This document shows positions 1-64,000 of a stretch of 64,000 bases of DNA, piece after piece. This stretch comes from a virus (lineage: Duplodnaviria; Heunggongvirae; Uroviricota; Caudoviricetes). Position numbers and translations under genes: made by a program. The notes under the pieces are model-generated. The model had not been told where the DNA came from and ran no database searches. It worked only from the letters and a program-made list of their open reading frames with translations. The stretch lies in IMG/VR virus record IMGVR_UViG_3300024270_000054, one strand, 5' to 3'. Each line of letters starts with the position of its first letter. Position 1 is the first letter of the stretch.

Positions 1-240
1 TCTCAGGACAAGGTATCTCTGCTGACTACGGAGCAGTATCGCCGCTATCGTGAGTATCTTCCGGCCTATGGCAAGTGGTGGTGGCTGGCTACCCGTGTGA
101 GCTATGATGTGAAGGATTATGCCCGCAGCGTCTGCTGCGTGGGCTCCTTCGGTGTTCTGGGCTGGGACGGCTGCGACGGTGTGAGTGGCGGCGTGCGCCC
201 GTTTTGCATCCTGAATTCTTCCGTCTTGGTATCTGAGTAA
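1..240 (+). CDS. C-terminal end of DGR target protein (5'-partial; continues upstream of window). Carries the variable repeat; C-type-lectin-like tail ...GVLGWDGCDGVSGGVRPFCILNSSVLVSE*.
   Basis: Open frame from the window start to TAA at 238-240. The last ~80 nt match the template repeat at 641-722 except at TR adenine positions. Confidence 0.6.
   Translation, partial: SQDKVSLLTTEQYRRYREYLPAYGKWWWLATRVSYDVKDYARSVCCVGSFGVLGWDGCDGVSGGVRPFCILNSSVLVSE
122..203 (+). repeat. DGR variable repeat (VR)
   Basis: 82-nt near-identity to 641-722. About 17 of 18 mismatches fall where the TR has A (TR AAC/AAT codons become diverse codons in the VR). GC-rich 3' end GGCGGCGTGCGCCCGTT is identical in both (IMH-like). 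Confidence 0.8.
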
Positions 241-244
241 AATC

Positions 245-610
245 ATGGATGACGAACTCCGGTTTCATCTTGGAGATAAGGCAGAAAAACTATACTTCTC
301 TGTATTTGATGAAACCAACAACAGGAATCATTTCCCTGTAAAATTCAGGCGCTTGGCCGACCGTATGCAGGAATACGCACTTGATATTCATAGCGATCTT
401 TTAGATGCAAATGCGTATCGAACCGATATTTCGTATCAGAAGGTCAAGCGTAACGAATTGCTCACCAGCGCAATAACCAAGTGCAATAAGTTGATGAGCC
501 TTGTAAAATACTGCGTCTATGCGCAACGGATTAGCTTTGCCCGCAGCGAAGAGTGGACAAAGCTGGTCAATGAAATCAAGTATATGTCCCTGTCTCTTCG
601 CAGCAAATGA
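245..610 (+). CDS. avd: DGR accessory variability determinant (Avd)-like small helical protein
   Basis: 121 aa, basic/helical, sitting between VR and TR in the canonical target-avd-TR-RT order. No sequence motif proof. Confidence 0.5.
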   Translation: MDDELRFHLGDKAEKLYFSVFDETNNRNHFPVKFRRLADRMQEYALDIHSDLLDANAYRTDISYQKVKRNELLTSAITKCNKLMSLVKYCVYAQRISFARSEEWTKLVNEIKYMSLSLRSK

Positions 611-640
611 GAATTATTCCTTGGGCTATGCGCTGATGCG

Positions 641-722
641 CCCGCAACGTCTGCAACGTGAACTCCAACGGTGTTCTGAACTGGAACTACTGCGACAATG
701 AGAATGGCGGCGTGCGCCCGTT
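641..722 (+). repeat. DGR template repeat (TR), non-coding
   Basis: Partner of the VR at 122-203. In the VR frame it would encode ARNVCNVNSNGVLNWNYCDNENGGVRPF, with Asn (AAC/AAT) codons at the variable positions. Confidence 0.8.
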
Positions 723-830
723 CTGGTGGATAAGCGAGGTCTGTAAATTGCTTGTGCAATTACGAGGAGTGCTCCACATCAAAAGAGCGCATAACCCTTC
801 TCACGGCAACGTGGGATAAATACAAATGTT

Positions 831-1925
831 TTGATGACTGACTTTGAAAAGCTGACGGATTTTGAAAACCTGTATCGCGCCTATCGCTCGTCCATGAAGG
901 GTAAGGGTAAGCGGAATAGCGCGGTAAAGTTCAGTGTCATGGCGCTGGAATACCTCTATGTCATGAAGCGCCAATTGATTGCTCATACATATAAGGTCTC
1001 GCCTTATCAGGAGTTTATCATCTCTGAGCCGAAACGCAGAGTTGTCAAGTCCGGCGCTTTCAAAGATAAGGTTTTGCAGCATTGTCTTTGCGATCAAGTC
1101 CTGCTGCCTAAGATGAAGAATGTCTTCATCCTAGACAATTATGCGGGGCAGATTGGCAAAGGCACGCTGTTCGGCCTAGATCGGTTGTCGCAGAACATGC
1201 TTTCCTTTTATGGTGAGCATGGAACCAAAGGATATATTCTCAAATGTGATATCACGAAGTTCTTTTATAGCATCAACCATGATGTGATGAAGCGCTGCGT
1301 CCGGCAGTATTTCGACGATCCGGGCATCCAGTGGATATGTGATTTGTTCATAGACAGCGTGGAGGGCGACGGCTTGCCGCTTGGCAATCAATCCAGTCAG
1401 GTCTTTGCGCTTATGTATCTGGATGGGATGGATCATTTCATCACCGAAGGGCTTGGCTGTAAATACTATGGAAGGTATATGGATGATTTCTACCTGATAT
1501 CGGATGATAGGGAGTATCTGAAAGAGTGCCTGAAAAGGATAAAGGTATATCTGGACGGTTTAAAGCTTTCTCTCAATAATAAGACAGAAATCGTTCCAAT
1601 GTCCAAAGGTATTCGCTTTCTTGGTTTCCATACGTATGTGACAACCGATGGCAAGGTGATCAGAAAACTCACAGGGGAAAATAAGCGTCAGATCAAAAAG
1701 CGCCTGAAAAAGTATGCCAAACTTGTCATCGATGGCCGGATGACCATGGAGAAGTTTGAAGAAACCTATCAGAGCTGGAAAAACCATGCTTCGCATGGAA
1801 ACTGCTATCGTCTTCTGTGCAGCATGGATGAGTATGTGTCATCACTGTTTTCAGAAGTAAAAAAAGAATTTAAAAATAAAGCGGAAAAAGTATTGACAGA
1901 TCATTCTAAAGGTGGTAAAATATAG
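831..1925 (+). CDS. Diversity-generating retroelement reverse transcriptase
   Basis: RT motifs present, including YMDDF (YxDD). DGR-type hallmarks are the N-terminal NLYRAYRSSMKGKGKR and LGNQSSQVFALMYL (the [IVL]GxxxSQ motif). Size is 364 aa and it lies immediately 3' of the TR. Confidence 0.85.
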   Translation: MMTDFEKLTDFENLYRAYRSSMKGKGKRNSAVKFSVMALEYLYVMKRQLIAHTYKVSPYQEFIISEPKRRVVKSGAFKDKVLQHCLCDQVLLPKMKNVFILDNYAGQIGKGTLFGLDRLSQNMLSFYGEHGTKGYILKCDITKFFYSINHDVMKRCVRQYFDDPGIQWICDLFIDSVEGDGLPLGNQSSQVFALMYLDGMDHFITEGLGCKYYGRYMDDFYLISDDREYLKECLKRIKVYLDGLKLSLNNKTEIVPMSKGIRFLGFHTYVTTDGKVIRKLTGENKRQIKKRLKKYAKLVIDGRMTMEKFEETYQSWKNHASHGNCYRLLCSMDEYVSSLFSEVKKEFKNKAEKVLTDHSKGGKI

Positions 1926-2314
1926 GAAAGTTGAGCGCAGCGTAGTTTGGGCTGGCGCTTCATAAAAACCTATAAAACCAAAGCAGATAAAGTATTGAGT
2001 AGTGAGTATAGAGCCACAGACGTTGAGCCGCGATTGTACAAGCCGGAGCATTGTAGCCCGTACAGCACATGCTCAGGTGCGGCAGGATGCCGGGGTTGGC
2101 GTATGCAAGGTGTAGCGCGGCGTTAAGCAGGAAGTGGTGGTGCAAATCCCCCTACCTCTTAGGCACCTTAAAATCAACGGACGTGAAAAAGCGATGAACA
2201 AACATAGAAATTAGCAATTAAGCAACTGCGGGTGCGAGAGTGCGCATATCGCATCGGCCATCGCTCGGACGGGTGAAAGTCCCGCCCCTCAATATCATCT
2301 GTACGGAGGAAATC

Positions 2315-2524
2315 ATGACAAGCAATCAGATCATCCGCATTATGGAACATCTTGGGTATAGGCATGAGACCCATCCTAGATATAAGGTTTTTCATGGAGA
2401 ATTTGATATCAAGGCATTTACTTCGTGGTCAGATTGCGAAGCATGGATGAAAAATCACCGCGATTATAAGAATGCCAGATATCGCGCTATGAGAGCGGCT
2501 AAAGAAATGAGAAAGAAAAAGTAA
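2315..2524 (+). CDS. hypothetical small protein
   Basis: RBS GGAGGA 5 nt upstream of ATG. 69 aa ORF. Confidence 0.45.
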   Translation: MTSNQIIRIMEHLGYRHETHPRYKVFHGEFDIKAFTSWSDCEAWMKNHRDYKNARYRAMRAAKEMRKKK

Positions 2525-2531
2525 TTTACAC

Positions 2532-2606
2532 TGAGGGTTCGCCAAGCGGTAAGGCACGGGACTTTGACTCCCGTATCGTTAGGTTCGATTCCTACACCCT
2601 CAGCCA
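2532..2606 (+). tRNA. tRNA-Gln (anticodon TTG)
   Basis: Cloverleaf by eye: acceptor tgagggt/accctca, anticodon stem cggga/tcccg with loop ctTTGac, T-arm ggttcgattcc, 3' CCA encoded. Confidence 0.75.
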
Positions 2607-2898
2607 TTTGAAGCAAAGGACAATCGGGGAATGGCGTGATGTGGAGCACTCATGCATGCAGGTGTTCAGTCGATAAAGCATCTATCCGAATCTTGATATA
2701 CGTTTGCTTCGATTTTCTGGCGATGGAGTATGCTGGTTCGATTCCAGCCTGACGGACTCAGGAGCTGCGGCAAGGATGCAGCAACATCGCCGTTTTTTAT
2801 ACTGCGTTGGACAAAAGGTTAAGTCGCCGCTTATTTCTAGGCGGAGCTGCGGGTTCGATCCCCGTGCGCGGTTCAATGTCAAATGAAACGAGGAACGT

Positions 2899-3279
2899 AT
2901 GAGGCATTTAGAAGCAGAGGATGTTGTCTGGTTTGTCAATCACAAGTGTGGCGAAATCGCCTACATGATCGACGAGGGAGATATCATCAGGATCTTCACC
3001 AAGGACAGCAAATGGATGATCTATAAGGATATCAATAGATGTTCGCAGGAGTACACGCTGTATCATAGCAGCTCGTCGAGCAATCACAAGCACTATCATG
3101 TGCAGATGACATCATTGCGTATGGATTATCTGATCTGGCGTGCATGCATCCATGATTACCCGGAAGCGCAGAAGAAGTTCGCTTCTTGGCCTCAGTTCCT
3201 TGCTTCGTTTGAGCTTTATCTTCTAGGCCGCGAGATCGCGGAGCGTGCATCGCTTTGGGATTTCGTTGTGGCGGATTGA
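2899..3279 (+). CDS. hypothetical protein
   Basis: 126 aa ORF with an upstream GAGGAA RBS. Confidence 0.5.
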   Translation: MRHLEAEDVVWFVNHKCGEIAYMIDEGDIIRIFTKDSKWMIYKDINRCSQEYTLYHSSSSSNHKHYHVQMTSLRMDYLIWRACIHDYPEAQKKFASWPQFLASFELYLLGREIAERASLWDFVVAD

Positions 3280-3283
3280 GCTT

Positions 3284-3360
3284 GCGCCATTAGCTCAGTC
3301 GGTACGAGCACGTGACTTTTAATCACGGAGTCCGGGGTTCGATCCCCCGATGGCGCACCA
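3284..3360 (+). tRNA. tRNA-Lys (anticodon TTT)
   Basis: Acceptor gcgccat/atggcgc, D-arm tagctcagtcggtacgagc, anticodon stem cgtga/tcacg with loop ctTTTaa, T-arm cggggttcgatccccg, CCA encoded. Confidence 0.85.
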
Positions 3361-3576
3361 AAGGCAGGTTACTGGTAAGATAGCCCTGTTCTCAACAAAA
3401 AGCCATCTTACAGGACGACAACCTTGCAGCGGCATCCACGATGGTGAGTAGTGGGTATTTGAAAGCTGAAACGATATGCCGCAAAATAGTCTCTGCATCG
3501 ATTAGCATAATGGCAGTGCCGATCCCTCCAAAGGATACGATTCTGGTTCGACTCCAGAGTGGATGCAGATTTTCAT

Positions 3577-3653
3577 GGGGCTGTAGCTCAGATGGCTAGA
3601 GCGCCTGCCTTGCAAGCAGGAGGTCGAGGGTTCGATTCCCTTCAGCTCCACCA
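3577..3653 (+). tRNA. tRNA-Ala (anticodon TGC)
   Basis: Acceptor ggggctg/cagctcc with a G3:U70 wobble (the Ala identity element). Anticodon stem cctgc/gcagg with loop ctTGCaa. T-arm gagggttcgattccctt. CCA encoded. Confidence 0.85.
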
Positions 3654-3687
3654 TCTATGCATTTATGCGTATAATATACGATCCATA

Positions 3688-4005
3688 ATGCGCAAATATA
3701 GGCATGTATGGATAATATATGCGCTATTTATACACAATAAAACGAGCATTTTATGGGGTGATCAAGTGTCGAAAATCAAATCTTTTCTTCAAAGCATTCC
3801 GCCGGATATCCTTGGCAGTGCGATTGCCTTAATCATTCTGTTCTTTCTGACGTTTGGCATCAACATGGTCAACGAAGGAAAGTGGAACGAGGGTGTTTGC
3901 CCGGATTGCTATACAGGCTATATGCTGCGTGGCGTGAGGAAGGGTTACAGCCATTACGTTTGCAGCGAGTGTGGCGATGAGATTATCCGCTACATGGAGT
4001 GGTGA
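3688..4005 (+). CDS. hypothetical small membrane / zinc-ribbon protein; the true start is uncertain and may lie further downstream
   Basis: The ORF-table start at 3559 overlaps tRNA-Ala and is not real. The C-terminal part has a TM segment and a CPDC...CSEC motif. Confidence 0.35.
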   Translation: MRKYRHVWIIYALFIHNKTSILWGDQVSKIKSFLQSIPPDILGSAIALIILFFLTFGINMVNEGKWNEGVCPDCYTGYMLRGVRKGYSHYVCSECGDEIIRYMEW

Positions 4006-4007
4006 TC

Positions 4008-4283
4008 ATGGCGCACAGATGGAACAGTGAAAACTTGAAGCGCCAGTACGAATGGGTAAAAGAGACGGCCATCAAGCAGGGGTTTAATGCGGAGGATCTT
4101 GATCCGCCTTATCTGGATAAGCTCAGTCACAAAACCAAGTCAAAGCGTATTTTCAGCTTCATCAAGCTTGCTTACTTCCTTGGCTGGCTCCGTGGCATTG
4201 CCTATGTGGATGGTGGGCTTACGCCTGTGACGCTGGATAAATGGGAGAAATGTGTATGGGAGAAAAGAAGTTCAGCAAATTGA
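4008..4283 (+). CDS. hypothetical protein
   Basis: ATG at 4008 directly after the upstream stop (coupled). 91 aa. Confidence 0.5.
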   Translation: MAHRWNSENLKRQYEWVKETAIKQGFNAEDLDPPYLDKLSHKTKSKRIFSFIKLAYFLGWLRGIAYVDGGLTPVTLDKWEKCVWEKRSSAN

Positions 4284-4531
4284 TCGTGAAGATTCACACC
4301 AAAGTATTTGATGCGGATTCGATCATGAAGACGGCACAGCCAGTCATTGATTTTGCCAATCAGCATGATATCGCTCTAAGGCTTGAGCGGGATGCAGCAG
4401 GTCAAGTCCTTGCCACCAGTATGGCGGAAGGATATACGAGCGCTTATTGCAAGGGTGCCGTTCAGGAGATCAAGGAAATGCTCAAGCGTGCGTTTTCTTG
4501 CAAGGTCGAGGTACTTTTGTACGCATATTGA
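4241..4531 (+). CDS. hypothetical protein (start may be ATG 4256)
   Basis: ORF with a GGGAGA RBS before the internal ATG. Confidence 0.45.
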   Translation: MGEMCMGEKKFSKLIVKIHTKVFDADSIMKTAQPVIDFANQHDIALRLERDAAGQVLATSMAEGYTSAYCKGAVQEIKEMLKRAFSCKVEVLLYAY

Positions 4532-4552
4532 TGAAAAAAGGAGAAAAAGAAA

Positions 4553-4840
4553 ATGGGTATGATGAATAAGAAGAAGACAACCGAGCAAGTCATTTCTGCG
4601 GCCACTACCAAGATTTCAGATGACGTCGCTCATCTGAACCTGATGCGCGAGAATGCCGTCAGGACGTTTAGACAGACTGCGCAGAGCTTGCAGGCCAATA
4701 ACGAGGAGCTTCAGGCTTCCGTTGAGCGCTTTACCATTCTGGAAAACTTCGCAAAGGGTAAGCGAGAAGAGTGTGTCCGCGCAATCGAGGACAATAACAA
4801 GGTTCGTGAAAAGATTCTGGAGATTATCGGCGAGGAGTAA
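4553..4840 (+). CDS. hypothetical coiled-coil protein
   Basis: AAGGAGA RBS. 95 aa. Confidence 0.55.
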   Translation: MGMMNKKKTTEQVISAATTKISDDVAHLNLMRENAVRTFRQTAQSLQANNEELQASVERFTILENFAKGKREECVRAIEDNNKVREKILEIIGEE

Positions 4841-4877
4841 AATCCTGCCTATACAAATAGGAAGGAACAGGTGAAGT

Positions 4878-5183
4878 ATGGAAAACACCGTTAAGGGAAC
4901 TCGACTGAAAACGGAGCTGTGCGCCCATCTTCTGTCTGTGCGCAGCGTTGCAAACGATGAGCAAAAGCATGCTCTTGATGTTGCAGTTCGCGTAATCGAC
5001 GAGATTGATAAGTACGCTTCTAAGCACGATCTTGCGTTGAGCTGCGGCGGAGAGTGGATGTATCAAAGCGACATGGGTCAGGTTGATGCGCTTGCGCTGG
5101 TATCCAAGATTCTTGATCGCCTGTCTGAGTACGCCGAAGATGATGAAGACGATGAAGAGTGGAGTGAAGACGATGATGAGTAA
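4878..5183 (+). CDS. hypothetical protein with acidic C-terminal tail (DDEDDEEWSEDDDE)
   Basis: GGAAGGAACAGG RBS. 101 aa. Confidence 0.5.
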   Translation: MENTVKGTRLKTELCAHLLSVRSVANDEQKHALDVAVRVIDEIDKYASKHDLALSCGGEWMYQSDMGQVDALALVSKILDRLSEYAEDDEDDEEWSEDDDE

Positions 5184-7440
5184 TCCGGCCATTGTGATTA
5201 ACGAAATTGTTCTGCGCCGAAGAAATAAGCTCACCATTCCTGAGCGCCACGCTGGGTTCTACAATCCAGACCGTGCCAATCTAGTGCTTGCCATGGCGAA
5301 GAATGTGGAGTCGTTAGGTTTTGCATTCTCCATGGATACGGCGACTCGTCTGCTGTATTACAACGACAAAGAGCTGGAAGACTTCTATAAGCAGCTCATT
5401 CCAATGCTCAAGAAGTTGGTCGGCGCGGATGTGGAGTATCATCCGATGTATCCGAACTTCCCACAGCAGGTTATCGATGCGCCTCTGATCGAGCTGTTCT
5501 TCAATGCGCTCATGCATTACGTGACGGATGGCGAGTATCTGCCGGAATACGTTAAGGAAGAGCGTCTTCCTATGCTTGATACGTGCAAGGCGAAAATTCT
5601 GACGCTTGCCGATGAAAACGGTGCAGACCTGATGGATATCTTCTCCAATCTTCTTAGAAGCAAGACTTCTCTGTCTGAGCAGGATAAAGCAGATGTGGAA
5701 TGGATTGTTTTAAACAATGTCAGCCATGTCAAGCATATGCCGGAAGAGATTCCGCTCAAGGAGAATGTGGCGTTCATTTCAAAGCTCATTATCGAAAAGT
5801 CGCCGCTAAAGTCGTCCAAGTGCATCGAGCGGTATTTCTCCACGGCGACGGATGTTCTTCGACTCATCGTTTCCATGTCTGATGGCGATATCAGCTTGGC
5901 TGATAAAACGAAGTTCAGGTCGCTCAAGAGATCGGAGCGCCGGATGATTCTGGATCTCCTTGCGCATTGCGGGGATATTTACGAAGACCTCTTCCGCTAT
6001 CGTGATGAGTGGATTCGCGTTGCAGAAATCCTGCATGTCGGAGAATATGTCGGTAAACCGAAATATCGCGGCGTATGCGATTATTTCAGGTCGCTTAGAA
6101 ACGATAAAAAGCCGCTTCTCTATCCGGGCTATGTGGAAACCATGATCGCCAAGGGCGATATGGTCGGGGCAGCTAATCTCCTGATGGAGCGTCCCGGCGA
6201 GTTTGCACGCAGGCTCGATAAGCTCATCCGCGATACGGATTGGCAAAAGGATATTGTGGACATGTTTGAAAAGGTTGCAGATCGTGTGGCCGTCCCGGTT
6301 CTTTTGCAGGTTCGTCAGCATTTCCTTGCTCGTCATAAGAACGATGCGCCCATTCGTGTCTTCTTCCCGAAGGGCAGCGTAGCGCATGCCATCGTTGAGC
6401 CAAATGAACTCAAACCCATCGACTACGAAATTTGCAGGCGCGTTGTCATGATCTGCAATAATGCAATCATCGCGCAGTTTAAAAAGGATAAGCCGGAGAT
6501 GGGCAGGGTTTATGTCGATCCTGAGCTGGAAAACTTCATGGTTCCGTTCAGCCAGCGCAGCGCGTCCAGCGGCAGCAAGATCATGGTTCGTGGTAGCTCA
6601 ATCCCGATCAGCAAGGATGCAAAGTTTGTCCGTGCGTTCATCTGGTGGACAAATACGGATAAGCAGATCAAGGATGAAGATTTGAATTATTGGCGCGGTG
6701 ATGAAAACCGCGTAGATATCGATCTTTCTGCCTGTATTCTCGATGAGGATTTCAAGTATGTATCCCATGTATCCTATACCAATCTGCGTTCCGGCTGTAT
6801 GGCCGTTCATTCCGGCGATATTGTCGATGGCGGAAGCGTAAAGGGTAAGGGCGTAGCAGAATTTCTCGACATCAATATTGATGAGGCTGCAAAGCATGGC
6901 CGTTATGTCTGCTTCCAAGTGTATAGCTTCACGCAGCAGCCGTTCTCGTCTATGCCAAATAGCCGATTCGGTTGGATGGAGAGGGAGAGCCAGAATTCCG
7001 GCGAAATCTTTGAGCCGCGCACGGTAGAGATGTGTATGAATGTGTCCTCTGACAGCAAGGTTTCCATTCCAGTCATCTTTGACTGCAAGGAGAAGCGATT
7101 TGTCTGGTTGGATATGTGCCTGTCTATCGACAGCTTTGCTTCCAGCAGAGGCAATAACATTGAAAACAACTTCTCTCAGGTTCAGGCCATCTGTTATGCC
7201 ATGATGCATCTCAACAAGCCCAATCTGTATGATCTGATTGCGCTCAATGCAAAAGCAAGAGGAACAATCACGGACAACCGCAACGAAGCGGATATCATTT
7301 TCAGCAATGACACGACCAAGCCCATCGAATGTGTGATGGTGGAAGGTTCTGAGCATCAGCTTGAAATGGTGAACCGTGAAAAGGACACACCAATCATTAC
7401 GGCCTTTGACATGGATTACATCATGGGTAATCTGCTGTAA
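5173..7440 (+). CDS. large protein (about 756 aa) with a C-terminal TerD-like domain; N-terminal ~500 aa of unknown function
   Basis: The C-terminal stretch VDIDLSACILDEDFKYVSHVSYTNLRSGCMAVHSGDIVDGGSVKGKGVAEFLDINIDEAAKHGRYVCFQVYSF follows the TerD pattern DLDxSA...DFVFYNN...HSGDNRTGEGDGDDE. The start was chosen at ATGATG 5173, after the upstream gene's stop. Confidence 0.55.
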   Translation: MMSNPAIVINEIVLRRRNKLTIPERHAGFYNPDRANLVLAMAKNVESLGFAFSMDTATRLLYYNDKELEDFYKQLIPMLKKLVGADVEYHPMYPNFPQQVIDAPLIELFFNALMHYVTDGEYLPEYVKEERLPMLDTCKAKILTLADENGADLMDIFSNLLRSKTSLSEQDKADVEWIVLNNVSHVKHMPEEIPLKENVAFISKLIIEKSPLKSSKCIERYFSTATDVLRLIVSMSDGDISLADKTKFRSLKRSERRMILDLLAHCGDIYEDLFRYRDEWIRVAEILHVGEYVGKPKYRGVCDYFRSLRNDKKPLLYPGYVETMIAKGDMVGAANLLMERPGEFARRLDKLIRDTDWQKDIVDMFEKVADRVAVPVLLQVRQHFLARHKNDAPIRVFFPKGSVAHAIVEPNELKPIDYEICRRVVMICNNAIIAQFKKDKPEMGRVYVDPELENFMVPFSQRSASSGSKIMVRGSSIPISKDAKFVRAFIWWTNTDKQIKDEDLNYWRGDENRVDIDLSACILDEDFKYVSHVSYTNLRSGCMAVHSGDIVDGGSVKGKGVAEFLDINIDEAAKHGRYVCFQVYSFTQQPFSSMPNSRFGWMERESQNSGEIFEPRTVEMCMNVSSDSKVSIPVIFDCKEKRFVWLDMCLSIDSFASSRGNNIENNFSQVQAICYAMMHLNKPNLYDLIALNAKARGTITDNRNEADIIFSNDTTKPIECVMVEGSEHQLEMVNREKDTPIITAFDMDYIMGNLL

Positions 7441-7610
7441 GGTTGTGTGTCAGCCTCCGGGCGTTCGCCCTTCATATAGACGGGGATTTCCCCAAATTTC
7501 GGCTGTGTCGTCCATCCTTCTTTCTAATTCTATACAGTGAGTGCTTTGCAGCTAAAAGCTGCGAAGTGTTCATAACAACAAGACCGGGTGACAGATTTCC
7601 GAAATTTCTA

Positions 7611-7660
7611 AAAATAAATCAGAAAAAGTATTGACAGATACAATCTGATGATGTATAATG
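7611..7660 (+). promoter_or_regulatory. sigma70-type promoter with the conserved upstream motif (AATCAGAAAAAGTA-TTGACA-17nt-TATAAT)
   Basis: TTGACA at 7631-7636 and TATAAT at 7654-7659 with a 17-nt spacer, preceded by the recurring CAGAAAAAGTA motif. Confidence 0.6.
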
Positions 7661-7990
7661 TAAGAGCAGTGAGGCCAAAGGAATAAAGCCGGAGGATAAT
7701 CTGCAATGTTGGCTGGATGCTTCATCCTTCTTCGCTTTGGGAGCTGCGTGTCGCAGGTTCGAGTCCTGCACCGCTGGCGTGTGCTGGCGGTTAGCTCAGT
7801 CGGTAGAGCAACAGATAGAAACGAGGCAGCGATTTCCAACATTTACATATAAGATTCGCATGATTCGGCTGAAAGGTTCATCCTTCTAACTAGGTATATT
7901 TTGAAGATTTCTAAGCAGAGCCTTTGATTTCCGATGATTGCGAATCTACTTCCCTAAAAAACCAAAGCAGAAAAAGTATAAACACATCTT

Positions 7991-8073
7991 GCGGGTGTGG
8001 CGGAATGGCAGACGCGGCAGATTTAGGATCTGTTGCCAAAAGCGTATGGGTTCAAATCCCTTCACCCGCACCA
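7991..8073 (+). tRNA. tRNA-Leu (anticodon TAG), type II
   Basis: Acceptor gcgggtg/cacccgc, anticodon loop ttTAGga, long variable arm, T-arm gggttcaaatccc, CCA encoded. Confidence 0.75.
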
Positions 8074-8076
8074 AAC

Positions 8077-8164
8077 GGCGAGTTGTCCGAGTGGTTTATG
8101 GTGATGGTTTGCTAAACCATTGGCGGGAAACCGCCCACAGGTTCAAATCCTGTACTCGCCGCCA
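8077..8164 (+). tRNA. tRNA-Ser (anticodon GCT), type II
   Basis: Acceptor ggcgagt/actcgcc, anticodon stem atggt/accat with loop ttGCTaa, variable-arm hairpin ggcgggaaaccgccc, T-arm acaggttcaaatcctgt, CCA encoded. Confidence 0.8.
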
Positions 8165-8173
8165 TTTTCCCAA

Positions 8174-8250
8174 TGATCTTTAGCTCAGTTGGTCAGAGCA
8201 AGTGACTCATAATCACTAAGTCTAGGGTTCAAGCCCCTAAAGATCAACCA
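8174..8250 (+). tRNA. tRNA-Met (anticodon CAT)
   Basis: Acceptor tgatctt/aagatca, D-arm tagctcagttggtcagagc, anticodon stem agtga/tcact with loop ctCATaa, T-arm tagggttcaagccccta, CCA encoded. Confidence 0.8.
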
Positions 8251-8254
8251 TCTC

Positions 8255-8349
8255 GCCGACGTGACGGAATTGGCAAACGGAGCGGACTTAAAATCCGCTG
8301 CTATCAAGCTTGTGGGTTCAAGTCCCATCGTCGGCACCATTTATATTGC
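8255..8349 (+). tRNA. tRNA-Leu (anticodon TAA), type II
   Basis: Acceptor gccgacg/cgtcggc, anticodon stem gcgga/tccgc with loop ctTAAaa, long variable arm, T-arm tgggttcaagtccca, CCA encoded. Confidence 0.75.
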
Positions 8350-8356
8350 GGAGTAG

Positions 8357-8433
8357 AGAAGTGGTCATCTCGTCAGCCTCATGAGCTGAAGATCGCTGGT
8401 TCGAATCCAGCCTCTCGCAACCATCTATCTGGG
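8357..8433 (+). tRNA. tRNA-like gene with CAT anticodon and an imperfect acceptor stem; possible tRNA-Ile2/Met or a pseudogene
   Basis: D stem gaga/tctc, anticodon stem tcagc/gctga with loop ctCATga, T-arm gctggttcgaatccagc, terminal CCA. The acceptor tgcggag versus ctctcgca pairs poorly (an A:C mismatch, G:U pairs and one extra nucleotide). Confidence 0.5.
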
Positions 8434-8438
8434 TGTAG

Positions 8439-8515
8439 CTCAGTTTGGTAGAGCGCGTGCTTTGGGAGCATGAAGTCGGGGGTTCGAATCCCTTCACTCA
8501 GACCATTTGCAGCAG
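8439..8515 (+). tRNA. tRNA-Pro (anticodon TGG)
   Basis: Acceptor ctgggtg/cactcag (one G:U), D-arm tagctcagtttggtagagc, anticodon loop ttTGGga, T-arm gggggttcgaatccctt, CCA encoded. Confidence 0.8.
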
Positions 8516-8518
8516 TAG

Positions 8519-8592
8519 TTTACTGGTAAAATAGGAGACTTCCACTCTTCGGAAACGGGTTCGATTCCCGCCTGCTGCACCAACGCGCCCTG
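8519..8592 (+). tRNA. tRNA-Gly (anticodon TCC)
   Basis: Acceptor gcagcag/ctgctgc, anticodon stem ggaga/tcttc with loop ctTCCac, T-arm cgggttcgattcccg, CCA encoded. Confidence 0.65.
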
Positions 8593-9164
8593 TCTGCCGC
8601 TCAGTGGCGCATGAATAAGTAAGATCAAGCGGCGGTGTCCAGACATCACAATAATCCGAAAGAGATGCCGGGCTCAGGGAACCGGAGTGGCGGGATGGAG
8701 CCGATAAACCCATTCCAGTGCTGGGACGTATGACCTCAGATAGTTGGCGGACAACGAAAAAATCTGGAATTTGCTCGATCTGGCTGCGAGTAAGATCAGC
8801 GTCTGATTGGCGATTTATGCCGACGGACAGCAGATTGAGGCTTGCAGAGAATTGCGGATGCTGCTGCATGTGTGTCTGCGAGGGCGAAAGCTTCAATATA
8901 TGATGCGATACAGGACTAACCAGATCATGACACCGTATCGAATCCACCACAGGATCTTAATGGATGAATCGGATACGACGCATGCAGGGCGTTGTGGTGA
9001 AAAGTTCCGAGGGTAAACATGGATTGCCTCTTGTCGTGTGGCAGAGGAGGGCAAAGAACGAGGCGTGGGCGAAGTCGATCTCTGATCATCATGTCGAAGC
9101 TTCGCGTGTATGCGGCAGGCCAAGTTGCAATCCTTGTTTACTTGTAAATCAGTTTTGTTTATTT

Positions 9165-9240
9165 GCTGGCGTAGCTCAATTGGCAGAGCAGCGGATTTGT
9201 AATCCGCAGGTTGTGGGTTCGACTCCCTTCGCCAGCTCCA
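9165..9240 (+). tRNA. tRNA-Thr (anticodon TGT)
   Basis: Acceptor gctggcg/cgccagc, D-arm tagctcaattggcagagc, anticodon stem gcgga/tccgc with loop ttTGTaa, T-arm gtgggttcgactccctt, CCA encoded. Confidence 0.85.
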
Positions 9241-9268
9241 GAAATAAATAACATCGGAGGTACACATT

Positions 9269-9406
9269 ATGGCATTCATCGAATCAGTCAAGGCGCGAAT
9301 CAATCTGCTTGAGCAGCGCGATCCCGTTGTCAATGCGCGAATCATTGGCAAGCTGAAGCGAAAGCTGAGGAAGCTTGAAGCTCTGGAAGCGGTGACGTGC
9401 GAATGA
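9269..9406 (+). CDS. hypothetical small protein (45 aa)
   Basis: GGAGG RBS 8 nt before ATG. Not in the ORF table because it is below the length cutoff. Confidence 0.4.
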   Translation: MAFIESVKARINLLEQRDPVVNARIIGKLKRKLRKLEALEAVTCE

Positions 9407-9525
9407 ACGATTTTGCAATCGCATGCGCAATGGTTACCGGAGTGGTTGCCCTTGCGTGCATGGTCAATCGATTCTTTCCATCTGATTATCACAAGCAGAT
9501 CGAAGAAAAGTACAAAGGAGAGTAA
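9403..9525 (+). CDS. hypothetical small membrane protein (40 aa)
   Basis: ATGA start/stop overlap with the upstream ORF. One hydrophobic helix. Confidence 0.35.
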   Translation: MNDFAIACAMVTGVVALACMVNRFFPSDYHKQIEEKYKGE

Positions 9526-9533
9526 GTAGTCAT

Positions 9534-9719
9534 ATGCCTGTGTTCTGGTTTCTGGCATTTCTTGGGCTGATTGTCCTATGGTTCCTTCTCGCATTTGCGT
9601 ATAAGGCAATCGGCAGATTCTTTAAGCGGATATTCAAGGATTCCTACGATGCTATGACGTCGGAAGATCCAAAGGATATATCAATCACAAACGAAAATGA
9701 CGGAGGTAAAGAAGAATGA
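9534..9719 (+). CDS. small membrane protein
   Basis: 61 aa with an N-terminal TM helix FWFLAFLGLIVLWFLLAF. Confidence 0.5.
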   Translation: MPVFWFLAFLGLIVLWFLLAFAYKAIGRFFKRIFKDSYDAMTSEDPKDISITNENDGGKEE

Positions 9720-10648
9720 ATAGTGGAAAAATTGGCGGCATCCTGCTTGCTGTGATTCTTGTGATCATTGCTGGCGTGCTTATCGGCTGTGCAGTACGCA
9801 TTCCTGCTGGATACGTCGGTATTGTCTATGACATGAACGGCGGCGTTGGCGATGAAGTTCTCACGCAGGGCTGGAAGCTGGTCGCTCCGACGAAGAAGGT
9901 AACGACGTACACCATCGGCCTTGAGCAGTCTGGTCTCACGGCGGAGTCTACACAGGATTCCTCTGGCGATGAGTCGTTTAACATTCCGACCAGCGATGGT
10001 AAGACGGTGAATGTCAGCCTTGAGTTCTCGTACTATTTTGATAGCGAGCGGATTGCCGACACATTTAAGCTCTTCAAGGGACAGTCTGGCGAGTCGATCA
10101 AGACCACGTTTATTAAGCCGAAGATCAAGGCATGGACACAGGAAGTTTCTGCCAATCATCCGGTTGCCGATATCTTCGGCGATCAGCGAACGGTGATTAA
10201 CAATGAGCTGGATATTCACCTGAAGGAGAAGTTTGACCAGTACGGCATCATTATCGATACGGTGAACTTCACAGATATCCGCGTGGATGAAGAGACTGCA
10301 AAGGCTATTCAGCAGAAGGTCAACGCACAGCAGGAACAGGAACTTGCGCGTATTCAGTCTGAGACTGCAAGGATTCAGGCAGAGAAGGATAAGCAGGTTG
10401 CTCTAATTGCGGCGGAAAAGGAAAAAGATGTGGCCTCTGTGAATGCAGAGCGTCAGATCATCGCTGCGCAGGCCGAGGCAGATGCGCTGATGATTCAGGC
10501 AGGAGCCGAAGCGGATGCGAACAAGCTGATTGCCGCATCTCTCACGCCGGAGCTGATCGAGAAGATTAAGTACGAGCGATGGGATGGCGCAATGCCGAAG
10601 GTGTCTGGCGGCATGCCGATTATCGATATCGGCGACGTGGGAGAGTAA
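9716..10648 (+). CDS. SPFH/Band-7 (prohibitin/stomatin-like) domain protein with a C-terminal coiled coil
   Basis: N-terminal TM segment, then GYVGIVYDMNGG...LTQGWKLVAP, typical of the SPFH core. Long Ala/Glu/Gln-rich coiled-coil C-terminus. Confidence 0.6.
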   Translation: MNSGKIGGILLAVILVIIAGVLIGCAVRIPAGYVGIVYDMNGGVGDEVLTQGWKLVAPTKKVTTYTIGLEQSGLTAESTQDSSGDESFNIPTSDGKTVNVSLEFSYYFDSERIADTFKLFKGQSGESIKTTFIKPKIKAWTQEVSANHPVADIFGDQRTVINNELDIHLKEKFDQYGIIIDTVNFTDIRVDEETAKAIQQKVNAQQEQELARIQSETARIQAEKDKQVALIAAEKEKDVASVNAERQIIAAQAEADALMIQAGAEADANKLIAASLTPELIEKIKYERWDGAMPKVSGGMPIIDIGDVGE

Positions 10649-10692
10649 TCTTCCACATAGACACTTGCCCGCTTCCCCTGCGGGCATTTCAC

Positions 10693-10782
10693 GGGGAGTT
10701 ACCCAAGCGGCTGAAGGGGGCGGTCTTGAAAACCGCTAGGCGGCAACCCCGCGCAAGGGTTCAAATCCCTTACTCCCCGCCA
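10693..10782 (+). tRNA. tRNA-Ser (anticodon TGA), type II
   Basis: Acceptor ggggagt/actcccc, anticodon stem gcggt/accgc with loop ctTGAaa, long variable arm, T-arm agggttcaaatccct, CCA encoded. Confidence 0.8.
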
Positions 10783-10789
10783 TTTTCTT

Positions 10790-10875
10790 GCCGGACTGGT
10801 CGGAACTGGCAGACGCGGCGGATTCAAAATCCGTTGTCTTATGACGTGTGGGTTCAAGTCCCACGTCCGGCACCA
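10790..10875 (+). tRNA. tRNA-Leu (anticodon CAA), type II
   Basis: Acceptor gccggac/gtccggc, anticodon stem gcgga/tccgt with loop ttCAAaa, variable arm, T-arm tgggttcaagtccca, CCA encoded. Confidence 0.8.
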
Positions 10876-10995
10876 TATATAGAGAAGCTACGAAAACATT
10901 GGATGGATAAGCGCATGAAAGACTTGGCGGCTCAGACAGACCAGCCTCGCATAGTGTCTGTCGATTCCGATGATTGCGCAGCTTCTCTTTTGTTT

Positions 10996-11069
10996 GCAGA
11001 CATGGTGTAGTGGAAACATATCTGATTCCCATTCAGAGGATGCGGGTTCGATTCCCGTTGTTTGCACCA
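10996..11069 (+). tRNA. tRNA-Gly (anticodon CCC)
   Basis: Acceptor gcagaca/tgtttgc (one G:U), anticodon stem tctga/tcaga with loop ttCCCat, T-arm gcgggttcgattcccgt, CCA encoded. Confidence 0.7.
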
Positions 11070-11111
11070 TTGTGCGTGGCACAAAAAAGATAAGAAAAGA
11101 GGAAATAAACT

Positions 11112-11819
11112 ATGTATATGGATAAGAAAAGGCTCCCGTTTAATGAATCCGCTATCTCTTGTACAAATGCGGAATCTGTCTCCAATGCGGTTGCTATTTC
11201 AAGGTCTGATTCCGCGATGAGTTGCGCATCAGAAAGCTCCTATTCAAATCTTCTTGAACGTCATAATCGTGAAGTGGAAAGCGCGGCAACGAAGCATTAC
11301 GAAAATGGCATGCAGTCGGATACCAAGTGCAAGATCGTCTATGAGGATGGCAAGATTAGCGTGCTCAAGCACCTTAGCACTCATATTACAAGGCATATTT
11401 GCATCATGTCTGACATCAAATCGATCAAGGTGTATAACGACAAGCACGGCAATCAGAAGTCGATGACTATGGCCTTTAACAATGGCGTAAGTGTTACTGC
11501 CTCCGTGGATGATATGGATGTATTCTCCATGGATCAGGGCATCACCATTTGCTTGCTGAAGTATATGCTGAACAGAGCTTCGGAAGGCTGCGAAACCTCT
11601 ATCTATAATAAGCTTGTGAAGCACGCCAATCGCGTCTATGAAAATGGCGTGCGTGAAGAGGAAGCGGCGAAGGAAGAAGCCAAGCGCCTTGAGGCAAAGC
11701 ATAAGAAGCTTGCCGCAAAGAAACAGCGCCGTAAGGCCAAGAAGCGCGAATACGAGATTGAACTTCGTAAGGAAGCATATATTCGCGCAATGAACGAAAT
11801 GCAGAACAAGCCGCTATGA
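11112..11819 (+). CDS. hypothetical protein with a basic coiled-coil C-terminus
   Basis: AAGAGGAAA RBS. 235 aa. C-terminal KEEAKRLEAKHKKLAAKKQRRKAKKRE. Confidence 0.55.
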   Translation: MYMDKKRLPFNESAISCTNAESVSNAVAISRSDSAMSCASESSYSNLLERHNREVESAATKHYENGMQSDTKCKIVYEDGKISVLKHLSTHITRHICIMSDIKSIKVYNDKHGNQKSMTMAFNNGVSVTASVDDMDVFSMDQGITICLLKYMLNRASEGCETSIYNKLVKHANRVYENGVREEEAAKEEAKRLEAKHKKLAAKKQRRKAKKREYEIELRKEAYIRAMNEMQNKPL

Positions 11820-12577
11820 TCTATGTAACGGGCGATTGCCACGGCGATTTTACAAGGTTCAATACCAGATTCTTCCCAGACCAAAAAGAAATGACCAAGG
11901 ATGATTTTGTGATCGTCCTTGGCGACTTTGGTTTGTGGCATCCATGCAAGAGCGAATCTTATTGGCTGAAGTGGCTTAGTAACAAGCCGTTTACCACACT
12001 GTTTGTCGATGGCAACCATGAGAATTTCGATAGGCTATATAGCGATGAGTTCCCGATTGTTGATTTTCATGGCGGTAAAGCGCATAAGATCGCGGATAGC
12101 GTATATCACCTGATGCGTGGTTATGTGTTTACCTTGCAGGGCAAGACATTTTTTGCCTTTGGCGGAGCCAGCAGCCATGATATTGACGATGGTATTCTGG
12201 ATGAAAAGGATTTCCCAAGTAGACGAGCCTTTATCAAGACGTGCGCAAAGATGAACGATCTGAACAAGAAATTCAGAGTCAATCATATGGATTGGTGGGA
12301 GCAGGAGCTTCCAAGTGCTAAGGAAATAAATCGTAGTCTAATTTCCTTAAAGCAACATGATAACCGCGTTGATTTTGTCATTACGCATTGTCTTCCGCAG
12401 GATATTGCATCACTTATTTCAGGTGGGCAGTATAAGTCGGATCGTCTAACGTCATATTTTCTTTCCATTTCGCGTAAATTGCAGTTTGATCAGTGGTATT
12501 GCGGACATTATCATAAGGATTTGCGCATTTTCTGTACATATAATGTTTTGTATCGCCGGATTATGCGTATCGTATAG
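11816..12577 (+). CDS. calcineurin-like metallophosphoesterase (Ser/Thr phosphatase family)
   Basis: Motifs GDCHGD, LGDFG and VDGNHENF (GDxHG / GDxxD / GNHE). Confidence 0.8.
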   Translation: MIYVTGDCHGDFTRFNTRFFPDQKEMTKDDFVIVLGDFGLWHPCKSESYWLKWLSNKPFTTLFVDGNHENFDRLYSDEFPIVDFHGGKAHKIADSVYHLMRGYVFTLQGKTFFAFGGASSHDIDDGILDEKDFPSRRAFIKTCAKMNDLNKKFRVNHMDWWEQELPSAKEINRSLISLKQHDNRVDFVITHCLPQDIASLISGGQYKSDRLTSYFLSISRKLQFDQWYCGHYHKDLRIFCTYNVLYRRIMRIV

Positions 12578-12588
12578 GAGTAATTTCT

Positions 12589-13089
12589 ATGGATGAAAAA
12601 CGTGTTCCATGTTGCCCATTTTGCGGCGGCAAGTTCAGAATTGTTGTCTGCGATTATATAGGGAATATCAAAGAAGACCCAGATAAATACCTGAAAAATC
12701 CTTGGTCTGGACTGTCATTCGCAATTCAGCACGAAGAGCAGGATGTGCCGGATGATGTGAAATGCCCTATCGCATCGCATGAAGGTGACAACTCTACACA
12801 GGGGATTTGGCTATATGATACGCAGGATGACGCGATTGATGCACTGATGGTGCGCCCGCCGCAAAAACCTCTGACGCTTGAACAGGCGCTTGCATCCGAT
12901 CATGTCTATCTGCAAAATTTGGACAAGCCTTTTATGGATGAGGAATATCCTGTTCTCCTTGAGGATCAGCCAGAAACTGAATTCGTCGCATATTGGCGGT
13001 ATGGAATTGGCGTGCTCAATCGGTTCGTGCGGCGTAGCGAATATGGAAGAAAATGGATCTGCTGGGCAAATAAACCAGAGAAGAATTGA
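12589..13089 (+). CDS. hypothetical protein with an N-terminal CxxC zinc ribbon
   Basis: CCPFCGG at the N-terminus. 166 aa. Confidence 0.5.
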   Translation: MDEKRVPCCPFCGGKFRIVVCDYIGNIKEDPDKYLKNPWSGLSFAIQHEEQDVPDDVKCPIASHEGDNSTQGIWLYDTQDDAIDALMVRPPQKPLTLEQALASDHVYLQNLDKPFMDEEYPVLLEDQPETEFVAYWRYGIGVLNRFVRRSEYGRKWICWANKPEKN

Positions 13090-13107
13090 CGATGAGGGAG
13101 GCAGCTT

Positions 13108-13488
13108 ATGGGTACGTTCAGAGTGATCATTGCAGGAACACGGACGTTCAACGACTATGAATTGCTGAAAGCGTATTGCGATAAGAAGCTTTCAAGAATG
13201 TGTATCGACCATAAGATTGTCATTGTCAGTGGTCATGCGAGGGGCGCTGATATGCTGGGCGAGCGATATGCGCAGGAAAGCGGTTATGAGGCAAGATTAT
13301 ATCCCGCTTATTGGGATATCTATGGTAAATCCGCTGGTATCCGCCGCAATGTCAAGATGGCCGAGAATGCAGATGCACTCATTGCTTTCTGGGATGAAAA
13401 GTCTACTGGCACAAAGCACATGATTGCTGAGGCAAAGCGGCGCGGCCTGATGGTTGCCGTCAAGCTTTATGGAAAGGGTTCAGAGTAA
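13108..13488 (+). CDS. DUF2493 / SLOG-family (DprA/LOG-like Rossmann) protein
   Basis: VIIAGTR...VSGHARGADMLGERYA...YPAYWDIYGKSAGIRRN...ADALIAFWDEKSTGTKHMI matches the DUF2493 pattern. Confidence 0.55.
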   Translation: MGTFRVIIAGTRTFNDYELLKAYCDKKLSRMCIDHKIVIVSGHARGADMLGERYAQESGYEARLYPAYWDIYGKSAGIRRNVKMAENADALIAFWDEKSTGTKHMIAEAKRRGLMVAVKLYGKGSE

Positions 13489-13640
13489 TGGAAGAAATCT
13501 ATTGGATTGAAGATAAAGTACCGTTTTGCAATGTATGCCCAAGGTGCAAAGCGGTTGTGGATAGAGGCAGCGTCAGGAGAAGGGGAACGCTGAATTTCTG
13601 CCCGAATTGCGGCATTCCGCTGAAAAGGAGCGATGAATGA
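13488..13640 (+). CDS. small zinc-ribbon protein (50 aa)
   Basis: CNVCPRC...CPNC. ATG overlaps the upstream stop. Confidence 0.4.
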   Translation: MEEIYWIEDKVPFCNVCPRCKAVVDRGSVRRRGTLNFCPNCGIPLKRSDE

Positions 13641-13828
13641 TGAGAAAAATTGTTGTGGAGATCCCGGATAATGTGGGATGCATCTTTGTTAATTCTGTTT
13701 ACTTGGATGAAGAAGGGTTTAAGATGCGTAGTGATGGCTATGGCACAACGGATATTGAGAGGATGACGGATGAGTATGTACAATTGTCCAAGGTGCGGGA
13801 CGCTTCTGACTATGCATCTGAGCTATAA
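13637..13828 (+). CDS. hypothetical protein
   Basis: 63 aa ORF, coupled to the upstream gene. Confidence 0.45.
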   Translation: MMRKIVVEIPDNVGCIFVNSVYLDEEGFKMRSDGYGTTDIERMTDEYVQLSKVRDASDYASEL

Positions 13829-13954
13829 CATTCCCGTGTGGAAGTGCAGCCATTGCGGATATGTACCTGAAATCGTGTATACGTCAAATACAAGGGTAAA
13901 CTATTACCCGTCTTACAATCAGGGAAGTACAAGCGCTATGTAGGAGATACGATC

Positions 13955-14734
13955 ATGATTAAACCCATTTTGTTCAATACGCAGATGGTCGCCGCCATTG
14001 TAGATGGTAAGAAAACGGTGACGCGAAGAATCGCAAAAGAGCTGTGTGATGATGAGATCGTCAAGGTCATCCCGCCGGATGGCACACCGGGCAAACATGG
14101 TATCAATGTGTATCGTGGTATTCTGCCGGATAGGGGAGACGGTAATACTTATTGTGTCGAAGCGCCGCCTCCGTTTGCCGTGGGCGATATTCTCTATGTG
14201 CGCGAAACGTTTGCCCGTGGCCGTATCGAAATGACTGATGAGCCGGATGGTTATCCCGGTCAGTATTACATTTCTCAGTGCCTTGGCGAGAATGATATCA
14301 TCTTTAAAGAAGCGGCAATCCGGCATGATTTCGGCATGGATGATGTTGTCTGGACTCCATCCATTCATATGCCCAAGTGGGCGGCTCGCCTTTTCCTTCG
14401 CGTGAAAAGCGTCAAATTGTATCATTTAAATGATATGACCGAAGAAGATGCAATCGCGGAAGGGTTTGAAGATCGTAAAGCAGGAGAAGATTCTCCGCTT
14501 GAGCGCTTCTCCGAGCTTTGGGATACGACGATTAAACCCGTCGAAATCGACAGGTTTGGCTGGTATGCAAATCCGTGGGTGTGGGCTGTGGAGTTTGAGC
14601 GCACGGAAGAACCCGATGGTTGGTGCGATTTGGCTCCGACGAATGGCAAGCCGTCAGATGTAATCGTAACACCGGACTGGCTTTTGAATCCCGAAGAGGA
14701 GGTGTTGATCAGTGGAAACGTCCAATCGGAATGA
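13955..14734 (+). CDS. hypothetical protein with an N-terminal ASCH/PUA-like segment
   Basis: ILFNTQMVAAIVDGKKTVTRR resembles the ASCH-domain N-terminal strand. Confidence 0.45.
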   Translation: MIKPILFNTQMVAAIVDGKKTVTRRIAKELCDDEIVKVIPPDGTPGKHGINVYRGILPDRGDGNTYCVEAPPPFAVGDILYVRETFARGRIEMTDEPDGYPGQYYISQCLGENDIIFKEAAIRHDFGMDDVVWTPSIHMPKWAARLFLRVKSVKLYHLNDMTEEDAIAEGFEDRKAGEDSPLERFSELWDTTIKPVEIDRFGWYANPWVWAVEFERTEEPDGWCDLAPTNGKPSDVIVTPDWLLNPEEEVLISGNVQSE

Positions 14735-15167
14735 TGTACAAGAGCAACTTGACCGGGTTGGCATGTCTGTAAAGGATCTTCCAACAGGAATGCAAATCCT
14801 GTGCAATACGGAATCCTTTAATGCACTGTGTAAGCGGATTACAGATATGATGGAAGCAAGCGATATGGGCAATATCTTTGTGTTTGCCTGTCATCAGACG
14901 CAGGCCATCGATCTTCTGACACAGGCGCTCAAGTATGCATGCGATCAGAGAGATGCTTTGGTAAGCATGATGTCTAAGAGCCGTGGTCGATGTGAATTCT
15001 GCGCTTGGAATGAGGGCGTTCAGACATGGGATGTATGCCCGTATGAATATTCTCATGCATGCCATATTGGTATTGCTGATTATTGGGAAATGAACAAAGC
15101 GCTTAGAAAGATTATGCTCAGAAAGGATATGCAGCCATGCTCTACACAACCTATTTTGCAAATGTGA
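14712..15167 (+). CDS. hypothetical Cys-rich protein
   Basis: 151 aa ORF, coupled. Confidence 0.45.
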   Translation: METSNRNDVQEQLDRVGMSVKDLPTGMQILCNTESFNALCKRITDMMEASDMGNIFVFACHQTQAIDLLTQALKYACDQRDALVSMMSKSRGRCEFCAWNEGVQTWDVCPYEYSHACHIGIADYWEMNKALRKIMLRKDMQPCSTQPILQM

Positions 15168-15502
15168 AAAAGCTCCCGCCGGATATTATCCCCATCAGTA
15201 TTTGCGGGAAAGCGCCGGGTGGATACAAGGGTTTGCAGTATAAGACGCTCGCGCCTATGTATGCGTTCTTCCAGAAATGGAAGGAAACCAGAGACAACCA
15301 TTACTACGTGCAATGCTATAACGAGCAGGTGCTGCTGATGCTTGATGCAAACCGCGTTCTTGAAGAACTGAAAGCTTTGTCTGGCGGCGCTGAGAATATC
15401 GCGCTTGTCTGCTACGAGAAGCCGGAGGATTTCTGTCATCGTCATTTGGTCGCTAACTGGTTTAGAGAGAATGGCATTCAGATTAAAGAGTGGGGTACGT
15501 AA
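15137..15502 (+). CDS. DUF488-family protein
   Basis: YTTYFAN...VCYEKPEDFCHRHLVANWF matches the DUF488 pattern with conserved E..P..CHR. Confidence 0.5.
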   Translation: MLYTTYFANVKKLPPDIIPISICGKAPGGYKGLQYKTLAPMYAFFQKWKETRDNHYYVQCYNEQVLLMLDANRVLEELKALSGGAENIALVCYEKPEDFCHRHLVANWFRENGIQIKEWGT

Positions 15503-15515
15503 GAAGGAGGATTAT

Positions 15516-15683
15516 ATGCTTGCAGTTCTTGAATTCATTTTTCAGGATTTCTGGCATTGGGCGGGTGCGCTGGTGCTGGTGTCCGTAATCGTATCGCCGC
15601 TTGGCGGTGCGCTGATTAGCTGCAATATCAATAGCAGCAAGAACACACAGAAGGAAGAAATAAGCAATGATTGTAAGAGCTAA
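15516..15683 (+). CDS. small membrane protein
   Basis: AAGGAGGA RBS. TM helix WAGALVLVSVIVSPLGGALI. Confidence 0.5.
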   Translation: MLAVLEFIFQDFWHWAGALVLVSVIVSPLGGALISCNINSSKNTQKEEISNDCKS

Positions 15684-15816
15684 ATTGCTGCCCATGCCGA
15701 ACAATGGGCGAATATCTCAGTGCTCCTGCTGTGGTGGCGGAGTGGACACATCAACGCAGCCAATCAGTTGCCCATGGTGTAATGCTTGGCTGAGTAAGGT
15801 TAGTAAGGAGGATAAG

Positions 15817-16080
15817 ATGTCTATGGATATTGGCGGCGCAGTAAAGGCGCTGAAGGATGGTAAGCGTGTAACTCGTTCGGCTTGGCATGCTGGCATGTTT
15901 GTGTATTATGTGCCTGCCTCGCGGTATGATGCGTATACCGATGCTGGAAAATCGATTGCCGGAGATGATGGAAAGGTCGCTTATAATGCTTATCTTGCAG
16001 CAAAATCTAACCATAGCGCTGTGAATGTGTGGTTCCCGGCCTTGGCGGATATTCTTGCCGACGATTGGCATATTGTGTAA
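15817..16080 (+). CDS. DUF2829-family phage protein
   Basis: AVKALKDGKRVTRSAWHAGMFVYYVP...VWFPALADILADDWHIV matches the DUF2829 consensus. AAGGAGGA RBS. Confidence 0.6.
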   Translation: MSMDIGGAVKALKDGKRVTRSAWHAGMFVYYVPASRYDAYTDAGKSIAGDDGKVAYNAYLAAKSNHSAVNVWFPALADILADDWHIV

Positions 16081-16112
16081 GGGGAAATGCATAATTTCCC
16101 CTTTTAAAATAA

Positions 16113-16155
16113 TGCAGAAAAAGTATTGACAGAATATAATGTCTGGAGTTATACT
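16113..16155 (+). promoter_or_regulatory. promoter carrying the conserved motif (GCAGAAAAAGTA-TTGACA-18nt-TATACT); its spacer shares AATGTCTGGAG with the promoter at 19951
   Basis: TTGACA at 16126-16131 and TATACT at 16150-16155. Confidence 0.55.
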
Positions 16156-16238
16156 TTTATCAGTTGAAAGCCCCAAAGTTTGGGACGTACAAACTGAAAT
16201 ATCGTAGATAAAAACACTGTTTTATCGTCAAAAGAAGG

Positions 16239-16466
16239 GTGGAGCCTATGGAATGGACTGAAAAGCGTTTTGTGCCGGATCTAAATCATACGAAGGTGGC
16301 AGACGGTTATGAAAACGTGTGCGAATCCTGTGCCGATTGGGGAAGGGCGTGTGAAACATGCGGCGCTTGTGTTCCTCTGATCAATGGACGATATAAAACA
16401 GAAGAACAGAAGTTTGTCCAGCATACACTTTGCGGCATTCCGGTTGGCGTGCCGTGTGCAATCTGA
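16239..16466 (+). CDS. hypothetical Cys-rich small protein
   Basis: 75 aa with an upstream GGTGGAG RBS. Confidence 0.5.
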   Translation: MEPMEWTEKRFVPDLNHTKVADGYENVCESCADWGRACETCGACVPLINGRYKTEEQKFVQHTLCGIPVGVPCAI

Positions 16467-16486
16467 TAAAGGAGAGAAAAGCGTTT

Positions 16487-16669
16487 ATGAATCATGTAAT
16501 GGCATATGTTCTTATGGCATGTGGATGTTGGAATATTTTTTTCGGCTTGTCTTGTAATACAGCCGATATGAAAACAGCGGTATATGGTAAAGTGATTCCA
16601 TTTTTTACAGGTTGCGCCGTTTGCCTGTGTGCGATGAATATTCTTGGATGGGTGAATATCTTCGCCTGA
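16487..16669 (+). CDS. small membrane protein
   Basis: AAAGGAGAG RBS. Two hydrophobic segments. Confidence 0.45.
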   Translation: MNHVMAYVLMACGCWNIFFGLSCNTADMKTAVYGKVIPFFTGCAVCLCAMNILGWVNIFA

Positions 16670-16688
16670 TGAAAGGAGAAACAACATA

Positions 16689-17138
16689 ATGACGCTTGAA
16701 GTTTTGCAAAAAGAAATGATCGCCGCCATGAAGTCCGGCGAAAAGTTCCGTAAGTCCGTACTTTCCGATATCATTGCGTCCGTCAAGAAGGTTGCGCTTG
16801 ATAAGGGATGCCGTGATGACGTTTCAGAATCTCTTGTCGATGAAGTGCTCATCAAATACAAGAAGACTGTTCAGGAGATGATCGACACCTGCCCCGGTGA
16901 GCGTGTTGAAACCATGGCGGAGTATGTTCGTCAGTTCGATATTGTCGATGAGTTTGCGCCCAAGCTGATTGACGACGAAGAGAAGATCCGTCAGCTTATC
17001 GTTGGCATTGCCTTGCAGCTCAATATCCAGCTTGAGAAGAAGAATCGTGGGCTGCTGATGAAATCGCTGTCCGCCGAGCTGAAGGGGAAAGCGGATATGG
17101 CTGTTGTCAGCAAGGTTGCCTCTCAGCTTTTGCAGTGA
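16689..17138 (+). CDS. GatB/YqeY-domain protein
   Basis: N-terminal MTLEVLQKEMIAAMKSGEKFRKSVLSDIIASVKKVALDKG follows the YqeY pattern. Confidence 0.6.
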   Translation: MTLEVLQKEMIAAMKSGEKFRKSVLSDIIASVKKVALDKGCRDDVSESLVDEVLIKYKKTVQEMIDTCPGERVETMAEYVRQFDIVDEFAPKLIDDEEKIRQLIVGIALQLNIQLEKKNRGLLMKSLSAELKGKADMAVVSKVASQLLQ

Positions 17139-17147
17139 GGTGGCCTG

Positions 17148-17450
17148 ATGGGTATCGTGTACATCAATGCTCCGCAGTTTCTTGTAGATGGAAATGCGAA
17201 GTTTAGAAAGCTCATGTTCATCAAGAAGGGCGGGAGAGCCGTCCATCAAGGAACCGGGATGGATATTTCGCGCGACTATTTTGATGCCGAGCTCATCTGC
17301 ATATCCAATGAGGATGAGGAAAACTGGATTGGTAATTATGCAGAAGGTCTAGGCTTTTTCAACATCCGTTTCGCAAAGGCAGACTGCCGCGAGGCTACGG
17401 ATGAAGAAGTGCGCATGTGGCGAAAAGATCATGAGTCAATCAAGTTTTAA
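17148..17450 (+). CDS. hypothetical protein
   Basis: 100 aa ORF. Confidence 0.45.
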   Translation: MGIVYINAPQFLVDGNAKFRKLMFIKKGGRAVHQGTGMDISRDYFDAELICISNEDEENWIGNYAEGLGFFNIRFAKADCREATDEEVRMWRKDHESIKF

Positions 17451-17664
17451 TGAGTTAATAAATATGGGTAAAATCATTGGAATAAAGGCGATTGATATTC
17501 TGGTTGAGGATGGAGAAAGGATAAGAACGGTTCGCCTTTCCGATTTTGCAGATCAGGATTTTACGATATCTGGCGAGCAAGACCTGTCGGATAAAAAACG
17601 ACCATTGAAATGCAGGCTTACAGTAAACATCGATTGTGATGGTTTCATTGCTCGCATTTTATAA
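17431..17664 (+). CDS. hypothetical protein
   Basis: Internal ATG chosen. 77 aa. Confidence 0.4.
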   Translation: MSQSSFNELINMGKIIGIKAIDILVEDGERIRTVRLSDFADQDFTISGEQDLSDKKRPLKCRLTVNIDCDGFIARIL

Positions 17665-17949
17665 TTCGCCAAATAATAAAGCAGAAAAAATATATTGGGT
17701 GATTATAATGACGATACATGAATTTCAACATTGCGACGGCATGATGGGCGATGTTAAAACCCTCAATATGTACTTGGTAAGCTTCGAGGTAGATACCGGG
17801 GTTTTGTAAGCATGAATTTGAGATGATCGACGATAAAGTGCTAACGAATAAATCTGGCAATCCGTGTGATCATCTCAGGGTTTATCGCTGTAAGAAATGC
17901 GGGTATGTGCAGCGTGTGTATTCTAGGTCAATTTTTGAGGGATAAGAAA

Positions 17950-18270
17950 ATGACAAGAGAGCAATTAGAAAAGGCAAACCTGATCAAAAAAGAGCTTGAC
18001 GAGATGAAGCAGACGTTAGCTTCTATCGAAAGCTCCGTGTGGCATCGTAAGCGTGATTTGGATAGAAACAAGTCCGGTCATCGCCATGAGTGGCTAAATA
18101 GCTTGTATGCATCGTTTAAGTTCAGATCAAAGAATAGGGCAGCGTTGACCGTTCATTATGAATTCTCATCCCCTATCGAGTTTGATGTTGATGAGGAATT
18201 TGTGGACATGGTTCATGCGTACTTCAAAAGGAAGATTGCAGAGAAGGAAGAGGAGTTAAAAGCAATATAA
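17950..18270 (+). CDS. hypothetical protein
   Basis: RBS GAGGGATAAG. 106 aa. Confidence 0.5.
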   Translation: MTREQLEKANLIKKELDEMKQTLASIESSVWHRKRDLDRNKSGHRHEWLNSLYASFKFRSKNRAALTVHYEFSSPIEFDVDEEFVDMVHAYFKRKIAEKEEELKAI

Positions 18271-18518
18271 TGATGGACGAAAAATATATCCTCATCATGG
18301 TAACGGATAGGTTTGCGCTAATTCATCCGCCTGAAATCCATGATACATTTGAAGGTGCATATGCGAGCCTTACAGCTCACGCCAAGGATGTCACAGCGTT
18401 GGAAAAGCACGAATACGATTTAAAGCGGTTCAATTACGCTATGTATCGCGTGGATAAGGATTTGAATGTCAAAAGAATCATGAACATACCCTATGTGAAC
18501 ATGAAAGCCGGAGGATGA
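18270..18518 (+). CDS. hypothetical protein
   Basis: ATGA-coupled to the upstream gene. 82 aa. Confidence 0.5.
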   Translation: MMDEKYILIMVTDRFALIHPPEIHDTFEGAYASLTAHAKDVTALEKHEYDLKRFNYAMYRVDKDLNVKRIMNIPYVNMKAGG

Positions 18519-18706
18519 AAATGGAACTTTGCATACCTGTCAATCTGCTGATGCAGAAGCTTGATAAGGAGATTGAGTTATCTTATCAGGAGAGAGAAAT
18601 TGCGCATAAGGATGTAGAGCGTGCGCATAACAATGGCGAGATTCAAGAGGCAAACAGAATTAAGAGTTTCATCATGTCGTATGTTGCGTCAGAGCAGAAG
18701 AAATGA
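18515..18706 (+). CDS. hypothetical protein
   Basis: Coupled. 63 aa. Confidence 0.45.
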   Translation: MKMELCIPVNLLMQKLDKEIELSYQEREIAHKDVERAHNNGEIQEANRIKSFIMSYVASEQKK

Positions 18707-18712
18707 GGGTGT

Positions 18713-19093
18713 GTGCGGATGATGAAAAGAACAGCCGATATTGTCCGGTGCTGTAAGAAACACCTGTATCCCGAAGTCCAAGAAGCGCCGGATAGGATTA
18801 GGATGTATATGTCGAAAGAGTGCGCCTGCCCCGTTGAGTATTACACGGATGCCATTCTCAGTCGGATTCTGCTTGATGCAATGTGCGACTATCTTGATTC
18901 TTGTGATCGCCCTAGCGCGTTTATCAGGCAGATGGCCGACGTAGTTGCCGTTCCGCAGGATCGTGAGCTTACATTTATGGACAGGGTTTGCACAAGTTTT
19001 CTGCTTGTCCGAGTGATGAAAGATGGAGAATACATTAACGGATTCAAACCGGAATTCTTTGATGATGCGGAGGTAAGCAATGAGAAAGTTTAG
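18713..19093 (+). CDS. hypothetical protein
   Basis: 126 aa. Confidence 0.5.
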   Translation: MRMMKRTADIVRCCKKHLYPEVQEAPDRIRMYMSKECACPVEYYTDAILSRILLDAMCDYLDSCDRPSAFIRQMADVVAVPQDRELTFMDRVCTSFLLVRVMKDGEYINGFKPEFFDDAEVSNEKV

Positions 19094-19721
19094 TATTCAC
19101 AGAAACTATTATGGCGAATGCGATATCTATGAGCGCGATGAAATTGAGATCAAGCCCGGTGTTACGGTGCTTGTCGGCTGCAATGGAGCCGGGAAGACGA
19201 CGCTTATCACGCAAATGATGGAATCGCTAAAAGAGCGCAAAATCATGGCTATCATGTATGATAACCTCCAAGATGGCGGCGATAGAGCGCTTAGTGCTGC
19301 AGGATATAATGAAAACTTTAAGCTCATGGCGAAGCTGATGCAGTCCAGCGAGGGCGAAAACATCGTCAATAACATCGGCGAATTTGCAGGGCGTTTGGGC
19401 AAAATGATTCGTCAGCAGCCGAATGATTCTGAAATCTGGATTTTCTTTGATGCTGTAGATTCTGGCATGAGCATTGACAATATTGTCGATGTAAAGAATT
19501 TCTTCAATCTGGTTTTGAAGGAAAAAGGGAAGACGGTCTATATCGTCGCTTCTGCCAATGAATACGAGCTTGCCCGTGGTGAGCAGTGCTTCGATGTTCA
19601 TAGCGGAAAGTACGTAACCTTTTCAGACTATGAAGATTTCCGTTCGTTCATCCTGAAGTCAAGAGAGATCAAGAAGGAAAGAAAGTATATTCCTATTGGA
19701 AGAAGGAAGAGAAATGAATAG
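19080..19721 (+). CDS. P-loop ATPase (ABC/AAA_21-like)
   Basis: Walker A GCNGAGKTT, a Q-loop/signature-like SEGEN, and a Walker B-like IWIFFDAVDSG. Confidence 0.55.
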   Translation: MRKFSIHRNYYGECDIYERDEIEIKPGVTVLVGCNGAGKTTLITQMMESLKERKIMAIMYDNLQDGGDRALSAAGYNENFKLMAKLMQSSEGENIVNNIGEFAGRLGKMIRQQPNDSEIWIFFDAVDSGMSIDNIVDVKNFFNLVLKEKGKTVYIVASANEYELARGEQCFDVHSGKYVTFSDYEDFRSFILKSREIKKERKYIPIGRRKRNE

Positions 19722-19935
19722 AGAGTATATGCAGGCTGGCATGGAGCGTATGCTGACCTATCATAACCAGATCCACAAGGACGAAAGATTGAAGCAGGCG
19801 TGCGGACATTGTGATCATTTCTTGGGTAAGGAACATGACTATCATGAATGCAAGCGATGCGCTGTATTCCAGATGTATTGCGAATTGCAGCAGTATCATT
19901 TTGTTGATACATTCCGCTATGGAGGTTACTACTGA
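19714..19935 (+). CDS. hypothetical Cys/His-rich small protein
   Basis: CGHCDH...HECKRC motif. Confidence 0.4.
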   Translation: MNREYMQAGMERMLTYHNQIHKDERLKQACGHCDHFLGKEHDYHECKRCAVFQMYCELQQYHFVDTFRYGGYY

Positions 19936-19950
19936 TATTATAAAAACAAA

Positions 19951-19991
19951 TCAGTAAAAGTATTGACAAACTGAATGTCTGGAGATATATT
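19951..19991 (+). promoter_or_regulatory. promoter carrying the conserved motif (TCAGTAAAAGTA-TTGACA-17nt-TATATT); a second degenerate motif copy follows at 20001-20015
   Basis: TTGACA at 19963-19968 and TATATT at 19986-19991. Confidence 0.55.
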
Positions 19992-20014
19992 ATAACCAAG
20001 ACAGAAAAAGTATA

Positions 20015-20344
20015 TTGCTTTCGAGAAAAAATATGAGTATGAATGCACATCACTGCAACGCAGTGCTTACAGAAGACAGAGAAAAGGCTGAATGGGCGTT
20101 TTCTGCAATTGAAGAAGTGTTTACAGAGGTGTGGGGCAAGGTTGTAAACAGGCGAATGACAAAGAACGATATGCGTCTCACGTTTGAAAGCGGAGAGCTA
20201 TTGGTTTGGCTAAAGCCCAGCCAAGAATTGCGCGGGTATCGTTTTCACAGGCTGTTTGCCGATCATGAGCTGACCGTAGAATATATTCGCGCTTATGTCT
20301 TGCCATATATCCGCTGTTCTGTGGACGATATTGTTTGGATCTAA
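20015..20344 (+). CDS. hypothetical protein (start probably ATG 20033)
   Basis: 109 aa ORF. Confidence 0.45.
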   Translation: MLSRKNMSMNAHHCNAVLTEDREKAEWAFSAIEEVFTEVWGKVVNRRMTKNDMRLTFESGELLVWLKPSQELRGYRFHRLFADHELTVEYIRAYVLPYIRCSVDDIVWI

Positions 20345-20643
20345 AAGGAGATGAATGTGATATGGGCAGTTTATACAACATGGTTTTCGGCAAGAACCCT
20401 GATACAAAGGATATTCTTGCGTTGATTGGTCTTACAGAGGGTGACGTTGAGCGTTTCCGGGATTGCTTTATCGAAGATGGCGAGATTGTCATCCTGACGC
20501 GCACAGGCGGTCTGAATCGTGAAGACTTTAAGAATAAGGCGCTGATCAGCAATCCGCATTATCTGTATGACAGGGACGATGATTTTGATAACACCTATGC
20601 GTATTATCATTTCAGCATCCCGGCGGAGCATAAAGAAGGATAA
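20335..20643 (+). CDS. hypothetical protein (start probably ATG 20362)
   Basis: AAAGGAGATG RBS. About 93 aa. Confidence 0.45.
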   Translation: MDLKGDECDMGSLYNMVFGKNPDTKDILALIGLTEGDVERFRDCFIEDGEIVILTRTGGLNREDFKNKALISNPHYLYDRDDDFDNTYAYYHFSIPAEHKEG

Positions 20644-20761
20644 AATATTTCTTTTATCCTGATGCCCAAAGTATCGGGGTTTTCAGGACTTGAAAGAAAC
20701 CGTCAGCGCATCTTATTTGTGATGCGCTTTCAGAAATACAGCAAACTTAGGTGATTATTCG

Positions 20762-21469
20762 ATGAGTGATAAAAGAAATACTTTAGCTCCTGCGCAGCCG
20801 CTCAATATCTTGGTGGCCTGCGAGGAGTCTCAGGTAGTTACGATAGAACTACGCAGGCGCGGTCATCGCGCATTCTCCTGTGACATTCTGGATTGTTCAG
20901 GCGATCATCCGCAGTGGCATATCAAGCAGGATGTAATTCCTTTGCTTGGCGGTAATTGTGAATTTACAACGTGTGATGGGAAGCGGCATGCTGTGCATGG
21001 CCGTTGGGATATGATCATTGCTTTTCCGCCGTGTACGTATTTGACCAATGCTGGTGCGCGTCATCTTTGGAAAGGGCATGTGCTCAATCAGGAGCGCTAT
21101 CAGAAAGGGCTTGAAGCCAAGGCATTCTTTATGCAGTTCTATCATGCGCCATGCGATAGGATTGTAATTGAGAATCCAACGCCGAGCCGTATCTATGATC
21201 TGCCAAAGCCATCTCAGACAATTCAGCCTTGGCAGTTTGGGCATCCATTCACGAAGCGAACAAATCTGTGGGAGATAGGCGTTCCGCCTCTTACTCCTAC
21301 GGACATTGTTGAACCAACAAGAACATGGTGTCCTTCTGGCTCATATTCAAAGCGTCACGGAGAGCAGCATCGCGGTATGTTTACAACAGATAGAGCCAGA
21401 AATAGGAGCAAAACATTCCCCGGTATTGCAGCGGCCATGGCCGAGCAATGGACAGAAAGAGTGATTTGA
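20762..21469 (+). CDS. hypothetical protein with a weak resemblance to C5-cytosine methyltransferase catalytic motifs
   Basis: AFPPCTYLTNAG resembles the PC-motif IV and IENP resembles ENV-motif VI. No FxGxG motif I is present. Confidence 0.4.
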   Translation: MSDKRNTLAPAQPLNILVACEESQVVTIELRRRGHRAFSCDILDCSGDHPQWHIKQDVIPLLGGNCEFTTCDGKRHAVHGRWDMIIAFPPCTYLTNAGARHLWKGHVLNQERYQKGLEAKAFFMQFYHAPCDRIVIENPTPSRIYDLPKPSQTIQPWQFGHPFTKRTNLWEIGVPPLTPTDIVEPTRTWCPSGSYSKRHGEQHRGMFTTDRARNRSKTFPGIAAAMAEQWTERVI

Positions 21470-21658
21470 ATGGATTTAACAGTGCAGTTTAATGAGCTGA
21501 ATAGGTTTATGGAAATCTTCGGAAGCCATAGATTTGCGCTCGTTTTTGAAACGTTTTCAGAGAGATTGATTGCAATTGCAAGGGAATCCAACATTACTCC
21601 CGGTGAATTGTTTGACTTGTGGATGAAAGATAGGGAGCAGACACATGAGAATGACTGA
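21470..21658 (+). CDS. hypothetical protein
   Basis: 62 aa, coupled. Confidence 0.4.
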   Translation: MDLTVQFNELNRFMEIFGSHRFALVFETFSERLIAIARESNITPGELFDLWMKDREQTHEND

Positions 21659-22208
21659 GGCAGAACTGAAACAAGCCATTCCATTTATGTACCGATCTGA
21701 TAAAGATATGGTTGCCGTTGAGTATGGCGATATCCCGTCCTATACATATACATATGAGAATTACCAGTATTGGCAGGGACATAAGGGTACGATTTCAAAT
21801 GTTTCGGCTGTAGAAGCTTATATGTATGCCGTCAACGGAGGCTATCATGTGTATAGCACACTGATTGGCACCGTTCAGATATCCGTAAAGGGTGATGTTC
21901 TTTGCGGCAGCATAAACGTAAAGTATCGTGGAATGACATATTCCATTTGGCTGAATCTCATGTATGGTCTGAAATCTCTGTCCATCATGCATATTAGCGC
22001 AAGCTCAGTGACTGGATTTACCAATTCAGATGGGCAGAGCAGCCCAACAAGGAAAGCAAATACCAAGGAGATTGACAAAGACGTTCTTGAGAAGATCCTG
22101 AACGATCCTCTTGAAGATTACGGCGTGGGTATCCAGCTCTTTATGGAAGCTGTGCGCAAGACATATGAGCTTGGCAAGACAAACTGTATTATGGAGAAAC
22201 ACTTATAA
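21645..22208 (+). CDS. hypothetical protein
   Basis: 187 aa. Confidence 0.5.
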   Translation: MRMTEAELKQAIPFMYRSDKDMVAVEYGDIPSYTYTYENYQYWQGHKGTISNVSAVEAYMYAVNGGYHVYSTLIGTVQISVKGDVLCGSINVKYRGMTYSIWLNLMYGLKSLSIMHISASSVTGFTNSDGQSSPTRKANTKEIDKDVLEKILNDPLEDYGVGIQLFMEAVRKTYELGKTNCIMEKHL

Positions 22209-22229
22209 ATGGAATAGAGGTAAAAGGAT

Positions 22230-22646
22230 ATGGACAATAGCAGGTATATGTACAACATGACCATTGGCGATTGGTCTGACGATGGTCATAGCGAGTCTGT
22301 GAACTTTGTCTTTTTCAGCAACAAGCCGATTGAAGACGTTCGTGAAGCGCATTATCGGATTAAGGAAGTGACCGGAATTGATATCGAAAGTATCTGTTCC
22401 GATTACGATGAGGACTGGATTGATGACGATATCTTTGAGCAGATCGTCGCTCTGGGTTTTGAGTTTGACGACGATTCCATGATGCCGTCCGAACACGAGC
22501 TTGCAAAGCTTTGGGCATTTCTTCTCAATCAGGTCGATCCCGATTTGAGTATTCGCGTCTTGACGGATCTGGAAAGAATTCATTTCCATGGTCTTGATGA
22601 AAAGCGCAGGCATATTGGTTCTGTTGGATATGGCCTTTTCTGTTGA
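22230..22646 (+). CDS. hypothetical acidic protein
   Basis: RBS AGAGGTAAAAGG. 138 aa, Asp/Glu-rich. Confidence 0.5.
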   Translation: MDNSRYMYNMTIGDWSDDGHSESVNFVFFSNKPIEDVREAHYRIKEVTGIDIESICSDYDEDWIDDDIFEQIVALGFEFDDDSMMPSEHELAKLWAFLLNQVDPDLSIRVLTDLERIHFHGLDEKRRHIGSVGYGLFC

Positions 22647-22655
22647 GGTATATAA

Positions 22656-22952
22656 ATGAGTTACAATTGGGCGGTCATATCTGACAATGCAGAAAAGATA
22701 GAAAAGGTATTTTCTATTGTCAAAGACGAGCTTGGCAAGGAAAACATTATCTATGATAAGGCGCAGCCTTATGGAAGAAGGGTTCTCTTTGCAGATGGGC
22801 ATACATTTTCTTCAATCAAGCCATCTCCCTATATGCGAGGCGTGAGAATTGAGCGCGTGTGGATTGATGAAGATTTGAAGCAAAATGAAGATGTTCGATG
22901 TCTGGTATATCCGACGCTACTCTGCAAACTGAGCGACATCGTTTGGATTTAA
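22656..22952 (+). CDS. hypothetical protein
   Basis: 98 aa. Confidence 0.45.
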   Translation: MSYNWAVISDNAEKIEKVFSIVKDELGKENIIYDKAQPYGRRVLFADGHTFSSIKPSPYMRGVRIERVWIDEDLKQNEDVRCLVYPTLLCKLSDIVWI

Positions 22953-23149
22953 TGAACAGATCAAATTGACTTTTTATCGTCGATTTGCATTGCTGTAACC
23001 TCCATAGTTTGAGCTTTTGTATTCTGCTGTCATTTTCAAGAATTGTTAATGGTGGCAGAATAGCTCAATGTTTGAGCTTTATAAGTTCATTGTGATATAA
23101 AAAGTCAAGTTCATACGATGTGACATATACATCGGAGGACTTGAAAATC

Positions 23150-24055
23150 ATGCAGGCATGGCCGCTTGAACGCAAGATTCAGGTAACACAAACCAGAATT
23201 ATGGAGTGGTACAATCACTATAACGGTAAGGTTTATGTAAGCTTTAGCGGTGGCAAGGATTCAACCGTTCTTCTTGACCTTGTGCGAAGGATATATCCAG
23301 ATGTCCCGGCAGTGTTTATTGATACGGGACTGGAATTTCCAGAACTCAGGGAATTTGTAAAATCCATCCCAAACGTAGTATGGTTAAAGCCAGCAATGAA
23401 TTTCCGCAAAGTAATAGAAGAGTTCGGATACCCAATGATCAGCAAAAGGGTTGCTGGATATGTTGCAACAGCGAGGCGTAATCCTGATTCAATGCGTGCG
23501 AAATACTTACGTGGCGAAATGGATAGCAAATTGTTTGGCTTCTCAAATGGTAAATATGCATATCTTGTCGATGCGCCATTTCGTATTTCAGATTATTGCT
23601 GCGAGGTTATGAAAAAGCGACCAAACAAGAAATTTGCAAAAGAGACGGGAAGAGTGCCAATGTTTGCAACGATGGCATGTGAATCTGTACACCGCAGGAA
23701 TGATTGGCTGGTTAATGGCTGCAATGCATTCTCTGACAGAGAGCCCAGATCGAAACCTATGTCTTTTTGGACAGAGAATGATATTCTGGATTATTTACAT
23801 AGGTTTCAGATTCCTTACGCATCCGTATATGGCGATATTATTACGGACAAAAAAGGAAAGTTTAAGACAACCAAATGTAAGAGGACAGGATGTGTATTTT
23901 GTGGCTTTGGGTGTCATTTGGATGGAGAGCCGAATCGATTTCAACAACTAAAGGACACGCATCCAAATCTATGGGATTACTGCATGCGCCCATGGGAAAA
24001 TGGGGGTCTGGGGATGAAAGACGTTCTTGAGTATATTCATGTTCCAATTGAGTAA
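23150..24055 (+). CDS. PAPS-reductase-like (PP-loop ATP pyrophosphatase family) protein with a C-terminal Cys cluster (DUF3440-like)
   Basis: PP-loop SFSGGKDSTVLLDL. C-terminal CKRTGCVFCGFGCH. GGAGGA RBS before ATG 23150. Confidence 0.7.
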   Translation: MQAWPLERKIQVTQTRIMEWYNHYNGKVYVSFSGGKDSTVLLDLVRRIYPDVPAVFIDTGLEFPELREFVKSIPNVVWLKPAMNFRKVIEEFGYPMISKRVAGYVATARRNPDSMRAKYLRGEMDSKLFGFSNGKYAYLVDAPFRISDYCCEVMKKRPNKKFAKETGRVPMFATMACESVHRRNDWLVNGCNAFSDREPRSKPMSFWTENDILDYLHRFQIPYASVYGDIITDKKGKFKTTKCKRTGCVFCGFGCHLDGEPNRFQQLKDTHPNLWDYCMRPWENGGLGMKDVLEYIHVPIE

Positions 24056-24115
24056 TTGAAATAGGCGCAGCATTACACTATAATGAATACATAGATGAAA
24101 TGGCAGGAGATACCA

Positions 24116-24706
24116 ATGTCTTACTTTAAGAAAATGGCCGATATCCTCAAACCGATTAAGGTTGGCAGCGTTGAGGTTGATATCATGGATTATACCCAAA
24201 GGGAGATTGGGTTTCGTGAAGCGATTTCCGGTTTGCAGAATGAGCGCTATGCAAGGCTTCGTATCGACGGTGAAACCATGATGTCTGAAACGCCTATGGA
24301 GCATAGGACGAATCTTGTTTTTGTTCGTGATGCGCATGGCGATGTGCTCATTGGCGGTCTTGGCCTTGGCATGATCATCATGGCGATTCAGGATGTAGAA
24401 GACGTTCGCTCTGTAACCGTCATTGAAAAGTCTCAAGATGTCATTGATGCCATCCAGCATCAGCTTCCTTTGAATGATAAGGTGAAGATCATTTGCGCCG
24501 ATGTATTTGATTGGAAGCCGGATAAGAAGTATGATTGTATCTACATGGACATCTGGTATTATCCTAGCCATGAAATCTACGACGAGATGAAGAAGCTAAA
24601 ACGAAAGTTTGGGCATTATCTGAAATCAAAAGAAGAAAGCCCGTATCGCTTTAATATGTGCTGGTGCGAATGGTACGCAAAAACAGGACACCGACTTTTG
24701 TGGTAA
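24116..24706 (+). CDS. class-I SAM-dependent methyltransferase fold, spermidine-synthase-like
   Basis: RIDGETMMSETPMEHR...VLIGGLGLGMIIMAI...VTVIEKSQDVIDAI...KVKIICADVF...YDCIYMDIW parallels the spermidine synthase pattern LDG...E.DE..YHEM...VLIIGGGDGG...V.VEID..V...D.R....DG..FV...YDVII.D. Confidence 0.5.
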   Translation: MSYFKKMADILKPIKVGSVEVDIMDYTQREIGFREAISGLQNERYARLRIDGETMMSETPMEHRTNLVFVRDAHGDVLIGGLGLGMIIMAIQDVEDVRSVTVIEKSQDVIDAIQHQLPLNDKVKIICADVFDWKPDKKYDCIYMDIWYYPSHEIYDEMKKLKRKFGHYLKSKEESPYRFNMCWCEWYAKTGHRLLW

Positions 24707-24727
24707 AAGCTTTGATGAGGTGAAATT

Positions 24728-25039
24728 ATGATCGATTATACGGGTCTTGACAGGGAGATTTCTTGTACGTTTATTGATCAGACTAATCATGGCCGTGCCT
24801 ATTCGGAGAAAATTGCGATGACTCCAATGGGCGTAGGATTCGTTATTCTGTTCCGGTGTCTTGATGATCAGGAGAGTAGATGGGGTATGTATGGCGTTGG
24901 CGATCTGAGGCTTACGTTTGATTCGTTCGAAAAAGCGGAGGCAATGTGGTATCGGACGCTGCTGCGCAGGCTGGGTTCAAACCGTATTTCTGATTTGAAG
25001 TGGGATTATAAGGTGAACGGGAACGATGGATTGTTCTGA
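24728..25039 (+). CDS. hypothetical protein
   Basis: 103 aa. Confidence 0.45.
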   Translation: MIDYTGLDREISCTFIDQTNHGRAYSEKIAMTPMGVGFVILFRCLDDQESRWGMYGVGDLRLTFDSFEKAEAMWYRTLLRRLGSNRISDLKWDYKVNGNDGLF

Positions 25040-25210
25040 TAATACGACAAATTGTTCTGATAAGCGGTATTATTCGGAACAATACGATGTTTTCTCCAAC
25101 AATATTCGGAATAAAAGGCAGTGCAATTGTTGATTTGCAGCGTCGTATTGTTGGAATACAGCTTCTATTGTTGGGAGACGAAGGTATATTGTTGGGAAAG
25201 CGGAAGTGAT
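25040..25210. repeat. array of about seven ATTGTT(G/C)-containing short repeats in an intergenic region (iteron-like)
   Basis: attgttctga, aacaatacgatg, aacaatattcgg, attgttgatt, attgttggaata, attgttgggag and attgttgggaaag all lie within 170 nt. Confidence 0.6.
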
Positions 25211-25218
25211 CTAGATCC

Positions 25219-25452
25219 ATGAATTTTGAGTTGACTAAGTTGGAATTAAATCGGATTAAATTCTGGAAAGAAAACCCGGATATTTTTCTTGAGGAATATT
25301 TTTGCATTAAATTGCTTCCATATCAAAAACGGATGCTTCGTCTGCTTCGGCATACGCCTATATATTTGCGTATGCCGTATAAATTAGGACTTTTAAAAAA
25401 GAATCTTGAAATGAAGGTTTACGAAGACGCTTATTGCGAGAATTCCAATTGA
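25219..25452 (+). CDS. hypothetical protein
   Basis: 77 aa. Confidence 0.4.
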   Translation: MNFELTKLELNRIKFWKENPDIFLEEYFCIKLLPYQKRMLRLLRHTPIYLRMPYKLGLLKKNLEMKVYEDAYCENSN

Positions 25453-25458
25453 TAAAGG

Positions 25459-25659
25459 ATGAGAAATATGGAAAACGAAGAGCGCTCTGTAGTTCTGCTG
25501 CGAGCTTGTCTTGATCTGCTGAATAAGCAGAAAGAATCATATTGCGTGCTGAATTTGCTTGAGCAAACCGTGTACTACGATGGAACAGATTGCGATGGGT
25601 ATTGCTTGTCTGAAGATATCGAGCTGTATCTTGATAGCATCAAGCAATCTAACATCTGA
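25459..25659 (+). CDS. hypothetical protein
   Basis: 66 aa. RBS AAGGATGAG. Confidence 0.4.
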   Translation: MRNMENEERSVVLLRACLDLLNKQKESYCVLNLLEQTVYYDGTDCDGYCLSEDIELYLDSIKQSNI

Positions 25660-25690
25660 TTTGTTACATGAAAATCGGAGTGTTACATTC

Positions 25691-26272
25691 ATGTGGAAAT
25701 TTGTACATAATGGGCAGGCTTGGTGGCTGCGCATTGAAAGCGGCGATCAGCTCCTTGATTATCTGCGAGCAACTGACGAGGAGAGATACGGGAGAAGCAC
25801 TCTTCGTGTGGCGAAGCGGGTAAGAGACGGCTTAGATGATCGGGATAAGCATGGTTGCTATCCGATGGCCGATGCGATTGAAATTCTTTGGAAGAATTCT
25901 GACATGAATCTGTTTGAAATGGCCGGACAACTCATGATGATGGGGTATAACACGTATTTTAAACTGCTGGATCAGCATGGGTTTATCAATATCAATCATG
26001 TTGGTGGCTGCAATTCTTTTTCTTGGGAACCAGTTGCTACGGAATTCAGAGAAAAGCTTGTTTTCCCGCATTACACCATGGACGACATCAGGGTAAAAAC
26101 ATGGGAGCTGGAGGAGAAAAAGCGCGGGATTAAGCGCCCATATGATTATCGGTATCACTGGTATGCGTATCTTGGAGATGTTCAACTCAAAAATGGCGAT
26201 GTAGAAAAATGGGATACGAGGAATGAGGCATATGAGTTCGCGCGAAGCCTTGTAGAAAGGAAGATATCATGA
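25691..26272 (+). CDS. hypothetical protein
   Basis: GGAG RBS. 193 aa. Confidence 0.5.
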   Translation: MWKFVHNGQAWWLRIESGDQLLDYLRATDEERYGRSTLRVAKRVRDGLDDRDKHGCYPMADAIEILWKNSDMNLFEMAGQLMMMGYNTYFKLLDQHGFININHVGGCNSFSWEPVATEFREKLVFPHYTMDDIRVKTWELEEKKRGIKRPYDYRYHWYAYLGDVQLKNGDVEKWDTRNEAYEFARSLVERKIS

Positions 26273-26478
26273 CAATCAAGCAGTACAATCGAGAATTTTT
26301 TCCGAAGTATCTCAGCGCCCATTGTCTGATTCGTCAGCTTGATACCATACTCGATTATCTTGGTGATGACGCGAGATCGCAGTTTATTCCGTTTGGATGG
26401 AATGAAGAGATGAAACAGTTTCTGCTTGATGCGCTGGAAAGCCATAGAGAGCATGCCCATGTTGACATCAATCCGTGA
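26269..26478 (+). CDS. hypothetical protein
   Basis: 69 aa, coupled. Confidence 0.45.
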   Translation: MTIKQYNREFFPKYLSAHCLIRQLDTILDYLGDDARSQFIPFGWNEEMKQFLLDALESHREHAHVDINP

Positions 26479-26502
26479 TTTGTCAAAAACATTAAGAAAT
26501 AA

Positions 26503-26544
26503 AGCAGATAAAGTATTGACAACAAGCGAGAGAAAGAATATAAT
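26503..26544 (+). promoter_or_regulatory. promoter carrying the conserved motif (AGCAGATAAAGTA-TTGACA-17nt-TATAAT)
   Basis: TTGACA at 26516-26521 and TATAAT at 26539-26544. Confidence 0.6.
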
Positions 26545-26557
26545 TGAATCAGTTGAT

Positions 26558-26908
26558 ATGAAAGCGGTGGTGCAAGAAGTGTTGTACGCATGTAAAAAGT
26601 GCAATTCTGAAAACATCGAAGTGAGGCAGGCCAATAAAAGGACGGGGCTGTATTGCCGTGATTGTGGAGCGTGGATTCAATGGCTTACGTATCGTGAAAC
26701 ACTTCGTATGTATGATCATATGAATAAAAAGGGGCTGCTTCCATCCGATCGGGCATTTAAAAGGGTTGGCCGATTTGGAATTCATACCATTGTAAAATGC
26801 TCTAATTGTAAATGTCAGCTTTACAATTCGGGTGCGCCAAACCCAATTGGTCAGTTCAATCTGATTGATGCTTTGTTTTGCCCGAAATGCGGATTGAAAT
26901 TTATATAA
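26558..26908 (+). CDS. zinc-ribbon protein (four CxxC pairs)
   Basis: CKKC..CRDC..CSNC..CPKC. 116 aa. Confidence 0.5.
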   Translation: MKAVVQEVLYACKKCNSENIEVRQANKRTGLYCRDCGAWIQWLTYRETLRMYDHMNKKGLLPSDRAFKRVGRFGIHTIVKCSNCKCQLYNSGAPNPIGQFNLIDALFCPKCGLKFI

Positions 26909-26950
26909 ATCATCAACAACCAAAGCAGAAAAAGTATGGAGGATATTACG

Positions 26951-27142
26951 ATGAAAGTAAAACTGAAACCCGGCGATCTCGTAACGATGAACGATAACTA
27001 CCGTGTTTTGCCCGCTAACAAGGGGAAGGTGTGGAAGGTTGTCAGCGATCCATGGATGGTCTGCGGCTCATGGGTTGTAAAACTGGAAGGAAGAACCAGC
27101 GGCTACGCTGTAGATGGTTTGGATTTGGTTGGCAGTGAATAA
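26951..27142 (+). CDS. hypothetical small protein
   Basis: Short-form motif followed by GGAGG and ATG. 63 aa. Confidence 0.45.
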   Translation: MKVKLKPGDLVTMNDNYRVLPANKGKVWKVVSDPWMVCGSWVVKLEGRTSGYAVDGLDLVGSE

Positions 27143-27164
27143 GTCTGTTCGCAAAATCGCCGCC

Positions 27165-27437
27165 ATGCATGAATTGTATGGCGAGCTGCCGGATAAGAAA
27201 TGCGCCGATTGCCAGCATTTGTGCGGGTACAGACAGAGCCGGATTTGGTATAAGTGTTTGGCATATGGCAATAGCAGTTCGGAAGCAACGGATTGGGCAA
27301 AGAGCTGGACGGCCTGCGGTCTGTATAATCGGCCGATTCCGCAAAACCAAAGGCCGATCATTGACATCCTGAAGTCCAGCTCAAAGAAGAGAGAGCAAAC
27401 GAAGATTTATGGGCAGGTGAGTTTATTTGGAGAATGA
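27165..27437 (+). CDS. hypothetical Cys-rich protein
   Basis: 90 aa. Confidence 0.4.
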   Translation: MHELYGELPDKKCADCQHLCGYRQSRIWYKCLAYGNSSSEATDWAKSWTACGLYNRPIPQNQRPIIDILKSSSKKREQTKIYGQVSLFGE

Positions 27438-27867
27438 AAAGAAACCAACTCCAACGTGCCGATATTGCGGCGCAGAAATGGAAGATGATTCCTACTGTTG
27501 GCGCTGTCCGGAATGCTACAGCAGTTCGCCTATTGTGATATGGGATGAAAGCTGTGACACCATGACCGAAGCAGATAAAAGGCAATATGCTTATGAAGCA
27601 GCCATGAAATATCCTCCACTTAAACCGATGTCGCTTGATGAAGTTAAGAAACACATCGGGGAGGAAGATCCATCTCCATTATGGATTGAAGACTGCGCGT
27701 ATCCTGAAAACAGCGGATGGGATGACAATGGCTCCGTAAAGTATTGGCTTGAAGATGATGAAAACACAGAAAAATATGGTATCGAATGGCGATGCTGGTT
27801 GTCAAAGCCAACTGAAGAAAGAATGCGGCGGTTTGAATTTGAAAAGAAAAGAGTAAGGAGATATTAA
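27427..27867 (+). CDS. hypothetical zinc-finger protein
   Basis: CRYCGAEMEDDSYCWRCPEC. 146 aa. Confidence 0.5.
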   Translation: MENEKKPTPTCRYCGAEMEDDSYCWRCPECYSSSPIVIWDESCDTMTEADKRQYAYEAAMKYPPLKPMSLDEVKKHIGEEDPSPLWIEDCAYPENSGWDDNGSVKYWLEDDENTEKYGIEWRCWLSKPTEERMRRFEFEKKRVRRY

Positions 27868-27868
27868 G

Positions 27869-28384
27869 ATGAACAAGGTTCTTATTGTTGTCGATTATCA
27901 GAACGATTTTGTGTTTGGTGCGCTTGGCAGTGCTAATGCGCAGTCGATCTATAACGGCGTAAAAGCGAAGATTGAGCAGGCGCAGAATGAAGGTACGCAT
28001 GTGATTTTCACGCTTGATACGCACGATGCGGATTACATGATGACGCAGGAGGGCAAGAAGCTTCCGGTGCAGCATTGTATTGCCGGGGCACATGGATGGA
28101 TGGTTGTCCAGAATCTGAATAACCTGAATGGAAATGCACATCAGTGCATCACAAAGCCAACTTTCGGCTATCTTGGCTGGGATCTTGGCGACTTTGATCA
28201 GATTGAAATGATTGGCGTATGCACGGACATCTGCGTTGTGTCCAATGCATTGATTCTCAAGGCGATGTACCCGGAAGTTGAGATTACTGTTGATGCTTCC
28301 TGTTGTGCTGGAACCTCTGTTGAAGCACATAATGCTGCGCTCACCGTCATGAAGTCCTGTCAGATCAATGTGATTGGAGAGTAA
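27869..28384 (+). CDS. pncA: isochorismatase-family cysteine hydrolase, nicotinamidase (PncA)-like
   Basis: N-terminal IVVDYQNDF (catalytic Asp), PVQHCIAGAHG (PncA metal-binding His region, compare Mtb PPHCVSGTPG), and catalytic Cys in IGVCTDICV. Confidence 0.75.
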   Translation: MNKVLIVVDYQNDFVFGALGSANAQSIYNGVKAKIEQAQNEGTHVIFTLDTHDADYMMTQEGKKLPVQHCIAGAHGWMVVQNLNNLNGNAHQCITKPTFGYLGWDLGDFDQIEMIGVCTDICVVSNALILKAMYPEVEITVDASCCAGTSVEAHNAALTVMKSCQINVIGE

Positions 28385-28395
28385 GGAGATTTGCC

Positions 28396-29184
28396 ATGAT
28401 TAAGTATAATGGCGAAATCGTTAAGCCCGGATATTTCCCGGATGGTACGATTCATTTTAACGCCTCATGTTCAGGCAAGTCTCATCACACAATCAAGTGG
28501 CTGTTTGAGAGCAATGAAGAGTTGTTTACGCTGATTTGCTTAACCAAGCATATCAAGGAGCGTAGTAATAAGGATATTCATTTGATTATGCCCTACGTGC
28601 CAAATGCACGTATGGATCGCATCAAGAATAGCGACGAGGTGTTCACGCTCAAATACTTTGCCGAAGTGATCAACGATCTTGGATTCAATGAAGTTGTTGT
28701 CCTTGATCCGCATTCTCATGTTTCCGAAGCGCTCATTGATCGCGCAGTTATTGTATCGGCGAGCGATCTTATTGCTCACGTAGCAAGCAGAATCGGCGCA
28801 CCGCTATTCTTCTATCCCGATGAGGGAGCAATGAAGCGATATTCGGAAGAGGTAAAGGCCAAGTATGTTTTCGGTATCAAAAAGCGCGATTGGAAAACCG
28901 GAAAGATCCTTGGGCTGGATGTCGTTGGAGATGCCGATGAGATTAGGGGAAAAGATATTCTGATTGTCGATGATATCTGTTCCCGTGGAGGAACGTTCTA
29001 TCATAGCGCAAAGAAGCTCAAAGAGCTTGGCGCAGGCAAGATTTATCTGTGCGTTACCCATTGTGAGAATACCATTCTCGATGGTGAACTTCTTGAATCT
29101 GGCCTGATTGAAAAGGTATTTACCACAGGCTCCATCTTCACCGCTTCACATCCAAAGATCGAGGTAATTCAGTATGAGATGTAA
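28396..29184 (+). CDS. ribose-phosphate pyrophosphokinase (Prs) family protein, shorter than canonical; could be a PRPP synthetase or an Adps-like ADP-ribose pyrophosphokinase
   Basis: PRPP-binding PRTase motif ILIVDDICSRGGTF. Prs-like layout. 262 aa. Confidence 0.65.
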   Translation: MIKYNGEIVKPGYFPDGTIHFNASCSGKSHHTIKWLFESNEELFTLICLTKHIKERSNKDIHLIMPYVPNARMDRIKNSDEVFTLKYFAEVINDLGFNEVVVLDPHSHVSEALIDRAVIVSASDLIAHVASRIGAPLFFYPDEGAMKRYSEEVKAKYVFGIKKRDWKTGKILGLDVVGDADEIRGKDILIVDDICSRGGTFYHSAKKLKELGAGKIYLCVTHCENTILDGELLESGLIEKVFTTGSIFTASHPKIEVIQYEM

Positions 29185-30691
29185 TACGAATCCAATGCTC
29201 CTTATCGATTTTTATAAGGCTGTCCATGCGGAAATGCTTCCCAAGGGCATTACCAAATCCGTTTCCTATTTCACGCCACGTATGAGCCGTGTGAAGATGT
29301 GGGATAGCGTTGTCATGTTTGGCTTGCAGGCGTTTATCAAGACGTATCTGATTGACTATTTCAATCAGGAATTCTTTAATAAGCCGTATGAAGAGGCTGT
29401 CGGCGAGTATAAGCGCGTTATGGACGCTGCACTTGGCAAGGGCGTTTACGGCATTGAGAAGATCGAAAAGCTTCATGCTCTTGGATATCTGCCTATCAAG
29501 ATCATTGCACTGCCGGAAGGAACCAAGGTTCCTATGCATGTGCCGATGTTCGGTATTACCAATACGCATGATGATTTTGCTTGGCTCCCGCAGGCGCTGG
29601 AAAGCCTTATTTCCGCTGAAATGTGGCATCCGATGATTGCAGCAACGGTTGGTCACACCTATCGTCAGATTGTCAATAAGTATTACGACGAGACGTGTGA
29701 CGACAATATTTCTCGTTCAAAGGCGCTTGGCGCGTTTGATTTCCGTGGAGAAGAGTGCTTACAGTCTGCTGTCAAGGCTGGCGCTGGCTGGTGCCTGTCC
29801 TTCCTCAATACTGCAACCGTGCCGACAATCCCATATCTTGAGCAGATGTATGATTGTGATTGCACAAAGGAAGCTGTTGCCTTTGGCAGTGCAAGCACGG
29901 AGCATTCTGTTATGTGTTCAAACTTTGCCGTCGATGGCGATGAAGTGACGCTGCTAAAGCGCTTGCTCACGGAGATTTATCCAAATACAAGCTTCTCCTG
30001 CGTGCTGGATAGTTACGATTACTGGAATGTCATCGACAATATCCTTCCGCAGATTAAGGAGGAGATTCTTGCACACAACGGCTGTATGCTCATGCGCGGC
30101 GATTCTGGCGATTGCGTCGAAGTTGTAACTGAGACTGTCTTTAAGCTTTGGGACATGTTTGGCGGCAAGATCAACTCCAAGGGTTATAAGGTGCTCGATC
30201 CGCATGTCAAGGCGATTTATGGGGATTCCATTACCATTCAGCGTTGCGAGAAGATTTATGAGATTCTTAAAGAGAATGGTTTTGCGGCCTGTAATGTGGC
30301 GCTCGGCGTTGGCTCGTTCTCTATGCAGTGCATCGAAGAGTATGAGTTCATCGAGGATAGGATTGAGGGTGGCGGTATGTATGCCAATGTGCTCAAGCCG
30401 TTTACGCGCGACACCTTCTCTTCCTGTATCAAGGCGACATATTGCGAGATCGACGGTAAGCCCGTCCCGATCTTCAAGAATCCCAAGGACGGCGGCTTTA
30501 AGAAGTCTCAGAAGGGATGCTGTATCGTCAGGCGCGATGAAAGCGGAAAGCTCGTCTATACAGATGGTCATACGTGGAATGAATCTTGTACGAGCACCAA
30601 TCTTCTTCGTCCGGTCTTCTGTAATGGCGGCATGCTCAGAACACAGAAGCTCAGTGAAGTGCGAGATATCCTGAATGGAGGAAATTTCTAA
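29174..30691 (+). CDS. NAMPT/NAPRT-family phosphoribosyltransferase (NadV- or Namat-like)
   Basis: N-terminal LLIDFYKAVHAEMLPKG..SVSYFTPR parallels the NAMPT pattern D.YK..H...P.....YSYFE.R. 505 aa. Start overlaps the upstream stop. Confidence 0.7.
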   Translation: MRCNTNPMLLIDFYKAVHAEMLPKGITKSVSYFTPRMSRVKMWDSVVMFGLQAFIKTYLIDYFNQEFFNKPYEEAVGEYKRVMDAALGKGVYGIEKIEKLHALGYLPIKIIALPEGTKVPMHVPMFGITNTHDDFAWLPQALESLISAEMWHPMIAATVGHTYRQIVNKYYDETCDDNISRSKALGAFDFRGEECLQSAVKAGAGWCLSFLNTATVPTIPYLEQMYDCDCTKEAVAFGSASTEHSVMCSNFAVDGDEVTLLKRLLTEIYPNTSFSCVLDSYDYWNVIDNILPQIKEEILAHNGCMLMRGDSGDCVEVVTETVFKLWDMFGGKINSKGYKVLDPHVKAIYGDSITIQRCEKIYEILKENGFAACNVALGVGSFSMQCIEEYEFIEDRIEGGGMYANVLKPFTRDTFSSCIKATYCEIDGKPVPIFKNPKDGGFKKSQKGCCIVRRDESGKLVYTDGHTWNESCTSTNLLRPVFCNGGMLRTQKLSEVRDILNGGNF

Positions 30692-31155
30692 TGATCCAGC
30701 ATGTAAAGTGCAACATTTTTGACTCTGGTGCAGACGTTGTTCTACATCAGGTCAATTGTCAGGGCGCTATGGGCAGCGGTGTTGCCCTGCAAGTTCGCAA
30801 GCGTTTCCCGCGAGTCTACTATGCCTATAAAAAGGCATGCGATGCAAAGGCTGGCGCTCGACGTGATCTGCTTGGCATCGCCCAGATCGTCATGGCTGAT
30901 TCCAATATGTTTATTGCAAACCTGTTTGCTCAGGAGAACTTTGGCTATGACGGCGCATGTTATACCGACTATGACGCTCTTCGCAAGTGTCTTGAAACTG
31001 TAAAAACCAATTGTGTTGGCAAGCGTATTGCCATTCCGTATCTGATGGGTTGTCATCGTGGAGGCGGCGATTGGTCTATCGTGTATCAGATGATCGAGGA
31101 AGTCTTCTGCGACGATTCAGATGATGTCATTGTCTGCGAATATAACGGAGGCTGA
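30691..31155 (+). CDS. macro-domain (ADP-ribose-binding/processing) protein
   Basis: NIFDSGADVVLHQVNCQGAMGSGVALQVRKRFP fits the macro-domain N-terminal signature. 154 aa. Confidence 0.65.
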   Translation: MIQHVKCNIFDSGADVVLHQVNCQGAMGSGVALQVRKRFPRVYYAYKKACDAKAGARRDLLGIAQIVMADSNMFIANLFAQENFGYDGACYTDYDALRKCLETVKTNCVGKRIAIPYLMGCHRGGGDWSIVYQMIEEVFCDDSDDVIVCEYNGG

Positions 31156-31159
31156 TAAG

Positions 31160-31957
31160 ATGGACGCTATGAAACTTAAAGACCAGTGCGTAGAATGGAT
31201 TCGCAATTGGTTTGAAGAAAACGGCAGCGGATGCAAAGCTGTAATTGGTATTTCAGGCGGCAAGGATTCCACCGTCGTTGCGGCGCTTTGTGTAGAAGCT
31301 CTTGGCCGTGATCGTGTGTTTGGTGTGCTGATGCCCAATGGTGAACAGCCGGATATCGATGATGCGGCAGATGTTGTGAACCATCTTGGTATTGATTTTG
31401 TTCAGATCAACATTGAAGATGCATGTAACGATATTGCAACCGAAATCTGTATGCCATATAGCTTATATCGTTGCCAAGCAGACTATTCTTATACGTCTGG
31501 AGCGATCAGTATGACTGAGCAGGCGATGATCAATCTTCCTCCGCGTATTCGCATGGCAACCTTGTATGCAATCAGCCAGAGCATCGGTGGTCGCGTAGCC
31601 AATACATGCAATCTTTCCGAGGATTGGATTGGTTATTCTACCCGATATGGAGATGGCGCAGGCGATTTTGCTCCGCTTGGTGGACTGACTTGCAGCGAAG
31701 TGGTACAGATTGGGCTTGCGCTTGGTTTGCCGGAAGAGATGGTCAGGAAGGTTCCCAGCGATGGTCTGTGTGGCAAGACGGACGAAGACAGCTTTGGCTT
31801 CTCTTATGCGGTTCTTGATCATTACATCAGGACGGGAGAGTGCAAAGATATTGCAATCAAGGCAAAGATTGACTATCTCCACAAAAAGAACGAGTTTAAG
31901 CTGAAGCCCATTCCGGTATTTCGCATTCCAATTGAATTCACTTTACGAAGAGGGTGA
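31160..31957 (+). CDS. nadE: NH3-dependent NAD+ synthetase (NadE)
   Basis: PP-loop ISGGKDSTVVAAL. STRYGDGAGDFAPLGGL matches NadE TKYGDGGTDINPL. The C-terminal VLDHYIRTG is conserved. Confidence 0.85.
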   Translation: MDAMKLKDQCVEWIRNWFEENGSGCKAVIGISGGKDSTVVAALCVEALGRDRVFGVLMPNGEQPDIDDAADVVNHLGIDFVQINIEDACNDIATEICMPYSLYRCQADYSYTSGAISMTEQAMINLPPRIRMATLYAISQSIGGRVANTCNLSEDWIGYSTRYGDGAGDFAPLGGLTCSEVVQIGLALGLPEEMVRKVPSDGLCGKTDEDSFGFSYAVLDHYIRTGECKDIAIKAKIDYLHKKNEFKLKPIPVFRIPIEFTLRRG

Positions 31958-31961
31958 TTAA

Positions 31962-32798
31962 ATGCCGGAAGAGCTAAGAAAAGACATGATCATTGAGTCA
32001 AGGCTGAGAGAGCACTTGAATCATTACCTGAAAACATATCCAAACGATTGGATTGGCATTTTCCTTCAGGGATCTCAGAACTACGGTCTGGATTATGAAA
32101 CCAGCGATATCGACACAAAGATCATTGTTCTTCCATCTCTTGAGGATATTGCGCTTAATAAGCAGCCAATATCGACTACGCTTGTCATGCCCAACGATGA
32201 ACATGTGGATGTCAAGGATATCCGATTGATGTTTGATTGCTTTAAGAAGCAAAACATCAACTTCCTTGAGATCCTGTTTACAAAATGGAACATCGTCAAT
32301 CCAAAGTATGACGAGCAGATGAGCGATGTGTTCATTAGACGTGAAGAGATTGCGCATTACAGCAATTATGCAGCTCTCCATTGCATGCTTGGTATGGTTA
32401 ATCAGAAACGCAGCATGCTCATGAAGCCGCATCCGTCCGCAGCGGAGGTTGTGAAGAAATATGGTTATGATGGCAAACAGCTTCATCATATGGAGCGCAT
32501 CTTGGAATTCTTCTATCGGTATACAAACGGCGTTCCGTATGAAGAGTGTTTGATCAGTCAGAACCGTGATTATCTGATTTCTCTGAAAAAGCAAGAACTT
32601 CCACTTCACGATGCGGTGCGTAGAGCAGATGAGATCGTCGATGTGATGACGGACGCTGTAGAGGCGTATAAGGTCGTCCATGATAGATACGTCAATCATG
32701 CTGTAGAAGAATTGCTGAACAAAACGCTTGTTGAAGTTATGAAGTGTGCAATTGAATCCGAGGTAAAAGATGGACTGGATGAAAGATATGAGCCCTGA
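31962..32798 (+). CDS. Pol-beta-superfamily nucleotidyltransferase-domain protein
   Basis: GSQNYGLDYETSDIDTKII matches [GS]x9-13 Dx[DE]. 278 aa. Confidence 0.5.
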   Translation: MPEELRKDMIIESRLREHLNHYLKTYPNDWIGIFLQGSQNYGLDYETSDIDTKIIVLPSLEDIALNKQPISTTLVMPNDEHVDVKDIRLMFDCFKKQNINFLEILFTKWNIVNPKYDEQMSDVFIRREEIAHYSNYAALHCMLGMVNQKRSMLMKPHPSAAEVVKKYGYDGKQLHHMERILEFFYRYTNGVPYEECLISQNRDYLISLKKQELPLHDAVRRADEIVDVMTDAVEAYKVVHDRYVNHAVEELLNKTLVEVMKCAIESEVKDGLDERYEP

Positions 32799-32973
32799 TG
32801 AATACAGGCAGAAACATAGGAGATGTTCTACGTGTAAGCATTGCTCACCATTGATCATCAATCATTACTGCAATGTAAAGGGTAAACCCATTACTTTGTA
32901 TTCTCTCACAGGCATGTTTTGCAGGTGTTACGACCCGAAGCCCTACGTTTTAATGCACAACGAAATGAGGTAA
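32770..32973 (+). CDS. small Cys-rich protein
   Basis: CSTCKHC..CNVKG...CRC. 67 aa. Confidence 0.4.
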   Translation: MDWMKDMSPDEYRQKHRRCSTCKHCSPLIINHYCNVKGKPITLYSLTGMFCRCYDPKPYVLMHNEMR

Positions 32974-32977
32974 ATCT

Positions 32978-33244
32978 ATGGAACAGACTCAAAAGAAGTA
33001 CGGCAAAGAGATGACCGGATACGGAGAAAACAAGCACGATTATATCAGTCAGGATGAAATCACGGTGACGATTACGCTGGCCGAGTATCGTGAGCTTGTT
33101 GAAAAGAACGCAACAAGGCATCAGGAGATCGAGAAGATCAATGCCAAGATGAACGAAAAGGATAGAGAGATCCAGCGTCTCAAAGATAAGATCGAGCGCA
33201 TGCTTGTGCTTGATGTGAAGACAGATGAGGAGGAACCCTTCTAA
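32978..33244 (+). CDS. hypothetical coiled-coil protein
   Basis: 88 aa. Confidence 0.5.
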   Translation: MEQTQKKYGKEMTGYGENKHDYISQDEITVTITLAEYRELVEKNATRHQEIEKINAKMNEKDREIQRLKDKIERMLVLDVKTDEEEPF

Positions 33245-33789
33245 TGGCTAATGTGAATGTTGATAATAACAAGATGTGGTTTATCGAGCCGGGTTGCGCC
33301 GTGATTTCCCATGGCAGATATGGCGATAAGGACAACAACTATTACGCGATTTCCATTCATGCGTCTCCCAAGTGCAGGAATGTTGGCGCGATTGAAGAGA
33401 TGACCGAGGAAGAGGCCAAAGAGTGCGTGCATGTAACTGGACTCGTGTTTAAGAATGCCGAACATATGCGCGGCTATCTGGAGTCTATGCAGAAGCTCTA
33501 TGATCTCATCTTGGAAGATGAGAAGACGAAGGATATGCGTCATCCGCTTTCAATCGACTTTATCCTGAATGAAGTGGATGACCTTGGAAGTCCTGTCTGG
33601 GTCGAGTTCTTCAGCGGCGCTCTTGTCCCAATGGTGATTACAAATTGTAACCACCAGTATGGCGAGCAGATTCTGGATGGCAATGTGTACAAGCTCGCAG
33701 ACTATGGCCGCACTTGGCGCGTATGGAAGGACAAGCCGACCAAGGAAGAGCGCGATGCGCACGCTTGGAGACAGAAAGCAGAATCTTGA
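33244..33789 (+). CDS. hypothetical protein
   Basis: 181 aa, coupled. Confidence 0.5.
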   Translation: MANVNVDNNKMWFIEPGCAVISHGRYGDKDNNYYAISIHASPKCRNVGAIEEMTEEEAKECVHVTGLVFKNAEHMRGYLESMQKLYDLILEDEKTKDMRHPLSIDFILNEVDDLGSPVWVEFFSGALVPMVITNCNHQYGEQILDGNVYKLADYGRTWRVWKDKPTKEERDAHAWRQKAES

Positions 33790-33877
33790 TCTGTGGAGAG
33801 CAATTTCTGCAAATCACACGAAAATACTATCATAGTGGGGTATATATCCCATAATTATATAGAAAAGAGGGATAAAT

Positions 33878-34129
33878 ATGGATCTTAAAGACACGATTGA
33901 TATGATGACCAGCGTTGACCATCAGCAGCGTTTTAAGGCAGAATACGATCAAACCAAGATCAGGCGCGATAGGCTTTATAGGATGGTTGAATCCTATGCA
34001 AGCGACGCACTTGGTTTCACGCCAAAGTGTCCGATGGAGCTGCTTATGGATCAGATCAAGGCGATGGACAAGTATCTGTTCATTTTGCTTGAACGAGCGA
34101 AGATCGAGGGAATCGATCTGACAACCTGA
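33878..34129 (+). CDS. hypothetical protein
   Basis: RBS AGAGGGATAAAT. 83 aa. Confidence 0.5.
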   Translation: MDLKDTIDMMTSVDHQQRFKAEYDQTKIRRDRLYRMVESYASDALGFTPKCPMELLMDQIKAMDKYLFILLERAKIEGIDLTT

Positions 34130-34130
34130 C

Positions 34131-34880
34131 ATGACGGATAGGGTTACATTGCATCAAGGAGACTGCCTTGAGCTGATGAAGGAGATCCCAAGTCACAGCA
34201 TCGATATGGTTTTGTGCGATCTTCCATATGGCGGAGTAACCAAGAACAAATGGGACTCCGCGCTTCCTCTGGATGAGCTGTGGAGGCAATACAAGCGAAT
34301 CATCAAGCCTAATGCTGCGATTGTGCTGTTTTCAGACGGCATGTTTGAAGCAAATCTGATGCTCTCCAATCCGAAAATGTGGCGGTACAATCTCGTTTGG
34401 GATAAGGTGCTTGTCACTGGATTTCTGAATGCAAACCGTATGCCACTCAGATCCCATGAAGAAATCTGCGTCTTCTATGATAAACAGCCAGTATATCATC
34501 CGCAGAAGACGATAGGGGAGAAGAATCATAGCAGCGGTGCAAAGAAGGATAGAGCAAACCATAATTATGGCTCATTCGATTTTGTTGATAATTCAGAATC
34601 GCTTGGCTGTATGAAGCATCCAAGAAGTATCGTTCGTTTTCAAAAGCCGCACGCTTCTAAGACGGTTCATCCAACTCAAAAACCTGTTGAGCTGTGTGAA
34701 TACCTGATCAAAACCTATACTGATGAAAACCATATCGTGCTGGATAACTGTATGGGTTCTGGCACAACGGGCATTGCCTGCGTCAATACAGGCAGGCGTT
34801 TTATCGGTATAGAAAAGGATGAAGGGTATTTCAGTATAGCAGAACGTCGAATTCGTGATGCAATTCATGACAACAAATAA
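34131..34880 (+). CDS. DNA methyltransferase (beta-class N6A/N4C; motif IV before motif I)
   Basis: CDLPYGG (DPPY-like motif IV) near the N-terminus and LDNCMGSGTTGIA (FxGxG motif I) near the C-terminus. Confidence 0.8.
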   Translation: MTDRVTLHQGDCLELMKEIPSHSIDMVLCDLPYGGVTKNKWDSALPLDELWRQYKRIIKPNAAIVLFSDGMFEANLMLSNPKMWRYNLVWDKVLVTGFLNANRMPLRSHEEICVFYDKQPVYHPQKTIGEKNHSSGAKKDRANHNYGSFDFVDNSESLGCMKHPRSIVRFQKPHASKTVHPTQKPVELCEYLIKTYTDENHIVLDNCMGSGTTGIACVNTGRRFIGIEKDEGYFSIAERRIRDAIHDNK

Positions 34881-34881
34881 T

Positions 34882-34922
34882 CCAGAAAAAGTATTGACTG
34901 AAACGTGGATTAGATGTATAAT
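34882..34922 (+). promoter_or_regulatory. promoter carrying the conserved motif (CCAGAAAAAGTA-TTGACT-17nt-TATAAT)
   Basis: TTGACT at 34894-34899 and TATAAT at 34917-34922. Confidence 0.6.
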
Positions 34923-34954
34923 AATGTCAATCAATACTTATAGGAGTGATCGGT

Positions 34955-35245
34955 ATGTTATGTAAGAAATGTTTTAAGCCGATGAAAGTGGTTGTCCAGT
35001 TTACCAAGGAAAAGGCGGTGACATTCAATCGCTGCCCGATCTGCTGGTTTGAAACGAGAAAGACACCTTTTCAATTCCCTAGTTTAAAACCAAAGCAGAC
35101 AAAGTATAAACAGAACAATGCGATTGCTCCACCGGAAAAGAAAAAGGAGCAAGGAAATGTACAACGCATACATTACAACAATCCGGGATCTAAGAAAGCA
35201 CAGCAACGCAGATCGTCTGCAGTGCGCAACAATCTTCGGAAATAA
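34955..35245 (+). CDS. small zinc-ribbon / basic protein; overlaps the start of the RNA ligase gene, so its extent is uncertain
   Basis: AGGAG RBS 8 nt before ATG 34955. CKKC...CPIC. Confidence 0.35.
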   Translation: MLCKKCFKPMKVVVQFTKEKAVTFNRCPICWFETRKTPFQFPSLKPKQTKYKQNNAIAPPEKKKEQGNVQRIHYNNPGSKKAQQRRSSAVRNNLRK

Positions 35246-36470
35246 CGTCATTGTCGATCTGAGCTATCAGGTCGGTCAGCGCGTAATCTATTTCCCGGTC
35301 GATGGTCAGCTCAGTGAAGAGTTTGCCAAGGCTAATAACCTTGTCCGAATCAAGGATGAAAACGGAAACAACACAGGCGGATATCTTGACCCGGATAAGC
35401 GGAATATCACAGCACTCAAGTTGCGCGGCGAAAAGTCTGATGGTCTGGTTCTTCCGATTAAGGTACTTGAGCCGTATGTGGACATCAATACCCTTGTCGA
35501 TGGCCAGCAGATCAGCGAGCTCAACGGGCATCTGATTTGCCGTAAGTATATTCCACGCAGACAGGCGGCGAAGACGACTGGCGGTAACGGAAAGTATAAG
35601 GATAAGCGCAAGCCGGAGGATAAGGTTAATTATCCATTCTTCAAGGAGCATATCGACACGGCGCAGCTCGCCTATAATCAGGGCGCGTTCAGGCCGGGTG
35701 ATACATGCTACATCACCTTGAAGATGCATGGAACTTCCGCAAGAACGGCCAACACCATTGAGGTTCGCCGCAAGCCGACTCGTTTCTATCATCATCTTTT
35801 CCGCACAAAGCCCAAGGAAACCCGTCATTATTCCTGCGTAAGCGGTACGCGCCGTACCACGCTCAGGAATTACGACGGCGGATACTATGGCAGCAATGCG
35901 TTCAGAGAGCAGTATCATGCGATGCTGCGAGATCGTCTGCCCAAGGGTATGTGCGTGTTCTACGAGATCGTTGGCTGGATTGATGAGAGCAAGACCATTA
36001 TGGGACGTTGCTCCAATAAGCTGGTTAAGGATAAGGAGTTCACAAAGCAGTATGGTGATGAGACTGTCTTCTCCTATGGCTGCGATATCGGCAAGAGCGA
36101 TATCTATGTCTATCGCATGACTATGAGCAATGAGGATGGTTACGAAGTTGAAATCCCGTGGGAGCAGGTCAAGATCGAATGTGAAAAGATGGGTGTGAAG
36201 TGTGTTCCTGAATTTGAAAAGTTCATTTTCACCACTTGGGAAGACCTCATGGAGCGCGTTGAAAAGTATTACGACGGCGCAGATCCCATCGGTAAGACGC
36301 ATGTACGAGAGGGCGTAGTTGTGCGAATTGATAACCGCGAGCACTTTACAGCCTATAAGCACAAGAATTTCAGCTTTAAGGTGCTTGAAGGAATCATCAA
36401 GGATACAGCGGATGCCCCGGATATTGAAGAAGCTGAGGAGCAGATGACAAATGATGTTCAAGACGAATGA
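35157..36470 (+). CDS. ATP-dependent RNA ligase (Rnl2-like)
   Basis: Motif I KMHGTS (T4 Rnl2 KIHGTN), motif IV EGVVVR and motif V FTAYKHKNFSFKV (KxK). AAGGAG RBS. Confidence 0.7.
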   Translation: MYNAYITTIRDLRKHSNADRLQCATIFGNNVIVDLSYQVGQRVIYFPVDGQLSEEFAKANNLVRIKDENGNNTGGYLDPDKRNITALKLRGEKSDGLVLPIKVLEPYVDINTLVDGQQISELNGHLICRKYIPRRQAAKTTGGNGKYKDKRKPEDKVNYPFFKEHIDTAQLAYNQGAFRPGDTCYITLKMHGTSARTANTIEVRRKPTRFYHHLFRTKPKETRHYSCVSGTRRTTLRNYDGGYYGSNAFREQYHAMLRDRLPKGMCVFYEIVGWIDESKTIMGRCSNKLVKDKEFTKQYGDETVFSYGCDIGKSDIYVYRMTMSNEDGYEVEIPWEQVKIECEKMGVKCVPEFEKFIFTTWEDLMERVEKYYDGADPIGKTHVREGVVVRIDNREHFTAYKHKNFSFKVLEGIIKDTADAPDIEEAEEQMTNDVQDE

Positions 36471-37479
36471 ACACTCTCTTGAAACTCCGCAAACTTTGGG
36501 CGTTTCAGAATGCAATTCTGACGATAAAACACCCGTTTTATTCATGATGATCGGTCTTCCGGGCAGCGGCAAGTCTACTTACGCCAAGGAGATTGCTGCT
36601 GACCCTGAAGGTCTCCATCCGGTCATTCTCTCCTCCGATGAGCTCCGCAAGGAGCTCTTTGGAGACGATGAAGATCAGAGCCATAATGCGCAGGTTTTCG
36701 ATGAGCTTCACAAGCGCATCAAGGAGAATCTGCAAAATGGCGTGAGCGTCATCTATGATGCGACCAACATCGATAAGAAGCGCCGCGTCGATTTCTTGCA
36801 GTCCATCAAGAAGATTGATTGCATTAAGACCGCTATTGCTGTGATGACTCCGTATGACGTTTGCCTTGAGCGCTGTAAGAAGCGTGACCGCAAGGTGCCG
36901 GAATACGTCATTCGCAGAATGCTCATGAACTACGCGCCGCCTCATATCCATGAGGGATTCGATTATGTCCACTTCGACTTTGAGCATGCCGATTTGGACT
37001 GCGACGCTCCTATGAAGTATTCTCTGTGCAATCTCTCTCAGCATCCGGGCGGTTTCTTCGATCTGGATCATGAGAATAAGCATCATCGTGATACGGTTGG
37101 CGTGCATTGCTTCAATGCTATGATGTATCTGTATTTTGCAAAGCCGAACCATAAGCTTTTGCAGCTTGCAGCCCTTCTTCATGACATTGGTAAGCCGTTT
37201 ACGAAAACCAAGATGAATAAGCGCAGAGAGTTTGACGGCGACTATCATTATTATCAGCATCACTGTGTTGGCGCATATGAATCTCTTTTCTATCTGATTT
37301 ATCTTGCACTAACCAATAATGAACGCGCATATATCGCCAATCTGATCTATTACCACATGCATCCTTATATGAGCTGGAAGCAGTCTGAAAAGGCGAAGCT
37401 CAGGGATATGCGCCTGATTGGTGAGGACATGTTTGCCGATGTTATGACGCTTCATGAAGCCGACATTGCTGCACATTGA
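36451..37479 (+). CDS. polynucleotide 5'-kinase fused to an HD-domain phosphohydrolase (Pnkp-like RNA end-healing enzyme)
   Basis: N-terminal LFMMIGLPGSGKSTYAKE and VIYDATNID parallel T4 Pnk. The C-terminal half has HD-domain motifs (H..H...LLHDIGKP...HH). Confidence 0.7.
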   Translation: MMFKTNEHSLETPQTLGVSECNSDDKTPVLFMMIGLPGSGKSTYAKEIAADPEGLHPVILSSDELRKELFGDDEDQSHNAQVFDELHKRIKENLQNGVSVIYDATNIDKKRRVDFLQSIKKIDCIKTAIAVMTPYDVCLERCKKRDRKVPEYVIRRMLMNYAPPHIHEGFDYVHFDFEHADLDCDAPMKYSLCNLSQHPGGFFDLDHENKHHRDTVGVHCFNAMMYLYFAKPNHKLLQLAALLHDIGKPFTKTKMNKRREFDGDYHYYQHHCVGAYESLFYLIYLALTNNERAYIANLIYYHMHPYMSWKQSEKAKLRDMRLIGEDMFADVMTLHEADIAAH

Positions 37480-37490
37480 GGTGAAATAGA

Positions 37491-37724
37491 ATGAAGAGCA
37501 AGAAGAACATGAAAGCTGCGCATGAGATCATGGATAAGATGCAGAAGACGGCAACCGCCTCCGGCATTCTGATGACCATCAGAATCATCAAGTCTATTTA
37601 CAGCGACGAGACAAAGAGCGACAAGGAGAAGCTTGATGCCATTATCGCTTTTGTCGATAGTTCCTATGAAAAGTTTGAATCCGGGCGCAAGCAGGCAGCA
37701 GAAAAGGCGGCGGCTTCTAAGTGA
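37491..37724 (+). CDS. hypothetical protein
   Basis: 77 aa. Confidence 0.45.
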   Translation: MKSKKNMKAAHEIMDKMQKTATASGILMTIRIIKSIYSDETKSDKEKLDAIIAFVDSSYEKFESGRKQAAEKAAASK

Positions 37725-38182
37725 CATATAATAAGGAAGAAATTGCCTCCGTTGCTGATAGCCTGAAATGCGCAGCACAGGCTTCTTATATCCCGTTTAA
37801 CTGCGGCGCAAAATGCCCAGCTTACAATTGGTGCAAAAGCGGTACTGACGGGTTTGACAAGGATAAAGATTGCATCTTTGATCAAGCCGCTGTGATGCTT
37901 GAAGATTACATGAAGATCCTGCCAGAGCCTCTAAAGCCTCTCACAGTGGATGAGATGATTGCCTATGTGCAGGATAAGAACAGCGTCCCCGTTCTGTATT
38001 GGCTTTCACGCGATCCAAAGCGTAAATCTGGATGGGAGCATGTCGTTTCAATCACTTATGGCATTAATTTCAACGATCAGAATCAAATGGATTTTGTGCG
38101 TGAAGGATACGGAAAAAGATATGTTGTCTTTACGAAAAAGCCATCTGATGATGAAATCGCTGCTGTCCAGTGGAGGGATTAG
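37721..38182 (+). CDS. hypothetical protein
   Basis: 153 aa, coupled. Confidence 0.5.
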   Translation: MTYNKEEIASVADSLKCAAQASYIPFNCGAKCPAYNWCKSGTDGFDKDKDCIFDQAAVMLEDYMKILPEPLKPLTVDEMIAYVQDKNSVPVLYWLSRDPKRKSGWEHVVSITYGINFNDQNQMDFVREGYGKRYVVFTKKPSDDEIAAVQWRD

Positions 38183-38186
38183 CCGT

Positions 38187-38432
38187 ATGCAATCAGGCGA
38201 AACAAGATCAAACGGGTGCTTTGTTGCACAGCTTGCAGATTATCTTCCGCATATGGTGTCAAAGGTAATCTGCCTCAAATGCTATAAGCGATGGATAGCA
38301 GTCCGTCCAACACATACATTGCTTGAATCGCTGGAATGTCCAAACTGCGGTGCCGGATACGTTATTGAAACGGGACAGGTATTGAAAAACAGCGATTCTT
38401 ACAACGAAGAGGAAGTAACACATTATGAATAG
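38187..38432 (+). CDS. zinc-ribbon protein
   Basis: GGAGGG RBS. CLKC...CPNC. 81 aa. Confidence 0.45.
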   Translation: MQSGETRSNGCFVAQLADYLPHMVSKVICLKCYKRWIAVRPTHTLLESLECPNCGAGYVIETGQVLKNSDSYNEEEVTHYE

Positions 38433-39339
38433 AGACGCACTTGGCGACCGAATGAAAGCATATCAAAATGTGCATCGCATTTATCTGACTAGGCGCATGC
38501 CTCTGATTATCCGTATTGATGGCAAGGCGTTCCGTAGTTATACCCGCAATTTTACGCAGCCATATGACAACGTTCTCATTTCTTCGATGCAGCAGACAGC
38601 GAAGTATCTGTGCGAAAACATCGAGGGGTGCAAGCTTGCTTATACGCAGTCGGACGAGATTTCACTTCTTCTGACGGATTATAAGACGTTCAATACGCAG
38701 CCATGGTTTAGCAAGAATTTGCAGAAGATGGTGTCCGTCGCAGCAAGTATGGCGACTATGGCGTTCAACCAAGCATTTACCGATGCAACTTTTGATGCAG
38801 CAAATTATGCTTACAACGATGAATTGCATAACACTACGGAAGATCGTCAAAAGGCATATGCCGAAGTAATGAACAGGTATAAAGCAAAATGTGGCATGGC
38901 AATGTTCGATGCCCGTGCATTCCTTCTCCCCAAAGAAGAGGTGTGCAATTACTTCATCTGGCGGCAGCAGGACGCATCTAGGAATTCCATCAATATGCTT
39001 GGCAGAGCATATTTCTCTCATAAAGAGATGAACGACAAGAATACCAGCCAGATTCAGGACATGCTCATTGAAAAGTATGGTATCAACTGGAACGACATTG
39101 AAACGCATAAGAAGCGCGGTTCCTGTGTGATCAAGGAGACCTACGAAACGAAGGTTCCAATGACAAAGGTTCGTCCAAAGAAGGATTCTCCTGAAAACTG
39201 GCAGGACATTGAATTCATTCCTATCGCACCAGAACTCGATGTTCCAACCATTCAGCGATCCAGATGGATTGTTGATATGGAGATCCCAATTTTTACAAAA
39301 GACCGTGAGTATATCGATAAGTATGTACGAGGAGGCTGA
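38425..39339 (+). CDS. Thg1-like protein (tRNA-His guanylyltransferase family, 3'-5' nucleotidyltransferase)
   Basis: LIIRIDGKAFRSYTRNFTQPYDNVLISSMQQTAKYL...KLAYTQSDEISLLL aligns with Thg1 [24 protein letters not shown]...IAYGQSDEYSFVF. Confidence 0.75.
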   Translation: MNRDALGDRMKAYQNVHRIYLTRRMPLIIRIDGKAFRSYTRNFTQPYDNVLISSMQQTAKYLCENIEGCKLAYTQSDEISLLLTDYKTFNTQPWFSKNLQKMVSVAASMATMAFNQAFTDATFDAANYAYNDELHNTTEDRQKAYAEVMNRYKAKCGMAMFDARAFLLPKEEVCNYFIWRQQDASRNSINMLGRAYFSHKEMNDKNTSQIQDMLIEKYGINWNDIETHKKRGSCVIKETYETKVPMTKVRPKKDSPENWQDIEFIPIAPELDVPTIQRSRWIVDMEIPIFTKDREYIDKYVRGG

Positions 39340-39344
39340 TTCCC

Positions 39345-39590
39345 TTGGAGAAGATCAATACGATTTGCGAAGCCATTCTTTGCATTACCGATGAAGACTT
39401 TGCAGAAATGGAAGAAATCATTGAGCAGCAGCTCAACTACATCAATCCCCTGAGAATGGCTACAACCGGATACAAGAACCAGCTTGGCAGGCATAACCGC
39501 GATGTCGTGAATAAGCTGCGTGAGCTGAAAGAGATTCTTGAGGTCGGAGCAAATATTATGCCGCCGAATTCGGCAGGAAAGGAAGACTAA
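39345..39590 (+). CDS. hypothetical protein
   Basis: 81 aa. Confidence 0.45.
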   Translation: MEKINTICEAILCITDEDFAEMEEIIEQQLNYINPLRMATTGYKNQLGRHNRDVVNKLRELKEILEVGANIMPPNSAGKED

Positions 39591-39593
39591 GAT

Positions 39594-40232
39594 ATGACGG
39601 AAGAAAAAAAGAGCACGTTTGCCGTGCTCAGTAACGTTGATGTCAGCGAAAAGATTAAAGAAAAGAATAACCTGAGATACATTTCTTGGGCATCTGCATG
39701 GGCAGAGGTGAAGAAGCGCTACCCTGATGCAAAGTTTCATGTGTATAAGCAGATCATGGATGATGGTGGCAATACCCGCCCGTGGCATACGGATGATAAG
39801 TCTGGTTGGGTTGAGGTCGGCGTAACCATCGATGGCGAAGAGATCATTGAAACGCTTGCCATCATGAATCATGCGAACAAGGCGATTCCGGCAGCGGATA
39901 TTACGTCCGTCGATGCAAATAAATCCATTAAGCGTTGCCTTGTCAAGTGTATCGCCCTCCATGGTCTTGGCCTGTATATCTATGAATCTGAGGATCTGCC
40001 GGAAGAGCTTACCAAGATCATTGAGCTGCAGGAAAAGATCGCAGAACTGGTCAAGAAGAAGTGCGCATTGTCTGATGCTGCAAAGGCAAAGGTTAAGGAA
40101 TACTGCGTAGCCGCAGAAAAATCCGCCAATCCGCAGATGGAAGACGATGAGATTACTGGCAACTATAAGAACATTGACGACATGGGTGTTCTTGAAAAAC
40201 TGGAACGTCAGCTTCTGGCTGTAAGAAAGTGA
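39594..40232 (+). CDS. Rad52/Sak-type single-strand annealing protein (DUF1071-like)
   Basis: YISWASAWAEVKKRYPDA and KRCLVKCIALHGLGLYIY resemble the Rad52/Sak signature (KR..AKAfG.G..LY). Confidence 0.6.
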   Translation: MTEEKKSTFAVLSNVDVSEKIKEKNNLRYISWASAWAEVKKRYPDAKFHVYKQIMDDGGNTRPWHTDDKSGWVEVGVTIDGEEIIETLAIMNHANKAIPAADITSVDANKSIKRCLVKCIALHGLGLYIYESEDLPEELTKIIELQEKIAELVKKKCALSDAAKAKVKEYCVAAEKSANPQMEDDEITGNYKNIDDMGVLEKLERQLLAVRK

Positions 40233-40242
40233 GGAATAAACT

Positions 40243-40659
40243 ATGGGTTTTAGACAGGATGCATTTGCGCGAGTATGGAGCGTAACCGCGCACGAAAACT
40301 ATTCCACTGCAAATATTACGGTAAGCCGTAAGTCTAGGGAAGATGAATCAAAGTACGAGGTTGTCTTCAAGGATGGATACACTCGATTTGTTGGCGAAGC
40401 GCACAAGAAGATTTCTGGCGTTACCGTTGGCGACGGCGGTATTTCCATCAAGATTCTCTCCTGCGATGTAGAGAACCGATACGATGCGGATAAGAAGAAG
40501 CTGTATACCAATTACATGGTGTTTGATTTCGAATTCCCGGATTCAAACGGTGGCGGCAAGACTGGTGGAAAGTCCAGCAGTGCAGCAAAGTCTTCTCCAA
40601 AGGCTTCAAAGCCAGCTCCTGCAGCAACCGAAGCTGACGAAGAAGAGCTTCCGTTCTAA
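40243..40659 (+). CDS. ssb: single-stranded DNA-binding protein with an acidic C-terminal tip
   Basis: Gly/Ser-rich linker followed by the C-terminus EADEEELPF (compare bacterial SSB ...DDDIPF). It sits next to the annealase. Confidence 0.55.
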   Translation: MGFRQDAFARVWSVTAHENYSTANITVSRKSREDESKYEVVFKDGYTRFVGEAHKKISGVTVGDGGISIKILSCDVENRYDADKKKLYTNYMVFDFEFPDSNGGGKTGGKSSSAAKSSPKASKPAPAATEADEEELPF

Positions 40660-40698
40660 CAAATAACCAAAGCAGAAAAAGTATATCGAGGTAATAAT

Positions 40699-41316
40699 AT
40701 GGATAACCAGATGAACATTGATCGCTTTGAAAATCTGCTTTCCAACGTCAAGCGTGAAGGAATGCCTGCGCTGATGGCTTTTATTAAGAAGTCCGATTTT
40801 TATACGGCTCCTGCAAGCACGCGCTATCATTCCTGTCACGAGGGCGGACTGCTTGAGCACAGCCTCAACGTTTACGATTGCCTAATGGCAAAGCTTGAAA
40901 ACCCCACTTGGGCAGAAGCGCTTTCTCAAGTTGAGCCGGAGAGCATCGTTATTGCCGCTCTGCTTCATGATCTCTGCAAGTGTTATTACTATGCGGTAGA
41001 AATGAAGAACAAGAAGGTGTACAGCGAAACGGGCAGCAAGGTCGATAATGGTGGTCGCTATGATTGGCAGCTCGTTCCCGGCTATACGACGGATGACAAA
41101 ATTCCGTATGGTCATGGCGAAAAGTCCGTCATGATGATCGAAGAGTATATCAGGCTCAAGCCCGTTGAGCGTTACGCGATCCGTTGGCATATGGGATTCA
41201 CTGAGCCAAAGGAAAGCTGGAATACGCTCGGTCTTGCCATGAAAAAGCATCCATTGATTCTTGCCATTCATGAGGCGGACGTTGAAGCAACCTATCTGCT
41301 TGAAAAAGAGGAATAA
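40699..41316 (+). CDS. HD-domain phosphohydrolase
   Basis: RYHSCHEGGLLEHS ... AALLHDLCK (H..H...HD). Short-form motif upstream. Confidence 0.65.
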   Translation: MDNQMNIDRFENLLSNVKREGMPALMAFIKKSDFYTAPASTRYHSCHEGGLLEHSLNVYDCLMAKLENPTWAEALSQVEPESIVIAALLHDLCKCYYYAVEMKNKKVYSETGSKVDNGGRYDWQLVPGYTTDDKIPYGHGEKSVMMIEEYIRLKPVERYAIRWHMGFTEPKESWNTLGLAMKKHPLILAIHEADVEATYLLEKEE

Positions 41317-41319
41317 ACA

Positions 41320-41805
41320 ATGAGCGCTAAATCAGGTGAGAAGACAAGGGTTTGTAAGAATAAGCGCTGCAAACATGGCGGCAAGATTCTGATTGATTCA
41401 GAGCCGTTCGTCAAAGAAAAGAATGGCTATTATCATGAGTCCTGTTTTCAGGAGAAAAAGGATATGATGCTCATTCGTGACCTATGGATGAAGCATGTCA
41501 GCGCAACCGTTGTCATTTCTCAGCTTAATAAGGTGCTGTCTGAACTACTGGATATTCCCGGAGTAACATCCGGGTATCTGGTGTTCGTTATGCAGTACGT
41601 CATCGATAATCACTGCAAACTCAGATATCCAATGGGTTTTAAATACTACGTTGATAACCAGAACATTCGGGATGCTTACACAAAGAAAACAAAACCAGTG
41701 GTCAAGCAGGCTCAGTTCGTTGTCAAGCAGGACATCGATAATGTTCCGGTGTTTTCAGCACCTAAGAAACCTTCTGGATTTGCCAGTATTCTAGGAGGTA
41801 AATGA
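41320..41805 (+). CDS. hypothetical protein with an N-terminal Cys/His zinc site
   Basis: 161 aa. Confidence 0.5.
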   Translation: MSAKSGEKTRVCKNKRCKHGGKILIDSEPFVKEKNGYYHESCFQEKKDMMLIRDLWMKHVSATVVISQLNKVLSELLDIPGVTSGYLVFVMQYVIDNHCKLRYPMGFKYYVDNQNIRDAYTKKTKPVVKQAQFVVKQDIDNVPVFSAPKKPSGFASILGGK

Positions 41806-43154
41806 GCATGAGAGAGATTTCTGAACTATCCGATATCCAGTCAGAAAGCGGAATCATCGGAACGTTGATCTATCATCCAGATTTCATTCTGCATACAGAG
41901 TATCTCCAGCCCGGTTATTTTTACAGCGTTGAAAACGGCTGCATCTATTGGGCGATTCAGGCACTGTATAACGATGGAATTACGAACATTGACGCTTATA
42001 ACATCTCCAATAAGTTGCAAAGTCATAGCGGCGTACAAAAAACAATCGACAAATACAATCTGCCGTCCGTACAGGAATTTGTCGATCTGTATAAGGAGAC
42101 TGCGAGACATACGATTGAAGAGTATAAAATGCTCGCTAACAATGTCGTTACGCTCGCATTTAAGCGGGATCTCAATAAGTCTCTCAATGAGATTATCGCA
42201 AAATGCTATTCGCCGGATTACGACCTCGACAAACTCAACAACGCCGTATACAGCGATCTTGACCGTTTAACGCAAAAGTATATGGTCAGCGATGACATCC
42301 AAACGCTCGGCAATCAGATTGACGACATTTGGAGCGAGATTGAAAACAGGCGAACAACGGATGGAAACTATGGAATTCCGTCCAAATATAAGAGCTTCAT
42401 GGATTATTACACCTATGAACCCGGCGAGCTTGTCGTCATTCAGGCCAAGTATAAGCAAGGCAAGTCCGTATTCCTCATGAACGAGGTTGTCCATAAGCTC
42501 AAGAATGGCATCCCGACATTGGTTGTCGATAGCGAAATGCCGACAAGACTTTATGTAGAACGTCTGCTTGCGCATCTGACAGGCATTGAAATGAAACGCA
42601 TCAAAAACGGCCACTACACCAATGAAGAGGCCAAACGTATTGAGCAGTGGAGACAGTGGCTCAAGAAGCAGCCGTTTGTCCATATCTATGAGACAAACGT
42701 GAGCAATGAAAAGCTATATGCGATTTGCAAAATGCTCAAGCGTAAGATGGGTCTTACGTTTATGGTCTTTGACTATCTGAAGAGCAATGAAACTTCTACG
42801 GGCGATAACTACAATGTGCTTGGCGCAAAGTGTGATTTTCTGAAGAACAACATCGCCGGAGAGCTTGATCTTGCCGTGCTTGCAGCCTGTCAGCTTAATC
42901 GAAATGGCGAGGTTGCCGATAGTATCAAGATCAATAGGTATTTGTCTGTTGGCATCAAGTGGGAGTATAAGAGCCAAGAGATGATCGCAAGGGATGGCAT
43001 GCAATGCGGAAATGCATTTGCCAAAATCTACGTCAATCGCCTTGGTCAGCAAATGGCAGAAGATGATGAGATGGACTACATCGATTTTGTCTTCGATGGC
43101 GACAGAATGACCATCGTGGAAGCAGAAAAGCACGACAGAAATGTTGGCTATTGA
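41802..43154 (+). CDS. dnaB: replicative DNA helicase (DnaB-like)
   Basis: N-terminal DIQSESGIIGTLIYHPDFI (DnaB N-domain-like) and GELVVIQAKYKQGKSVFLMNEV (Walker A region, DnaB-like). Confidence 0.75.
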   Translation: MSMREISELSDIQSESGIIGTLIYHPDFILHTEYLQPGYFYSVENGCIYWAIQALYNDGITNIDAYNISNKLQSHSGVQKTIDKYNLPSVQEFVDLYKETARHTIEEYKMLANNVVTLAFKRDLNKSLNEIIAKCYSPDYDLDKLNNAVYSDLDRLTQKYMVSDDIQTLGNQIDDIWSEIENRRTTDGNYGIPSKYKSFMDYYTYEPGELVVIQAKYKQGKSVFLMNEVVHKLKNGIPTLVVDSEMPTRLYVERLLAHLTGIEMKRIKNGHYTNEEAKRIEQWRQWLKKQPFVHIYETNVSNEKLYAICKMLKRKMGLTFMVFDYLKSNETSTGDNYNVLGAKCDFLKNNIAGELDLAVLAACQLNRNGEVADSIKINRYLSVGIKWEYKSQEMIARDGMQCGNAFAKIYVNRLGQQMAEDDEMDYIDFVFDGDRMTIVEAEKHDRNVGY

Positions 43155-43174
43155 TGATCTGGGAGGGGTATATC

Positions 43175-44197
43175 ATGCGACAAGACAAAACCAAATATGA
43201 CGATGGTATGCTCTTGCAAATCAATGAAAACGCGGATCTGCTTGGCTATGTAAGTCAGCATATGGAAATGAAAAAGAAGGGAAGGGATTATTGGGCAAGC
43301 TGCCCGCTTCATACGGACATCACCCCTTCTTTTTCCATTACTCCTGAAAAGAATTCATACTATTGTTTCTCATGTGGTCGTTCCGGCGGAATTATCGGCT
43401 ATCTGATCGATTATGAGAAGATGGGATTCGATGAAGCCGTAGAAAAAGCGGCAAAGATCGCAAACATGGACTTGAGCAAGATGTGCCGATCTGAAACGGT
43501 AATCTTTCTTCGGAAGCTAAAACTCTTTGCTCAAAAATCAAAACAGGAGAAATTCGTTCATGAAGTTTTTCCTGAATCTGAAATGAACAAATACTACGAT
43601 CAGCCAGCGAAAGAATGGGTTGACGAAGGTATCGAGCAAAGTGTTATGGACTTGTTCGGCGTGAAAATCGATGCATGGCAAAACCGCATTGTATATCCTG
43701 TCCGCGACATTCATGGAAAGCTCATCAATGTAAAAGGAAGAACGCGCTATCAAAATTATAAGGCGCTCAATATGCCCAAGTATATCAACTATCATCCAGT
43801 CGGTGTGGTCGATTATTTTCAAGGGCTTGACATTACGCTCCCATATGTCAAGGAAAAGGGCGAAGTGATCATTTTTGAATCTGTCAAGTCTGTCATGAAA
43901 GCATATGGCTGGGGATATAAGAATGCTGCGTCAGCAGAAAAGCACTCATTAACGCCAGAACAGATTTCCCTTCTGGTTAAGCTCAGAGTAAATGTTGTTT
44001 TCGCTTACGATTCTGATGTGAGTTATAAGCAGAAAGATGTTCGTGAAAACATCGAATACCTGAAACGAGTAACCAATGTATTCGTCATCGAAGACCGTAA
44101 AAAGCTTCTTGGCGGTACAGAAGCGAAGAATGCCCCCGTTGATCTTGGCCGTGACATATGGGAGCAACTATATCAATCGAGGAAGAAGGTGGTGTAA
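43175..44197 (+). CDS. dnaG: DNA primase (DnaG-like; zinc-binding domain plus TOPRIM)
   Basis: CPLHTDITPSFSITPEKNSYYCFSCGRSGG is the CHC2 zinc-finger signature. Sits next to the helicase. Confidence 0.8.
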   Translation: MRQDKTKYDDGMLLQINENADLLGYVSQHMEMKKKGRDYWASCPLHTDITPSFSITPEKNSYYCFSCGRSGGIIGYLIDYEKMGFDEAVEKAAKIANMDLSKMCRSETVIFLRKLKLFAQKSKQEKFVHEVFPESEMNKYYDQPAKEWVDEGIEQSVMDLFGVKIDAWQNRIVYPVRDIHGKLINVKGRTRYQNYKALNMPKYINYHPVGVVDYFQGLDITLPYVKEKGEVIIFESVKSVMKAYGWGYKNAASAEKHSLTPEQISLLVKLRVNVVFAYDSDVSYKQKDVRENIEYLKRVTNVFVIEDRKKLLGGTEAKNAPVDLGRDIWEQLYQSRKKVV

Positions 44198-44198
44198 A

Positions 44199-45008
44199 TT
44201 GAATGACTACGAAGACAAGATCAACCAAATGGTCTGGTCTTATTCTCGTTTAAGCACATTTGAGCAGTGCCGCTATTCCTTCTATTTGAAGTATATCGTA
44301 GAAAACGACGACGAATATCTGGCTGAAGGAAACTATTGGGCAGAAGTTGGCAGTTTCATGCATGAAATCCTTGAACGTGTTTTCAAGGGAGAAATGTGTA
44401 TCGATGATGCTGCGGAGTATTTTGTCAATCATTATGACGACTATGTGCTATATGGCACAAAGTCTTCGATCATGGAGAAAACATACGATGCATGTTTGTC
44501 TTATCTTGAAGAGGAAGACCTGTCTTGGCTTGATGAATACGAAGTAATTGGCGTAGAGCTTGAAGTGGAGTTTAAGATTGAGGGGCATCCGTTTAAGGGA
44601 TTCATTGATCTGCTTTTAAAGCATAAGGAAACAGGCGAACTTGTCGTTCTTGACCATAAGTCTGCTGCATATCCGCTTTCAAGTAAAACGGGAAAACTTC
44701 TAAAGGCCAACGAAAAAAGCTTCATGTCCTATAAAAAGCAGATGTATCTGTATTGCAATGCAGTCAACCAGCTTTATAAAAGATTTCCCAAGTGGATAGT
44801 TTGGAATCATTTCAAGGCTCAGAAATTCGTCACGATTCCGTTTGATCAAAAGGAATACGATCAGGCAATCGCATGGTTTGTCGATACGATTCAGTGTATC
44901 AGAAAGGAAAAGGATTTCCCGGAAACAATGGATTATTTCTATTGCCACAATCTATGTGAATTTAGAAATAGCTGCGAATACAAACTTTACGAAGACAGTG
45001 AGAGGTAA
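44199..45008 (+). CDS. PD-(D/E)xK nuclease, Cas4/RecB-family-like with Fe-S cysteines (phage exonuclease)
   Basis: FEQCRYSF (N-terminal Cys), GFIDLL...ELVVLDHKS (D...E.K) and C-terminal CHNLCEFRNSC. Probable TTG start at 44199 or ATG at 44229. Confidence 0.65.
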   Translation: MNDYEDKINQMVWSYSRLSTFEQCRYSFYLKYIVENDDEYLAEGNYWAEVGSFMHEILERVFKGEMCIDDAAEYFVNHYDDYVLYGTKSSIMEKTYDACLSYLEEEDLSWLDEYEVIGVELEVEFKIEGHPFKGFIDLLLKHKETGELVVLDHKSAAYPLSSKTGKLLKANEKSFMSYKKQMYLYCNAVNQLYKRFPKWIVWNHFKAQKFVTIPFDQKEYDQAIAWFVDTIQCIRKEKDFPETMDYFYCHNLCEFRNSCEYKLYEDSER

Positions 45009-45011
45009 GCC

Positions 45012-48000
45012 ATGAGAATACCGATGCAGTATGTGCTGTATCATCTGCACTCACAATTGTCAAATGGCACAACCAATATCGATTCTATTACATTTCCAGA
45101 TTTGTACGTCGAAGCGGCAAAAGCTTGCGGCATGAAAGCGATGGCGTTTTCAGAGCACGGCAATCTGTTTTTCTGGAAACATAAAAAAGAAGAAATCGAA
45201 AAGGCTGGTATGAAGTATATTCATGCCGTCGAAACCTATTTGACATCCACCATCACAGAAAAGGTGAGGGACAATTACCACTGCGTTCTGATCGCAAAAA
45301 ACTATGATGGTGTAAAAGAGCTGAACAAGCTCATTTCCAAATCGTTTGGAAGAATCGACGATAATCATTTTTACTATACGCCGCGAATTACATTTGAAGA
45401 GTTGTTTGCAACGTCAGATAACATCATTGTAACAACCGCTTGTCTTGGTGGCGTGCTGCATAACGGTTCTGTCATCGAAAAAGAAAAAATGCTTGGATTC
45501 CTTGCCATGAACAAGCATCGCTGCTTCTTGGAGATCCAGCATCATAACTGCGAAGAACAGATTGAGTATAATCGCCTGCTGTATGATTTGAGCAAAACGA
45601 CGGGCATTCCGCTGATCGCCGGAACTGATACACATGCTCTTAATGACGAACATATGGACGGCAGAGCGTTGCTCCAAAAATCAAAAGGTGTTCGTTTTGC
45701 GAATGAAGATGCTTGGGATTTGACTTTTAAAACCTGCAAACAACTGATTCGCGCTTATGAGATTCAGAAATCACTTCCTATGGATGTGGTATATGAAGCT
45801 ATTGAAAACACGAATGTTCTTGCAGATATGGTTGAACCGTTCAAACTGGATTACAGCGCTAAGTATCCAAAGCTGTATGACGATTCGGAAGGTGTATTCA
45901 AGAAGAAGATCAACGAGGGCGTTGTCCGTCGCGGTATCATGAAATACCCGGACTACGATAGATACGTAAAGCGAATCCATCAGGAATTTGATACGTATAA
46001 GCATAATAATGCCATTGATTTTATGCTGCTTGAAGAGGATTACAAGTCCGAAATGCGCCGTAGGAATATCAAATTTGGTTACAGCCGTGGTTCCGTGTCT
46101 GGCAGCATCATTGCGTACCTGCTTGGCATCACGGAGGTTGACAGCGTTCGCCTGAATCTGAACTTTGAGCGATTCATGAACAAGGAGCGTGTCAGCCTTG
46201 CCGATATCGATACGGACTGGCTATCCGAAGATAGAAAGGTTGTCAAGGATTACCTGTATAGCAAGCATGGCCTGTACTGCTGTGATATCGTCACTTTTAA
46301 TACCATTGCGCTGAAAGGCGCGATCAAAGATGTATGCCGTGGCCTGTACAGAGAACTCGATCCGCGATCAAAGCTCAGTCCAAAGTGGCAAAAGGTATAC
46401 GATGAGTACAAGCGGACTGCTGATGCGCTCAATGGTCAAGGTACAGAATTTACCATGCCGGAAGACCTGAAGGAAGAGATTGAAAGGGTTTCTGGCGGCA
46501 ATTACATGAAGATTGCAGACGAGATTATTGCGCTTGCAGAGGTTGACGAGCAGGCGGCAAGAAAGAAGCATCCCAAAGTCTTCAAGTATGTTGATCTGGT
46601 GAAGGATTGTATCGTGTCCGTTGGCAATCACCCTGCGGGCTGCGTGGTCTCTCCGATCCCGGTTGATGAGTGGTTCGGCACGTTTACCACGTCCACGGAT
46701 GAGTACCCAATTTCCATGCTCAACATGAAAGAGATTGATTCTCTGAATTTTGTTAAGCTGGATATTCTTGGTCTGGATAACATCGGCCTGATTTATAAAA
46801 CGTGCGATTTAGCAGGAATTCCATTCCTCACACCAGATAACACGCCGTCTGATGATTTGGCCGTTTGGAGGAGCATTCGTGACGATACAACAATGATCTT
46901 CCAATGGGAATCTGGAAGCGCTACAGCATACTTAAAGCAACTCATGAGCGATAAGACCATTGAAGCCATTAAGGAAAAGAACCCTAACTTCTCCTATATG
47001 GACTTGCTTTCAATCGGTAATGGTGCAATTCGCCCTGCTGGTGAATCATATCGTGACAAGCTTGCTCAGGGAATCTATCAGGATAATGGTCATGAAGCGC
47101 TTAATAACTTCCTTGCACCGACGCTTGGATATCTGGTCTATCAGGAACAAATTATCGAATTCCTGCACTCGTTCTGCGGCTATACAATGGGCGAAGCAGA
47201 CGTAGTGCGACGCGGTTTTGCCAAGAAAACAGGAACAGAAAAATTCATTCCAAAGATTAAATCCGGCTTCTCTAAGACGATGAAGGAAAAGTACGGCGTA
47301 TCTGAGGATGAAGCGGAAAAGCTTATTGTTAATTTCATCAAGGTTATCGAGGATGCAAGTTCATATCTTTTCTCAAAGAACCATTCAGATCCGTATTCTT
47401 GGATTGGCTATATCTGCGGCTATCTCAGATATCATTATCCGCTTGAATTCATTACAACTGCGCTCAACATCTTTGAAACCAAGGAAGATAAGACGCTTGC
47501 GATCATCGCATATGCAAAGAGTGTAGGTATTAAGATTTCGCCAATCAAGTTCAGGCATTCTATTGCTCAGTATAACTTTGACAAGAGTGGCAATCAAATC
47601 TTTAAAGGAATTTCTTCTATTAAATATATGAATGCTGCCGTTGCCAATGAGATGTATGAGCTGAGGAATAACCAGTATAAGAATTTCATGCATCTTCTTT
47701 ATGATCTGCGCGAAAAGACAAGTCTGAATTCAAGACAGATCAAGATTCTGATTGAGCTTGACTTCTTTGAAGAATTCGGCGATGCAAACTTTCTGATGGC
47801 GCAATATGAAGTGTTTGACACTCTTGATGGAAAGCGTCAGTTCAAGAAGCAGGCGCTTGAAAGCATGGGTTTCCCGATTGACCTAATCAGACCGTATGCA
47901 GAAAAAGAAACAGAAAAGATGTTCACCGGAGTCAATATCCGCATGGTTATGCTTTCCTGTGTTGATCATATCCGGTATCAAAAGCGAAGTCTGAAAGAAA

Positions 48001-48320
48001 AGCTGAACGCTCAGACGATGCATCTTGGCTATCTGGATGTTGTCGGCGAGCAATATGCTGGAATTCTCGTTGTAATGAGCGTAGATGCAAAGTATTCTCC
48101 TAAGATGAAAATGTACTCGCTCAAAAATGGTACGACGCTTGATTTCAAGATTGACAAGAAACTGTTTGCAAAAAACAAACTGTCTGCTGGCGATATTGTA
48201 AGAATTCTTTCAAGCAAGACCAAGCCGAAAATGAGGCGCTGCGAAGATGGAACATTTGAAGAGGTGCCAAATACAGCGGAGCGCTGGATAACCAACTACA
48301 GAAAGGTGGAGAACTTGTGA
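45012..48320 (+). CDS. dnaE: DNA polymerase III alpha subunit (DnaE-type, N-terminal PHP domain)
   Basis: 1102 aa. PHP motif YHLHSQLS at the N-terminus. Its size and replication context fit Pol III alpha. Confidence 0.8.
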   Translation: MRIPMQYVLYHLHSQLSNGTTNIDSITFPDLYVEAAKACGMKAMAFSEHGNLFFWKHKKEEIEKAGMKYIHAVETYLTSTITEKVRDNYHCVLIAKNYDGVKELNKLISKSFGRIDDNHFYYTPRITFEELFATSDNIIVTTACLGGVLHNGSVIEKEKMLGFLAMNKHRCFLEIQHHNCEEQIEYNRLLYDLSKTTGIPLIAGTDTHALNDEHMDGRALLQKSKGVRFANEDAWDLTFKTCKQLIRAYEIQKSLPMDVVYEAIENTNVLADMVEPFKLDYSAKYPKLYDDSEGVFKKKINEGVVRRGIMKYPDYDRYVKRIHQEFDTYKHNNAIDFMLLEEDYKSEMRRRNIKFGYSRGSVSGSIIAYLLGITEVDSVRLNLNFERFMNKERVSLADIDTDWLSEDRKVVKDYLYSKHGLYCCDIVTFNTIALKGAIKDVCRGLYRELDPRSKLSPKWQKVYDEYKRTADALNGQGTEFTMPEDLKEEIERVSGGNYMKIADEIIALAEVDEQAARKKHPKVFKYVDLVKDCIVSVGNHPAGCVVSPIPVDEWFGTFTTSTDEYPISMLNMKEIDSLNFVKLDILGLDNIGLIYKTCDLAGIPFLTPDNTPSDDLAVWRSIRDDTTMIFQWESGSATAYLKQLMSDKTIEAIKEKNPNFSYMDLLSIGNGAIRPAGESYRDKLAQGIYQDNGHEALNNFLAPTLGYLVYQEQIIEFLHSFCGYTMGEADVVRRGFAKKTGTEKFIPKIKSGFSKTMKEKYGVSEDEAEKLIVNFIKVIEDASSYLFSKNHSDPYSWIGYICGYLRYHYPLEFITTALNIFETKEDKTLAIIAYAKSVGIKISPIKFRHSIAQYNFDKSGNQIFKGISSIKYMNAAVANEMYELRNNQYKNFMHLLYDLREKTSLNSRQIKILIELDFFEEFGDANFLMAQYEVFDTLDGKRQFKKQALESMGFPIDLIRPYAEKETEKMFTGVNIRMVMLSCVDHIRYQKRSLKEKLNAQTMHLGYLDVVGEQYAGILVVMSVDAKYSPKMKMYSLKNGTTLDFKIDKKLFAKNKLSAGDIVRILSSKTKPKMRRCEDGTFEEVPNTAERWITNYRKVENL

Positions 48321-48634
48321 TGAGCTATGAAGAGTTTGAAAAATACATGAGCAAAATCACGCGACTGCTTGATTTTGAAGACAGTATTCAGAATACTTGC
48401 AGAATATCCGGCTTTGATTGGTGCGAGATCAAACATCCAACGCTGATTGATGAATGTGTTGCGCTGCTTTCAATAATCATGGAAGATACGCAGGATGAAT
48501 GGATCAGCTATTGGGTGTTTGAGCTGGATTGCGGAAAGAAATATACGCAAGGCAGCGTGAAGGATGAAAATGGGAATGCAATTCCAATGAAGACTATCCG
48601 CGATTTGTATGACTATTTAACCTCTGAAAAATAA
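48317..48634 (+). CDS. hypothetical protein
   Basis: 105 aa, coupled. Confidence 0.5.
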   Translation: MMSYEEFEKYMSKITRLLDFEDSIQNTCRISGFDWCEIKHPTLIDECVALLSIIMEDTQDEWISYWVFELDCGKKYTQGSVKDENGNAIPMKTIRDLYDYLTSEK

Positions 48635-48676
48635 AGCAGAAAAACTATTGACATCATCAATAGATGGATGTAGAAT
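48634..48676 (+). promoter_or_regulatory. promoter carrying the conserved motif (AGCAGAAAAACTA-TTGACA-17nt-TAGAAT)
   Basis: TTGACA at 48648-48653 and TAGAAT at 48671-48676. Confidence 0.55.
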
Positions 48677-48694
48677 ATAGAAAGGAACAGATAT

Positions 48695-49372
48695 ATGGGC
48701 AAGATTACAATTCTTCCAGAAACAACAAAGAAACCCATTACGCTCATCGGTCATAGAGCTGGCGTGTGCTGGGGTGCAGATGTCACAAACGAAGAGAAAA
48801 ATTATAAGCGAGGTCTGGACTGCTTAGAGTCCGGCCATGGCAGAACGATTGAGTACCCAAATATCGAGATGATTATTGAGGGATATTCAGCTCGTGTCAT
48901 CCGCGAATGGTATACGCATGTTGGCGGCAGTCCGTCTCGCCTTCAGGCAAGCACGCGCTATATCAATTACAAAAACTTCGAGTATGTTACGCCGCATACC
49001 ATTGAGCGCAACGAAAAGGCCAAAGCGATTTACGATGGCATTATGAAAGCGATCAGCGACGGGTGCCAGCAGCTTGAGGAAGAGAAGATTCCGCGTGAAG
49101 ATAGCGCTATGGCTTTGCCGCTGGGCATGACCACGAAGATTGTGGACAAGCGAAATCCGAGAAATATGATTGACATGTCTCGTCAGAGGATGTGTACTCG
49201 CGCGTATTGGGAGTATCGAGAACTGTTCAATGATATCTGTGAAGCGCTGAAGGCTTATTCTGATGAATGGGCGTATATTGTTGATACGCAAATGGCTCCG
49301 AAGTGCAAAGTGCTTGGATACTGCCCGGAAAAGAAGTCTTGTGGTAAGATGCCAAAGAAGGTATCCTCATGA
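48695..49372 (+). CDS. thyX: ThyX-family (flavin-dependent thymidylate synthase-like) protein; divergent
   Basis: GHGRTIEYPNIEMIIEGYSARVIREWYTHVGGSPSRLQASTRY aligns to ThyX HGHETPFEH...ARQWFRHRIASYNELSGRY. The S..RY signature is present but RHR is replaced by THV. Confidence 0.6.
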   Translation: MGKITILPETTKKPITLIGHRAGVCWGADVTNEEKNYKRGLDCLESGHGRTIEYPNIEMIIEGYSARVIREWYTHVGGSPSRLQASTRYINYKNFEYVTPHTIERNEKAKAIYDGIMKAISDGCQQLEEEKIPREDSAMALPLGMTTKIVDKRNPRNMIDMSRQRMCTRAYWEYRELFNDICEALKAYSDEWAYIVDTQMAPKCKVLGYCPEKKSCGKMPKKVSS

Positions 49373-49608
49373 AAACCAAAGAGAGCTTGTGTGTCGATTG
49401 TGGTTTGCCATGTTTGAAAAGCGGATGCCCGTATTATAGCGTAACCGTCGTCTACTGCGATGAATGCGGCGATTACGCTATGCACGCCATGGATGGTCAG
49501 GACTTGTGCGAAGAGTGCGCAAAGAAGTATGTTGATGGGGCATGGGATGATCTTTCTGTTTCAGAAAAGGCCGAAATGCTGAAAATTGAACATAGTACAT
49601 ATGAGTAA
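49369..49608 (+). CDS. small zinc-ribbon protein
   Basis: CVDCGLPC..CPYY..CDECGD...CEEC. 79 aa. Confidence 0.45.
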   Translation: MKTKESLCVDCGLPCLKSGCPYYSVTVVYCDECGDYAMHAMDGQDLCEECAKKYVDGAWDDLSVSEKAEMLKIEHSTYE

Positions 49609-49621
49609 GGAGAGTGATCAT

Positions 49622-50173
49622 ATGATTGTTATCATCGGTGAATCTGCAAGTGGTAAATCCACTTTGCAGAACATGCTGATTGAATCTGATCCAAGTTATC
49701 AGAAAATTGTAACGTATACGACAAGGCCGATGCGTGATGGAGAAGTGAATGGCATTGACTATCACTTTGTCACAGACGCAGCATTTGAGGAATTGTCAAA
49801 GCGCGGATTCTTTGTTGAGCAGAATGCTTACAGAGAATGGAAGTATGGCACGGCAAAGCAAGACTGCATGAACGCAAAGAAGAAGATCGCAGTTATGACT
49901 CCCGCTGGCCTTAGAGCCTTAAAGCGCGAGAACATCGATGTGGTATCAATCTATCTGATGGTCGATAGGCGCTCAAGGTTGATTCAGATCCTGAATCGCG
50001 GAGACAACATCGAAGAAGCTTATCGCAGAAGTCTTTCCGATGTGGGGCAGTTTGATGGCGTTGTTGATGAAGTGAATTACGTAATCGACAATACCAACTA
50101 TCACATGACGATGGATCAAACGCTGATGTGCCTGAAAGCGATTCTTAAAGCAGCCGAAAAGGAGAAAGAATGA
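49622..50173 (+). CDS. gmk: guanylate kinase
   Basis: P-loop GESASGKST and the guanylate kinase signature TTRPMRDGEVNGIDYHFV. Confidence 0.85.
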   Translation: MIVIIGESASGKSTLQNMLIESDPSYQKIVTYTTRPMRDGEVNGIDYHFVTDAAFEELSKRGFFVEQNAYREWKYGTAKQDCMNAKKKIAVMTPAGLRALKRENIDVVSIYLMVDRRSRLIQILNRGDNIEEAYRRSLSDVGQFDGVVDEVNYVIDNTNYHMTMDQTLMCLKAILKAAEKEKE

Positions 50174-50604
50174 AGAAGATTTATACGGCAGGGAAAATGA
50201 GCGGTTTGACGCGCGAAGAGCAGCTTGGCTGGCGCACAGAGTTTGCTTCTTTGCTCGATGACGTTATGGGCATTAGCGTCAAAGTAGTTAATCCTCCGCT
50301 GTTCTATGACCCAAACGACCCGGATGCATCTAGCGTGGAGGCAGAGGCAAAAGAATGGGATCTTGCGCAGATTCGTGACAGCGATGTCGTCGTTATCAAT
50401 CTGGATGGCATTGAAGATAGCATTGGCACACATTACGAGCTTGGCTACATCAATGCAATCAACTCCTTCGGCAATAAACATATCTATGTTGTCGGCTTTG
50501 GCGGGAAGCGCGATCTTCATCCGTGGATTAAGCTCTCTTTGTTCAGGTGGGAGCCGAATGTCATTGCGGCAGCAGATTTTGTTGCTAAATTTTGCCTTTA
50601 TTAA
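50170..50604 (+). CDS. nucleoside 2-deoxyribosyltransferase-family protein
   Basis: IYTAGKMSG ... DSIGTHYELGYINA (NDT signature D.GT.FE.GYA). Confidence 0.65.
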   Translation: MKKIYTAGKMSGLTREEQLGWRTEFASLLDDVMGISVKVVNPPLFYDPNDPDASSVEAEAKEWDLAQIRDSDVVVINLDGIEDSIGTHYELGYINAINSFGNKHIYVVGFGGKRDLHPWIKLSLFRWEPNVIAAADFVAKFCLY

Positions 50605-50637
50605 TAATGCAGAAAAAGTATATTGAGGTGTAGTTTG

Positions 50638-52842
50638 ATGAAGATTATCAAAAGAGACTGTACAGAAGTAGAGTTTGACAAGTCAAAAATCTATGAAGCG
50701 ATCATGAAAGCGATGCAGTTTGGCAGTGGTATTGTTAAGCCCGTCGTCGCAAAAGAAATTGCCTCCGAGATTGAAACAGAGGCAAGGTATATTGAGGATT
50801 TGGATATCCACGCCGTAGAAGCTATGGTTTTTGAAAAGCTGATTGGCAAGGGTGAAACACTCACAGCAAAGGCGTATGAGGGATATCGCAGCGTCCGTGA
50901 ATTCCAGCGCGACGTGAAGAATTCAACTGACGATTCAATCATTGAATTGCTCAATGGTCAGAGCGAATACTGGAATGACGAAAACTCAAACAAGAACGCC
51001 GTTCTGGTCACTACTCAACGTGATTACATGGCTGGAATTGAAAGCGAGGATATCAGCAAGCGCATGCTGCTGACACCGGATGTCATTCAGGCAAACGATG
51101 AGGGCATCATTCATTTCCATGATATCGACTATTTCGGTCAGCGCACACTTCATAACTGCGATCTGGTTGATCTCGACGATATGCTGCAAAAAGGCACCGT
51201 CATCAGCAATGTTATGATTGAAAAGCCGAAGTCATTCTCTACGGCTTGTAATATTGCCACGCAGATTATTGCTCAGGTGGCAAGCAGTCAGTACGGTGGA
51301 CAGTCCATCTCCCTTACACATCTTGCTCCGTTTGTTGAAGTTAGCCGTCAGAAGATCCGCAAGGAAGTGGAATCTGAGCTTTCCTGCATCGACGAAATGA
51401 GCATGGATAAGGTTGCATTGATTGACAGCATTGTTGAAAGCCGGCTGCGCGAGGAGATTAAGCGCGGCGTTCAGACCATTCAGTATCAGGTTGTGACGCT
51501 CATGACCACCAATGGTCAAGCCCCATTCCTTTCTGTTTTCATGTATCTTGGGGAAGCCAAAGATGAAAAGACAAAGGCAGACCTCGCGCTGATCATTGAA
51601 GAAGTCCTGCGTCAGCGCATTCAGGGCGTGAAGAATGAAAAGGGTGTATGGACAACTCCGGCGTTCCCGAAGCTCCTGTACGTACTTGAAAAGGATAACA
51701 CATACGAGGGCAGCAAGTATTTCTACCTGACCAAGCTCGCTGCTGAGTGCTCTGCAAAGCGTCTTGTGCCAGATTATATTTCTGAAAAGAAGATGCTTGA
51801 GTACAAGATTGACAAGAACGGCAATAGCCATTGCTATCCGTGTATGGGTTGCCGTTCCTTCTTGACACCGTATGTCGATGAACAGGGCAATCCGAAGTAT
51901 TATGGCCGCTTCAATCAGGGCGTTGTTACAATCAATCTGCCCGATATCGCATTGTCTTCTGGCGGAGACATGGACACCTTCTGGAAGATTTTCGATACGC
52001 GCACAGAGCTTTGCCATAAGGCATTGCAGCTTCGACATCAGCGTCTTGAGGGAACCCCATCTGATGTCGCTCCAATCCTTTGGCAGCACGGCGCAATTGC
52101 CCGTCTTGAAAAGGGAGAGAAGATCGACAAGCTCCTCCATAATGGCTATTCTACCATTTCCCTTGGTTATGCTGGACTTTATGAATGCGTCAAGTTTATG
52201 ACTGGTCATAGCCATACGGATAAGGGGGTTGGCGAAGCATTTGGCCTCAAGGTGATGCAGGCGCTCAATGACAAGTGTGCTGAATGGAAGAACTCTGAGC
52301 ATATCGATTACAGCCTGTATGGAAGCCCGATTGAGTCTACAACGTATAAGTTTGCCAAGTGTCTGAAGAAGCGCTTCGGAATCATCCCCGGCATCACGGA
52401 TAAGGATTATATCACTAACTCCTATCATGTGCCTGTATTTGAGAAGATCAACGCATTTGATAAACTGGCGCTGGAAAGCAAGTTCCAGAAGCTTTCTCCG
52501 GGCGGCGCAATCAGCTATGTTGAGATCCCCAACATGAACGACAATCTTGATGTTGTTGTCCAGCTCATCCAGTTCATCTATGAAAATATCATGTATGCAG
52601 AGCTGAACAGCAAGAGCGATTATTGCATGGCTTGCGGATATGATAAGGAAATCAAGATCATTACCGATGAAAGCGGCAAGCTCGCATGGGAATGCCCGTC
52701 TTGCGGAAATCGCAATCAGGCAATGATGAGCGTTGCTCGTCGCACATGCGGATACATCGGAACGAACTTCTGGAATCAGGGGCGCACACAGGAAATTGCA
52801 GAGCGCGTCCTGCATGTGGATGATATGGATCTCTGCGAATAA
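50638..52842 (+). CDS. nrdD: anaerobic ribonucleoside-triphosphate reductase (class III, NrdD)
   Basis: N-terminal ATP-cone, zinc ribbon CMACGYD...CPSCGN, and C-terminal glycyl-radical motif RRTCGYIG. Short-form motif at 50606-50623 upstream. Confidence 0.9.
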   Translation: MKIIKRDCTEVEFDKSKIYEAIMKAMQFGSGIVKPVVAKEIASEIETEARYIEDLDIHAVEAMVFEKLIGKGETLTAKAYEGYRSVREFQRDVKNSTDDSIIELLNGQSEYWNDENSNKNAVLVTTQRDYMAGIESEDISKRMLLTPDVIQANDEGIIHFHDIDYFGQRTLHNCDLVDLDDMLQKGTVISNVMIEKPKSFSTACNIATQIIAQVASSQYGGQSISLTHLAPFVEVSRQKIRKEVESELSCIDEMSMDKVALIDSIVESRLREEIKRGVQTIQYQVVTLMTTNGQAPFLSVFMYLGEAKDEKTKADLALIIEEVLRQRIQGVKNEKGVWTTPAFPKLLYVLEKDNTYEGSKYFYLTKLAAECSAKRLVPDYISEKKMLEYKIDKNGNSHCYPCMGCRSFLTPYVDEQGNPKYYGRFNQGVVTINLPDIALSSGGDMDTFWKIFDTRTELCHKALQLRHQRLEGTPSDVAPILWQHGAIARLEKGEKIDKLLHNGYSTISLGYAGLYECVKFMTGHSHTDKGVGEAFGLKVMQALNDKCAEWKNSEHIDYSLYGSPIESTTYKFAKCLKKRFGIIPGITDKDYITNSYHVPVFEKINAFDKLALESKFQKLSPGGAISYVEIPNMNDNLDVVVQLIQFIYENIMYAELNSKSDYCMACGYDKEIKIITDESGKLAWECPSCGNRNQAMMSVARRTCGYIGTNFWNQGRTQEIAERVLHVDDMDLCE

Positions 52843-52847
52843 TCATC

Positions 52848-53282
52848 ATGAATACTTTGAAAGTTGAAGCGCTGCTTGCGCAAAAGTATAAGTATAAACC
52901 GCTTTCAAAGGACTTGTCTCAAAAGTACCGTCAGTATTTCAGGGAGAACATTCCAAATGGTCTCTCTGAATCTGGCGGGAAAGAGACCCTGCTTACCTTG
53001 AATGACAGCCCGATATGTGATGGATATGACCGCATTGTTATCGGAGATTATGGCGCTTTTATCGAATTTTCTTCGATGCCTTATCTGAATTTTGCCATCA
53101 AGCAAGGGCAGGAATACAGGGTATTTGATGAACGGTACAGCAAGAACTGCAAATATATCTGGCTCACAATAGAAGATGGAAGCGATATCAAGATTTATAA
53201 GCAGAAAAAGACTGTTGCATACGCAGACTATAAACCAGACAAGTTTTACGTCAGCGTACACGAAGTAAAGGTAGGCGAATAG
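52848..53282 (+). CDS. hypothetical protein
   Basis: 144 aa between nrdD and nrdG. Confidence 0.5.
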   Translation: MNTLKVEALLAQKYKYKPLSKDLSQKYRQYFRENIPNGLSESGGKETLLTLNDSPICDGYDRIVIGDYGAFIEFSSMPYLNFAIKQGQEYRVFDERYSKNCKYIWLTIEDGSDIKIYKQKKTVAYADYKPDKFYVSVHEVKVGE

Positions 53283-53286
53283 AAAT

Positions 53287-53832
53287 ATGCGATATGCAAA
53301 AATTCGAGAAATGGATATCTCAAATGGAGAGGGTGTCGGCGTTTCACTCTTTGTTCAGGGGTGCCATTTTCATTGTCAGGGCTGCTTTAACCCGGAAACA
53401 TGGGATTTTAGCGGCGGGAAAGAATGGACAAAGGATGTAGAAAGAAAGTTCATCGATCTTGCAGGCAAGCCGTATGTAAAGCGTATCTCCATCCTTGGCG
53501 GCGAGCCGCTTGCCGATGAAAACATTGTTGGCACATTTGATTTGTGTATAAAGCTTAAAAACCAGTATCCAGAAAAAAAGATTTGGCTATATACCGGGTA
53601 TACCATTGAGCATATTCTTCGCCATGCTTCCACGCTTGCCGATCACGGCAGACGTTATATCCTAGATCATATTGATGTTCTGGTAGACGGCCAATTTGAG
53701 CTTGGCAAACAGGACTTGCTCAACAAGGAAATCGTGTTTGCTGGCAGCACAAACCAGCGTGTAATTGATATGAAATCTACATTTAGAGAAGAAAGGATAA
53801 TTCTTCTTAATGACACGAAAGTTGTGGAGTAA
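53287..53832 (+). CDS. nrdG: anaerobic RNR activating protein (radical SAM, NrdG)
   Basis: CHFHCQGCFN (CxxxCxxC). Size and position next to nrdD. Confidence 0.85.
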   Translation: MRYAKIREMDISNGEGVGVSLFVQGCHFHCQGCFNPETWDFSGGKEWTKDVERKFIDLAGKPYVKRISILGGEPLADENIVGTFDLCIKLKNQYPEKKIWLYTGYTIEHILRHASTLADHGRRYILDHIDVLVDGQFELGKQDLLNKEIVFAGSTNQRVIDMKSTFREERIILLNDTKVVE

Positions 53833-53995
53833 TCGTATGAAAGATGGTTTGTATGTTCAGTTTTTTGTCGTCAAAGACGGCGTGTCATATCCTTGCAAAG
53901 TTGTAAGCATGCAGGACATGACAAGAACACTTGTCAATACGATGATGGATGGCGTTGAGAAAATTGTAACGTCGAATGATACGAATGGTGATTGA
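53810..53995 (+). CDS. hypothetical small protein
   Basis: 61 aa. Confidence 0.4.
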   Translation: MTRKLWSNRMKDGLYVQFFVVKDGVSYPCKVVSMQDMTRTLVNTMMDGVEKIVTSNDTNGD

Positions 53996-53996
53996 A

Positions 53997-54569
53997 ATGC
54001 AAGGGAATATACTCGCAAACAGATCAGTATCAGGCAGAAACAAGAGTGACTATTATCCAACACCAGAGGATTGTACGATCACTCTTGTTGACTATCTGAA
54101 TATCCCCAAAGGGTCAACAATTTGGGAACCTGCATGTGGGCAGGGACATATGTCAAGAGCGCTTGAGCAATGTGGATATCGTGTCATCAGCACAGACATT
54201 GAGGACTATGGATGCGGATATGACGTAGAAGACTTCCTGCAAAGCTCAGGAAAAGAATGCGATTGGATCATAACGAATCCGCCATTTTCGCTCTCATCAC
54301 AGTTTATCGAAAAAGCAATAAGCCTCAAAAAGCCTTTTGCGCTTCTTCTGAAATCGCAGTATTGGCATTCAAAGAACAGAATGTCCTTATTTAACAAGCA
54401 TCGTCCTATGTATGTACTACCTCTTACATGGAGGCCAGATTTTGAATTTGGCAAACGCGGCGGATCTCCTACGATGGAATGCGCATGGACTGTGTGGGGC
54501 GAAAACCCGTCTGATAAAACCATATATAGGCCACTCCGTAGAATAACAAAATTGCTTGGTGAACAATGA
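53997..54569 (+). CDS. N6-adenine DNA methyltransferase (small, gamma-like)
   Basis: Motif I WEPACGQGHM and motif IV IITNPPFS. Confidence 0.7.
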   Translation: MQGNILANRSVSGRNKSDYYPTPEDCTITLVDYLNIPKGSTIWEPACGQGHMSRALEQCGYRVISTDIEDYGCGYDVEDFLQSSGKECDWIITNPPFSLSSQFIEKAISLKKPFALLLKSQYWHSKNRMSLFNKHRPMYVLPLTWRPDFEFGKRGGSPTMECAWTVWGENPSDKTIYRPLRRITKLLGEQ

Positions 54570-55696
54570 AAATTTATAAAGAAAAACAATTCCTCATTTT
54601 TGAGTATGAGGACGGAAAAACATGTAAGTATGATTTTGCCACAAAAACCGCTTATGGCAGAAGTGGAATGAAAGTAAAGGATCTTCGTACACAGCTTCGT
54701 AATTTATCAGTTAGCGACATGATCGAAAGCTGCGAGAGTGCAAGTTATGGAAGATTCATTCGCTTCGTGGCAAGACACGCATCTCCGAATTGCAGGCCGC
54801 TAGAGAATATCGGCACAATTCTGAGCAGATTGCCGAAATATTCAAATTATGAACAGATATTTTCTGCCGGAATTGAAGATATCGTCGGATCTGGGTTCAA
54901 ATATAGCATTAATGATATTCCAAAGGCGCTTATCAAAATATGTAAAACAAGGAATATCACGTTATACAATGACTTCTTGGAATACTATAAGGAGATCCCC
55001 GACGCATACCAGATTGCTTATAAATTGGAATACATTTCTCTGACTGACAGAGATATAAATCGTGTTCTTCAAGAATCTAGGTATGTAAATGGAAGAAATA
55101 GACCATATTTTAATGATCTAATTCTGAACTATGGATACAATGCAAAATCCCTTATGAAGTATATTGATACGCTAAAAACACTCGAAGCAATGGATGATAC
55201 AAGGTATGTCGTCAAAGAGCTATATGATTATGCACGAATGGCATTACAAATTAGCCCAAAGTATGATCGACATCCAAAGCATTTCTTGACAACCATGAAG
55301 ATTGCTTCAAGAAACTTTAATCGATTGTCTACGACATATGATGAGAGTAAGTTCGCACAACGTATTGATACGTCCATGGAGCGCACAATCGGAGATTATG
55401 TATTCATTTATCCAAAGTCAACGCAGGATATTAAAGATGAAGCAGTTCAGCAGAATAATTGCGTATCCTCGTATATCAACAGCGTGATCAATGGACATTG
55501 CCATATTCTGTTTATGAGAAGAAAGGCATTCCCTGAAGTCAGCCTTATCACCATAGAGGTTAGAAACGGTCAGATTGTTCAGGCGCTAAAGCGATTCAAT
55601 CATGAAATATCAGATGGGCAGCGCGACGTTGTAAACAAGTGGAATGAATGGTATGCAAATGTACTAGAGCAAAGAGAAAAGGAGAAAGTGACATGA
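54566..55696 (+). CDS. hypothetical protein (possibly PcfJ-like; weak)
   Basis: 376 aa. C-terminal QQNNCVSSYINSV...GHCHILFMRR is reminiscent of PcfJ-family C-termini. Confidence 0.5.
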   Translation: MKIYKEKQFLIFEYEDGKTCKYDFATKTAYGRSGMKVKDLRTQLRNLSVSDMIESCESASYGRFIRFVARHASPNCRPLENIGTILSRLPKYSNYEQIFSAGIEDIVGSGFKYSINDIPKALIKICKTRNITLYNDFLEYYKEIPDAYQIAYKLEYISLTDRDINRVLQESRYVNGRNRPYFNDLILNYGYNAKSLMKYIDTLKTLEAMDDTRYVVKELYDYARMALQISPKYDRHPKHFLTTMKIASRNFNRLSTTYDESKFAQRIDTSMERTIGDYVFIYPKSTQDIKDEAVQQNNCVSSYINSVINGHCHILFMRRKAFPEVSLITIEVRNGQIVQALKRFNHEISDGQRDVVNKWNEWYANVLEQREKEKVT

Positions 55697-56145
55697 AGGT
55701 AAATAAGGGCGATAAGATTAAGCTTGTCAAACCCATGGGCGCATTTCAGAACATCGGAGAAATCTGTGATGTTGTCGATGTAAACGAAGAGACGATTAGT
55801 TTCCGATTTGGCCGGGTGCATTTGGGCTTTATGTCTCATGATGAGTTTGAGAAGTATTTTGTCAAGCATATGGACAAGCCAGTAATTAAACCCGTCGATA
55901 TGGAAGAAATCGAACGTATGATCCAGAGAGCAGATATCAATGTTGAAAAGGTTTTTGATAGAACAACCGTCGTAACACTGAATCTGCCAAATGGTTTTCA
56001 GATTACAGAATCCTCTTCTTGCATTGACGCAAATAGCTATAATGAAAAGCTTGCAATTGAAATCTGCAAACGCAATCTGACAAAGAGGCTTGCGGAAATG
56101 GAAGCTTATCATAAGATGCAGTCGGCATATGAAATGAGCGTGTAA
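55693..56145 (+). CDS. hypothetical protein
   Basis: ATG overlaps the upstream stop. 150 aa. Confidence 0.5.
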   Translation: MKVNKGDKIKLVKPMGAFQNIGEICDVVDVNEETISFRFGRVHLGFMSHDEFEKYFVKHMDKPVIKPVDMEEIERMIQRADINVEKVFDRTTVVTLNLPNGFQITESSSCIDANSYNEKLAIEICKRNLTKRLAEMEAYHKMQSAYEMSV

Positions 56146-56148
56146 CGC

Positions 56149-57330
56149 ATGAACACATCCATATTCGTCCCGAAAAAACTGTGTGTCGGGTATTGCAATA
56201 GAAAAGATACGTATACGGGGAAACTGGCTTATGTTATCTATTACGACGCACAAGGGAAACTCAGAAAAGAAACGTCATGGCAGAATTGGCGAGATAATAC
56301 AATTGAGCCGCAAGAATTTGATAATGAGCCAACGGAAGGTTTTGTCATTAACAAGAAGGTCGGCGGCGTTGGGTATTACAACGTTCGTCAAACGTATGCC
56401 CGCGTTTACGATCCAAGAGGTTTTGAATTTGAGATCACGATTCCGAACCTCTTATGGATTCTTGAAAACTGTGATTGTATCAAGGGTAAGGGTTTGGTCG
56501 GCCAGTTTGTTTACGGATGGGATAACAAGGATCTTGTGCTTGTTCCGGTTGAATCACCTGATTATAAAGAGATTCAAGAAAAGGCAGATATTGCATTTGA
56601 CAATGGGTTCATCAAAGCCAGCCAACTCATCATCGGAGCTACTTATGAAAAAATGAATGGGCAGCGTTTTGTGTATATGGGCAAAGCCCCTCATTGGACG
56701 ATAGAGTTCAACCATGAGCAGCAGTCAGATGGATGGTTCTGGAATAGGAGATATCTTGGAACATACGAAAAACCAGTCAACGATCATAATAAATGGTACA
56801 ACGCAGATCATTTTAGACTCGGATACAATCTTCATCGCCTTGAGCGGAATGTGAAAGGCAAAGATAGATTCTGGTTTATCAACCTTGGCGAATCACGTTC
56901 AGAATACCTAAAAGGGCATGACTACGCAGAAAGCATGTCGTCCGTTTCCAAGAAGTTTATTAAGTGTGTAAGTACCAATACAGAAGAGTATGAAAGATAT
57001 CTCAGCATTTTAAAAAGTGATAGTTCATACTGCCCGATAGATTACGAAAATAGCGGCATCAGAAAACTGTCATTTGAAGATTTCAGACACCTCTATTCCA
57101 AATCTGTAGAACAAGAAGTTGGAAAATCATTTCACGCTTACAATGGCAAAGAAAGACCAGATAGTTACCGTTTTTATTACAAAAACGGACAGTGGCACAT
57201 CGACTGTACAAAGTATAGTAACGTGACATATGAAAACTTGGAAAAAATCTATACAGAACTTGTTCCGGTATATGGCGAGGAGATTCTTATGAATGGAAGC
57301 ATCAGTAGGAGGTATGGTTACTATGTCTAA
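56149..57330 (+). CDS. hypothetical protein (393 aa)
   Basis: Long ORF with no recognisable motifs. Confidence 0.55.
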   Translation: MNTSIFVPKKLCVGYCNRKDTYTGKLAYVIYYDAQGKLRKETSWQNWRDNTIEPQEFDNEPTEGFVINKKVGGVGYYNVRQTYARVYDPRGFEFEITIPNLLWILENCDCIKGKGLVGQFVYGWDNKDLVLVPVESPDYKEIQEKADIAFDNGFIKASQLIIGATYEKMNGQRFVYMGKAPHWTIEFNHEQQSDGWFWNRRYLGTYEKPVNDHNKWYNADHFRLGYNLHRLERNVKGKDRFWFINLGESRSEYLKGHDYAESMSSVSKKFIKCVSTNTEEYERYLSILKSDSSYCPIDYENSGIRKLSFEDFRHLYSKSVEQEVGKSFHAYNGKERPDSYRFYYKNGQWHIDCTKYSNVTYENLEKIYTELVPVYGEEILMNGSISRRYGYYV

Positions 57331-57721
57331 TAATGATGAACGAATTCTAGCGCTTAAAAAGCAAATCGATGAAAAGAGGAAGATTGTTGGTCGCGCATCA
57401 CGTTTTGCGCCAATCACAAACTGCATCCTACAAATGGATGGGCAGACCTATAATCTGCATGTATGCTGTGATGAACTGCTGCTGGTCAAACTCAATGCAT
57501 TGGCGATGTCAGCAAGCGATCTTGGTCTAAGCATTTATAAGCTCACAATCTCCGGTTTCAGTCTTGCAGACTGGATTGAAGACGTGAAAGGCTTGATTGA
57601 AGCGAAGATGATTAAGGAAGAAAAAGCGAAGCTTGATAAGCTTGAAAAGCAACTGGATTCTCTTCTTTCCAGCGATAAGCGCACAGAGCTTGAGATTGAT
57701 GCAATTGCTTCGCTCATCTGA
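57323..57721 (+). CDS. hypothetical coiled-coil protein
   Basis: GGAGG RBS. 132 aa. Confidence 0.5.
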   Translation: MSNNDERILALKKQIDEKRKIVGRASRFAPITNCILQMDGQTYNLHVCCDELLLVKLNALAMSASDLGLSIYKLTISGFSLADWIEDVKGLIEAKMIKEEKAKLDKLEKQLDSLLSSDKRTELEIDAIASLI

Positions 57722-57735
57722 CGGAGGCGATAAAA

Positions 57736-57924
57736 ATGTTCAAGGTTGTAACAATCAAGAAGAGCAATAAATTCGACTTTCAGGAAGAATGTGAGCTGTA
57801 TCTGAATAACGGATACAAGATGGCCTCTTCGGGCTACGCGCAAAACGCCTTTGAAAAAGCGGTTTCTGCCAACGATAAACATTGCTGGTGGGCGGTTTTC
57901 ACGCTTGAAAAGCCTGAAGGTTAA
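57736..57924 (+). CDS. hypothetical small protein
   Basis: 62 aa. Confidence 0.45.
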   Translation: MFKVVTIKKSNKFDFQEECELYLNNGYKMASSGYAQNAFEKAVSANDKHCWWAVFTLEKPEG

Positions 57925-57957
57925 GATAAAAGATGGGTTTTATTGGAGGTAAAAACA

Positions 57958-58167
57958 ATGAATCACAAGAGAATGAAATGGTTTGTCACGTTTGTCGTTG
58001 TGCTGTGGGTGATCATGTTTGCATGGTATGGACTTGAAGTTGCTCTTTGTGGAGCCAAGATGTACAGTGAAGTCGATTCTGTTCTTGCAGCAGTCATCTC
58101 AGTGCTGATCACGGATTCCATTGCATGCAAGAAGTGCAAGGATGAAAACACTATCGAAAACAACTAA
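57958..58167 (+). CDS. small membrane protein
   Basis: GGAGG RBS. TM helix WFVTFVVVLWVIMFAWY. Confidence 0.5.
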   Translation: MNHKRMKWFVTFVVVLWVIMFAWYGLEVALCGAKMYSEVDSVLAAVISVLITDSIACKKCKDENTIENN

Positions 58168-58198
58168 TACAGAAAAAGTATAAAGGGGACTGATTGAT

Positions 58199-58630
58199 AT
58201 GCTTACGATCCAGATTAAGTATTTCTCAAAGGACATTGATAAGGTTGCCAAGATTGATAAGGGTGACTGGATTGATCTTCGTGCAGCTAAGGATATGAAG
58301 CTGAAAGCGGGAGATTTCGCGCTTGTCCCGCTTGGCGTTGGTATGATCCTGCCCGATGACTATGAGGCGCATATTCTGCCGCGCAGCAGTACGTATAAGA
58401 ATTTCCTCGTCATTCAGACAAACAGTATGGGCATCGTCGATGAGTCTTATTGTGGAGACGATGACGAGTGGAAGCTTCCGGTATATGCTATGAAGGATAC
58501 TTCCATCAAGAAGAACGAGCGCATTTGCCAGTTCCGCATTGAGAAAAAGCAGCCGGAAGTTGGCTTTGTAGAGGTTGAACATCTCAAGGATAAGAGTCGT
58601 GGTGGATTCGGTTCAACAGGTAAGGTTTAA
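58199..58630 (+). CDS. dut: dUTP diphosphatase (dUTPase)
   Basis: dUTPase motifs [25 protein letters not shown] and RGGFGSTG. Confidence 0.85.
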
Positions 58631-58632
58631 TT

Positions 58633-59082
58633 ATGGATAAGATTGATGTATTTGATGGGCAGTATAGATTCCTGAGCAACTTCTATCCAGCAACAGTTGT
58701 CTATGAAGGTATCAAATACGCAAGCTCAGAATGTGCATTTCAAGCTGCAAAGTGTAAGGATATAGGGGAGCGTGAGCAGTTCGCCTCCCTAAATCCAAGC
58801 GCTGCAAAAAGGCTTGGCAGGCATATTGAACTAAGACCTGATTGGGAATCCGTAAAGGATTCTGTTATGGAAGAGATCGTCAGAGATAAATTTTTCCGTC
58901 ACAAAGATTTGGCAGAAAAACTGCTGGAAACTGGCGACTCAGAGCTTGTCGAAGGTAACACATGGAAGGATATTTATTGGGGAGTAGACCTCAAATCTAA
59001 CTATGGGCAAAACAAGCTAGGCAAGATCCTCATGAAGATCAGAAACGAATTGCAGGGAGAGAAAGATTATGACAAAACTTGA
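58633..59082 (+). CDS. NADAR-domain protein (YbiA/DUF1768 family; NAD- and ADP-ribose-associated)
   Basis: FDGQYRFLSNFYPATVVYEGIKYASSECAFQAAKCKD ... W..VK..VM matches the YbiA/NADAR pattern. Confidence 0.7.
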   Translation: MDKIDVFDGQYRFLSNFYPATVVYEGIKYASSECAFQAAKCKDIGEREQFASLNPSAAKRLGRHIELRPDWESVKDSVMEEIVRDKFFRHKDLAEKLLETGDSELVEGNTWKDIYWGVDLKSNYGQNKLGKILMKIRNELQGEKDYDKT

Positions 59083-59329
59083 AAAGGTTATTGCTGTCCT
59101 TGAAAATGTGGGACATCACGGGCAAAGTTACGGCTATATTGAGCTGACGATCCCCGGTCAGGATGGTACAGAATTCATCGTCAACAGCCATGCGTCCATG
59201 CCAAACAAGATTGAGTATTACAAGAAGACGTATGACGAAGACGGTGTTCATAAGTTCTGCAAGGAAATCCGAATCGTGTCTGCTGGCACTATGGAACAAT
59301 TCAATGCCGTCGCAGATGTTGAGGTTTGA
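59069..59329 (+). CDS. hypothetical protein
   Basis: 86 aa. Confidence 0.45.
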   Translation: MTKLEKVIAVLENVGHHGQSYGYIELTIPGQDGTEFIVNSHASMPNKIEYYKKTYDEDGVHKFCKEIRIVSAGTMEQFNAVADVEV

Positions 59330-59718
59330 TGATTATGCGCAGAATTGCAGAAAAGCTGCGAACCATGATTGATCTTCAATCATGCTCGGAAATGAATGAA
59401 AACCAAACATATTATGTTGCTGGTTTAGCAGATGCGTTGCAAGTGGTGGAGGACTTCATGGATAAAGAGTTAGTCCTAAATCGTGTGTATTTCGTGATTA
59501 TGTTCAAAGAAGATAATAAAAATTATCCGTATATTACAAAAATGCGCCTGTATAAGATCAGCAGAAAATCAAAGCTGTGCTACTGCTTTACTGAATACCT
59601 GAGTGGGCGAACTACGTCTCCTGATCTGATACTGTATAGTATTGGCGGATTATCCACTAGGGTATTTAGTACGCAGGAGGCAGCGGAACAGGCACTCAAA
59701 AGCTATGTAAGACAATAG
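59326..59718 (+). CDS. hypothetical protein
   Basis: 130 aa. Confidence 0.5.
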   Translation: MMIMRRIAEKLRTMIDLQSCSEMNENQTYYVAGLADALQVVEDFMDKELVLNRVYFVIMFKEDNKNYPYITKMRLYKISRKSKLCYCFTEYLSGRTTSPDLILYSIGGLSTRVFSTQEAAEQALKSYVRQ

Positions 59719-59723
59719 AGCTT

Positions 59724-59755
59724 GCCCCGTCCCATCTCAGGGGCGGGGTTATTTA
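59724..59755 (+). terminator. rho-independent terminator-like hairpin
   Basis: gccccgtccc-atctca-gggcggggt followed by tatttaa. Confidence 0.55.
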
Positions 59756-59774
59756 ATAGGAAGGAACAGCAGAT

Positions 59775-59957
59775 ATGAAAATTGGAAAGCGTTTTGTGCG
59801 TTACAAAGAGGGTGCAGAGCTATACAGTATGAGCCAGAGCAAGTTTGAAAGAATGGCGAAAGATGCAGAGGCCACATACAAGCTTGACAAGCTCGTTCTT
59901 GTGAACTGCGATATTTTTGAAGAATACCTAGAAACATTTAGGATCAAGAAGGAGTAA
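59775..59957 (+). CDS. small DNA-binding protein, excisionase (Xis)-like
   Basis: 60 aa immediately upstream of the integrase. Basic/helical (KRFVRYKEGAELYSMSQSKFERMAK). Confidence 0.45.
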   Translation: MKIGKRFVRYKEGAELYSMSQSKFERMAKDAEATYKLDKLVLVNCDIFEEYLETFRIKKE

Positions 59958-60045
59958 ACTTGACTATGAAGCACATAAGTGGTAAAATAACAATGTCTAA
60001 CAAGAGTTTACAATTCTTTTCTTTTTATGAAAGGAGAGGATTGTA

Positions 60046-61284
60046 ATGCCGAAGTCCAGAAAAGACAGCAAAGGCCGTGTTCTCAGAGCCGGAGAAACAG
60101 AGCGCAGAGATGGCCGTTACGCCTACATGTACACTGACAAATACGGCGAACGTCGATCAATTTACGCAAAAACCCTTCAGGAGCTTCGCAAAAAGGAAGA
60201 ATCCCTTGCAAAAGATGCTCTTGACGGTATCGACTCTTACACGGCACGGAACCTAACACTCAATGACCTTTTTGATCGGTACATCAAAACAAAGACCTCG
60301 CTGAAAAACACAACCCGGACAAATTACATCTACATGTACGATACGTATGTCCGGCAGTCCTTTGGAAAGCTTCAACTTGATACAATCAAGTATTCTGATG
60401 TGATGACCTTTTACAAGGATCTTCTGGCTGAAAAGCTCAAGGTTAATACGCTTGATGTCATTCAGACTGTTCTGCATCCGACATTTACCATGGCGGTGCG
60501 AGACAATATCATCAGATCGAATCCAACTGATAGAATTATGGTTGAGCTAAAAAAGGATTTTGATAAGTGGGCGGGAGTCAGAAGGGCGCTTACGCCAGAT
60601 CAGCAGCGTGCTTTTATGAATTACTGTAGGAAAAGCCGAACCTATTGGAGATGGCATCCATTGCTTACAGTAATGTTTGGAACTGGCTGTCGAGTTGGCG
60701 AAATCGTCGGCCTCACTTGGCAAGATATCGACATGGAAAATCGTTTAATCAGCATCAACCATACAGTGAGTGATCATTCTGTGATTGATGAAAATGGCAA
60801 ACGCTGTAATCCGTTGAAAGTATCTACGCCGAAAACTGAGGCGGGAACCAGAATTGTTCCCATGACAGACAAGGTGTACGAGGCATTTGTCGAGGAAAAG
60901 GAATATCAAGATCGGTTTGGCTCCAACACTGCTGAAGTGGACGGGATGACTGGTTTTGTGTTCCAGAATCGAAATGGCAACGTATATCGCGCCTGTACAA
61001 TCAACTTGGCTATTGACAGAATCAGAACCAGCTACAATGCAGAGGAAGAGGCTTGCGCAGCCAAAGAGGGTAGGGAACCGATCATCGTTCCATATTTCAC
61101 CTGCCATCACATGAGGCATACGTTCTGCACAAGATTGTGTGAGCACGTATCTGATATTAAGGTGATTCAGGAAATTATGGGGCATGCGGATGCTCAGACT
61201 ACGTTGGATATCTACGCAGAAGTCACTACCGAAAGAAAGGTAGCAACGATTAAATCGCTGTCTATGAGTTTGGACTTGTGCTGA
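60046..61284 (+). CDS. int: tyrosine site-specific integrase
   Basis: Catalytic-domain signatures GCRVGEIVGLTWQDI (R), HHMRHTFCTRL (HxxR) and GHADAQTTLDIY (terminal Tyr). N-terminal SAM-like arm-binding region. 412 aa. Confidence 0.9.
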   Translation: MPKSRKDSKGRVLRAGETERRDGRYAYMYTDKYGERRSIYAKTLQELRKKEESLAKDALDGIDSYTARNLTLNDLFDRYIKTKTSLKNTTRTNYIYMYDTYVRQSFGKLQLDTIKYSDVMTFYKDLLAEKLKVNTLDVIQTVLHPTFTMAVRDNIIRSNPTDRIMVELKKDFDKWAGVRRALTPDQQRAFMNYCRKSRTYWRWHPLLTVMFGTGCRVGEIVGLTWQDIDMENRLISINHTVSDHSVIDENGKRCNPLKVSTPKTEAGTRIVPMTDKVYEAFVEEKEYQDRFGSNTAEVDGMTGFVFQNRNGNVYRACTINLAIDRIRTSYNAEEEACAAKEGREPIIVPYFTCHHMRHTFCTRLCEHVSDIKVIQEIMGHADAQTTLDIYAEVTTERKVATIKSLSMSLDLC

Positions 61285-61299
61285 AATACTAAACTTTGT

Positions 61300-61640
61300 G
61301 TTTAGTTAGAAGACCAGTTTTTGACTACAGTTTTACTGCAAATTAGTGTCGGGTAGTACGCGATAATACCTGATAATACTTTTTTGAAGAAAATTTAGAT
61401 TTGAGGAATACTTGATAAAATATGATGGTACTTAATCTTAGGGACTTGCTCACAGATTTCCCGACGATGAAGAGCATCAAGTGATTTATCTAGCTATTAC
61501 TAGAAAAATCAAGGGTATACATGAGCATTTGACTACAGTTTGACTACAGATTATAAGCCATTCAGTATTATCAAGTATTTAGAGAAAACAGTTTTTCTGA
61601 GGAAGAGAAAGTGTAAACTCTTGGACAGACAATGCTTTGA
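61300..61640. repeat. att-like AT-rich region with repeated TTGACTACAG (x3) and ATACTTGATAA/TTATCAAGTAT motifs; candidate integrase/Xis arm sites
   Basis: ttgactacag at about 61319, 61531 and 61543. aatacctgataatactt, aatacttgataaaat and attatcaagtattt at about 61366-61580. Confidence 0.5.
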
Positions 61641-61662
61641 AATTCAAAGCGCAAAAATATAA

Positions 61663-61693
61663 GGACTGCGATTTGCAGTCCTTTATTTTTTAG
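61663..61693. terminator. bidirectional rho-independent terminator
   Basis: Perfect inverted repeat aaggactgc-gattt-gcagtcctt flanked by T/A tracts on both sides. Lies directly 3' of the minus-strand gene. Confidence 0.65.
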
Positions 61694-63996
61694 AGGGTTA
61701 AGATGATATCTCGTATCTGCTGAATAACACTTGCGGTTGGCCTGTTTACAGTTATACTGTACCAATCCGAATGGTTTGTGCTAATCAAATCAATAGCGTT
61801 TCGAATTTCAGTAACATGTTTTGTCCAATCTTTCAAATCTGTGCTGTTTGATACAATTGAAGAAAATGTTACTTTGGAAAGACCATAGTATTCGAGTAAA
61901 GAATTAATTCGATCATGCAATTCTGTCATATGAACAGCTTTTACATGTGTCGTTCCACTAATTAGCTCTTCATCTGTAAAACTAGATAGTGGGGCATGAT
62001 TTCTTCTTAAAGTGTTCGTACTTATTTCTCTTCCAGAATAATAATCTTCTCCTGCACTTCCGTTTACTATAACAGAGGCTTGATAGTAGTTCCCATATGT
62101 AGATGGTGGGTTTACACTGCATGCATCAGATGTACTTGTCGATCCAACAATAAGATATTGTTGCCAATCGCCCCAACTTAATCCATCTGAACTTTCTCTG
62201 ACATAAACTGTATACTGTGTAATTGAGTTATTTGTTCCTCCAGAAGCACCAGTCCACGATAGTGTAACGGGTTCTCCATCAGACACTGTTTTAGCAAATG
62301 ATAATGTGGTTGGAGCCGAACAAGATGTATACGTTTTTGCAGTAACGGTTGCATATACACTCGATATAGCACTGTTGCTTCTTGCACCCTTTGTGTAAAC
62401 CTTATAGTAATAACTAGATCCCATCGTAGACGGAGCTGTAACCGTACAACTGCCGCTTGTTGATGTTGATTCTATCTCAGTTAGCTTTGAATAAGATCCA
62501 GATGCAGAAGTTGCTCTATAAATGAGATATCCAGAAATAGAGTTGTAGCTTCCCGCAGCCGCACCACTCCAAACAAGCGTTACGCCAACTCCAGCATCCG
62601 GCGTTGAATTTGTAACAGATATTGCAGTAGGCGCTGTCGGATTACCATATGTATATACGTTCCGCCCAGCAGACGCACCGCTGTTTGAGTGAGCGCCTTT
62701 CGTATACACCGTGTACGTGTACTTGCTTCCCGCAGTCGCGTGCGCAGGTACGCTGATGCTCGTTGATGTTGTGGTTGTATAACTTACTCCGTCTCGATAA
62801 ATCAGGTATCCGGTAATTGCATTGTTTGTACCGGCACTTGCACCACTCCATGCTAATGTAACATTTGCCCCAGACGCTGCATAAGCAGAAGAACTTCCGC
62901 CAATCGTTATGGTCGTTGGTGCTGTTGGCGCTGTGTACGTACAGGTGAGCGTCGCATATACGGTTGATTGTTCGCTGCTGTACCCGGATACAGAACCGAC
63001 CGTAAGCACCTTATAGTAGTATGAAGATCCGTTCGTTGTCGGTGCAGTAACGCTTGTCGAGCCGGATGTTGCGCTGCTGGTGACAGTCGTAAGCTTTGAA
63101 TATGTGCCGGTTGCAGAAGTTGCGCGATAAATCTCATATCCACTGATTGCATTGTTTGTTCCTGCGCTTGCGCCGCTCCATGACAGAGTGATGCTTGCGC
63201 CGGGAGCAACGTTGTTGGATGCAACCGTTACGCTTGTCGGTGCGGTACACGCGGTTGTGCTTGGAACGTATATAAACGTTTTTCCGCTGCTTGTCTTAGA
63301 GAGACTTGTGCCGGAATATGTGTTCGTCAGGCTTGAAGCGGTTGCCGTCACCTTGATCGTCATCGGGCTTGTCTGATTCGCCAAGTCGCTTTCTGCAATC
63401 GTCAGTGTCCTTGTAGTCTGCGTTTTGAATAATGTGTTGTTAATATAAACGCCATACGAGATAGATCCGCCTGTATATGAAAGTGATGCAGCAGTCCATG
63501 ATAAGCTAACACTTGAGCCAGATGTAGAACCAAGAGTTAGCGTTGGCGTGCTAATGCTCGGCGGGTAAAATGTCTTTGACGCACTAGAAGACCATGATTC
63601 TACGCTTACGCTCCAATAATCTGAGCTTCCATAATATGCAACAATTTTGTAAGTTCTAGAGGAGCTATATACGCCGATACTACGGGTTACAGAAGTCCCT
63701 GTAATACCTCCTTGAACCAACCCTCCGTCGTCTACGCTCCATAAACCATAGTAAACTGTTCCAGATGCTCCGGACAAAGTTGATTTAGTCCACGTAGCTG
63801 TAAATGTGCCATCGTTGTTCTGAGTAATGCTTGGCGTACCCGGTGCGCTAAGTGATGGTGCTGTATAATTAACCGTAATTGTACATGTACCGGAATTTCT
63901 TACTCCATATGTATCTCCAGTTGATGAGTTGTTGTTATAACAATGGATCTCAATTTCGCCAGTAGCAGTCAAAAGGGCTGCTTTGAGCGCTTCCAT
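61690..63996 (-). CDS. large secreted/surface protein with at least four tandem fibronectin-type-III-like repeats (5'-partial; continues beyond the window end). Either a phage fibre/adhesin or a host cell-surface protein.
   Basis: Repeats of about 90 aa of the form GASAGTNNAI(S/T)GY.IYR...GSSYYYKV.T.G; Ser/Thr/Gly-rich. The open frame runs to the window edge. Confidence 0.6.
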   Translation of the reverse strand: MEALKAALLTATGEIEIHCYNNNSSTGDTYGVRNSGTCTITVNYTAPSLSAPGTPSITQNNDGTFTATWTKSTLSGASGTVYYGLWSVDDGGLVQGGITGTSVTRSIGVYSSSRTYKIVAYYGSSDYWSVSVESWSSSASKTFYPPSISTPTLTLGSTSGSSVSLSWTAASLSYTGGSISYGVYINNTLFKTQTTRTLTIAESDLANQTSPMTIKVTATASSLTNTYSGTSLSKTSSGKTFIYVPSTTACTAPTSVTVASNNVAPGASITLSWSGASAGTNNAISGYEIYRATSATGTYSKLTTVTSSATSGSTSVTAPTTNGSSYYYKVLTVGSVSGYSSEQSTVYATLTCTYTAPTAPTTITIGGSSSAYAASGANVTLAWSGASAGTNNAITGYLIYRDGVSYTTTTSTSISVPAHATAGSKYTYTVYTKGAHSNSGASAGRNVYTYGNPTAPTAISVTNSTPDAGVGVTLVWSGAAAGSYNSISGYLIYRATSASGSYSKLTEIESTSTSGSCTVTAPSTMGSSYYYKVYTKGARSNSAISSVYATVTAKTYTSCSAPTTLSFAKTVSDGEPVTLSWTGASGGTNNSITQYTVYVRESSDGLSWGDWQQYLIVGSTSTSDACSVNPPSTYGNYYQASVIVNGSAGEDYYSGREISTNTLRRNHAPLSSFTDEELISGTTHVKAVHMTELHDRINSLLEYYGLSKVTFSSIVSNSTDLKDWTKHVTEIRNAIDLISTNHSDWYSITVNRPTASVIQQIRDIILTL

Positions 63997-64000
63997 TTCG

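What the first reader, a model, noticed from the sequence alone, without database searches (positions are those of the whole stretch)
1976..58182. Recurring ~20-nt motif AAGCAGAAAAAGTAT (at least 15 copies), in a long form fused to sigma70-like promoters and a short form 12-20 nt before start codons
Long form: (A/C)AGAAAAAGTA-TTGACA-17/18nt-TATAAT-like at 7611, 16113, 19951, 26503, 34882 and 48634, with a degenerate copy at 1976. Short form: AACCAAAGCAGAAAAAGTAT followed within about 12-20 nt by an RBS+ATG or a tRNA, at 7960, 17688, 20001, 26918, 35088, 40666, 50606 and 58168. The invariant part lies immediately 5' of the -35, so it is not the -35 itself. It could be an UP-element-like A-tract, the site of a phage-encoded activator or alternative sigma, or a T4-late-promoter-like single element (AAAAGTAT). 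Two long-form copies also share the spacer sequence AATGTCTGGAG.
Basis: seen in the sequence. Interest (0 to 1): 0.6.

Follow-up and report, generated by a model that had tools for sequence, protein, structure and literature searches.

The report
Dual-context regulatory motif in gut phage
A large temperate phage of gut Clostridia carries one 20-base sequence 16 times, either butted against its strongest host-type promoters or standing alone in tiny gaps between genes; this layout is best known from the operator and "stoperator" silencing sites of mycobacteriophages, but what reads the sequence here is still unknown.

Summary
A 23-nt position weight matrix (PWM) finds 16 strong copies of (A)AAA[AT/CC]AA(A/T)NCAGAAAAAGTAT. 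All are on the + strand, none on the − strand, and 15 of 16 lie outside genes.

- **Long form (7 copies).** The motif abuts, in a fixed register (GTA|TTGACA), a near-perfect sigma-70/sigma-A promoter scoring 11-12 of 12. It occupies −36 to −58, the UP-element/operator position.
- **Short form (9 copies).** No promoter core is present (6-8 of 12, which is background). Most copies fill 30-45 nt gaps between a stop codon and the next ribosome-binding site (Shine-Dalgarno, SD), or sit 11 nt before a tRNA.
- **Pairing.** Every long copy is followed by a short one 50-1973 nt downstream.
- **Relatives.** Related phages (DnaE 65-72% identical) keep the same dual layout but with their own motif variant, for example ATAACGCTAAATA.
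- **Rejected reading.** A T4-late-like −10 in GTATA is excluded, because the start site would fall inside or after the SD.

Best reading (about 0.4): an asymmetric DNA site for a sequence-specific regulator, acting as operator at early promoters and as an orientation-specific "stoperator"-like site between genes, as in mycobacteriophage L5. Rivals are a phage-specific promoter, a plain UP element with concerted evolution, and an RNA leader or processing site. No sigma factor, RNA polymerase or repressor was found in the 84 kb examined.

The parts
1871..1921 (+). Long form: motif 1871-1893, −35 TTGACA 1893-1898, 17-nt spacer, −10 TAAAAT 1916-1921 (preceded by TGG). Overlaps the 3' end of the reverse-transcriptase gene.
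   Evidence: 11 of 12 matches
1973..1995 (+). Short-type copy (TAAAACCAAAGCAGATAAAGTAT) followed by TGAGTA. No −10 and no nearby gene. Lies 102 nt after the 1879 promoter copy.
   Evidence: 6 of 12
2502..2524 (+). Weak copy (AAGAAATGAGAAAGAAAAAGTAA) 8 nt before tRNA-Gln. Membership doubtful.
   Evidence: 9.3 bits; tRNA
7609..7659 (+). Long form: motif 7609-7631, −35 TTGACA 7631-7636, 17-nt spacer, −10 TGTATAAT ending at 7659. Drives a Y-RNA-like/tRNA-like non-coding region.
   Evidence: 12 of 12
7957..7979 (+). Short form, 11 nt before tRNA-Leu, the first tRNA of a 7-tRNA array.
16104..16155 (+). Long form directly after an intrinsic terminator (GGGGAAAT..ATTTCCCC TTTT). −35 at 16126-16131, 18-nt spacer, −10 TATACT at 16150-16155. 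The spacer contains AATGTCTGGAG.
   Evidence: 11 of 12
17671..17693 (+). Short form (ATA variant, AAAATAT end), 14 nt before an ATG with an SD (GGGTG). A lone TATAAT lies 7 nt upstream of the 23-nt motif.
19941..19991 (+). Long form: −35 at 19963-19968, 17-nt spacer, −10 TATATT at 19986-19991. The spacer contains AATGTCTGGAG.
   Evidence: 11 of 12
19991..20013 (+). Short form in tandem with the long form at 19941-19991. It begins at the predicted transcription start of that promoter, 19 nt before the ATG at 20033.
26494..26544 (+). Long form: −35 at 26516-26521, 17-nt spacer, −10 TATAAT at 26539-26544. The first gene downstream is a 109-aa zinc-ribbon protein.
   Evidence: 12 of 12
26915..26937 (+). 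Short form filling a 42-nt gap. GGAGG starts immediately after GTAT, and the ATG is at 26951.
34872..34922 (+). Long form: −35 TTGACT at 34894-34899, 17-nt spacer, −10 TGTATAAT ending at 34922. Followed by a small CxxC..CxxC open reading frame.
   Evidence: 11 of 12
35085..35107 (+). Short form 49 nt before the RNA ligase start at 35157. The pair 'long form, about 210 nt, short form, rnl' is conserved in L152 and L197.
40662..40684 (+). Short form in a 39-nt gap between the SSB-like gene and the HD-domain gene that heads the replication module. Absent at this junction in all relatives checked.
48626..48676 (+). Long form upstream of thyX: −35 at 48648-48653, 17-nt spacer, −10 TGTAGAAT ending at 48676.
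   Evidence: 11 of 12
50599..50621 (+). Short form in a 33-nt gap, 16 nt before the nrdD ATG at 50638. This position is conserved in at least 4 other lineages, each with its own motif variant.
58159..58181 (+). Short form overlapping the upstream stop codon, 17 nt before the dUTPase ATG at 58199. Absent in relatives L001 and L193.

Best explanation
**Shown.**
- The window is the early/DNA-metabolism arm of a roughly 140-kb temperate phage of gut or rumen Clostridia.
- Seven copies of the motif sit in a fixed register against near-consensus host sigma-A-type promoters. These are the phage's strong early promoters.
- Nine further copies have no promoter core and occupy short gaps inside the operons those promoters drive.
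- All copies point the same way as transcription.

**Inferred mechanism.**
- The roughly 20-bp asymmetric sequence is a DNA site read by one sequence-specific DNA-binding regulator, most probably phage-encoded.
- At the promoters the site touches the −35, and in tandem cases a second copy covers +1 to +20. A bound protein would therefore occlude sigma region 4, the alpha C-terminal domain, or the start site, and so act as an operator.
- At the promoter-less copies a bound protein would act as an orientation-specific block to RNA polymerase reading through from upstream. The first such copy lies 50-421 nt behind 5 of the 7 promoters, giving a second lock on each early operon.
- This is how mycobacteriophage L5 gp71 silences its prophage through operators plus 'stoperators'.
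- When the site is unoccupied during lytic growth, the A-rich sequence at −36 to −58 probably also helps the promoter as an UP-like element.

**Not identified.** The regulator itself, and whether it represses in lysogeny or shuts off early genes during lytic growth.
For: **Motif statistics.** There are 16 copies, all on the + strand, none on the − strand, and almost all non-coding.

**Long forms.**
- They score 11-12 of 12 against TTGACA-17-TATAAT at one fixed offset, and they are the four best sigma-70-like hits in the first 20 kb.
- Apart from the two hexamers, the motif is the only element common to all seven. The spacers differ, except AATGTCTGGAG shared by two copies, and I saw no element shared downstream of the −10.

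**Short forms.**
- They score 6-8 of 12, equal to background, both downstream of and across the motif.
- Most fill 30-45 nt gaps between a stop codon and the next SD.
- Two sit just before tRNAs, so the function is not specific to translation.

**Pairing and tandems.**
- Long-to-short distances are 102, 348, 1567, 50, 421, 213 and 1973 nt.
- A tandem 'promoter plus second copy at the predicted start site' occurs in three lineages in front of different genes.
- In the tandem, the 5' part of the second copy (AACCA) lies upstream of the predicted start site yet is intact. This favours recognition at the DNA level.

**Relatives.**
- Long and short copies co-vary within each genome. L148 has ATAACGCTAAATA 5 times (2 long, 3 short). 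L152 has TTAAATCAGAAAAA (2 long, 4 short). L001 has CCAAYGCAGATAAAG in short copies and GCAAATAAAGTA in long copies.
- The L148 variant loses the A-tract, so A-tract/UP function alone is not what is conserved.
- In a relative with divergent transcription, the one leftward promoter carries the motif inverted.

**Lifestyle.** The phage is temperate: it has an integrase, an Xis-like gene and attP-like repeats. Its ten or so consensus promoters must therefore be silenced in a lysogen.

**Precedents.**
- L5-type repressors bind more than 20 asymmetric sites, both at promoters and in short intergenic spaces, with orientation tied to transcription (PMC9283540).
- SPbeta MrpR/SroF binds a long asymmetric repeated element at about 10 promoters (PMC10516654; bioRxiv 10.1101/2025.11.27.690993).
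Against: - No repressor or other DNA-binding regulator was identified. Pfam and PHROGs scans of the predicted + strand proteins of the window (minus-strand ORFs and the tRNA-overlapping ORFs left out), and the Pfam hits on record for the genes called in the 10-kb flanks (21 left-flank proteins were also scanned against PHROGs), found no HTH repressor.
- The integrase-like p319 keeps its catalytic residues and does not resemble MrpR.
- The only hint is a marginal OmpR-type winged-helix-like stretch in a 332-aa left-flank protein (E 0.18-1.4), which has no Pfam hit.
- No copies occur in the 10 kb of − strand late genes examined. L5 stoperators occur in both arms.
- A site ending at −36 is an unusual place for a repressor and the usual place for an UP element.
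- The same CAGAAAAAGTATTGACA occurs at single promoters of several unrelated small gut phages.
- Co-variation could come from gene conversion between copies. Promoter copies do share spacer blocks, which shows that such exchange happens.
- Short copies cluster in front of DNA-metabolism modules (tRNAs, rnl, the replication genes, nrdD, dut). Internal 'middle' promoters would do the same.
- No experimental data are available.
Confidence: 0.4

Rival explanations
1. Phage-specific ('middle') promoter. The roughly 20-nt block would be a complete promoter for a phage-encoded RNA polymerase, or for host core polymerase with a phage specificity factor. Transcription would start at or near its 3' end (around GTA). 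Short copies would be internal promoters that boost tRNAs, rnl, the replication genes, nrdD and dut. Long copies would be this promoter placed in tandem with a host sigma-A promoter, so that the same operon is read both early and later.
For: - The block is about 20 nt long, strictly co-oriented with genes and intergenic, with the SD directly downstream. T7-type promoter sets look like this.
- Variants are lineage-specific.
- Short copies precede DNA-metabolism modules, giving the architecture 'early promoter, small early gene, motif, middle genes'.
- A roughly 25-nt cassette has been gained in front of the HD/replication genes and dut.
- One same-species copy follows a GC-rich hairpin plus T-run, and another follows a strong hairpin (L159:5369 and 4943).
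- The motif is absent from the late arm examined.
Against: - No RNA polymerase or sigma factor was found in the window plus 20 kb of flanks, about 60% of the genome.
- Independent tandem promoters would not be expected to keep the fixed register GTA|TTGACA in all long copies and in all lineages.
- The upstream sequence behaves like part of the sigma-A promoter, also in unrelated phages.
- Most short copies have no terminator upstream.
- In L001 the short copies lack GTAT and run straight into the SD, leaving almost no room for a start site.
Confidence: 0.2
2. Plain UP element plus concerted evolution. The motif would be the A/T-rich upstream element bound by the host alpha subunit at strong early promoters. 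Short copies would be by-products, for example from deletion of the promoter core by recombination between the two direct repeats of a tandem arrangement. They would be kept alike by gene conversion (the phage encodes a Sak-type annealing protein) and would have at most a generic role as unstructured A-rich spacers before the SD.
For: - The position, −36 to −58, is the UP position.
- AGAAAAAGT matches 7 of 9 positions of AAAAAARNR (sequence; consensus from established knowledge, Estrem et al. 1999).
- The same CAGAAAAAGTA-TTGACA-17-TATAAT occurs at single promoters of several distinct groups of unrelated gut-phage contigs.
- Tandem direct repeats 50 nt apart exist.
- Promoter copies share spacer blocks, which shows exchange between copies.
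- A Sak-type single-strand annealing protein is encoded at 39594-40232.
- The motif is unstructured as RNA.
Against: - It does not explain why the short copy before nrdD is kept in at least 5 lineages, or the one before rnl in 3.
- It does not explain why CAG is near-invariant (15 of 16 copies).
- The short class has its own signature, ACCA against ATA in the long class. Free gene conversion would blur this.
- L148 keeps a shared variant without an A-tract.
- Copies also sit before tRNAs.
- Unrelated phages with the promoter sequence show no short copies.
Confidence: 0.18
3. RNA-level element. Once transcribed, the motif (…CAGAAAAAGUAU) would be an unstructured purine-rich leader next to the SD. 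It would be recognised by a phage or host factor as an endonuclease processing site, a 5' stabiliser, a translational operator or an antitermination (boxA/nut-like) signal. Long copies would be seen only in read-through RNA.
For: - Short copies lie in transcribed gaps immediately 5' of the SD.
- In three lineages, and perhaps at 17679, the predicted sigma-A start site falls at the 5' edge of a copy, so the motif would form the 5' end of the mRNA.
- The layout 'promoter, small gene, motif' resembles lambda pR-cro-nutR (established knowledge).
- There is no competing RNA structure.
- The phage has few terminators, so long copies are probably also transcribed.
Against: - An RNA role does not explain the fixed register with the −35.
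- Part of the conserved block in the tandem copies lies upstream of the predicted start site.
- Copies before tRNAs argue against translational control.
- No nuclease or RNA-binding candidate was identified.
- No complementary RNA is encoded in the window.
Confidence: 0.12

Closest known systems
Operator/stoperator sites of the immunity repressor of Cluster A mycobacteriophages (L5 gp71; TipsytheTRex repressor)
   Same: One asymmetric site occurs in many copies (more than 20 in L5, 16 per 64 kb here). It is found both at early promoters and in short intergenic spaces without promoters. Its orientation follows transcription, the site sequence is lineage-specific, and the phage is temperate (PMC9283540).
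   Different: The L5 site is 13 bp and G/C-rich, overlaps the −35, and occurs in both genome arms. Here the site is about 20 bp, A-rich, ends at −36, and is seen only in the early arm. No gp71-like repressor was found. The host is Clostridia, not Actinobacteria. The function is untested.
Sigma-70/sigma-A promoters with an UP element (rrnB P1; strong early promoters of T4, T5 and SPO1)
   Same: The long form is TTGACA-17-TATAAT, often with a TG extension, preceded at −38 to −58 by A-rich DNA that matches the proximal UP consensus at 7 of 9 positions.
   Different: UP elements are degenerate and always attached to a promoter. This block has an invariant CAG, changes as a unit between lineages, and is reused 9 times without any promoter core.
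SPBRE/Phi3TRE repeated element bound by the integrase-fold repressor MrpR (YopR/SroF) of SPbeta-like phages
   Same: A long asymmetric repeated element lies at about 10 early promoters of a large (about 134 kb) temperate Firmicutes phage and is read by a monomeric master repressor (PMC10516654; bioRxiv 10.1101/2025.11.27.690993). From my own knowledge, not checked here: SPbeta has a DnaE-type polymerase.
   Different: In the papers read, MrpR peaks and SPBRE copies were reported in the promoter regions of about 10 genes, and no promoter-less role was described. The integrase-like protein near the window keeps its catalytic HxxR..Y residues and shows no sequence similarity to MrpR.
Start-associated sequences (SAS) of Cluster K mycobacteriophages
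   Same: A conserved asymmetric motif lies immediately upstream of the start codons of a subset of genes inside operons. Its function is unknown (PMC3203893, title and abstract; site details from my own knowledge).
   Different: SAS includes the ribosome-binding site and is not attached to promoters. Here the motif stops before the SD, also precedes tRNAs, and is fused to −35 boxes.
T7-type phage RNA polymerase promoters and T4 middle/late promoters
   Same: These are multi-copy, roughly 20-nt, lineage-specific blocks co-oriented with genes, with internal copies in front of DNA-metabolism genes.
   Different: No phage polymerase, sigma factor, or MotA/AsiA-like factor was found. A −10-type reading of GTATAWW is geometrically excluded. 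The fixed fusion to a host promoter has no counterpart in those systems.

Membership tests
Sigma-70/sigma-A promoter (long form) | −35 TTGACA and −10 TATAAT hexamers separated by 16-18 bp | tested here: met
   All 7 long copies score 11-12 of 12 at one fixed offset. Random 49-nt windows have a median of 6-7.
Sigma-70/sigma-A promoter (long form) | Transcription starts 6-8 nt after the −10 | not testable with these tools
   No transcript data are available.
Sigma-70/sigma-A promoter (short form) | A −35/−10 pair downstream of or across the motif | tested here: not met
   Scores are 6-8 of 12 downstream and 6-9 of 12 across the motif, equal to background. The exception is the tandem copy at 19999, which sits behind its long partner.
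UP element | A/T-rich DNA at −40 to −60 matching AAAAAARNR (−46 to −38) | tested here: met
   CAGAAAAAG occupies −46 to −38, a 7-of-9 match, and a second A-run lies at −52 to −57 (sequences).
UP element | Works only as part of a promoter, through the alpha C-terminal domain; sequence requirements are loose | tested here: not met
   Nine copies lack a promoter. CAG is present in 15 of 16 copies. The L148 variant ATAACGCTAAATA has no A-tract but is shared by long and short copies. Alpha binding itself is not testable here.
L5-type operator/stoperator system | One asymmetric site, many copies, both at promoters and in short promoter-less intergenic spaces | tested here: met
   7 promoter-linked and 9 promoter-less copies in the window, with 5 more in the left flank (3 promoter-fused, 2 promoter-less).
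L5-type operator/stoperator system | Site orientation follows the direction of transcription in both arms | tested here: inconclusive
   16 of 16 copies are co-oriented with + strand genes. No copies occur in 10 kb of − strand late genes. In a relative, one leftward promoter carries the inverted motif.
L5-type operator/stoperator system | A cognate monomeric repressor (gp71-like HTH plus stoperator domain) | tested here: not met
   No repressor-like family was found in the 84 kb examined. About 40% of the genome was not seen.
L5-type operator/stoperator system | A bound site stops elongation in one orientation only | not testable with these tools
   Needs reporter or RNA-seq experiments.
T4-late-like or other −10-only sigma-70-family promoter | The element lies at −12 to −7, so the start site 6-8 nt downstream must precede the SD of the gene served | tested here: not met
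   The SD begins 0-3 nt after GTAT at 26923, 17679, 40670, 50607 and 58167. The start site would fall in or after the SD.
T7-type single-subunit polymerase promoter | A phage-encoded RNA polymerase is present | tested here: not met
   No RNA_pol or other polymerase family was found in the window or flanks. The rest of the genome was not seen.
SPBRE / MrpR (SroF) system | Integrase-fold repressor lacking the catalytic tyrosine | tested here: not met
   The nearby 319-aa integrase-like protein aligns to IntI4 with HxxR and Y conserved, and gives no hit to MrpR chains.
Cluster K start-associated sequence | The motif contains the SD and lies 3-8 bp before the start codon only | tested here: not met
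   The motif excludes the SD, lies 13-49 nt from the ATG, and also occurs before tRNAs and −35 boxes.

The most novel reading that the evidence does not exclude
A genome-wide operator/stoperator-type silencing system operates in a clade of roughly 100-165 kb temperate phages of gut and rumen Clostridia. So far this kind of system is known only in Cluster A mycobacteriophages. Here it would be read by an unrecognised repressor family that co-evolves with a 20-bp asymmetric site doubling as the UP region of the early promoters. An alternative of similar novelty is that the block is the promoter of an unrecognised phage transcription factor or polymerase hidden among the many genes of unknown function.
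Probability: 0.35. Interest if true: 0.65.

Novelty: new variant of a known kind. Interest (0 to 1): 0.5.

Why it matters
These large uncultivated phages are widespread. Exact copies of two window proteins are listed in 96 and 61 blocks of the assembly index and were read on 23-24 contigs each. The phages carry anti-defence and metabolic cargo: NAD salvage genes, a Tad2-like protein, RNA repair genes, tRNAs and diversity-generating retroelements. Their regulation is unknown.

A single portable 20-bp module that marks every strong early promoter and also punctuates the operons gives a direct handle on three things:
- mapping the phage's transcription units;
- finding its master regulator, by DNA pull-down with one oligonucleotide;
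- predicting immunity groups from the motif variant.

If the promoter-less copies prove to be roadblocks, elongation-level silencing would extend from actinobacteriophages to Firmicutes phages. If they prove to be promoters, they point to an unrecognised phage transcription factor.

Tried and rejected
**Readings rejected**
- T4-late-like or −10 reading of GTATAWW: rejected on SD geometry.
- Hidden sigma-70 core near short copies: rejected.
- Conserved RNA structure or a trans-encoded complementary RNA: none found.
- Terminators upstream of short copies, which would have forced a promoter reading: only one convincing case (L159:5369) among 11.
- CodY box (AATTTTCWGAAAATT): compared by eye, only 8 of 15 matches in the window and worse in L148. 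Dropped.
- 16S anti-SD pairing and a boxA resemblance: considered by eye, no convincing match.
- Recombination-linker-only model: does not explain the fixed distances to the −35 and SD.

**Searches that led nowhere**
- Megablast of 8 kb against isolated phages: no match.
- Literature search for the promoter string: nothing relevant.
- YonO-type polymerase idea: the two 750-800-aa unknown proteins are not polymerases. One is a tail-fibre-like FN3-repeat protein, the other an unknown PHROG family.
- Left-flank integrase-like p319 as an MrpR-like repressor: not supported.
- Left-flank p332: only a marginal winged-helix hint, and no homologue in isolated phages.
- Clostridioides phage pCD1602_4 (DnaE 50% identical, 27% GC): fetched whole. 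Its promoters share no such motif, so it is too distant to help.
- Late-arm intergenic regions: no shared motif.

Full report
**What the window is.** Genes run almost entirely on the + strand from 1 to about 61.3 kb. The window holds 16 tRNAs. It also encodes a DnaE-type polymerase, DnaB, a primase, NrdD, ThyX, dUTPase, an RNA ligase, a polynucleotide kinase/HD protein, a Thg1-like protein, NAD-salvage enzymes and a Tn916-type integrase. After the integrase come attP-like repeats, and then tail-fibre-like genes on the − strand.

No isolated phage is close. The best DnaE match is Clostridioides phage pCD1602_4 at 50% identity, followed by large Bacillus siphophages at 44%. Relatives with 65-72% DnaE identity come from gut and rumen viromes and from Clostridia and Ruminococcus metagenome-assembled genomes. 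Same-species contigs of up to 140 kb are common. This is the early/DNA-metabolism arm of a large temperate Clostridia phage.

**Check of the observation.** The motif is real and far above chance. With up to 2 mismatches there are 18 hits against 0.22 expected, all on the + strand.

A 23-nt PWM gives a two-group picture:
- 16 sites score at least 29 bits;
- the next best score 15.5 bits (279, inside a gene) and 9.3 bits (2510, 8 nt before tRNA-Gln);
- nothing on the − strand reaches 8 bits.

One full promoter-linked copy (1879) was missed, and the 'degenerate' copy at 1976/1981 is really of the promoter-less type. The shared spacer AATGTCTGGAG is confirmed at 16138-16148 and 19974-19984.

**Anatomy.**

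*Long form* (1879, 7617, 16112, 19949, 26502, 34880, 48634):
- The sequence is aAAAATAA(A/T)NCAGAAAAAGTA followed at once by TTGACA, 17 nt (18 once), then TATAAT-like, often with a TG extension.
- Scores are 11-12 of 12 at one fixed offset.
- These are the four best sigma-70-like sites in the first 20 kb.

*Short form* (1981, 7965, 17679, 19999, 26923, 35093, 40670, 50607, 58167):
- The same core is usually preceded by ACCA instead of ATA.
- It is followed by A(T/A)(T/A), and there is no promoter core. Scores are 6-8 of 12 downstream and 6-9 of 12 across the motif, which is background.
- Seven of the nine end 11-19 nt before a start codon or a tRNA.
- In five, the SD begins 0-3 nt after GTAT.
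- Several fill the whole 31-42 nt gap between a stop codon and the next SD.

*Pairing:* each long copy is followed by a short one at +102, +348, +1567, +50, +421, +213 and +1973 nt. At 19949/19999 the short copy starts at the predicted transcription start of the long-form promoter.

*RNA:* the transcribed motif is unstructured, and no complementary sequence is encoded in the window.

**Flanks.**
- The 10 kb to the left, read from same-species contigs, adds at least five copies. Three are fused to promoters (L159 about 2213, about 3822 and 9287). Two are promoter-less (4943 after a strong hairpin; 5369 after a GC hairpin plus T-run).
- The 10 kb to the right, which holds − strand late genes, has none on either strand, and its intergenic regions share no other motif.

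**Comparative evidence.**

The dual layout recurs in relatives, each with its own version of the block:
- L001: short CCAAYGCAGATAAAG running straight into the SD; long AATGCAAATAAAGTATTGACA.
- L152/L154: TTAAATCAGAAAAA, with 2 long and 4 short copies in L152.
- L148: ATAACGCTAAATA, five + strand copies (2 long, 3 short). It differs from the window block at four positions and lacks the A-tract.
- L175/L202/L208, L197, and the contigs 3300006153_000310 and 3300035497_000375 have window-like blocks.
- L153, L138 and L003 showed none.

Positions are partly conserved:
- The short copy before nrdD is present in at least five lineages.
- The unit 'long form, 44-aa zinc-ribbon ORF, short form, rnl' is present in three lineages.
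- The copies before the HD/replication genes and before dut are absent in relatives. There the stop codon and SD are only about 12-15 nt apart, so a roughly 25-nt cassette has been gained or lost.

The tandem 'promoter plus second copy at the start site' occurs in three lineages in front of different genes.

Several unrelated small gut-phage contigs carry CAGAAAAAGTATTGACA-17-TATAAT once each, at real promoters and with no short copies. Given A-rich upstream regions and the size of the collection, this number is compatible with convergence on an UP-like sequence.

**What can be excluded.**
- A sigma-70-family −10 in GTATAWW (the T4-late-like idea) is excluded. The start site would lie in or beyond the SD of clearly defined genes such as nrdD, whose N-terminus is conserved.
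- The short copies hide no sigma-A core.
- A purely translational role is unlikely, because copies also precede tRNAs and −35 boxes.
- A plain UP element cannot account for nine promoter-less copies, the near-invariant CAG, or the L148 variant.

**Most likely mechanism (inferred, about 0.4).** The block would be a DNA site for one sequence-specific regulator.

The argument for this reading:
- The phage is temperate, and at least ten near-consensus promoters must be silenced in a lysogen.
- Apart from the two hexamers, the block is the only element common to all seven long-form promoters. It touches the −35, and in tandem cases it also covers +1 to +20.
- The promoter-less, strictly co-oriented copies in short intergenic spaces, often just behind a promoter, match the operator/stoperator design of mycobacteriophage L5. 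In that system a monomeric repressor binds more than 20 asymmetric sites at promoters and between genes, in an orientation tied to transcription (PMC9283540).
- SPbeta shows that large Firmicutes phages use a long asymmetric repeated element with a master repressor (PMC10516654; bioRxiv 10.1101/2025.11.27.690993).
- When unoccupied, the block probably also serves as an UP-like element.

The weaknesses of this reading:
- No regulator was identified. Pfam and PHROGs searches found no sigma factor, polymerase or repressor in 84 kb.
- The 319-aa integrase-like protein keeps its catalytic residues.
- A 332-aa left-flank protein has only a marginal OmpR-type winged-helix-like stretch.
- No sites were seen in the late arm.
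- Gene conversion could mimic co-variation.

**Rivals.**
- *Phage-specific middle promoter (about 0.2).* It fits the block size, the lineage-specific variants, the genes served and the gained cassettes. It lacks a polymerase or sigma candidate and does not explain the fixed register with the −35.
- *UP element plus concerted evolution, with short copies as by-products (about 0.18).* It fits the position and the evidence for exchange between copies. It does not fit the positional conservation or the class-specific ACCA signature.
- *RNA leader, processing or antitermination element (about 0.12).* It fits the placement at the start site and the 'promoter, small gene, motif' layout. It does not fit the −35 register, or the conservation of the part that lies upstream of the predicted start site.

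**Novelty.** The long form is an ordinary kind of object: a strong host-type early promoter with conserved upstream DNA. Reuse of the same block without a promoter, co-varying across a phage clade, is known in this form only for Cluster A mycobacteriophages. As far as my searches of the held literature show, it has not been described for Firmicutes phages. I therefore rate the finding as a new variant of a known kind, of moderate interest, with the mechanism open and directly testable.

Noticed in passing
window 121-206, 245-610, 640-725, 831-1925: A diversity-generating retroelement. The variable repeat (121-206) lies at the 3' end of a DUF6273-type target gene. The template repeat (640-725) is 80% identical to it, and the differences fall at template adenines. 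Between them is a 121-aa Avd-like gene, and a reverse transcriptase gene follows. A second reverse transcriptase with its own template-like A-rich repeat lies in the right flank (L161 16650-18446; L162 12377-13766).
   Followed up: partly
window 7732-7835 (with 5173-7440): A Y-RNA-like (YrlA) match, full model length, E 5.5e-5, below the Rfam gathering score. It lies between the long-form promoter at 7617 and the short copy at 7965, just downstream of a 755-aa protein of unknown PHROG family. The pair could be a Ro-like protein with its Y RNA.
   Followed up: no
window 27869-32798: A run of NAD-related genes: isochorismatase/nicotinamidase-like, PRPP synthetase-like, NAMPT, a faint sub-threshold macro-domain match in the 154-aa gene at 30691-31155, NAD synthase, and an RlaP-like nucleotidyltransferase. 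A NADAR gene lies at 58633-59082. This looks like an NAD-reconstitution counter-defence module.
   Followed up: no
window 15667-16080: A Tad2-like (anti-Thoeris) domain protein (Pfam E 1e-15).
   Followed up: no
window 35157-39339: An RNA-repair set: RNA ligase, a kinase (AAA_33) plus HD phosphatase, and a Thg1-like 3'-5' polymerase. Together with the 16 tRNA genes (2532-11069) this suggests a defence against anticodon nucleases.
   Followed up: no
window 6821, 12003, 16834, 16942, 19483, 23565, 28964, 35494, 55772: TTGTCGATG occurs 10 times against 0.86 expected, 9 times on the + strand. All nine + strand copies are inside genes and in the same codon phase (nTT GTC GAT Gnn, a hydrophobic residue followed by Val-Asp-X). 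This is probably a peptide or codon-usage effect rather than a DNA signal.
   Followed up: partly
window 61320-61550: Three copies of ACTGTAGTCAAA lie directly after the Tn916-type integrase (60046-61284) and the DUF6462 Xis-like gene (59775-59957). They look like arm-type integrase sites of an attP region. The integrase has its own promoter (TTGACT-17-TAAAAT, about 59960-59990) without the motif.
   Followed up: partly
window 16132-16155, 19969-19991; L159 about 2228-2255: A subfamily of the long-form promoters shares the block (AATGT)CTGGAG(T/A)TATA(C/T)T across the spacer and −10. This points to recent duplication or gene conversion between promoters.
   Followed up: partly
window 34955-35245: The small CxxC..CxxC ORF after the 34880 promoter reads through the short motif (encoding ..KPKQTKY..) and overlaps the start of rnl. 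In L152 the 44-aa homologue stops just before the motif.
   Followed up: partly
L176, L181, L183 (contigs 3300006153_000310 and 3300035497_000375): In these relatives several long-form promoters are followed at the predicted start site by a shared palindrome, tAtAGTAAATGAgTTACTa. This may be a separate operator that is absent from the window.
   Followed up: no
L165 4738-5049; L196 10850-11246: Relatives encode a tmRNA, followed by tRNA-Gln, 70-100 nt downstream of a long-form promoter. In the window the matching stretch (1926-2531) has no tmRNA detected and contains the orphan short copy at 1981.
   Followed up: no
L158 7830-9272: One strain variant carries a TnpB (Cas12f-like) gene inserted immediately upstream of the long-form promoter at L158:9287. 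Other strains (L159, L160) lack it.
   Followed up: no
L200+L181 (contig 3300035497_000375, 55.0-64.8 kb): This is a divergent region in a relative. One long-form promoter points leftward and the + strand genes start about 1.9 kb away, behind a short-type copy. The stretch between has no convincing ORF and could be the regulatory switch or the origin.
   Followed up: no

Follow-up and report, generated by a model that had tools for sequence, protein, structure and literature searches.

The window analysed here, a stretch of 64,000 nucleotides, is a phage genome, and on it lies an operon of five genes whose most likely role is to rebuild NAD+ via nicotinic acid after host immunity has destroyed it. 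With moderate confidence, we read the operon as a variant of the NARP1 pathway which would restore NAD+ through deamidated intermediates, with NaAD as the product of its transferase. The genes and sites on which this reading is based are the following:

27869-28384, + strand: PncA-type nicotinamidase (171 aa)
28396-29184, + strand: Adps-like PRPS-fold enzyme (262 aa)
29174-30691, + strand: variant Namat-like transferase with an altered pyridine pocket (505 aa)
29813-29815, + strand: codon of Ala214 of the Namat-like protein, aligned with Asp215 of SpβL1 Namat and Asp219 of human NAMPT
29894-29896, + strand: codon of Ser241 of the Namat-like protein, corresponding to Ala242 of SpβL1 Namat, a nicotinamide-pocket residue
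30311-30412, + strand: remodelled "selectivity clamp helix" region of the Namat-like protein (GSFSMQC, a 23-aa insertion, FTRD)
30691-31155, + strand: macro-domain protein, Adpp-like (154 aa)
31121-31957, + strand: NH3-dependent NAD+ synthetase NadE (278 aa, one domain)
31962-32798, + strand: Pol-β-type nucleotidyltransferase (278 aa), outside the NAD module
35118-36470, + strand: RNA ligase (phrog_968, 4.4e-77), partner of the nucleotidyltransferase
36451-37479, + strand: polynucleotide kinase, PNK (phrog_505, 4.7e-21), partner of the nucleotidyltransferase
38425-39336: Thg1-like gene, downstream of the RNA ligase and PNK genes

A sequence-only reading of this DNA had described six tightly coupled open reading frames as one NAD+ operon. 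All six were confirmed on the + strand with the same coordinates, and profile matches upheld the family assignments (isochorismatase, Prs, NAPRTase/NAMPT, macro, NAD synthase). The PncA and Adps-like genes are separated by an 11-nt gap, the Adps-like and Namat-like genes overlap by 11 nt, and the Namat-like and macro genes by 1 nt. The 35-nt overlap of macro and nadE would become a 4-nt gap if translation of NadE started at Met14 (nt 31160), which may be its true start; a further 4-nt gap separates nadE from the nucleotidyltransferase gene. The first five genes form a conserved module, whereas the sixth belongs to an RNA-repair set. Of the earlier interpretation as a whole, the NARP1 core, PncA and NadE stood, and the novelty of the macro domain, the function given to the nucleotidyltransferase and the "missing" step did not, as set out below. 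The phage is large and tRNA-rich and infects gut Clostridia; its window encodes 16 tRNAs as well as a PolIII-alpha-type DNA polymerase, DnaB, NrdD, RNA ligase, PNK and an integrase. No near-identical relative of the window was found among deposited sequences. Two other genes of the window, one for NADAR and one for a Tad2-like Thoeris anti-defence protein, place the operon in a counter-defence setting.

The NARP1 pathway consists of Adps and Namat (Osterman et al. 2024, bioRxiv 10.1101/2024.02.11.579819; structures PMC12774641, PMC13586617). The Prs-like protein of the window matched TIGR01251 (1e-33) and phrog_619 (5e-69). Its blastp identity was 42% with SpβL1 Adps (2.6e-51), 34% with ICP1 Adps (3e-31) and 25% with E. 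coli Prs (2e-17); its sequence lies far nearer to the characterised Adps enzymes than to housekeeping Prs. Comparison with the Adps markers published in PMC13586617 (ICP1 numbering) revealed Phe18, Arg87, His121, Asp161, the catalytic Lys185, Asp212/213 and the DDIC motif in the window protein. Its PP loop reads SRGGTF (DDICSRGGTF), compared with SFGGTF in SpβL1 Adps and DTGGTL (DDMIDTGGTL) in PRPS. Moreover, it shares the K-x-R-D/N-x-x-T-G-x-I hairpin with Adps and lacks the N- and C-terminal extensions of PRPS, including the C-terminal alpha11-alpha12 (262 aa versus 315 aa in E. coli Prs). Phe92 of Adps is replaced by Lys, a position at which SpβL1 Adps also has no Phe (Glu). The protein thus carries the sequence features of Adps and is predicted to be an ADPR pyrophosphokinase.

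The neighbouring transferase is, judged from its residues, a Namat-like variant with a changed nicotinamide pocket. It matched NAPRTase/NAMPT_N, NF006629 (4.9e-128) and phrog_448 (5e-157). Its nearest solved relatives are 9w5x/9w5w (6.7e-118), which we take to be structures of SpβL1 Namat, as the residues published for this enzyme are found in their sequence, whereas canonical Nampt structures matched far more weakly (1e-39 to 1e-46). The core residues Asp12, Tyr14, Phe188, Arg191, Arg308 and Asp310 are kept (corresponding to Asp13, Tyr15, Phe189, Arg192, Arg306 and Asp308 in SpβL1 Namat). However, the amide-binding Asp215, which belongs to the Namat core, is replaced by Ala214, and Ala242 is replaced by Ser241 in the alignment; because of these two substitutions the protein was not classified as a canonical nicotinamide-using Namat. 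In SpβL1 Namat, Asp215 is hydrogen-bonded to the amide of nicotinamide, Ala242 lies in the same pocket, and the D215A exchange lowered NAD+ output 8.1-fold (PMC12774641). The equivalent Asp219 sets the substrate specificity of human NAMPT, where D219S switches the substrate and D219A leads to loss of activity. Since the human D219A exchange is reported to have caused a loss and not a switch, Ala214 alone is no proof of nicotinate use. The pocket switch (Asp-to-Ala, Ala-to-Ser) had been overlooked by the sequence-only reading and is the most informative feature of the operon; through this switch, PncA and NadE are linked with the pathway.

The published adenine clamp comprises Arg40 as the SCL stacking residue together with the SCH motif GSXΦXΦXΦTRD, in which positions 3 and 7 are aromatic. 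The window enzyme keeps Arg39 (Arg40 in SpβL1) and Phe382 (Phe392 in SpβL1; SCH position 3), but it has Met at position 5 and Cys386 at position 7, and FTRD comes only after an insertion of 23 aa. Throughout the window's clade Tyr394 is replaced by Met or Phe and Tyr396 by Cys, and the insertion varies in length but has at least 9 aa (9-23 aa). The published signature is therefore absent from this clade, whereas it is present in the phAss-1 lineage (GAYTYQYVTRD), which has the same Ala/Ser pocket. This makes the use of ADPR-PP over PRPP less certain in the window's clade than in the phAss-1 lineage.

The relation between pocket state and gene neighbourhood was surveyed in 235 distinct Namat-like genes from viral contigs with at least 3 kb of flanking sequence on both sides. 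An Adps gene was adjacent in 234 of the 235 loci. The 94 genes with an Asp/Glu215+Ala242 pocket were accompanied by Adps in every case (94/94) and never by PncA (0/94) or NadE (0/94). In contrast, the 141 genes with an Ala/Ser215+Ser242 pocket had PncA in 141/141, NadE in 137/141 and Adps in 140/141 cases. The association with PncA and NadE is near-perfect (Fisher's test, p ~1e-61 to 1e-68, uncorrected for relatedness), although it may reflect few evolutionary events; the NJ tree has very short internal branches and does not give their number. In a sensitivity control, the PncA and NadE HMMs detected the E. coli proteins at 47 and 112 bits, respectively. Positions 215 and 242 covaried among 150 representatives at 50% identity (94 Asp+Ala, 29 Ala+Ser, 18 Ser+Ser), and Ser215 is thus the natural state in 18 of the 150 clusters. 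The order PncA-Adps-Namat-[macro]-NadE was seen at essentially every locus related to the window gene, and the module also occurred in separate lineages whose Namat-like enzyme is 30-46% identical to that of the window. The Ala/Ser-pocket lineages are 30% identical to each other versus 39-43% to Asp-type enzymes. With over 140 distinct viral loci carrying the same gene set, the combination is not due to chance. An independent count among deposited phages gave 2040 records with Namat/Nampt homologues, 48 with NadE and seven with a PncA-like protein, all seven from the human gut.

Both added enzymes appear to be active. PncA matched the isochorismatase family (PF00857, 3.6e-23), and its relatives in the PDB are mostly nicotinamidases (3s2s, 3o90, 1ilw/1im5, 3pl1, 2h0r). 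In 137 distinct homologues encoded by variant operons, the catalytic residues Asp9 and Lys96 never vary, nor does the Asp50/His52/His69 metal site, and 134 of them keep the catalytic Cys118; the isochorismatase fold, Asp-Lys-Cys triad and Asp/His/His metal site are those expected of a nicotinamidase. It did not reach the E. coli PncA equivalog cut-off (31.9 versus 174 bits) and is therefore a divergent member. NadE matched PF02540 (1.7e-49, residues 22-261 of 278) and TIGR00552 (5.1e-49; 166.7 bits, cut-off 63.65), and its best PDB match is the NH3-dependent NAD synthetase 2e18 (2.2e-36). All of 126 distinct homologues share the SGGxDS motif (SGGKDS, residues 45-50, in the window), and a single PP-loop ATP-pyrophosphatase domain without a glutaminase domain points to an NH3-dependent synthetase. 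The second-best solved relative is 3fiu (2.4e-25), which we take to be a Francisella enzyme with a preference for NaMN, so the sequence does not settle the choice between NaAD and NaMN. No published description of PncA and NadE as additions to NARP1 was found in the literature, and the two stand as a conserved extension of the pair, as had been proposed.

The following scheme, with its substrates, products and anti-defence role, is predicted from sequence comparison. PncA would hydrolyse released nicotinamide to nicotinate and NH3. The Adpp-like macro protein would dephosphorylate ADPR-1''-phosphate, where the host makes it, to ADPR, which the Adps-like enzyme would convert with ATP to ADPR-PP and AMP. 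The variant Namat, with Ala214 in place of the amide-binding Asp and with a newly acquired Ser241, would join ADPR-PP and nicotinate to give NaAD and PPi. Finally, NadE would form NAD+ from NaAD, ATP and NH3. ADPR as the input is suggested by the Adps markers, the enrichment of the macro gene in variant operons (83/141 versus 16/94), the retained Arg39 and Phe382, and the clamp of phAss-1.

The sequence-only reading had assumed a missing adenylyltransferase step, which the Pol-β nucleotidyltransferase could supply. If Namat couples the pyridine base directly with ADPR-PP, no such step is lacking. A HIGH-type (H/T)xGH motif was found in no frame of the window, and adenylyltransferase families were absent from the 25 Pfam families listed of the 78 matched by its genes. 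The 4-nt gap behind nadE, and one lineage in which the nucleotidyltransferase lies within the module (PncA-Adps-Namat-84aa-NTase-macro-...-NadE), speak for a six-gene scheme with this protein as NMN/NaMN adenylyltransferase. However, its gene occurs near only 2 of the 235 surveyed Namat loci and lies 14 kb away from the NAD module in phAss-1. At 60 distinct homologous loci, a PNK-type kinase gene directly follows it 59 times (median gap ~20 nt) and an RNA ligase gene directly precedes it ~48 times (median gap 270 nt), the neighbourhood of an RlaP-type RNA-repair enzyme. It matched phrog_388 (4e-13) and, at the border of the cut-off, RlaP (PF10127; 22.8 bits, cut-off 23), and several homologues carried the PF10127 annotation "RNA repair pathway". 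In Foldseek the best matches of its AF2 model (pLDDT 95.4) included ANT(4')/kanamycin nucleotidyltransferase (6.5e-6, TM 0.43), Hailong HalB and CCA-adding enzymes, with LinB also among the matches, all of the Pol-β type; NadD or NMNAT, with their HIGH-motif Rossmann-type fold, were not among the matches. The six-gene scheme is thereby largely refuted and extremely improbable. The candidate was rejected as a NadD/NMNAT substitute on its ligase/PNK context and kanamycin-nucleotidyltransferase-like fold; it belongs, as a displaced middle gene, to a conserved repair triad of RNA ligase, nucleotidyltransferase and PNK.

Within the module the macro gene is an optional extra, present in 59% of variant and 17% of canonical operons. 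The sequence-only reading had counted it as new, but NARP1 operons with the macro phosphatase Adpp, termed NARP1-AP, are already published, at a frequency of ~15% (bioRxiv 10.64898/2026.01.28.702374). The window protein matched PF01661 (8.6e-5), phrog_335 (4e-41) and the Poa1p structures 6lft/6lfq (2.7e-6 to 7e-6), and it aligned over its full length with Vibrio phage Gary Adpp, which has been characterised (29% identity, E 2e-13). It is therefore a Poa1p-like macro protein within a NARP1 operon, and a putative ADPR-1''-phosphate phosphatase. Its strongest matches, however, were DarG macro models (NF048014, 1.7e-20; PADLOC DarG, 1.9e-21) together with DarG structures (5m3i/5m31, 1e-10 to 5e-9), as expected if it were a DNA ADP-ribosyl glycohydrolase acting against DarT-type toxins and not feeding the pathway. 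Because DarG, TARG1 and Poa1p fall into a single macro class, these activities are not told apart by profile scores. The full-length alignment with Adpp and the fixed position between Namat and NadE in NARP1-type operons, as published for Adpp, make the DarG function quite improbable.

Two further explanations keep the five genes together and change their chemistry. The operon might boost the Preiss-Handler route without recycling ADPR: a true PRPP synthetase would supply a transferase forming NaMN from nicotinate provided by PncA, and host NadD and phage NadE would complete NAD+. An enzyme using nicotinate and PRPP should show this pocket switch as well, the characterised Namat retains PRPP activity (PMC12774641), and the window's clade has a degraded clamp motif. 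Moreover, the NCBIfam family is named "nicotinate phosphoribosyltransferase", and the Prs-like protein exceeds the TIGR01251 cut-off (116.6 versus 113 bits). We nevertheless consider this unlikely, given the Adps-specific loops and truncations of the Prs-like protein and its much closer relation to Adps than to PRPS. An ADPR-1''-phosphate phosphatase-like macro protein would be useful only with ADPR as input, and two clamp residues are kept in the window and the whole clamp in the phAss-1 lineage. In addition, the window yielded no phage NadD/NMNAT, whereas NARP2 phages encode their own adenylyltransferase. Alternatively, the operon could be an ordinary NARP1-AP forming NAD+ from nicotinamide and ADPR-PP, with PncA and NadE as unrelated auxiliaries topping up the pool via the host Preiss-Handler route and the pocket changes as neutral markers. 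Adps, Namat and macro alone constitute the complete published pathway, and one or a few ancestral events could account for the association. Yet a nicotinamide-using enzyme should not tolerate a loss of Asp that cost SpβL1 Namat 8-fold and abolished NAMPT activity, PncA would destroy Namat's own substrate, and pocket and PncA/NadE are coupled across the divergent lineages described above. This explanation is very improbable.

The reading as a NARP1 variant using nicotinate fits the known systems as follows. As in NARP1, and as had been recognised from the Prs-like and NAMPT-like pair, the Adps-like and Namat-like genes adjoin, and the Adps signature and Namat core are kept. Unlike in NARP1, the pocket is switched and the clamp helix motif interrupted, PncA and NadE flank the pair, and the predicted transferase product is NaAD instead of NAD+. 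As in NARP1-AP, a macro gene lies within the operon and presumably lets the pathway use ADPR-1''-phosphate from RES-type NAD+ phosphorylases, but here it is joined by PncA, NadE and the pocket-switched Namat. PncA at the start, NadE at the end and the passage via nicotinate and NaAD resemble the bacterial Preiss-Handler route (PncA, PncB, NadD, NadE), in which PncB and NadD stand in place of the Adps and Namat-like pair that would yield NaAD in one step from ADPR-PP. NARP2 (NadV + NadM/NatV, Vibrio phage KVP40) and NARP3 (PnuC + NadR; PMC13464706) are likewise phage-encoded means of restoring NAD+ against NAD+-depleting immunity, but differ in architecture and in their NadM/NadR HIGH-type motif. 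A similar arrangement is that of phAss-1 (OQ749652.1; PMC10607447), where the gene order nicotinamidase, Prs-like, Nampt-like, NadE is shared and so is the Ala/Ser pocket; its Namat is only 30% identical to that of the window and has the canonical clamp, and a 139-aa DxDxT-motif protein takes the place of macro. The phAss-1 paper lists "Nicotinamidase" in a table only, leaves NadE hypothetical and does not discuss a pathway (PMC10607447).

The proposed detour through nicotinic acid in an NAD+-rebuilding phage operon is previously undescribed. If it is used as proposed, the nicotinate route costs one ATP more than NARP1. The selective gain, as a conjecture, could lie in competition with host PncA, in trapping of the base as charged nicotinate or in a thermodynamic pull.

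The six open reading frames that the sequence-only reading had joined into one NAD+ operon are all encoded on the plus strand, at exactly the positions it claimed, and are tightly coupled. Profile searches bore out each of its six family assignments (isochorismatase, ribose-phosphate pyrophosphokinase-like, NAMPT/NAPRT-family transferase, macro, single-domain NAD synthetase and Pol-β-type nucleotidyltransferase):

27869-28384, plus strand, PncA
28396-29184, plus strand, Adps-like protein
29174-30691, plus strand, Namat-like enzyme
30691-31155, plus strand, macro protein
31121-31957, plus strand, NadE
31962-32798, plus strand, Pol-β nucleotidyltransferase (NTase)

The operon survived as a five-gene module from PncA to NadE; the sixth gene, the NTase, falls outside it. 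The Prs-like/NAMPT-like pair had been correctly recognized as a known phage NAD+ reconstitution architecture and corresponds to NARP1 (Adps plus Namat). Comparison with the published structural criteria for Adps (PMC13586617) revealed Phe18, Arg87, His121, Asp161, Lys185 and DDIC (ICP1 numbering) as well as the Adps-type β-hairpin motif in the window Adps-like protein, which lacks both the N-terminal and the C-terminal PRPS extension. Its PP loop (SRGGTF) resembles that of SpβL1 Adps (SFGGTF) and not that of PRPS (DTGGTL). The protein is also nearer to the characterised Adps of SpβL1 (42% identity, 2.6e-51) and ICP1 (34%, 3e-31) than to E. coli Prs (25%, 2e-17), which favours Adps in the earlier question of Adps versus bona fide Prs.

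The nearest solved structures to the Namat-like enzyme were 9w5x and 9w5w (6.7e-118), well ahead of Nampt from bacteria and human (1e-39 to 1e-46). Both entries are taken to be SpβL1 Namat structures, because the entry sequence carries the residues published for this enzyme. The catalytic core and the clamp residues Arg40 and Phe392 (SpβL1 numbering) are kept in the window enzyme. However, its nicotinamide/pyridine pocket carries two changes relative to SpβL1 Namat: Asp215 is replaced by Ala214 and Ala242 by Ser241. In SpβL1 Namat, the amide of nicotinamide is hydrogen-bonded by Asp215, and the D215A exchange costs 8.1-fold in activity (PMC12774641). The equivalent Asp219 of human NAMPT 'defines substrate specificity'; the substrate changes in D219S, and activity is lost in D219A. 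Moreover, the clamp helix of the window clade is remodelled (GSFSMQC, a 23-aa insertion and FTRD). This insertion was ruled out as a hallmark of the variant, since phage phAss-1 has the switched pocket together with a canonical clamp. Many of the Namat-like proteins have lengths of 800-1100 aa, with their match to the query broken up into 2-4 stretches (representatives P0122, P0144, P0185 and others), and that of viral locus L082 has an insertion of ~80 aa past its 'CGN' motif ('CGD' in SpβL1), itself located after DSGDP. Such large insertions are possibly inteins or inserted domains.

A nucleotide search of 50,697 deposited phage records revealed no close relative of the window, and protein-level scans were therefore used for context. 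Among the 150 nearest 50%-identity clusters from a search of 1.84 billion representatives, positions 215 and 242 (SpβL1 numbering) covary (94 Asp+Ala, 29 Ala+Ser, 18 Ser+Ser), with the switched pocket in about 48 of the 150. Ala215/Ser242 and the gene order PncA-Adps-Namat-[macro]-NadE were both present in each of 80 related IMG/VR loci, whose enzymes are 70-80% identical to that of the window. Three additional scans of viral contigs started from alignments of Ser/Ser-type, other Ala/Ser-type and Asp/Ala-type enzymes. The neighbourhoods of 235 distinct Namat-like genes, each flanked by at least 3 kb on either side, were scored by profile HMMs.

Partner genes of the 235 Namat-like genes by pocket type
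Asp/Glu+Ala pocket (n=94): Adps 94, PncA 0, NadE 0, macro 16
Ala/Ser+Ser pocket (n=141): Adps 140, PncA 141, NadE 137, macro 83

Two of the four Ala/Ser+Ser loci without NadE have a downstream flank of only ~3 kb. As a sensitivity control, the PncA and NadE HMMs picked up even the E. coli PncA and NadE, and the zeros in the Asp/Glu+Ala loci are therefore real. Eight loci of the canonical type have Glu at position 215 (L225, L236, L276, L288, L293, L306, L307 and L321); in these the gene order is reversed (Namat, then Adps), and PncA and NadE are absent. An independent count in deposited phages gave a Namat/Nampt homologue in 2040 records, NadE in 48 and a PncA-like gene in 7. All seven phages of the last group are from human gut, among them phAss-1 (OQ749652.1). 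The phAss-1 Namat is only 30% identical to that of the window and has the canonical clamp, yet both share the Ala/Ser pocket and the same partner genes; its top BLAST matches are Asp-type enzymes. Greater distances separate the switched lineages from one another than from the Asp-type enzymes, which argues for functional coupling and not for hitch-hiking. Because of these distances, the switch may also have arisen more than once. A single clean origin was not established: in the neighbour-joining tree, with its very short internal branches, the Ala/Ser enzymes are paraphyletic and the Asp-type enzymes monophyletic.

The catalytic triad and metal site of PncA and the SGGxDS motif of NadE show little or no variation among more than 120 homologues, and by these motifs both enzymes look catalytically competent. 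The most economical reading of the module would be a deamidated NARP1, all substrates of which are inferred. PncA would convert nicotinamide to nicotinate, freeing the NH3 needed by NadE; Adps would convert ADPR to its product ADPR-PP, with ADPR-1''-P rescued by the macro protein; the variant Namat would form NaAD from ADPR-PP and nicotinate; and NadE would convert NaAD to NAD+. An adenylyltransferase step would be unnecessary in this route, and no HIGH-motif-type adenylyltransferase is encoded in the window. In the main rival, PRPP and nicotinate would give NaMN, which host NadD and then phage NadE would process. The degraded clamp of the window clade fits this scheme, but the Adps features of the Prs-like protein and the enrichment of an ADPR-1''-P phosphatase-like macro protein in the variant operons speak against it, and we consider it unlikely. 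On balance we lean towards the pocket-switched Namat (Namat*) being a nicotinate ADP-ribose transferase, and PncA-Adps-Namat*-[Adpp]-NadE a distinct and widespread NAD+ reconstitution pathway in phages of gut Clostridia, which would combine NARP1 and Preiss-Handler salvage in one hybrid route. Such a transferase activity (ADPR-PP + nicotinate -> NaAD) has not been described previously.

The macro domain, presented earlier as a novel addition, is no new element, because Adpp is already published: this macro-domain phosphatase occurs in ~15% of NARP1 operons, where it defines the extended pathway NARP1-AP, and converts ADPR-1''-phosphate, the product of aRES defence, to ADPR (bioRxiv 10.64898/2026.01.28.702374). 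What stands of the claim of an undescribed composition is the PncA/NadE extension with a pocket-switched Namat. Compared with the characterised Adpp of Vibrio phage Gary, the window macro protein shows 29% identity along its entire length (E 2e-13); it matches yeast Poa1p as well. The higher scores of DarG-type macro models favour a DarG-like protein de-ADP-ribosylating DNA, a function that we regard as quite improbable here; PADLOC returned only a DarG match of the macro protein and weak PRTase-domain matches. In phAss-1, a 139-aa protein (locus L083, 5784-6203, minus strand) takes the place of the window's macro gene between Namat and NadE, and a DFDDT motif was read from its sequence. The DxDxT motif is typical of HAD phosphatases, and by this motif the protein may be a non-homologous replacement of the Adpp phosphatase.

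The proposal that the NTase supplies a missing adenylyltransferase step was rejected on gene context and fold. Its AF2 model (pLDDT 95.4) resembles kanamycin nucleotidyltransferase/ANT(4'), Hailong HalB and CCA-adding enzymes and not NadD/NMNAT, and in the profile search PF10127 'RlaP' was matched only at the Pfam cut-off. The NTase homologues form a large family. Of 60 distinct viral loci, 59 encode a PNK-type kinase immediately downstream of the NTase (median gap ~20 nt) and about 48 an RNA ligase immediately upstream (median gap 270 nt); only one has the NTase inside a NAD module. The RNA ligase-NTase-PNK triad has been split in the window, where a 2.3-kb insertion, which comprises small ORFs and a DNA methyltransferase gene, parts the NTase from the RNA ligase (35118) and PNK (36451):

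33878-34126, plus strand, crAss001_48-related small protein (PF21825, 9.6e-18), inside the 2.3-kb stretch
34131-34880, plus strand, N6/N4 DNA methyltransferase (PF01555, 6.1e-30), inside the 2.3-kb stretch
35118-39336, plus strand, tRNA/RNA-repair block (RNA ligase, PNK, Thg1-like)
from 38425, ~0.95 kb past PNK, plus strand, Thg1-like tRNA-His guanylyltransferase (PF04446, 5.2e-28)

The repair block of related phages often lies within 4-7 kb of the NAD module. The view that the NTase is wholly unrelated to the NAD module was softened, since one lineage carries it within the module; in that lineage (L404-L408 and L411) an RlaP-type NTase, a GP88-family protein and two small ORFs lie between Namat and NadE. 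The NAD and repair modules evidently exchange genes. A YqeY-like protein is encoded away from the repair block (16689-17135).

Related genes were found in MAGs of Lachnospiraceae, Acetatifactor, Ruminococcus and Oscillospiraceae and in isolates such as Filifactor villosus CCUG 46385 and Lachnospiraceae strains; the hosts are therefore likely gut Clostridia. Several further window genes may concern ADP-ribose or defence:

11816-12574, metallophosphoesterase
13108-13485, plus strand, SLOG-family YAcAr protein (PF10686, 6.2e-14), near the Tad2-like gene
15137-15499, plus strand, 'active DUF488-N3' protein (PF22751, 1.2e-15), near the Tad2-like gene
15667-16077, plus strand, Tad2-like Thoeris anti-defence domain protein, 137 aa (PF11195, 6.7e-17)
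58633-59079, plus strand, NADAR-domain protein (PF08719, 4.5e-29), adjoining a dUTPase gene (58199-58627)

The Tad2-like protein would be a second counter-measure to NAD+/ADPR-based immunity in the same phage, and the first four genes may form a cluster for anti-defence or nucleotide-signal processing. The NADAR protein, another ADP-ribose-processing enzyme, is encoded far from the NAD module. The Tad2-like, SLOG and NADAR genes fit a phage pressed by NAD+/ADPR-based immunity.

The window belongs to a large phage with 16 tRNA genes, PolIII-alpha-type DNA polymerase, DnaB, primase, NrdD/NrdG, ThyX, RNA ligase, PNK and an integrase. The tRNA array (2532-11069), in which ARAGORN could not assign the anticodon of the gene at 2801-2874, is directly preceded by a reverse transcriptase gene (831-1922, plus strand; RVT_1, 1.6e-15). 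In the relative phAss-1, genetic code 15 is used together with suppressor tRNAs (PMC10607447); recoding was not seen in the window, the genes of which read through under code 11. A promoter and terminator scan, with overall counts not above those in shuffles, gave promoter-like sites at 26516-26544 (12/12) and 34894-34922 (11/12) and a terminator-like hairpin at 34774-34795. Past the tyrosine integrase (60046-61284, plus strand; phrog_1, 5.5e-68), the coding strand switches and the GC skew drops, and a 767-aa protein without PHROG match is encoded on the minus strand (61690-63996). The integrase and strand switch could mark a prophage end or a temperate lifestyle.

Full-text literature searches, the coverage of which is incomplete so that absence is no proof, revealed no published description of PncA and NadE together with NARP1. 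The combination is found neither in the NARP1 preprint (bioRxiv 10.1101/2024.02.11.579819) or the Iyer/Aravind survey nor in the aRES/Adpp preprint with its supplements (bioRxiv 10.64898/2026.01.28.702374) or the phAss-1 paper (PMC10607447), and the NARP3 abstract (PMC13464706) does not mention it. NAD+ depletion is central to bacterial antiviral immunity (Thoeris, SIR2, DSR, Argonaute-associated systems and aRES), and the phage NAD+ reconstitution pathways have so far been catalogued singly as NARP1, NARP1-AP, NARP2 and NARP3. The operons described here constitute a new, large, sequence-defined branch of NARP1 that numbers at least 141 distinct operons among viral contigs. It occurs mainly in uncultured phages that were binned with Clostridia of the human and animal gut. 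The Ala/Ser215 and Ser242 signature predicts the operon context almost perfectly and so provides a ready annotation rule. Current NARP1 detectors, keyed on Adps and Namat alone, pool two probably different chemistries. The branch predicts a new enzymatic reaction, the formation of NaAD directly from ADPR-PP and nicotinate, offers a natural experiment in nicotinamide/nicotinate switching in type II phosphoribosyltransferases, and suggests that what becomes of nicotinamide itself is a point of contest in these hosts.
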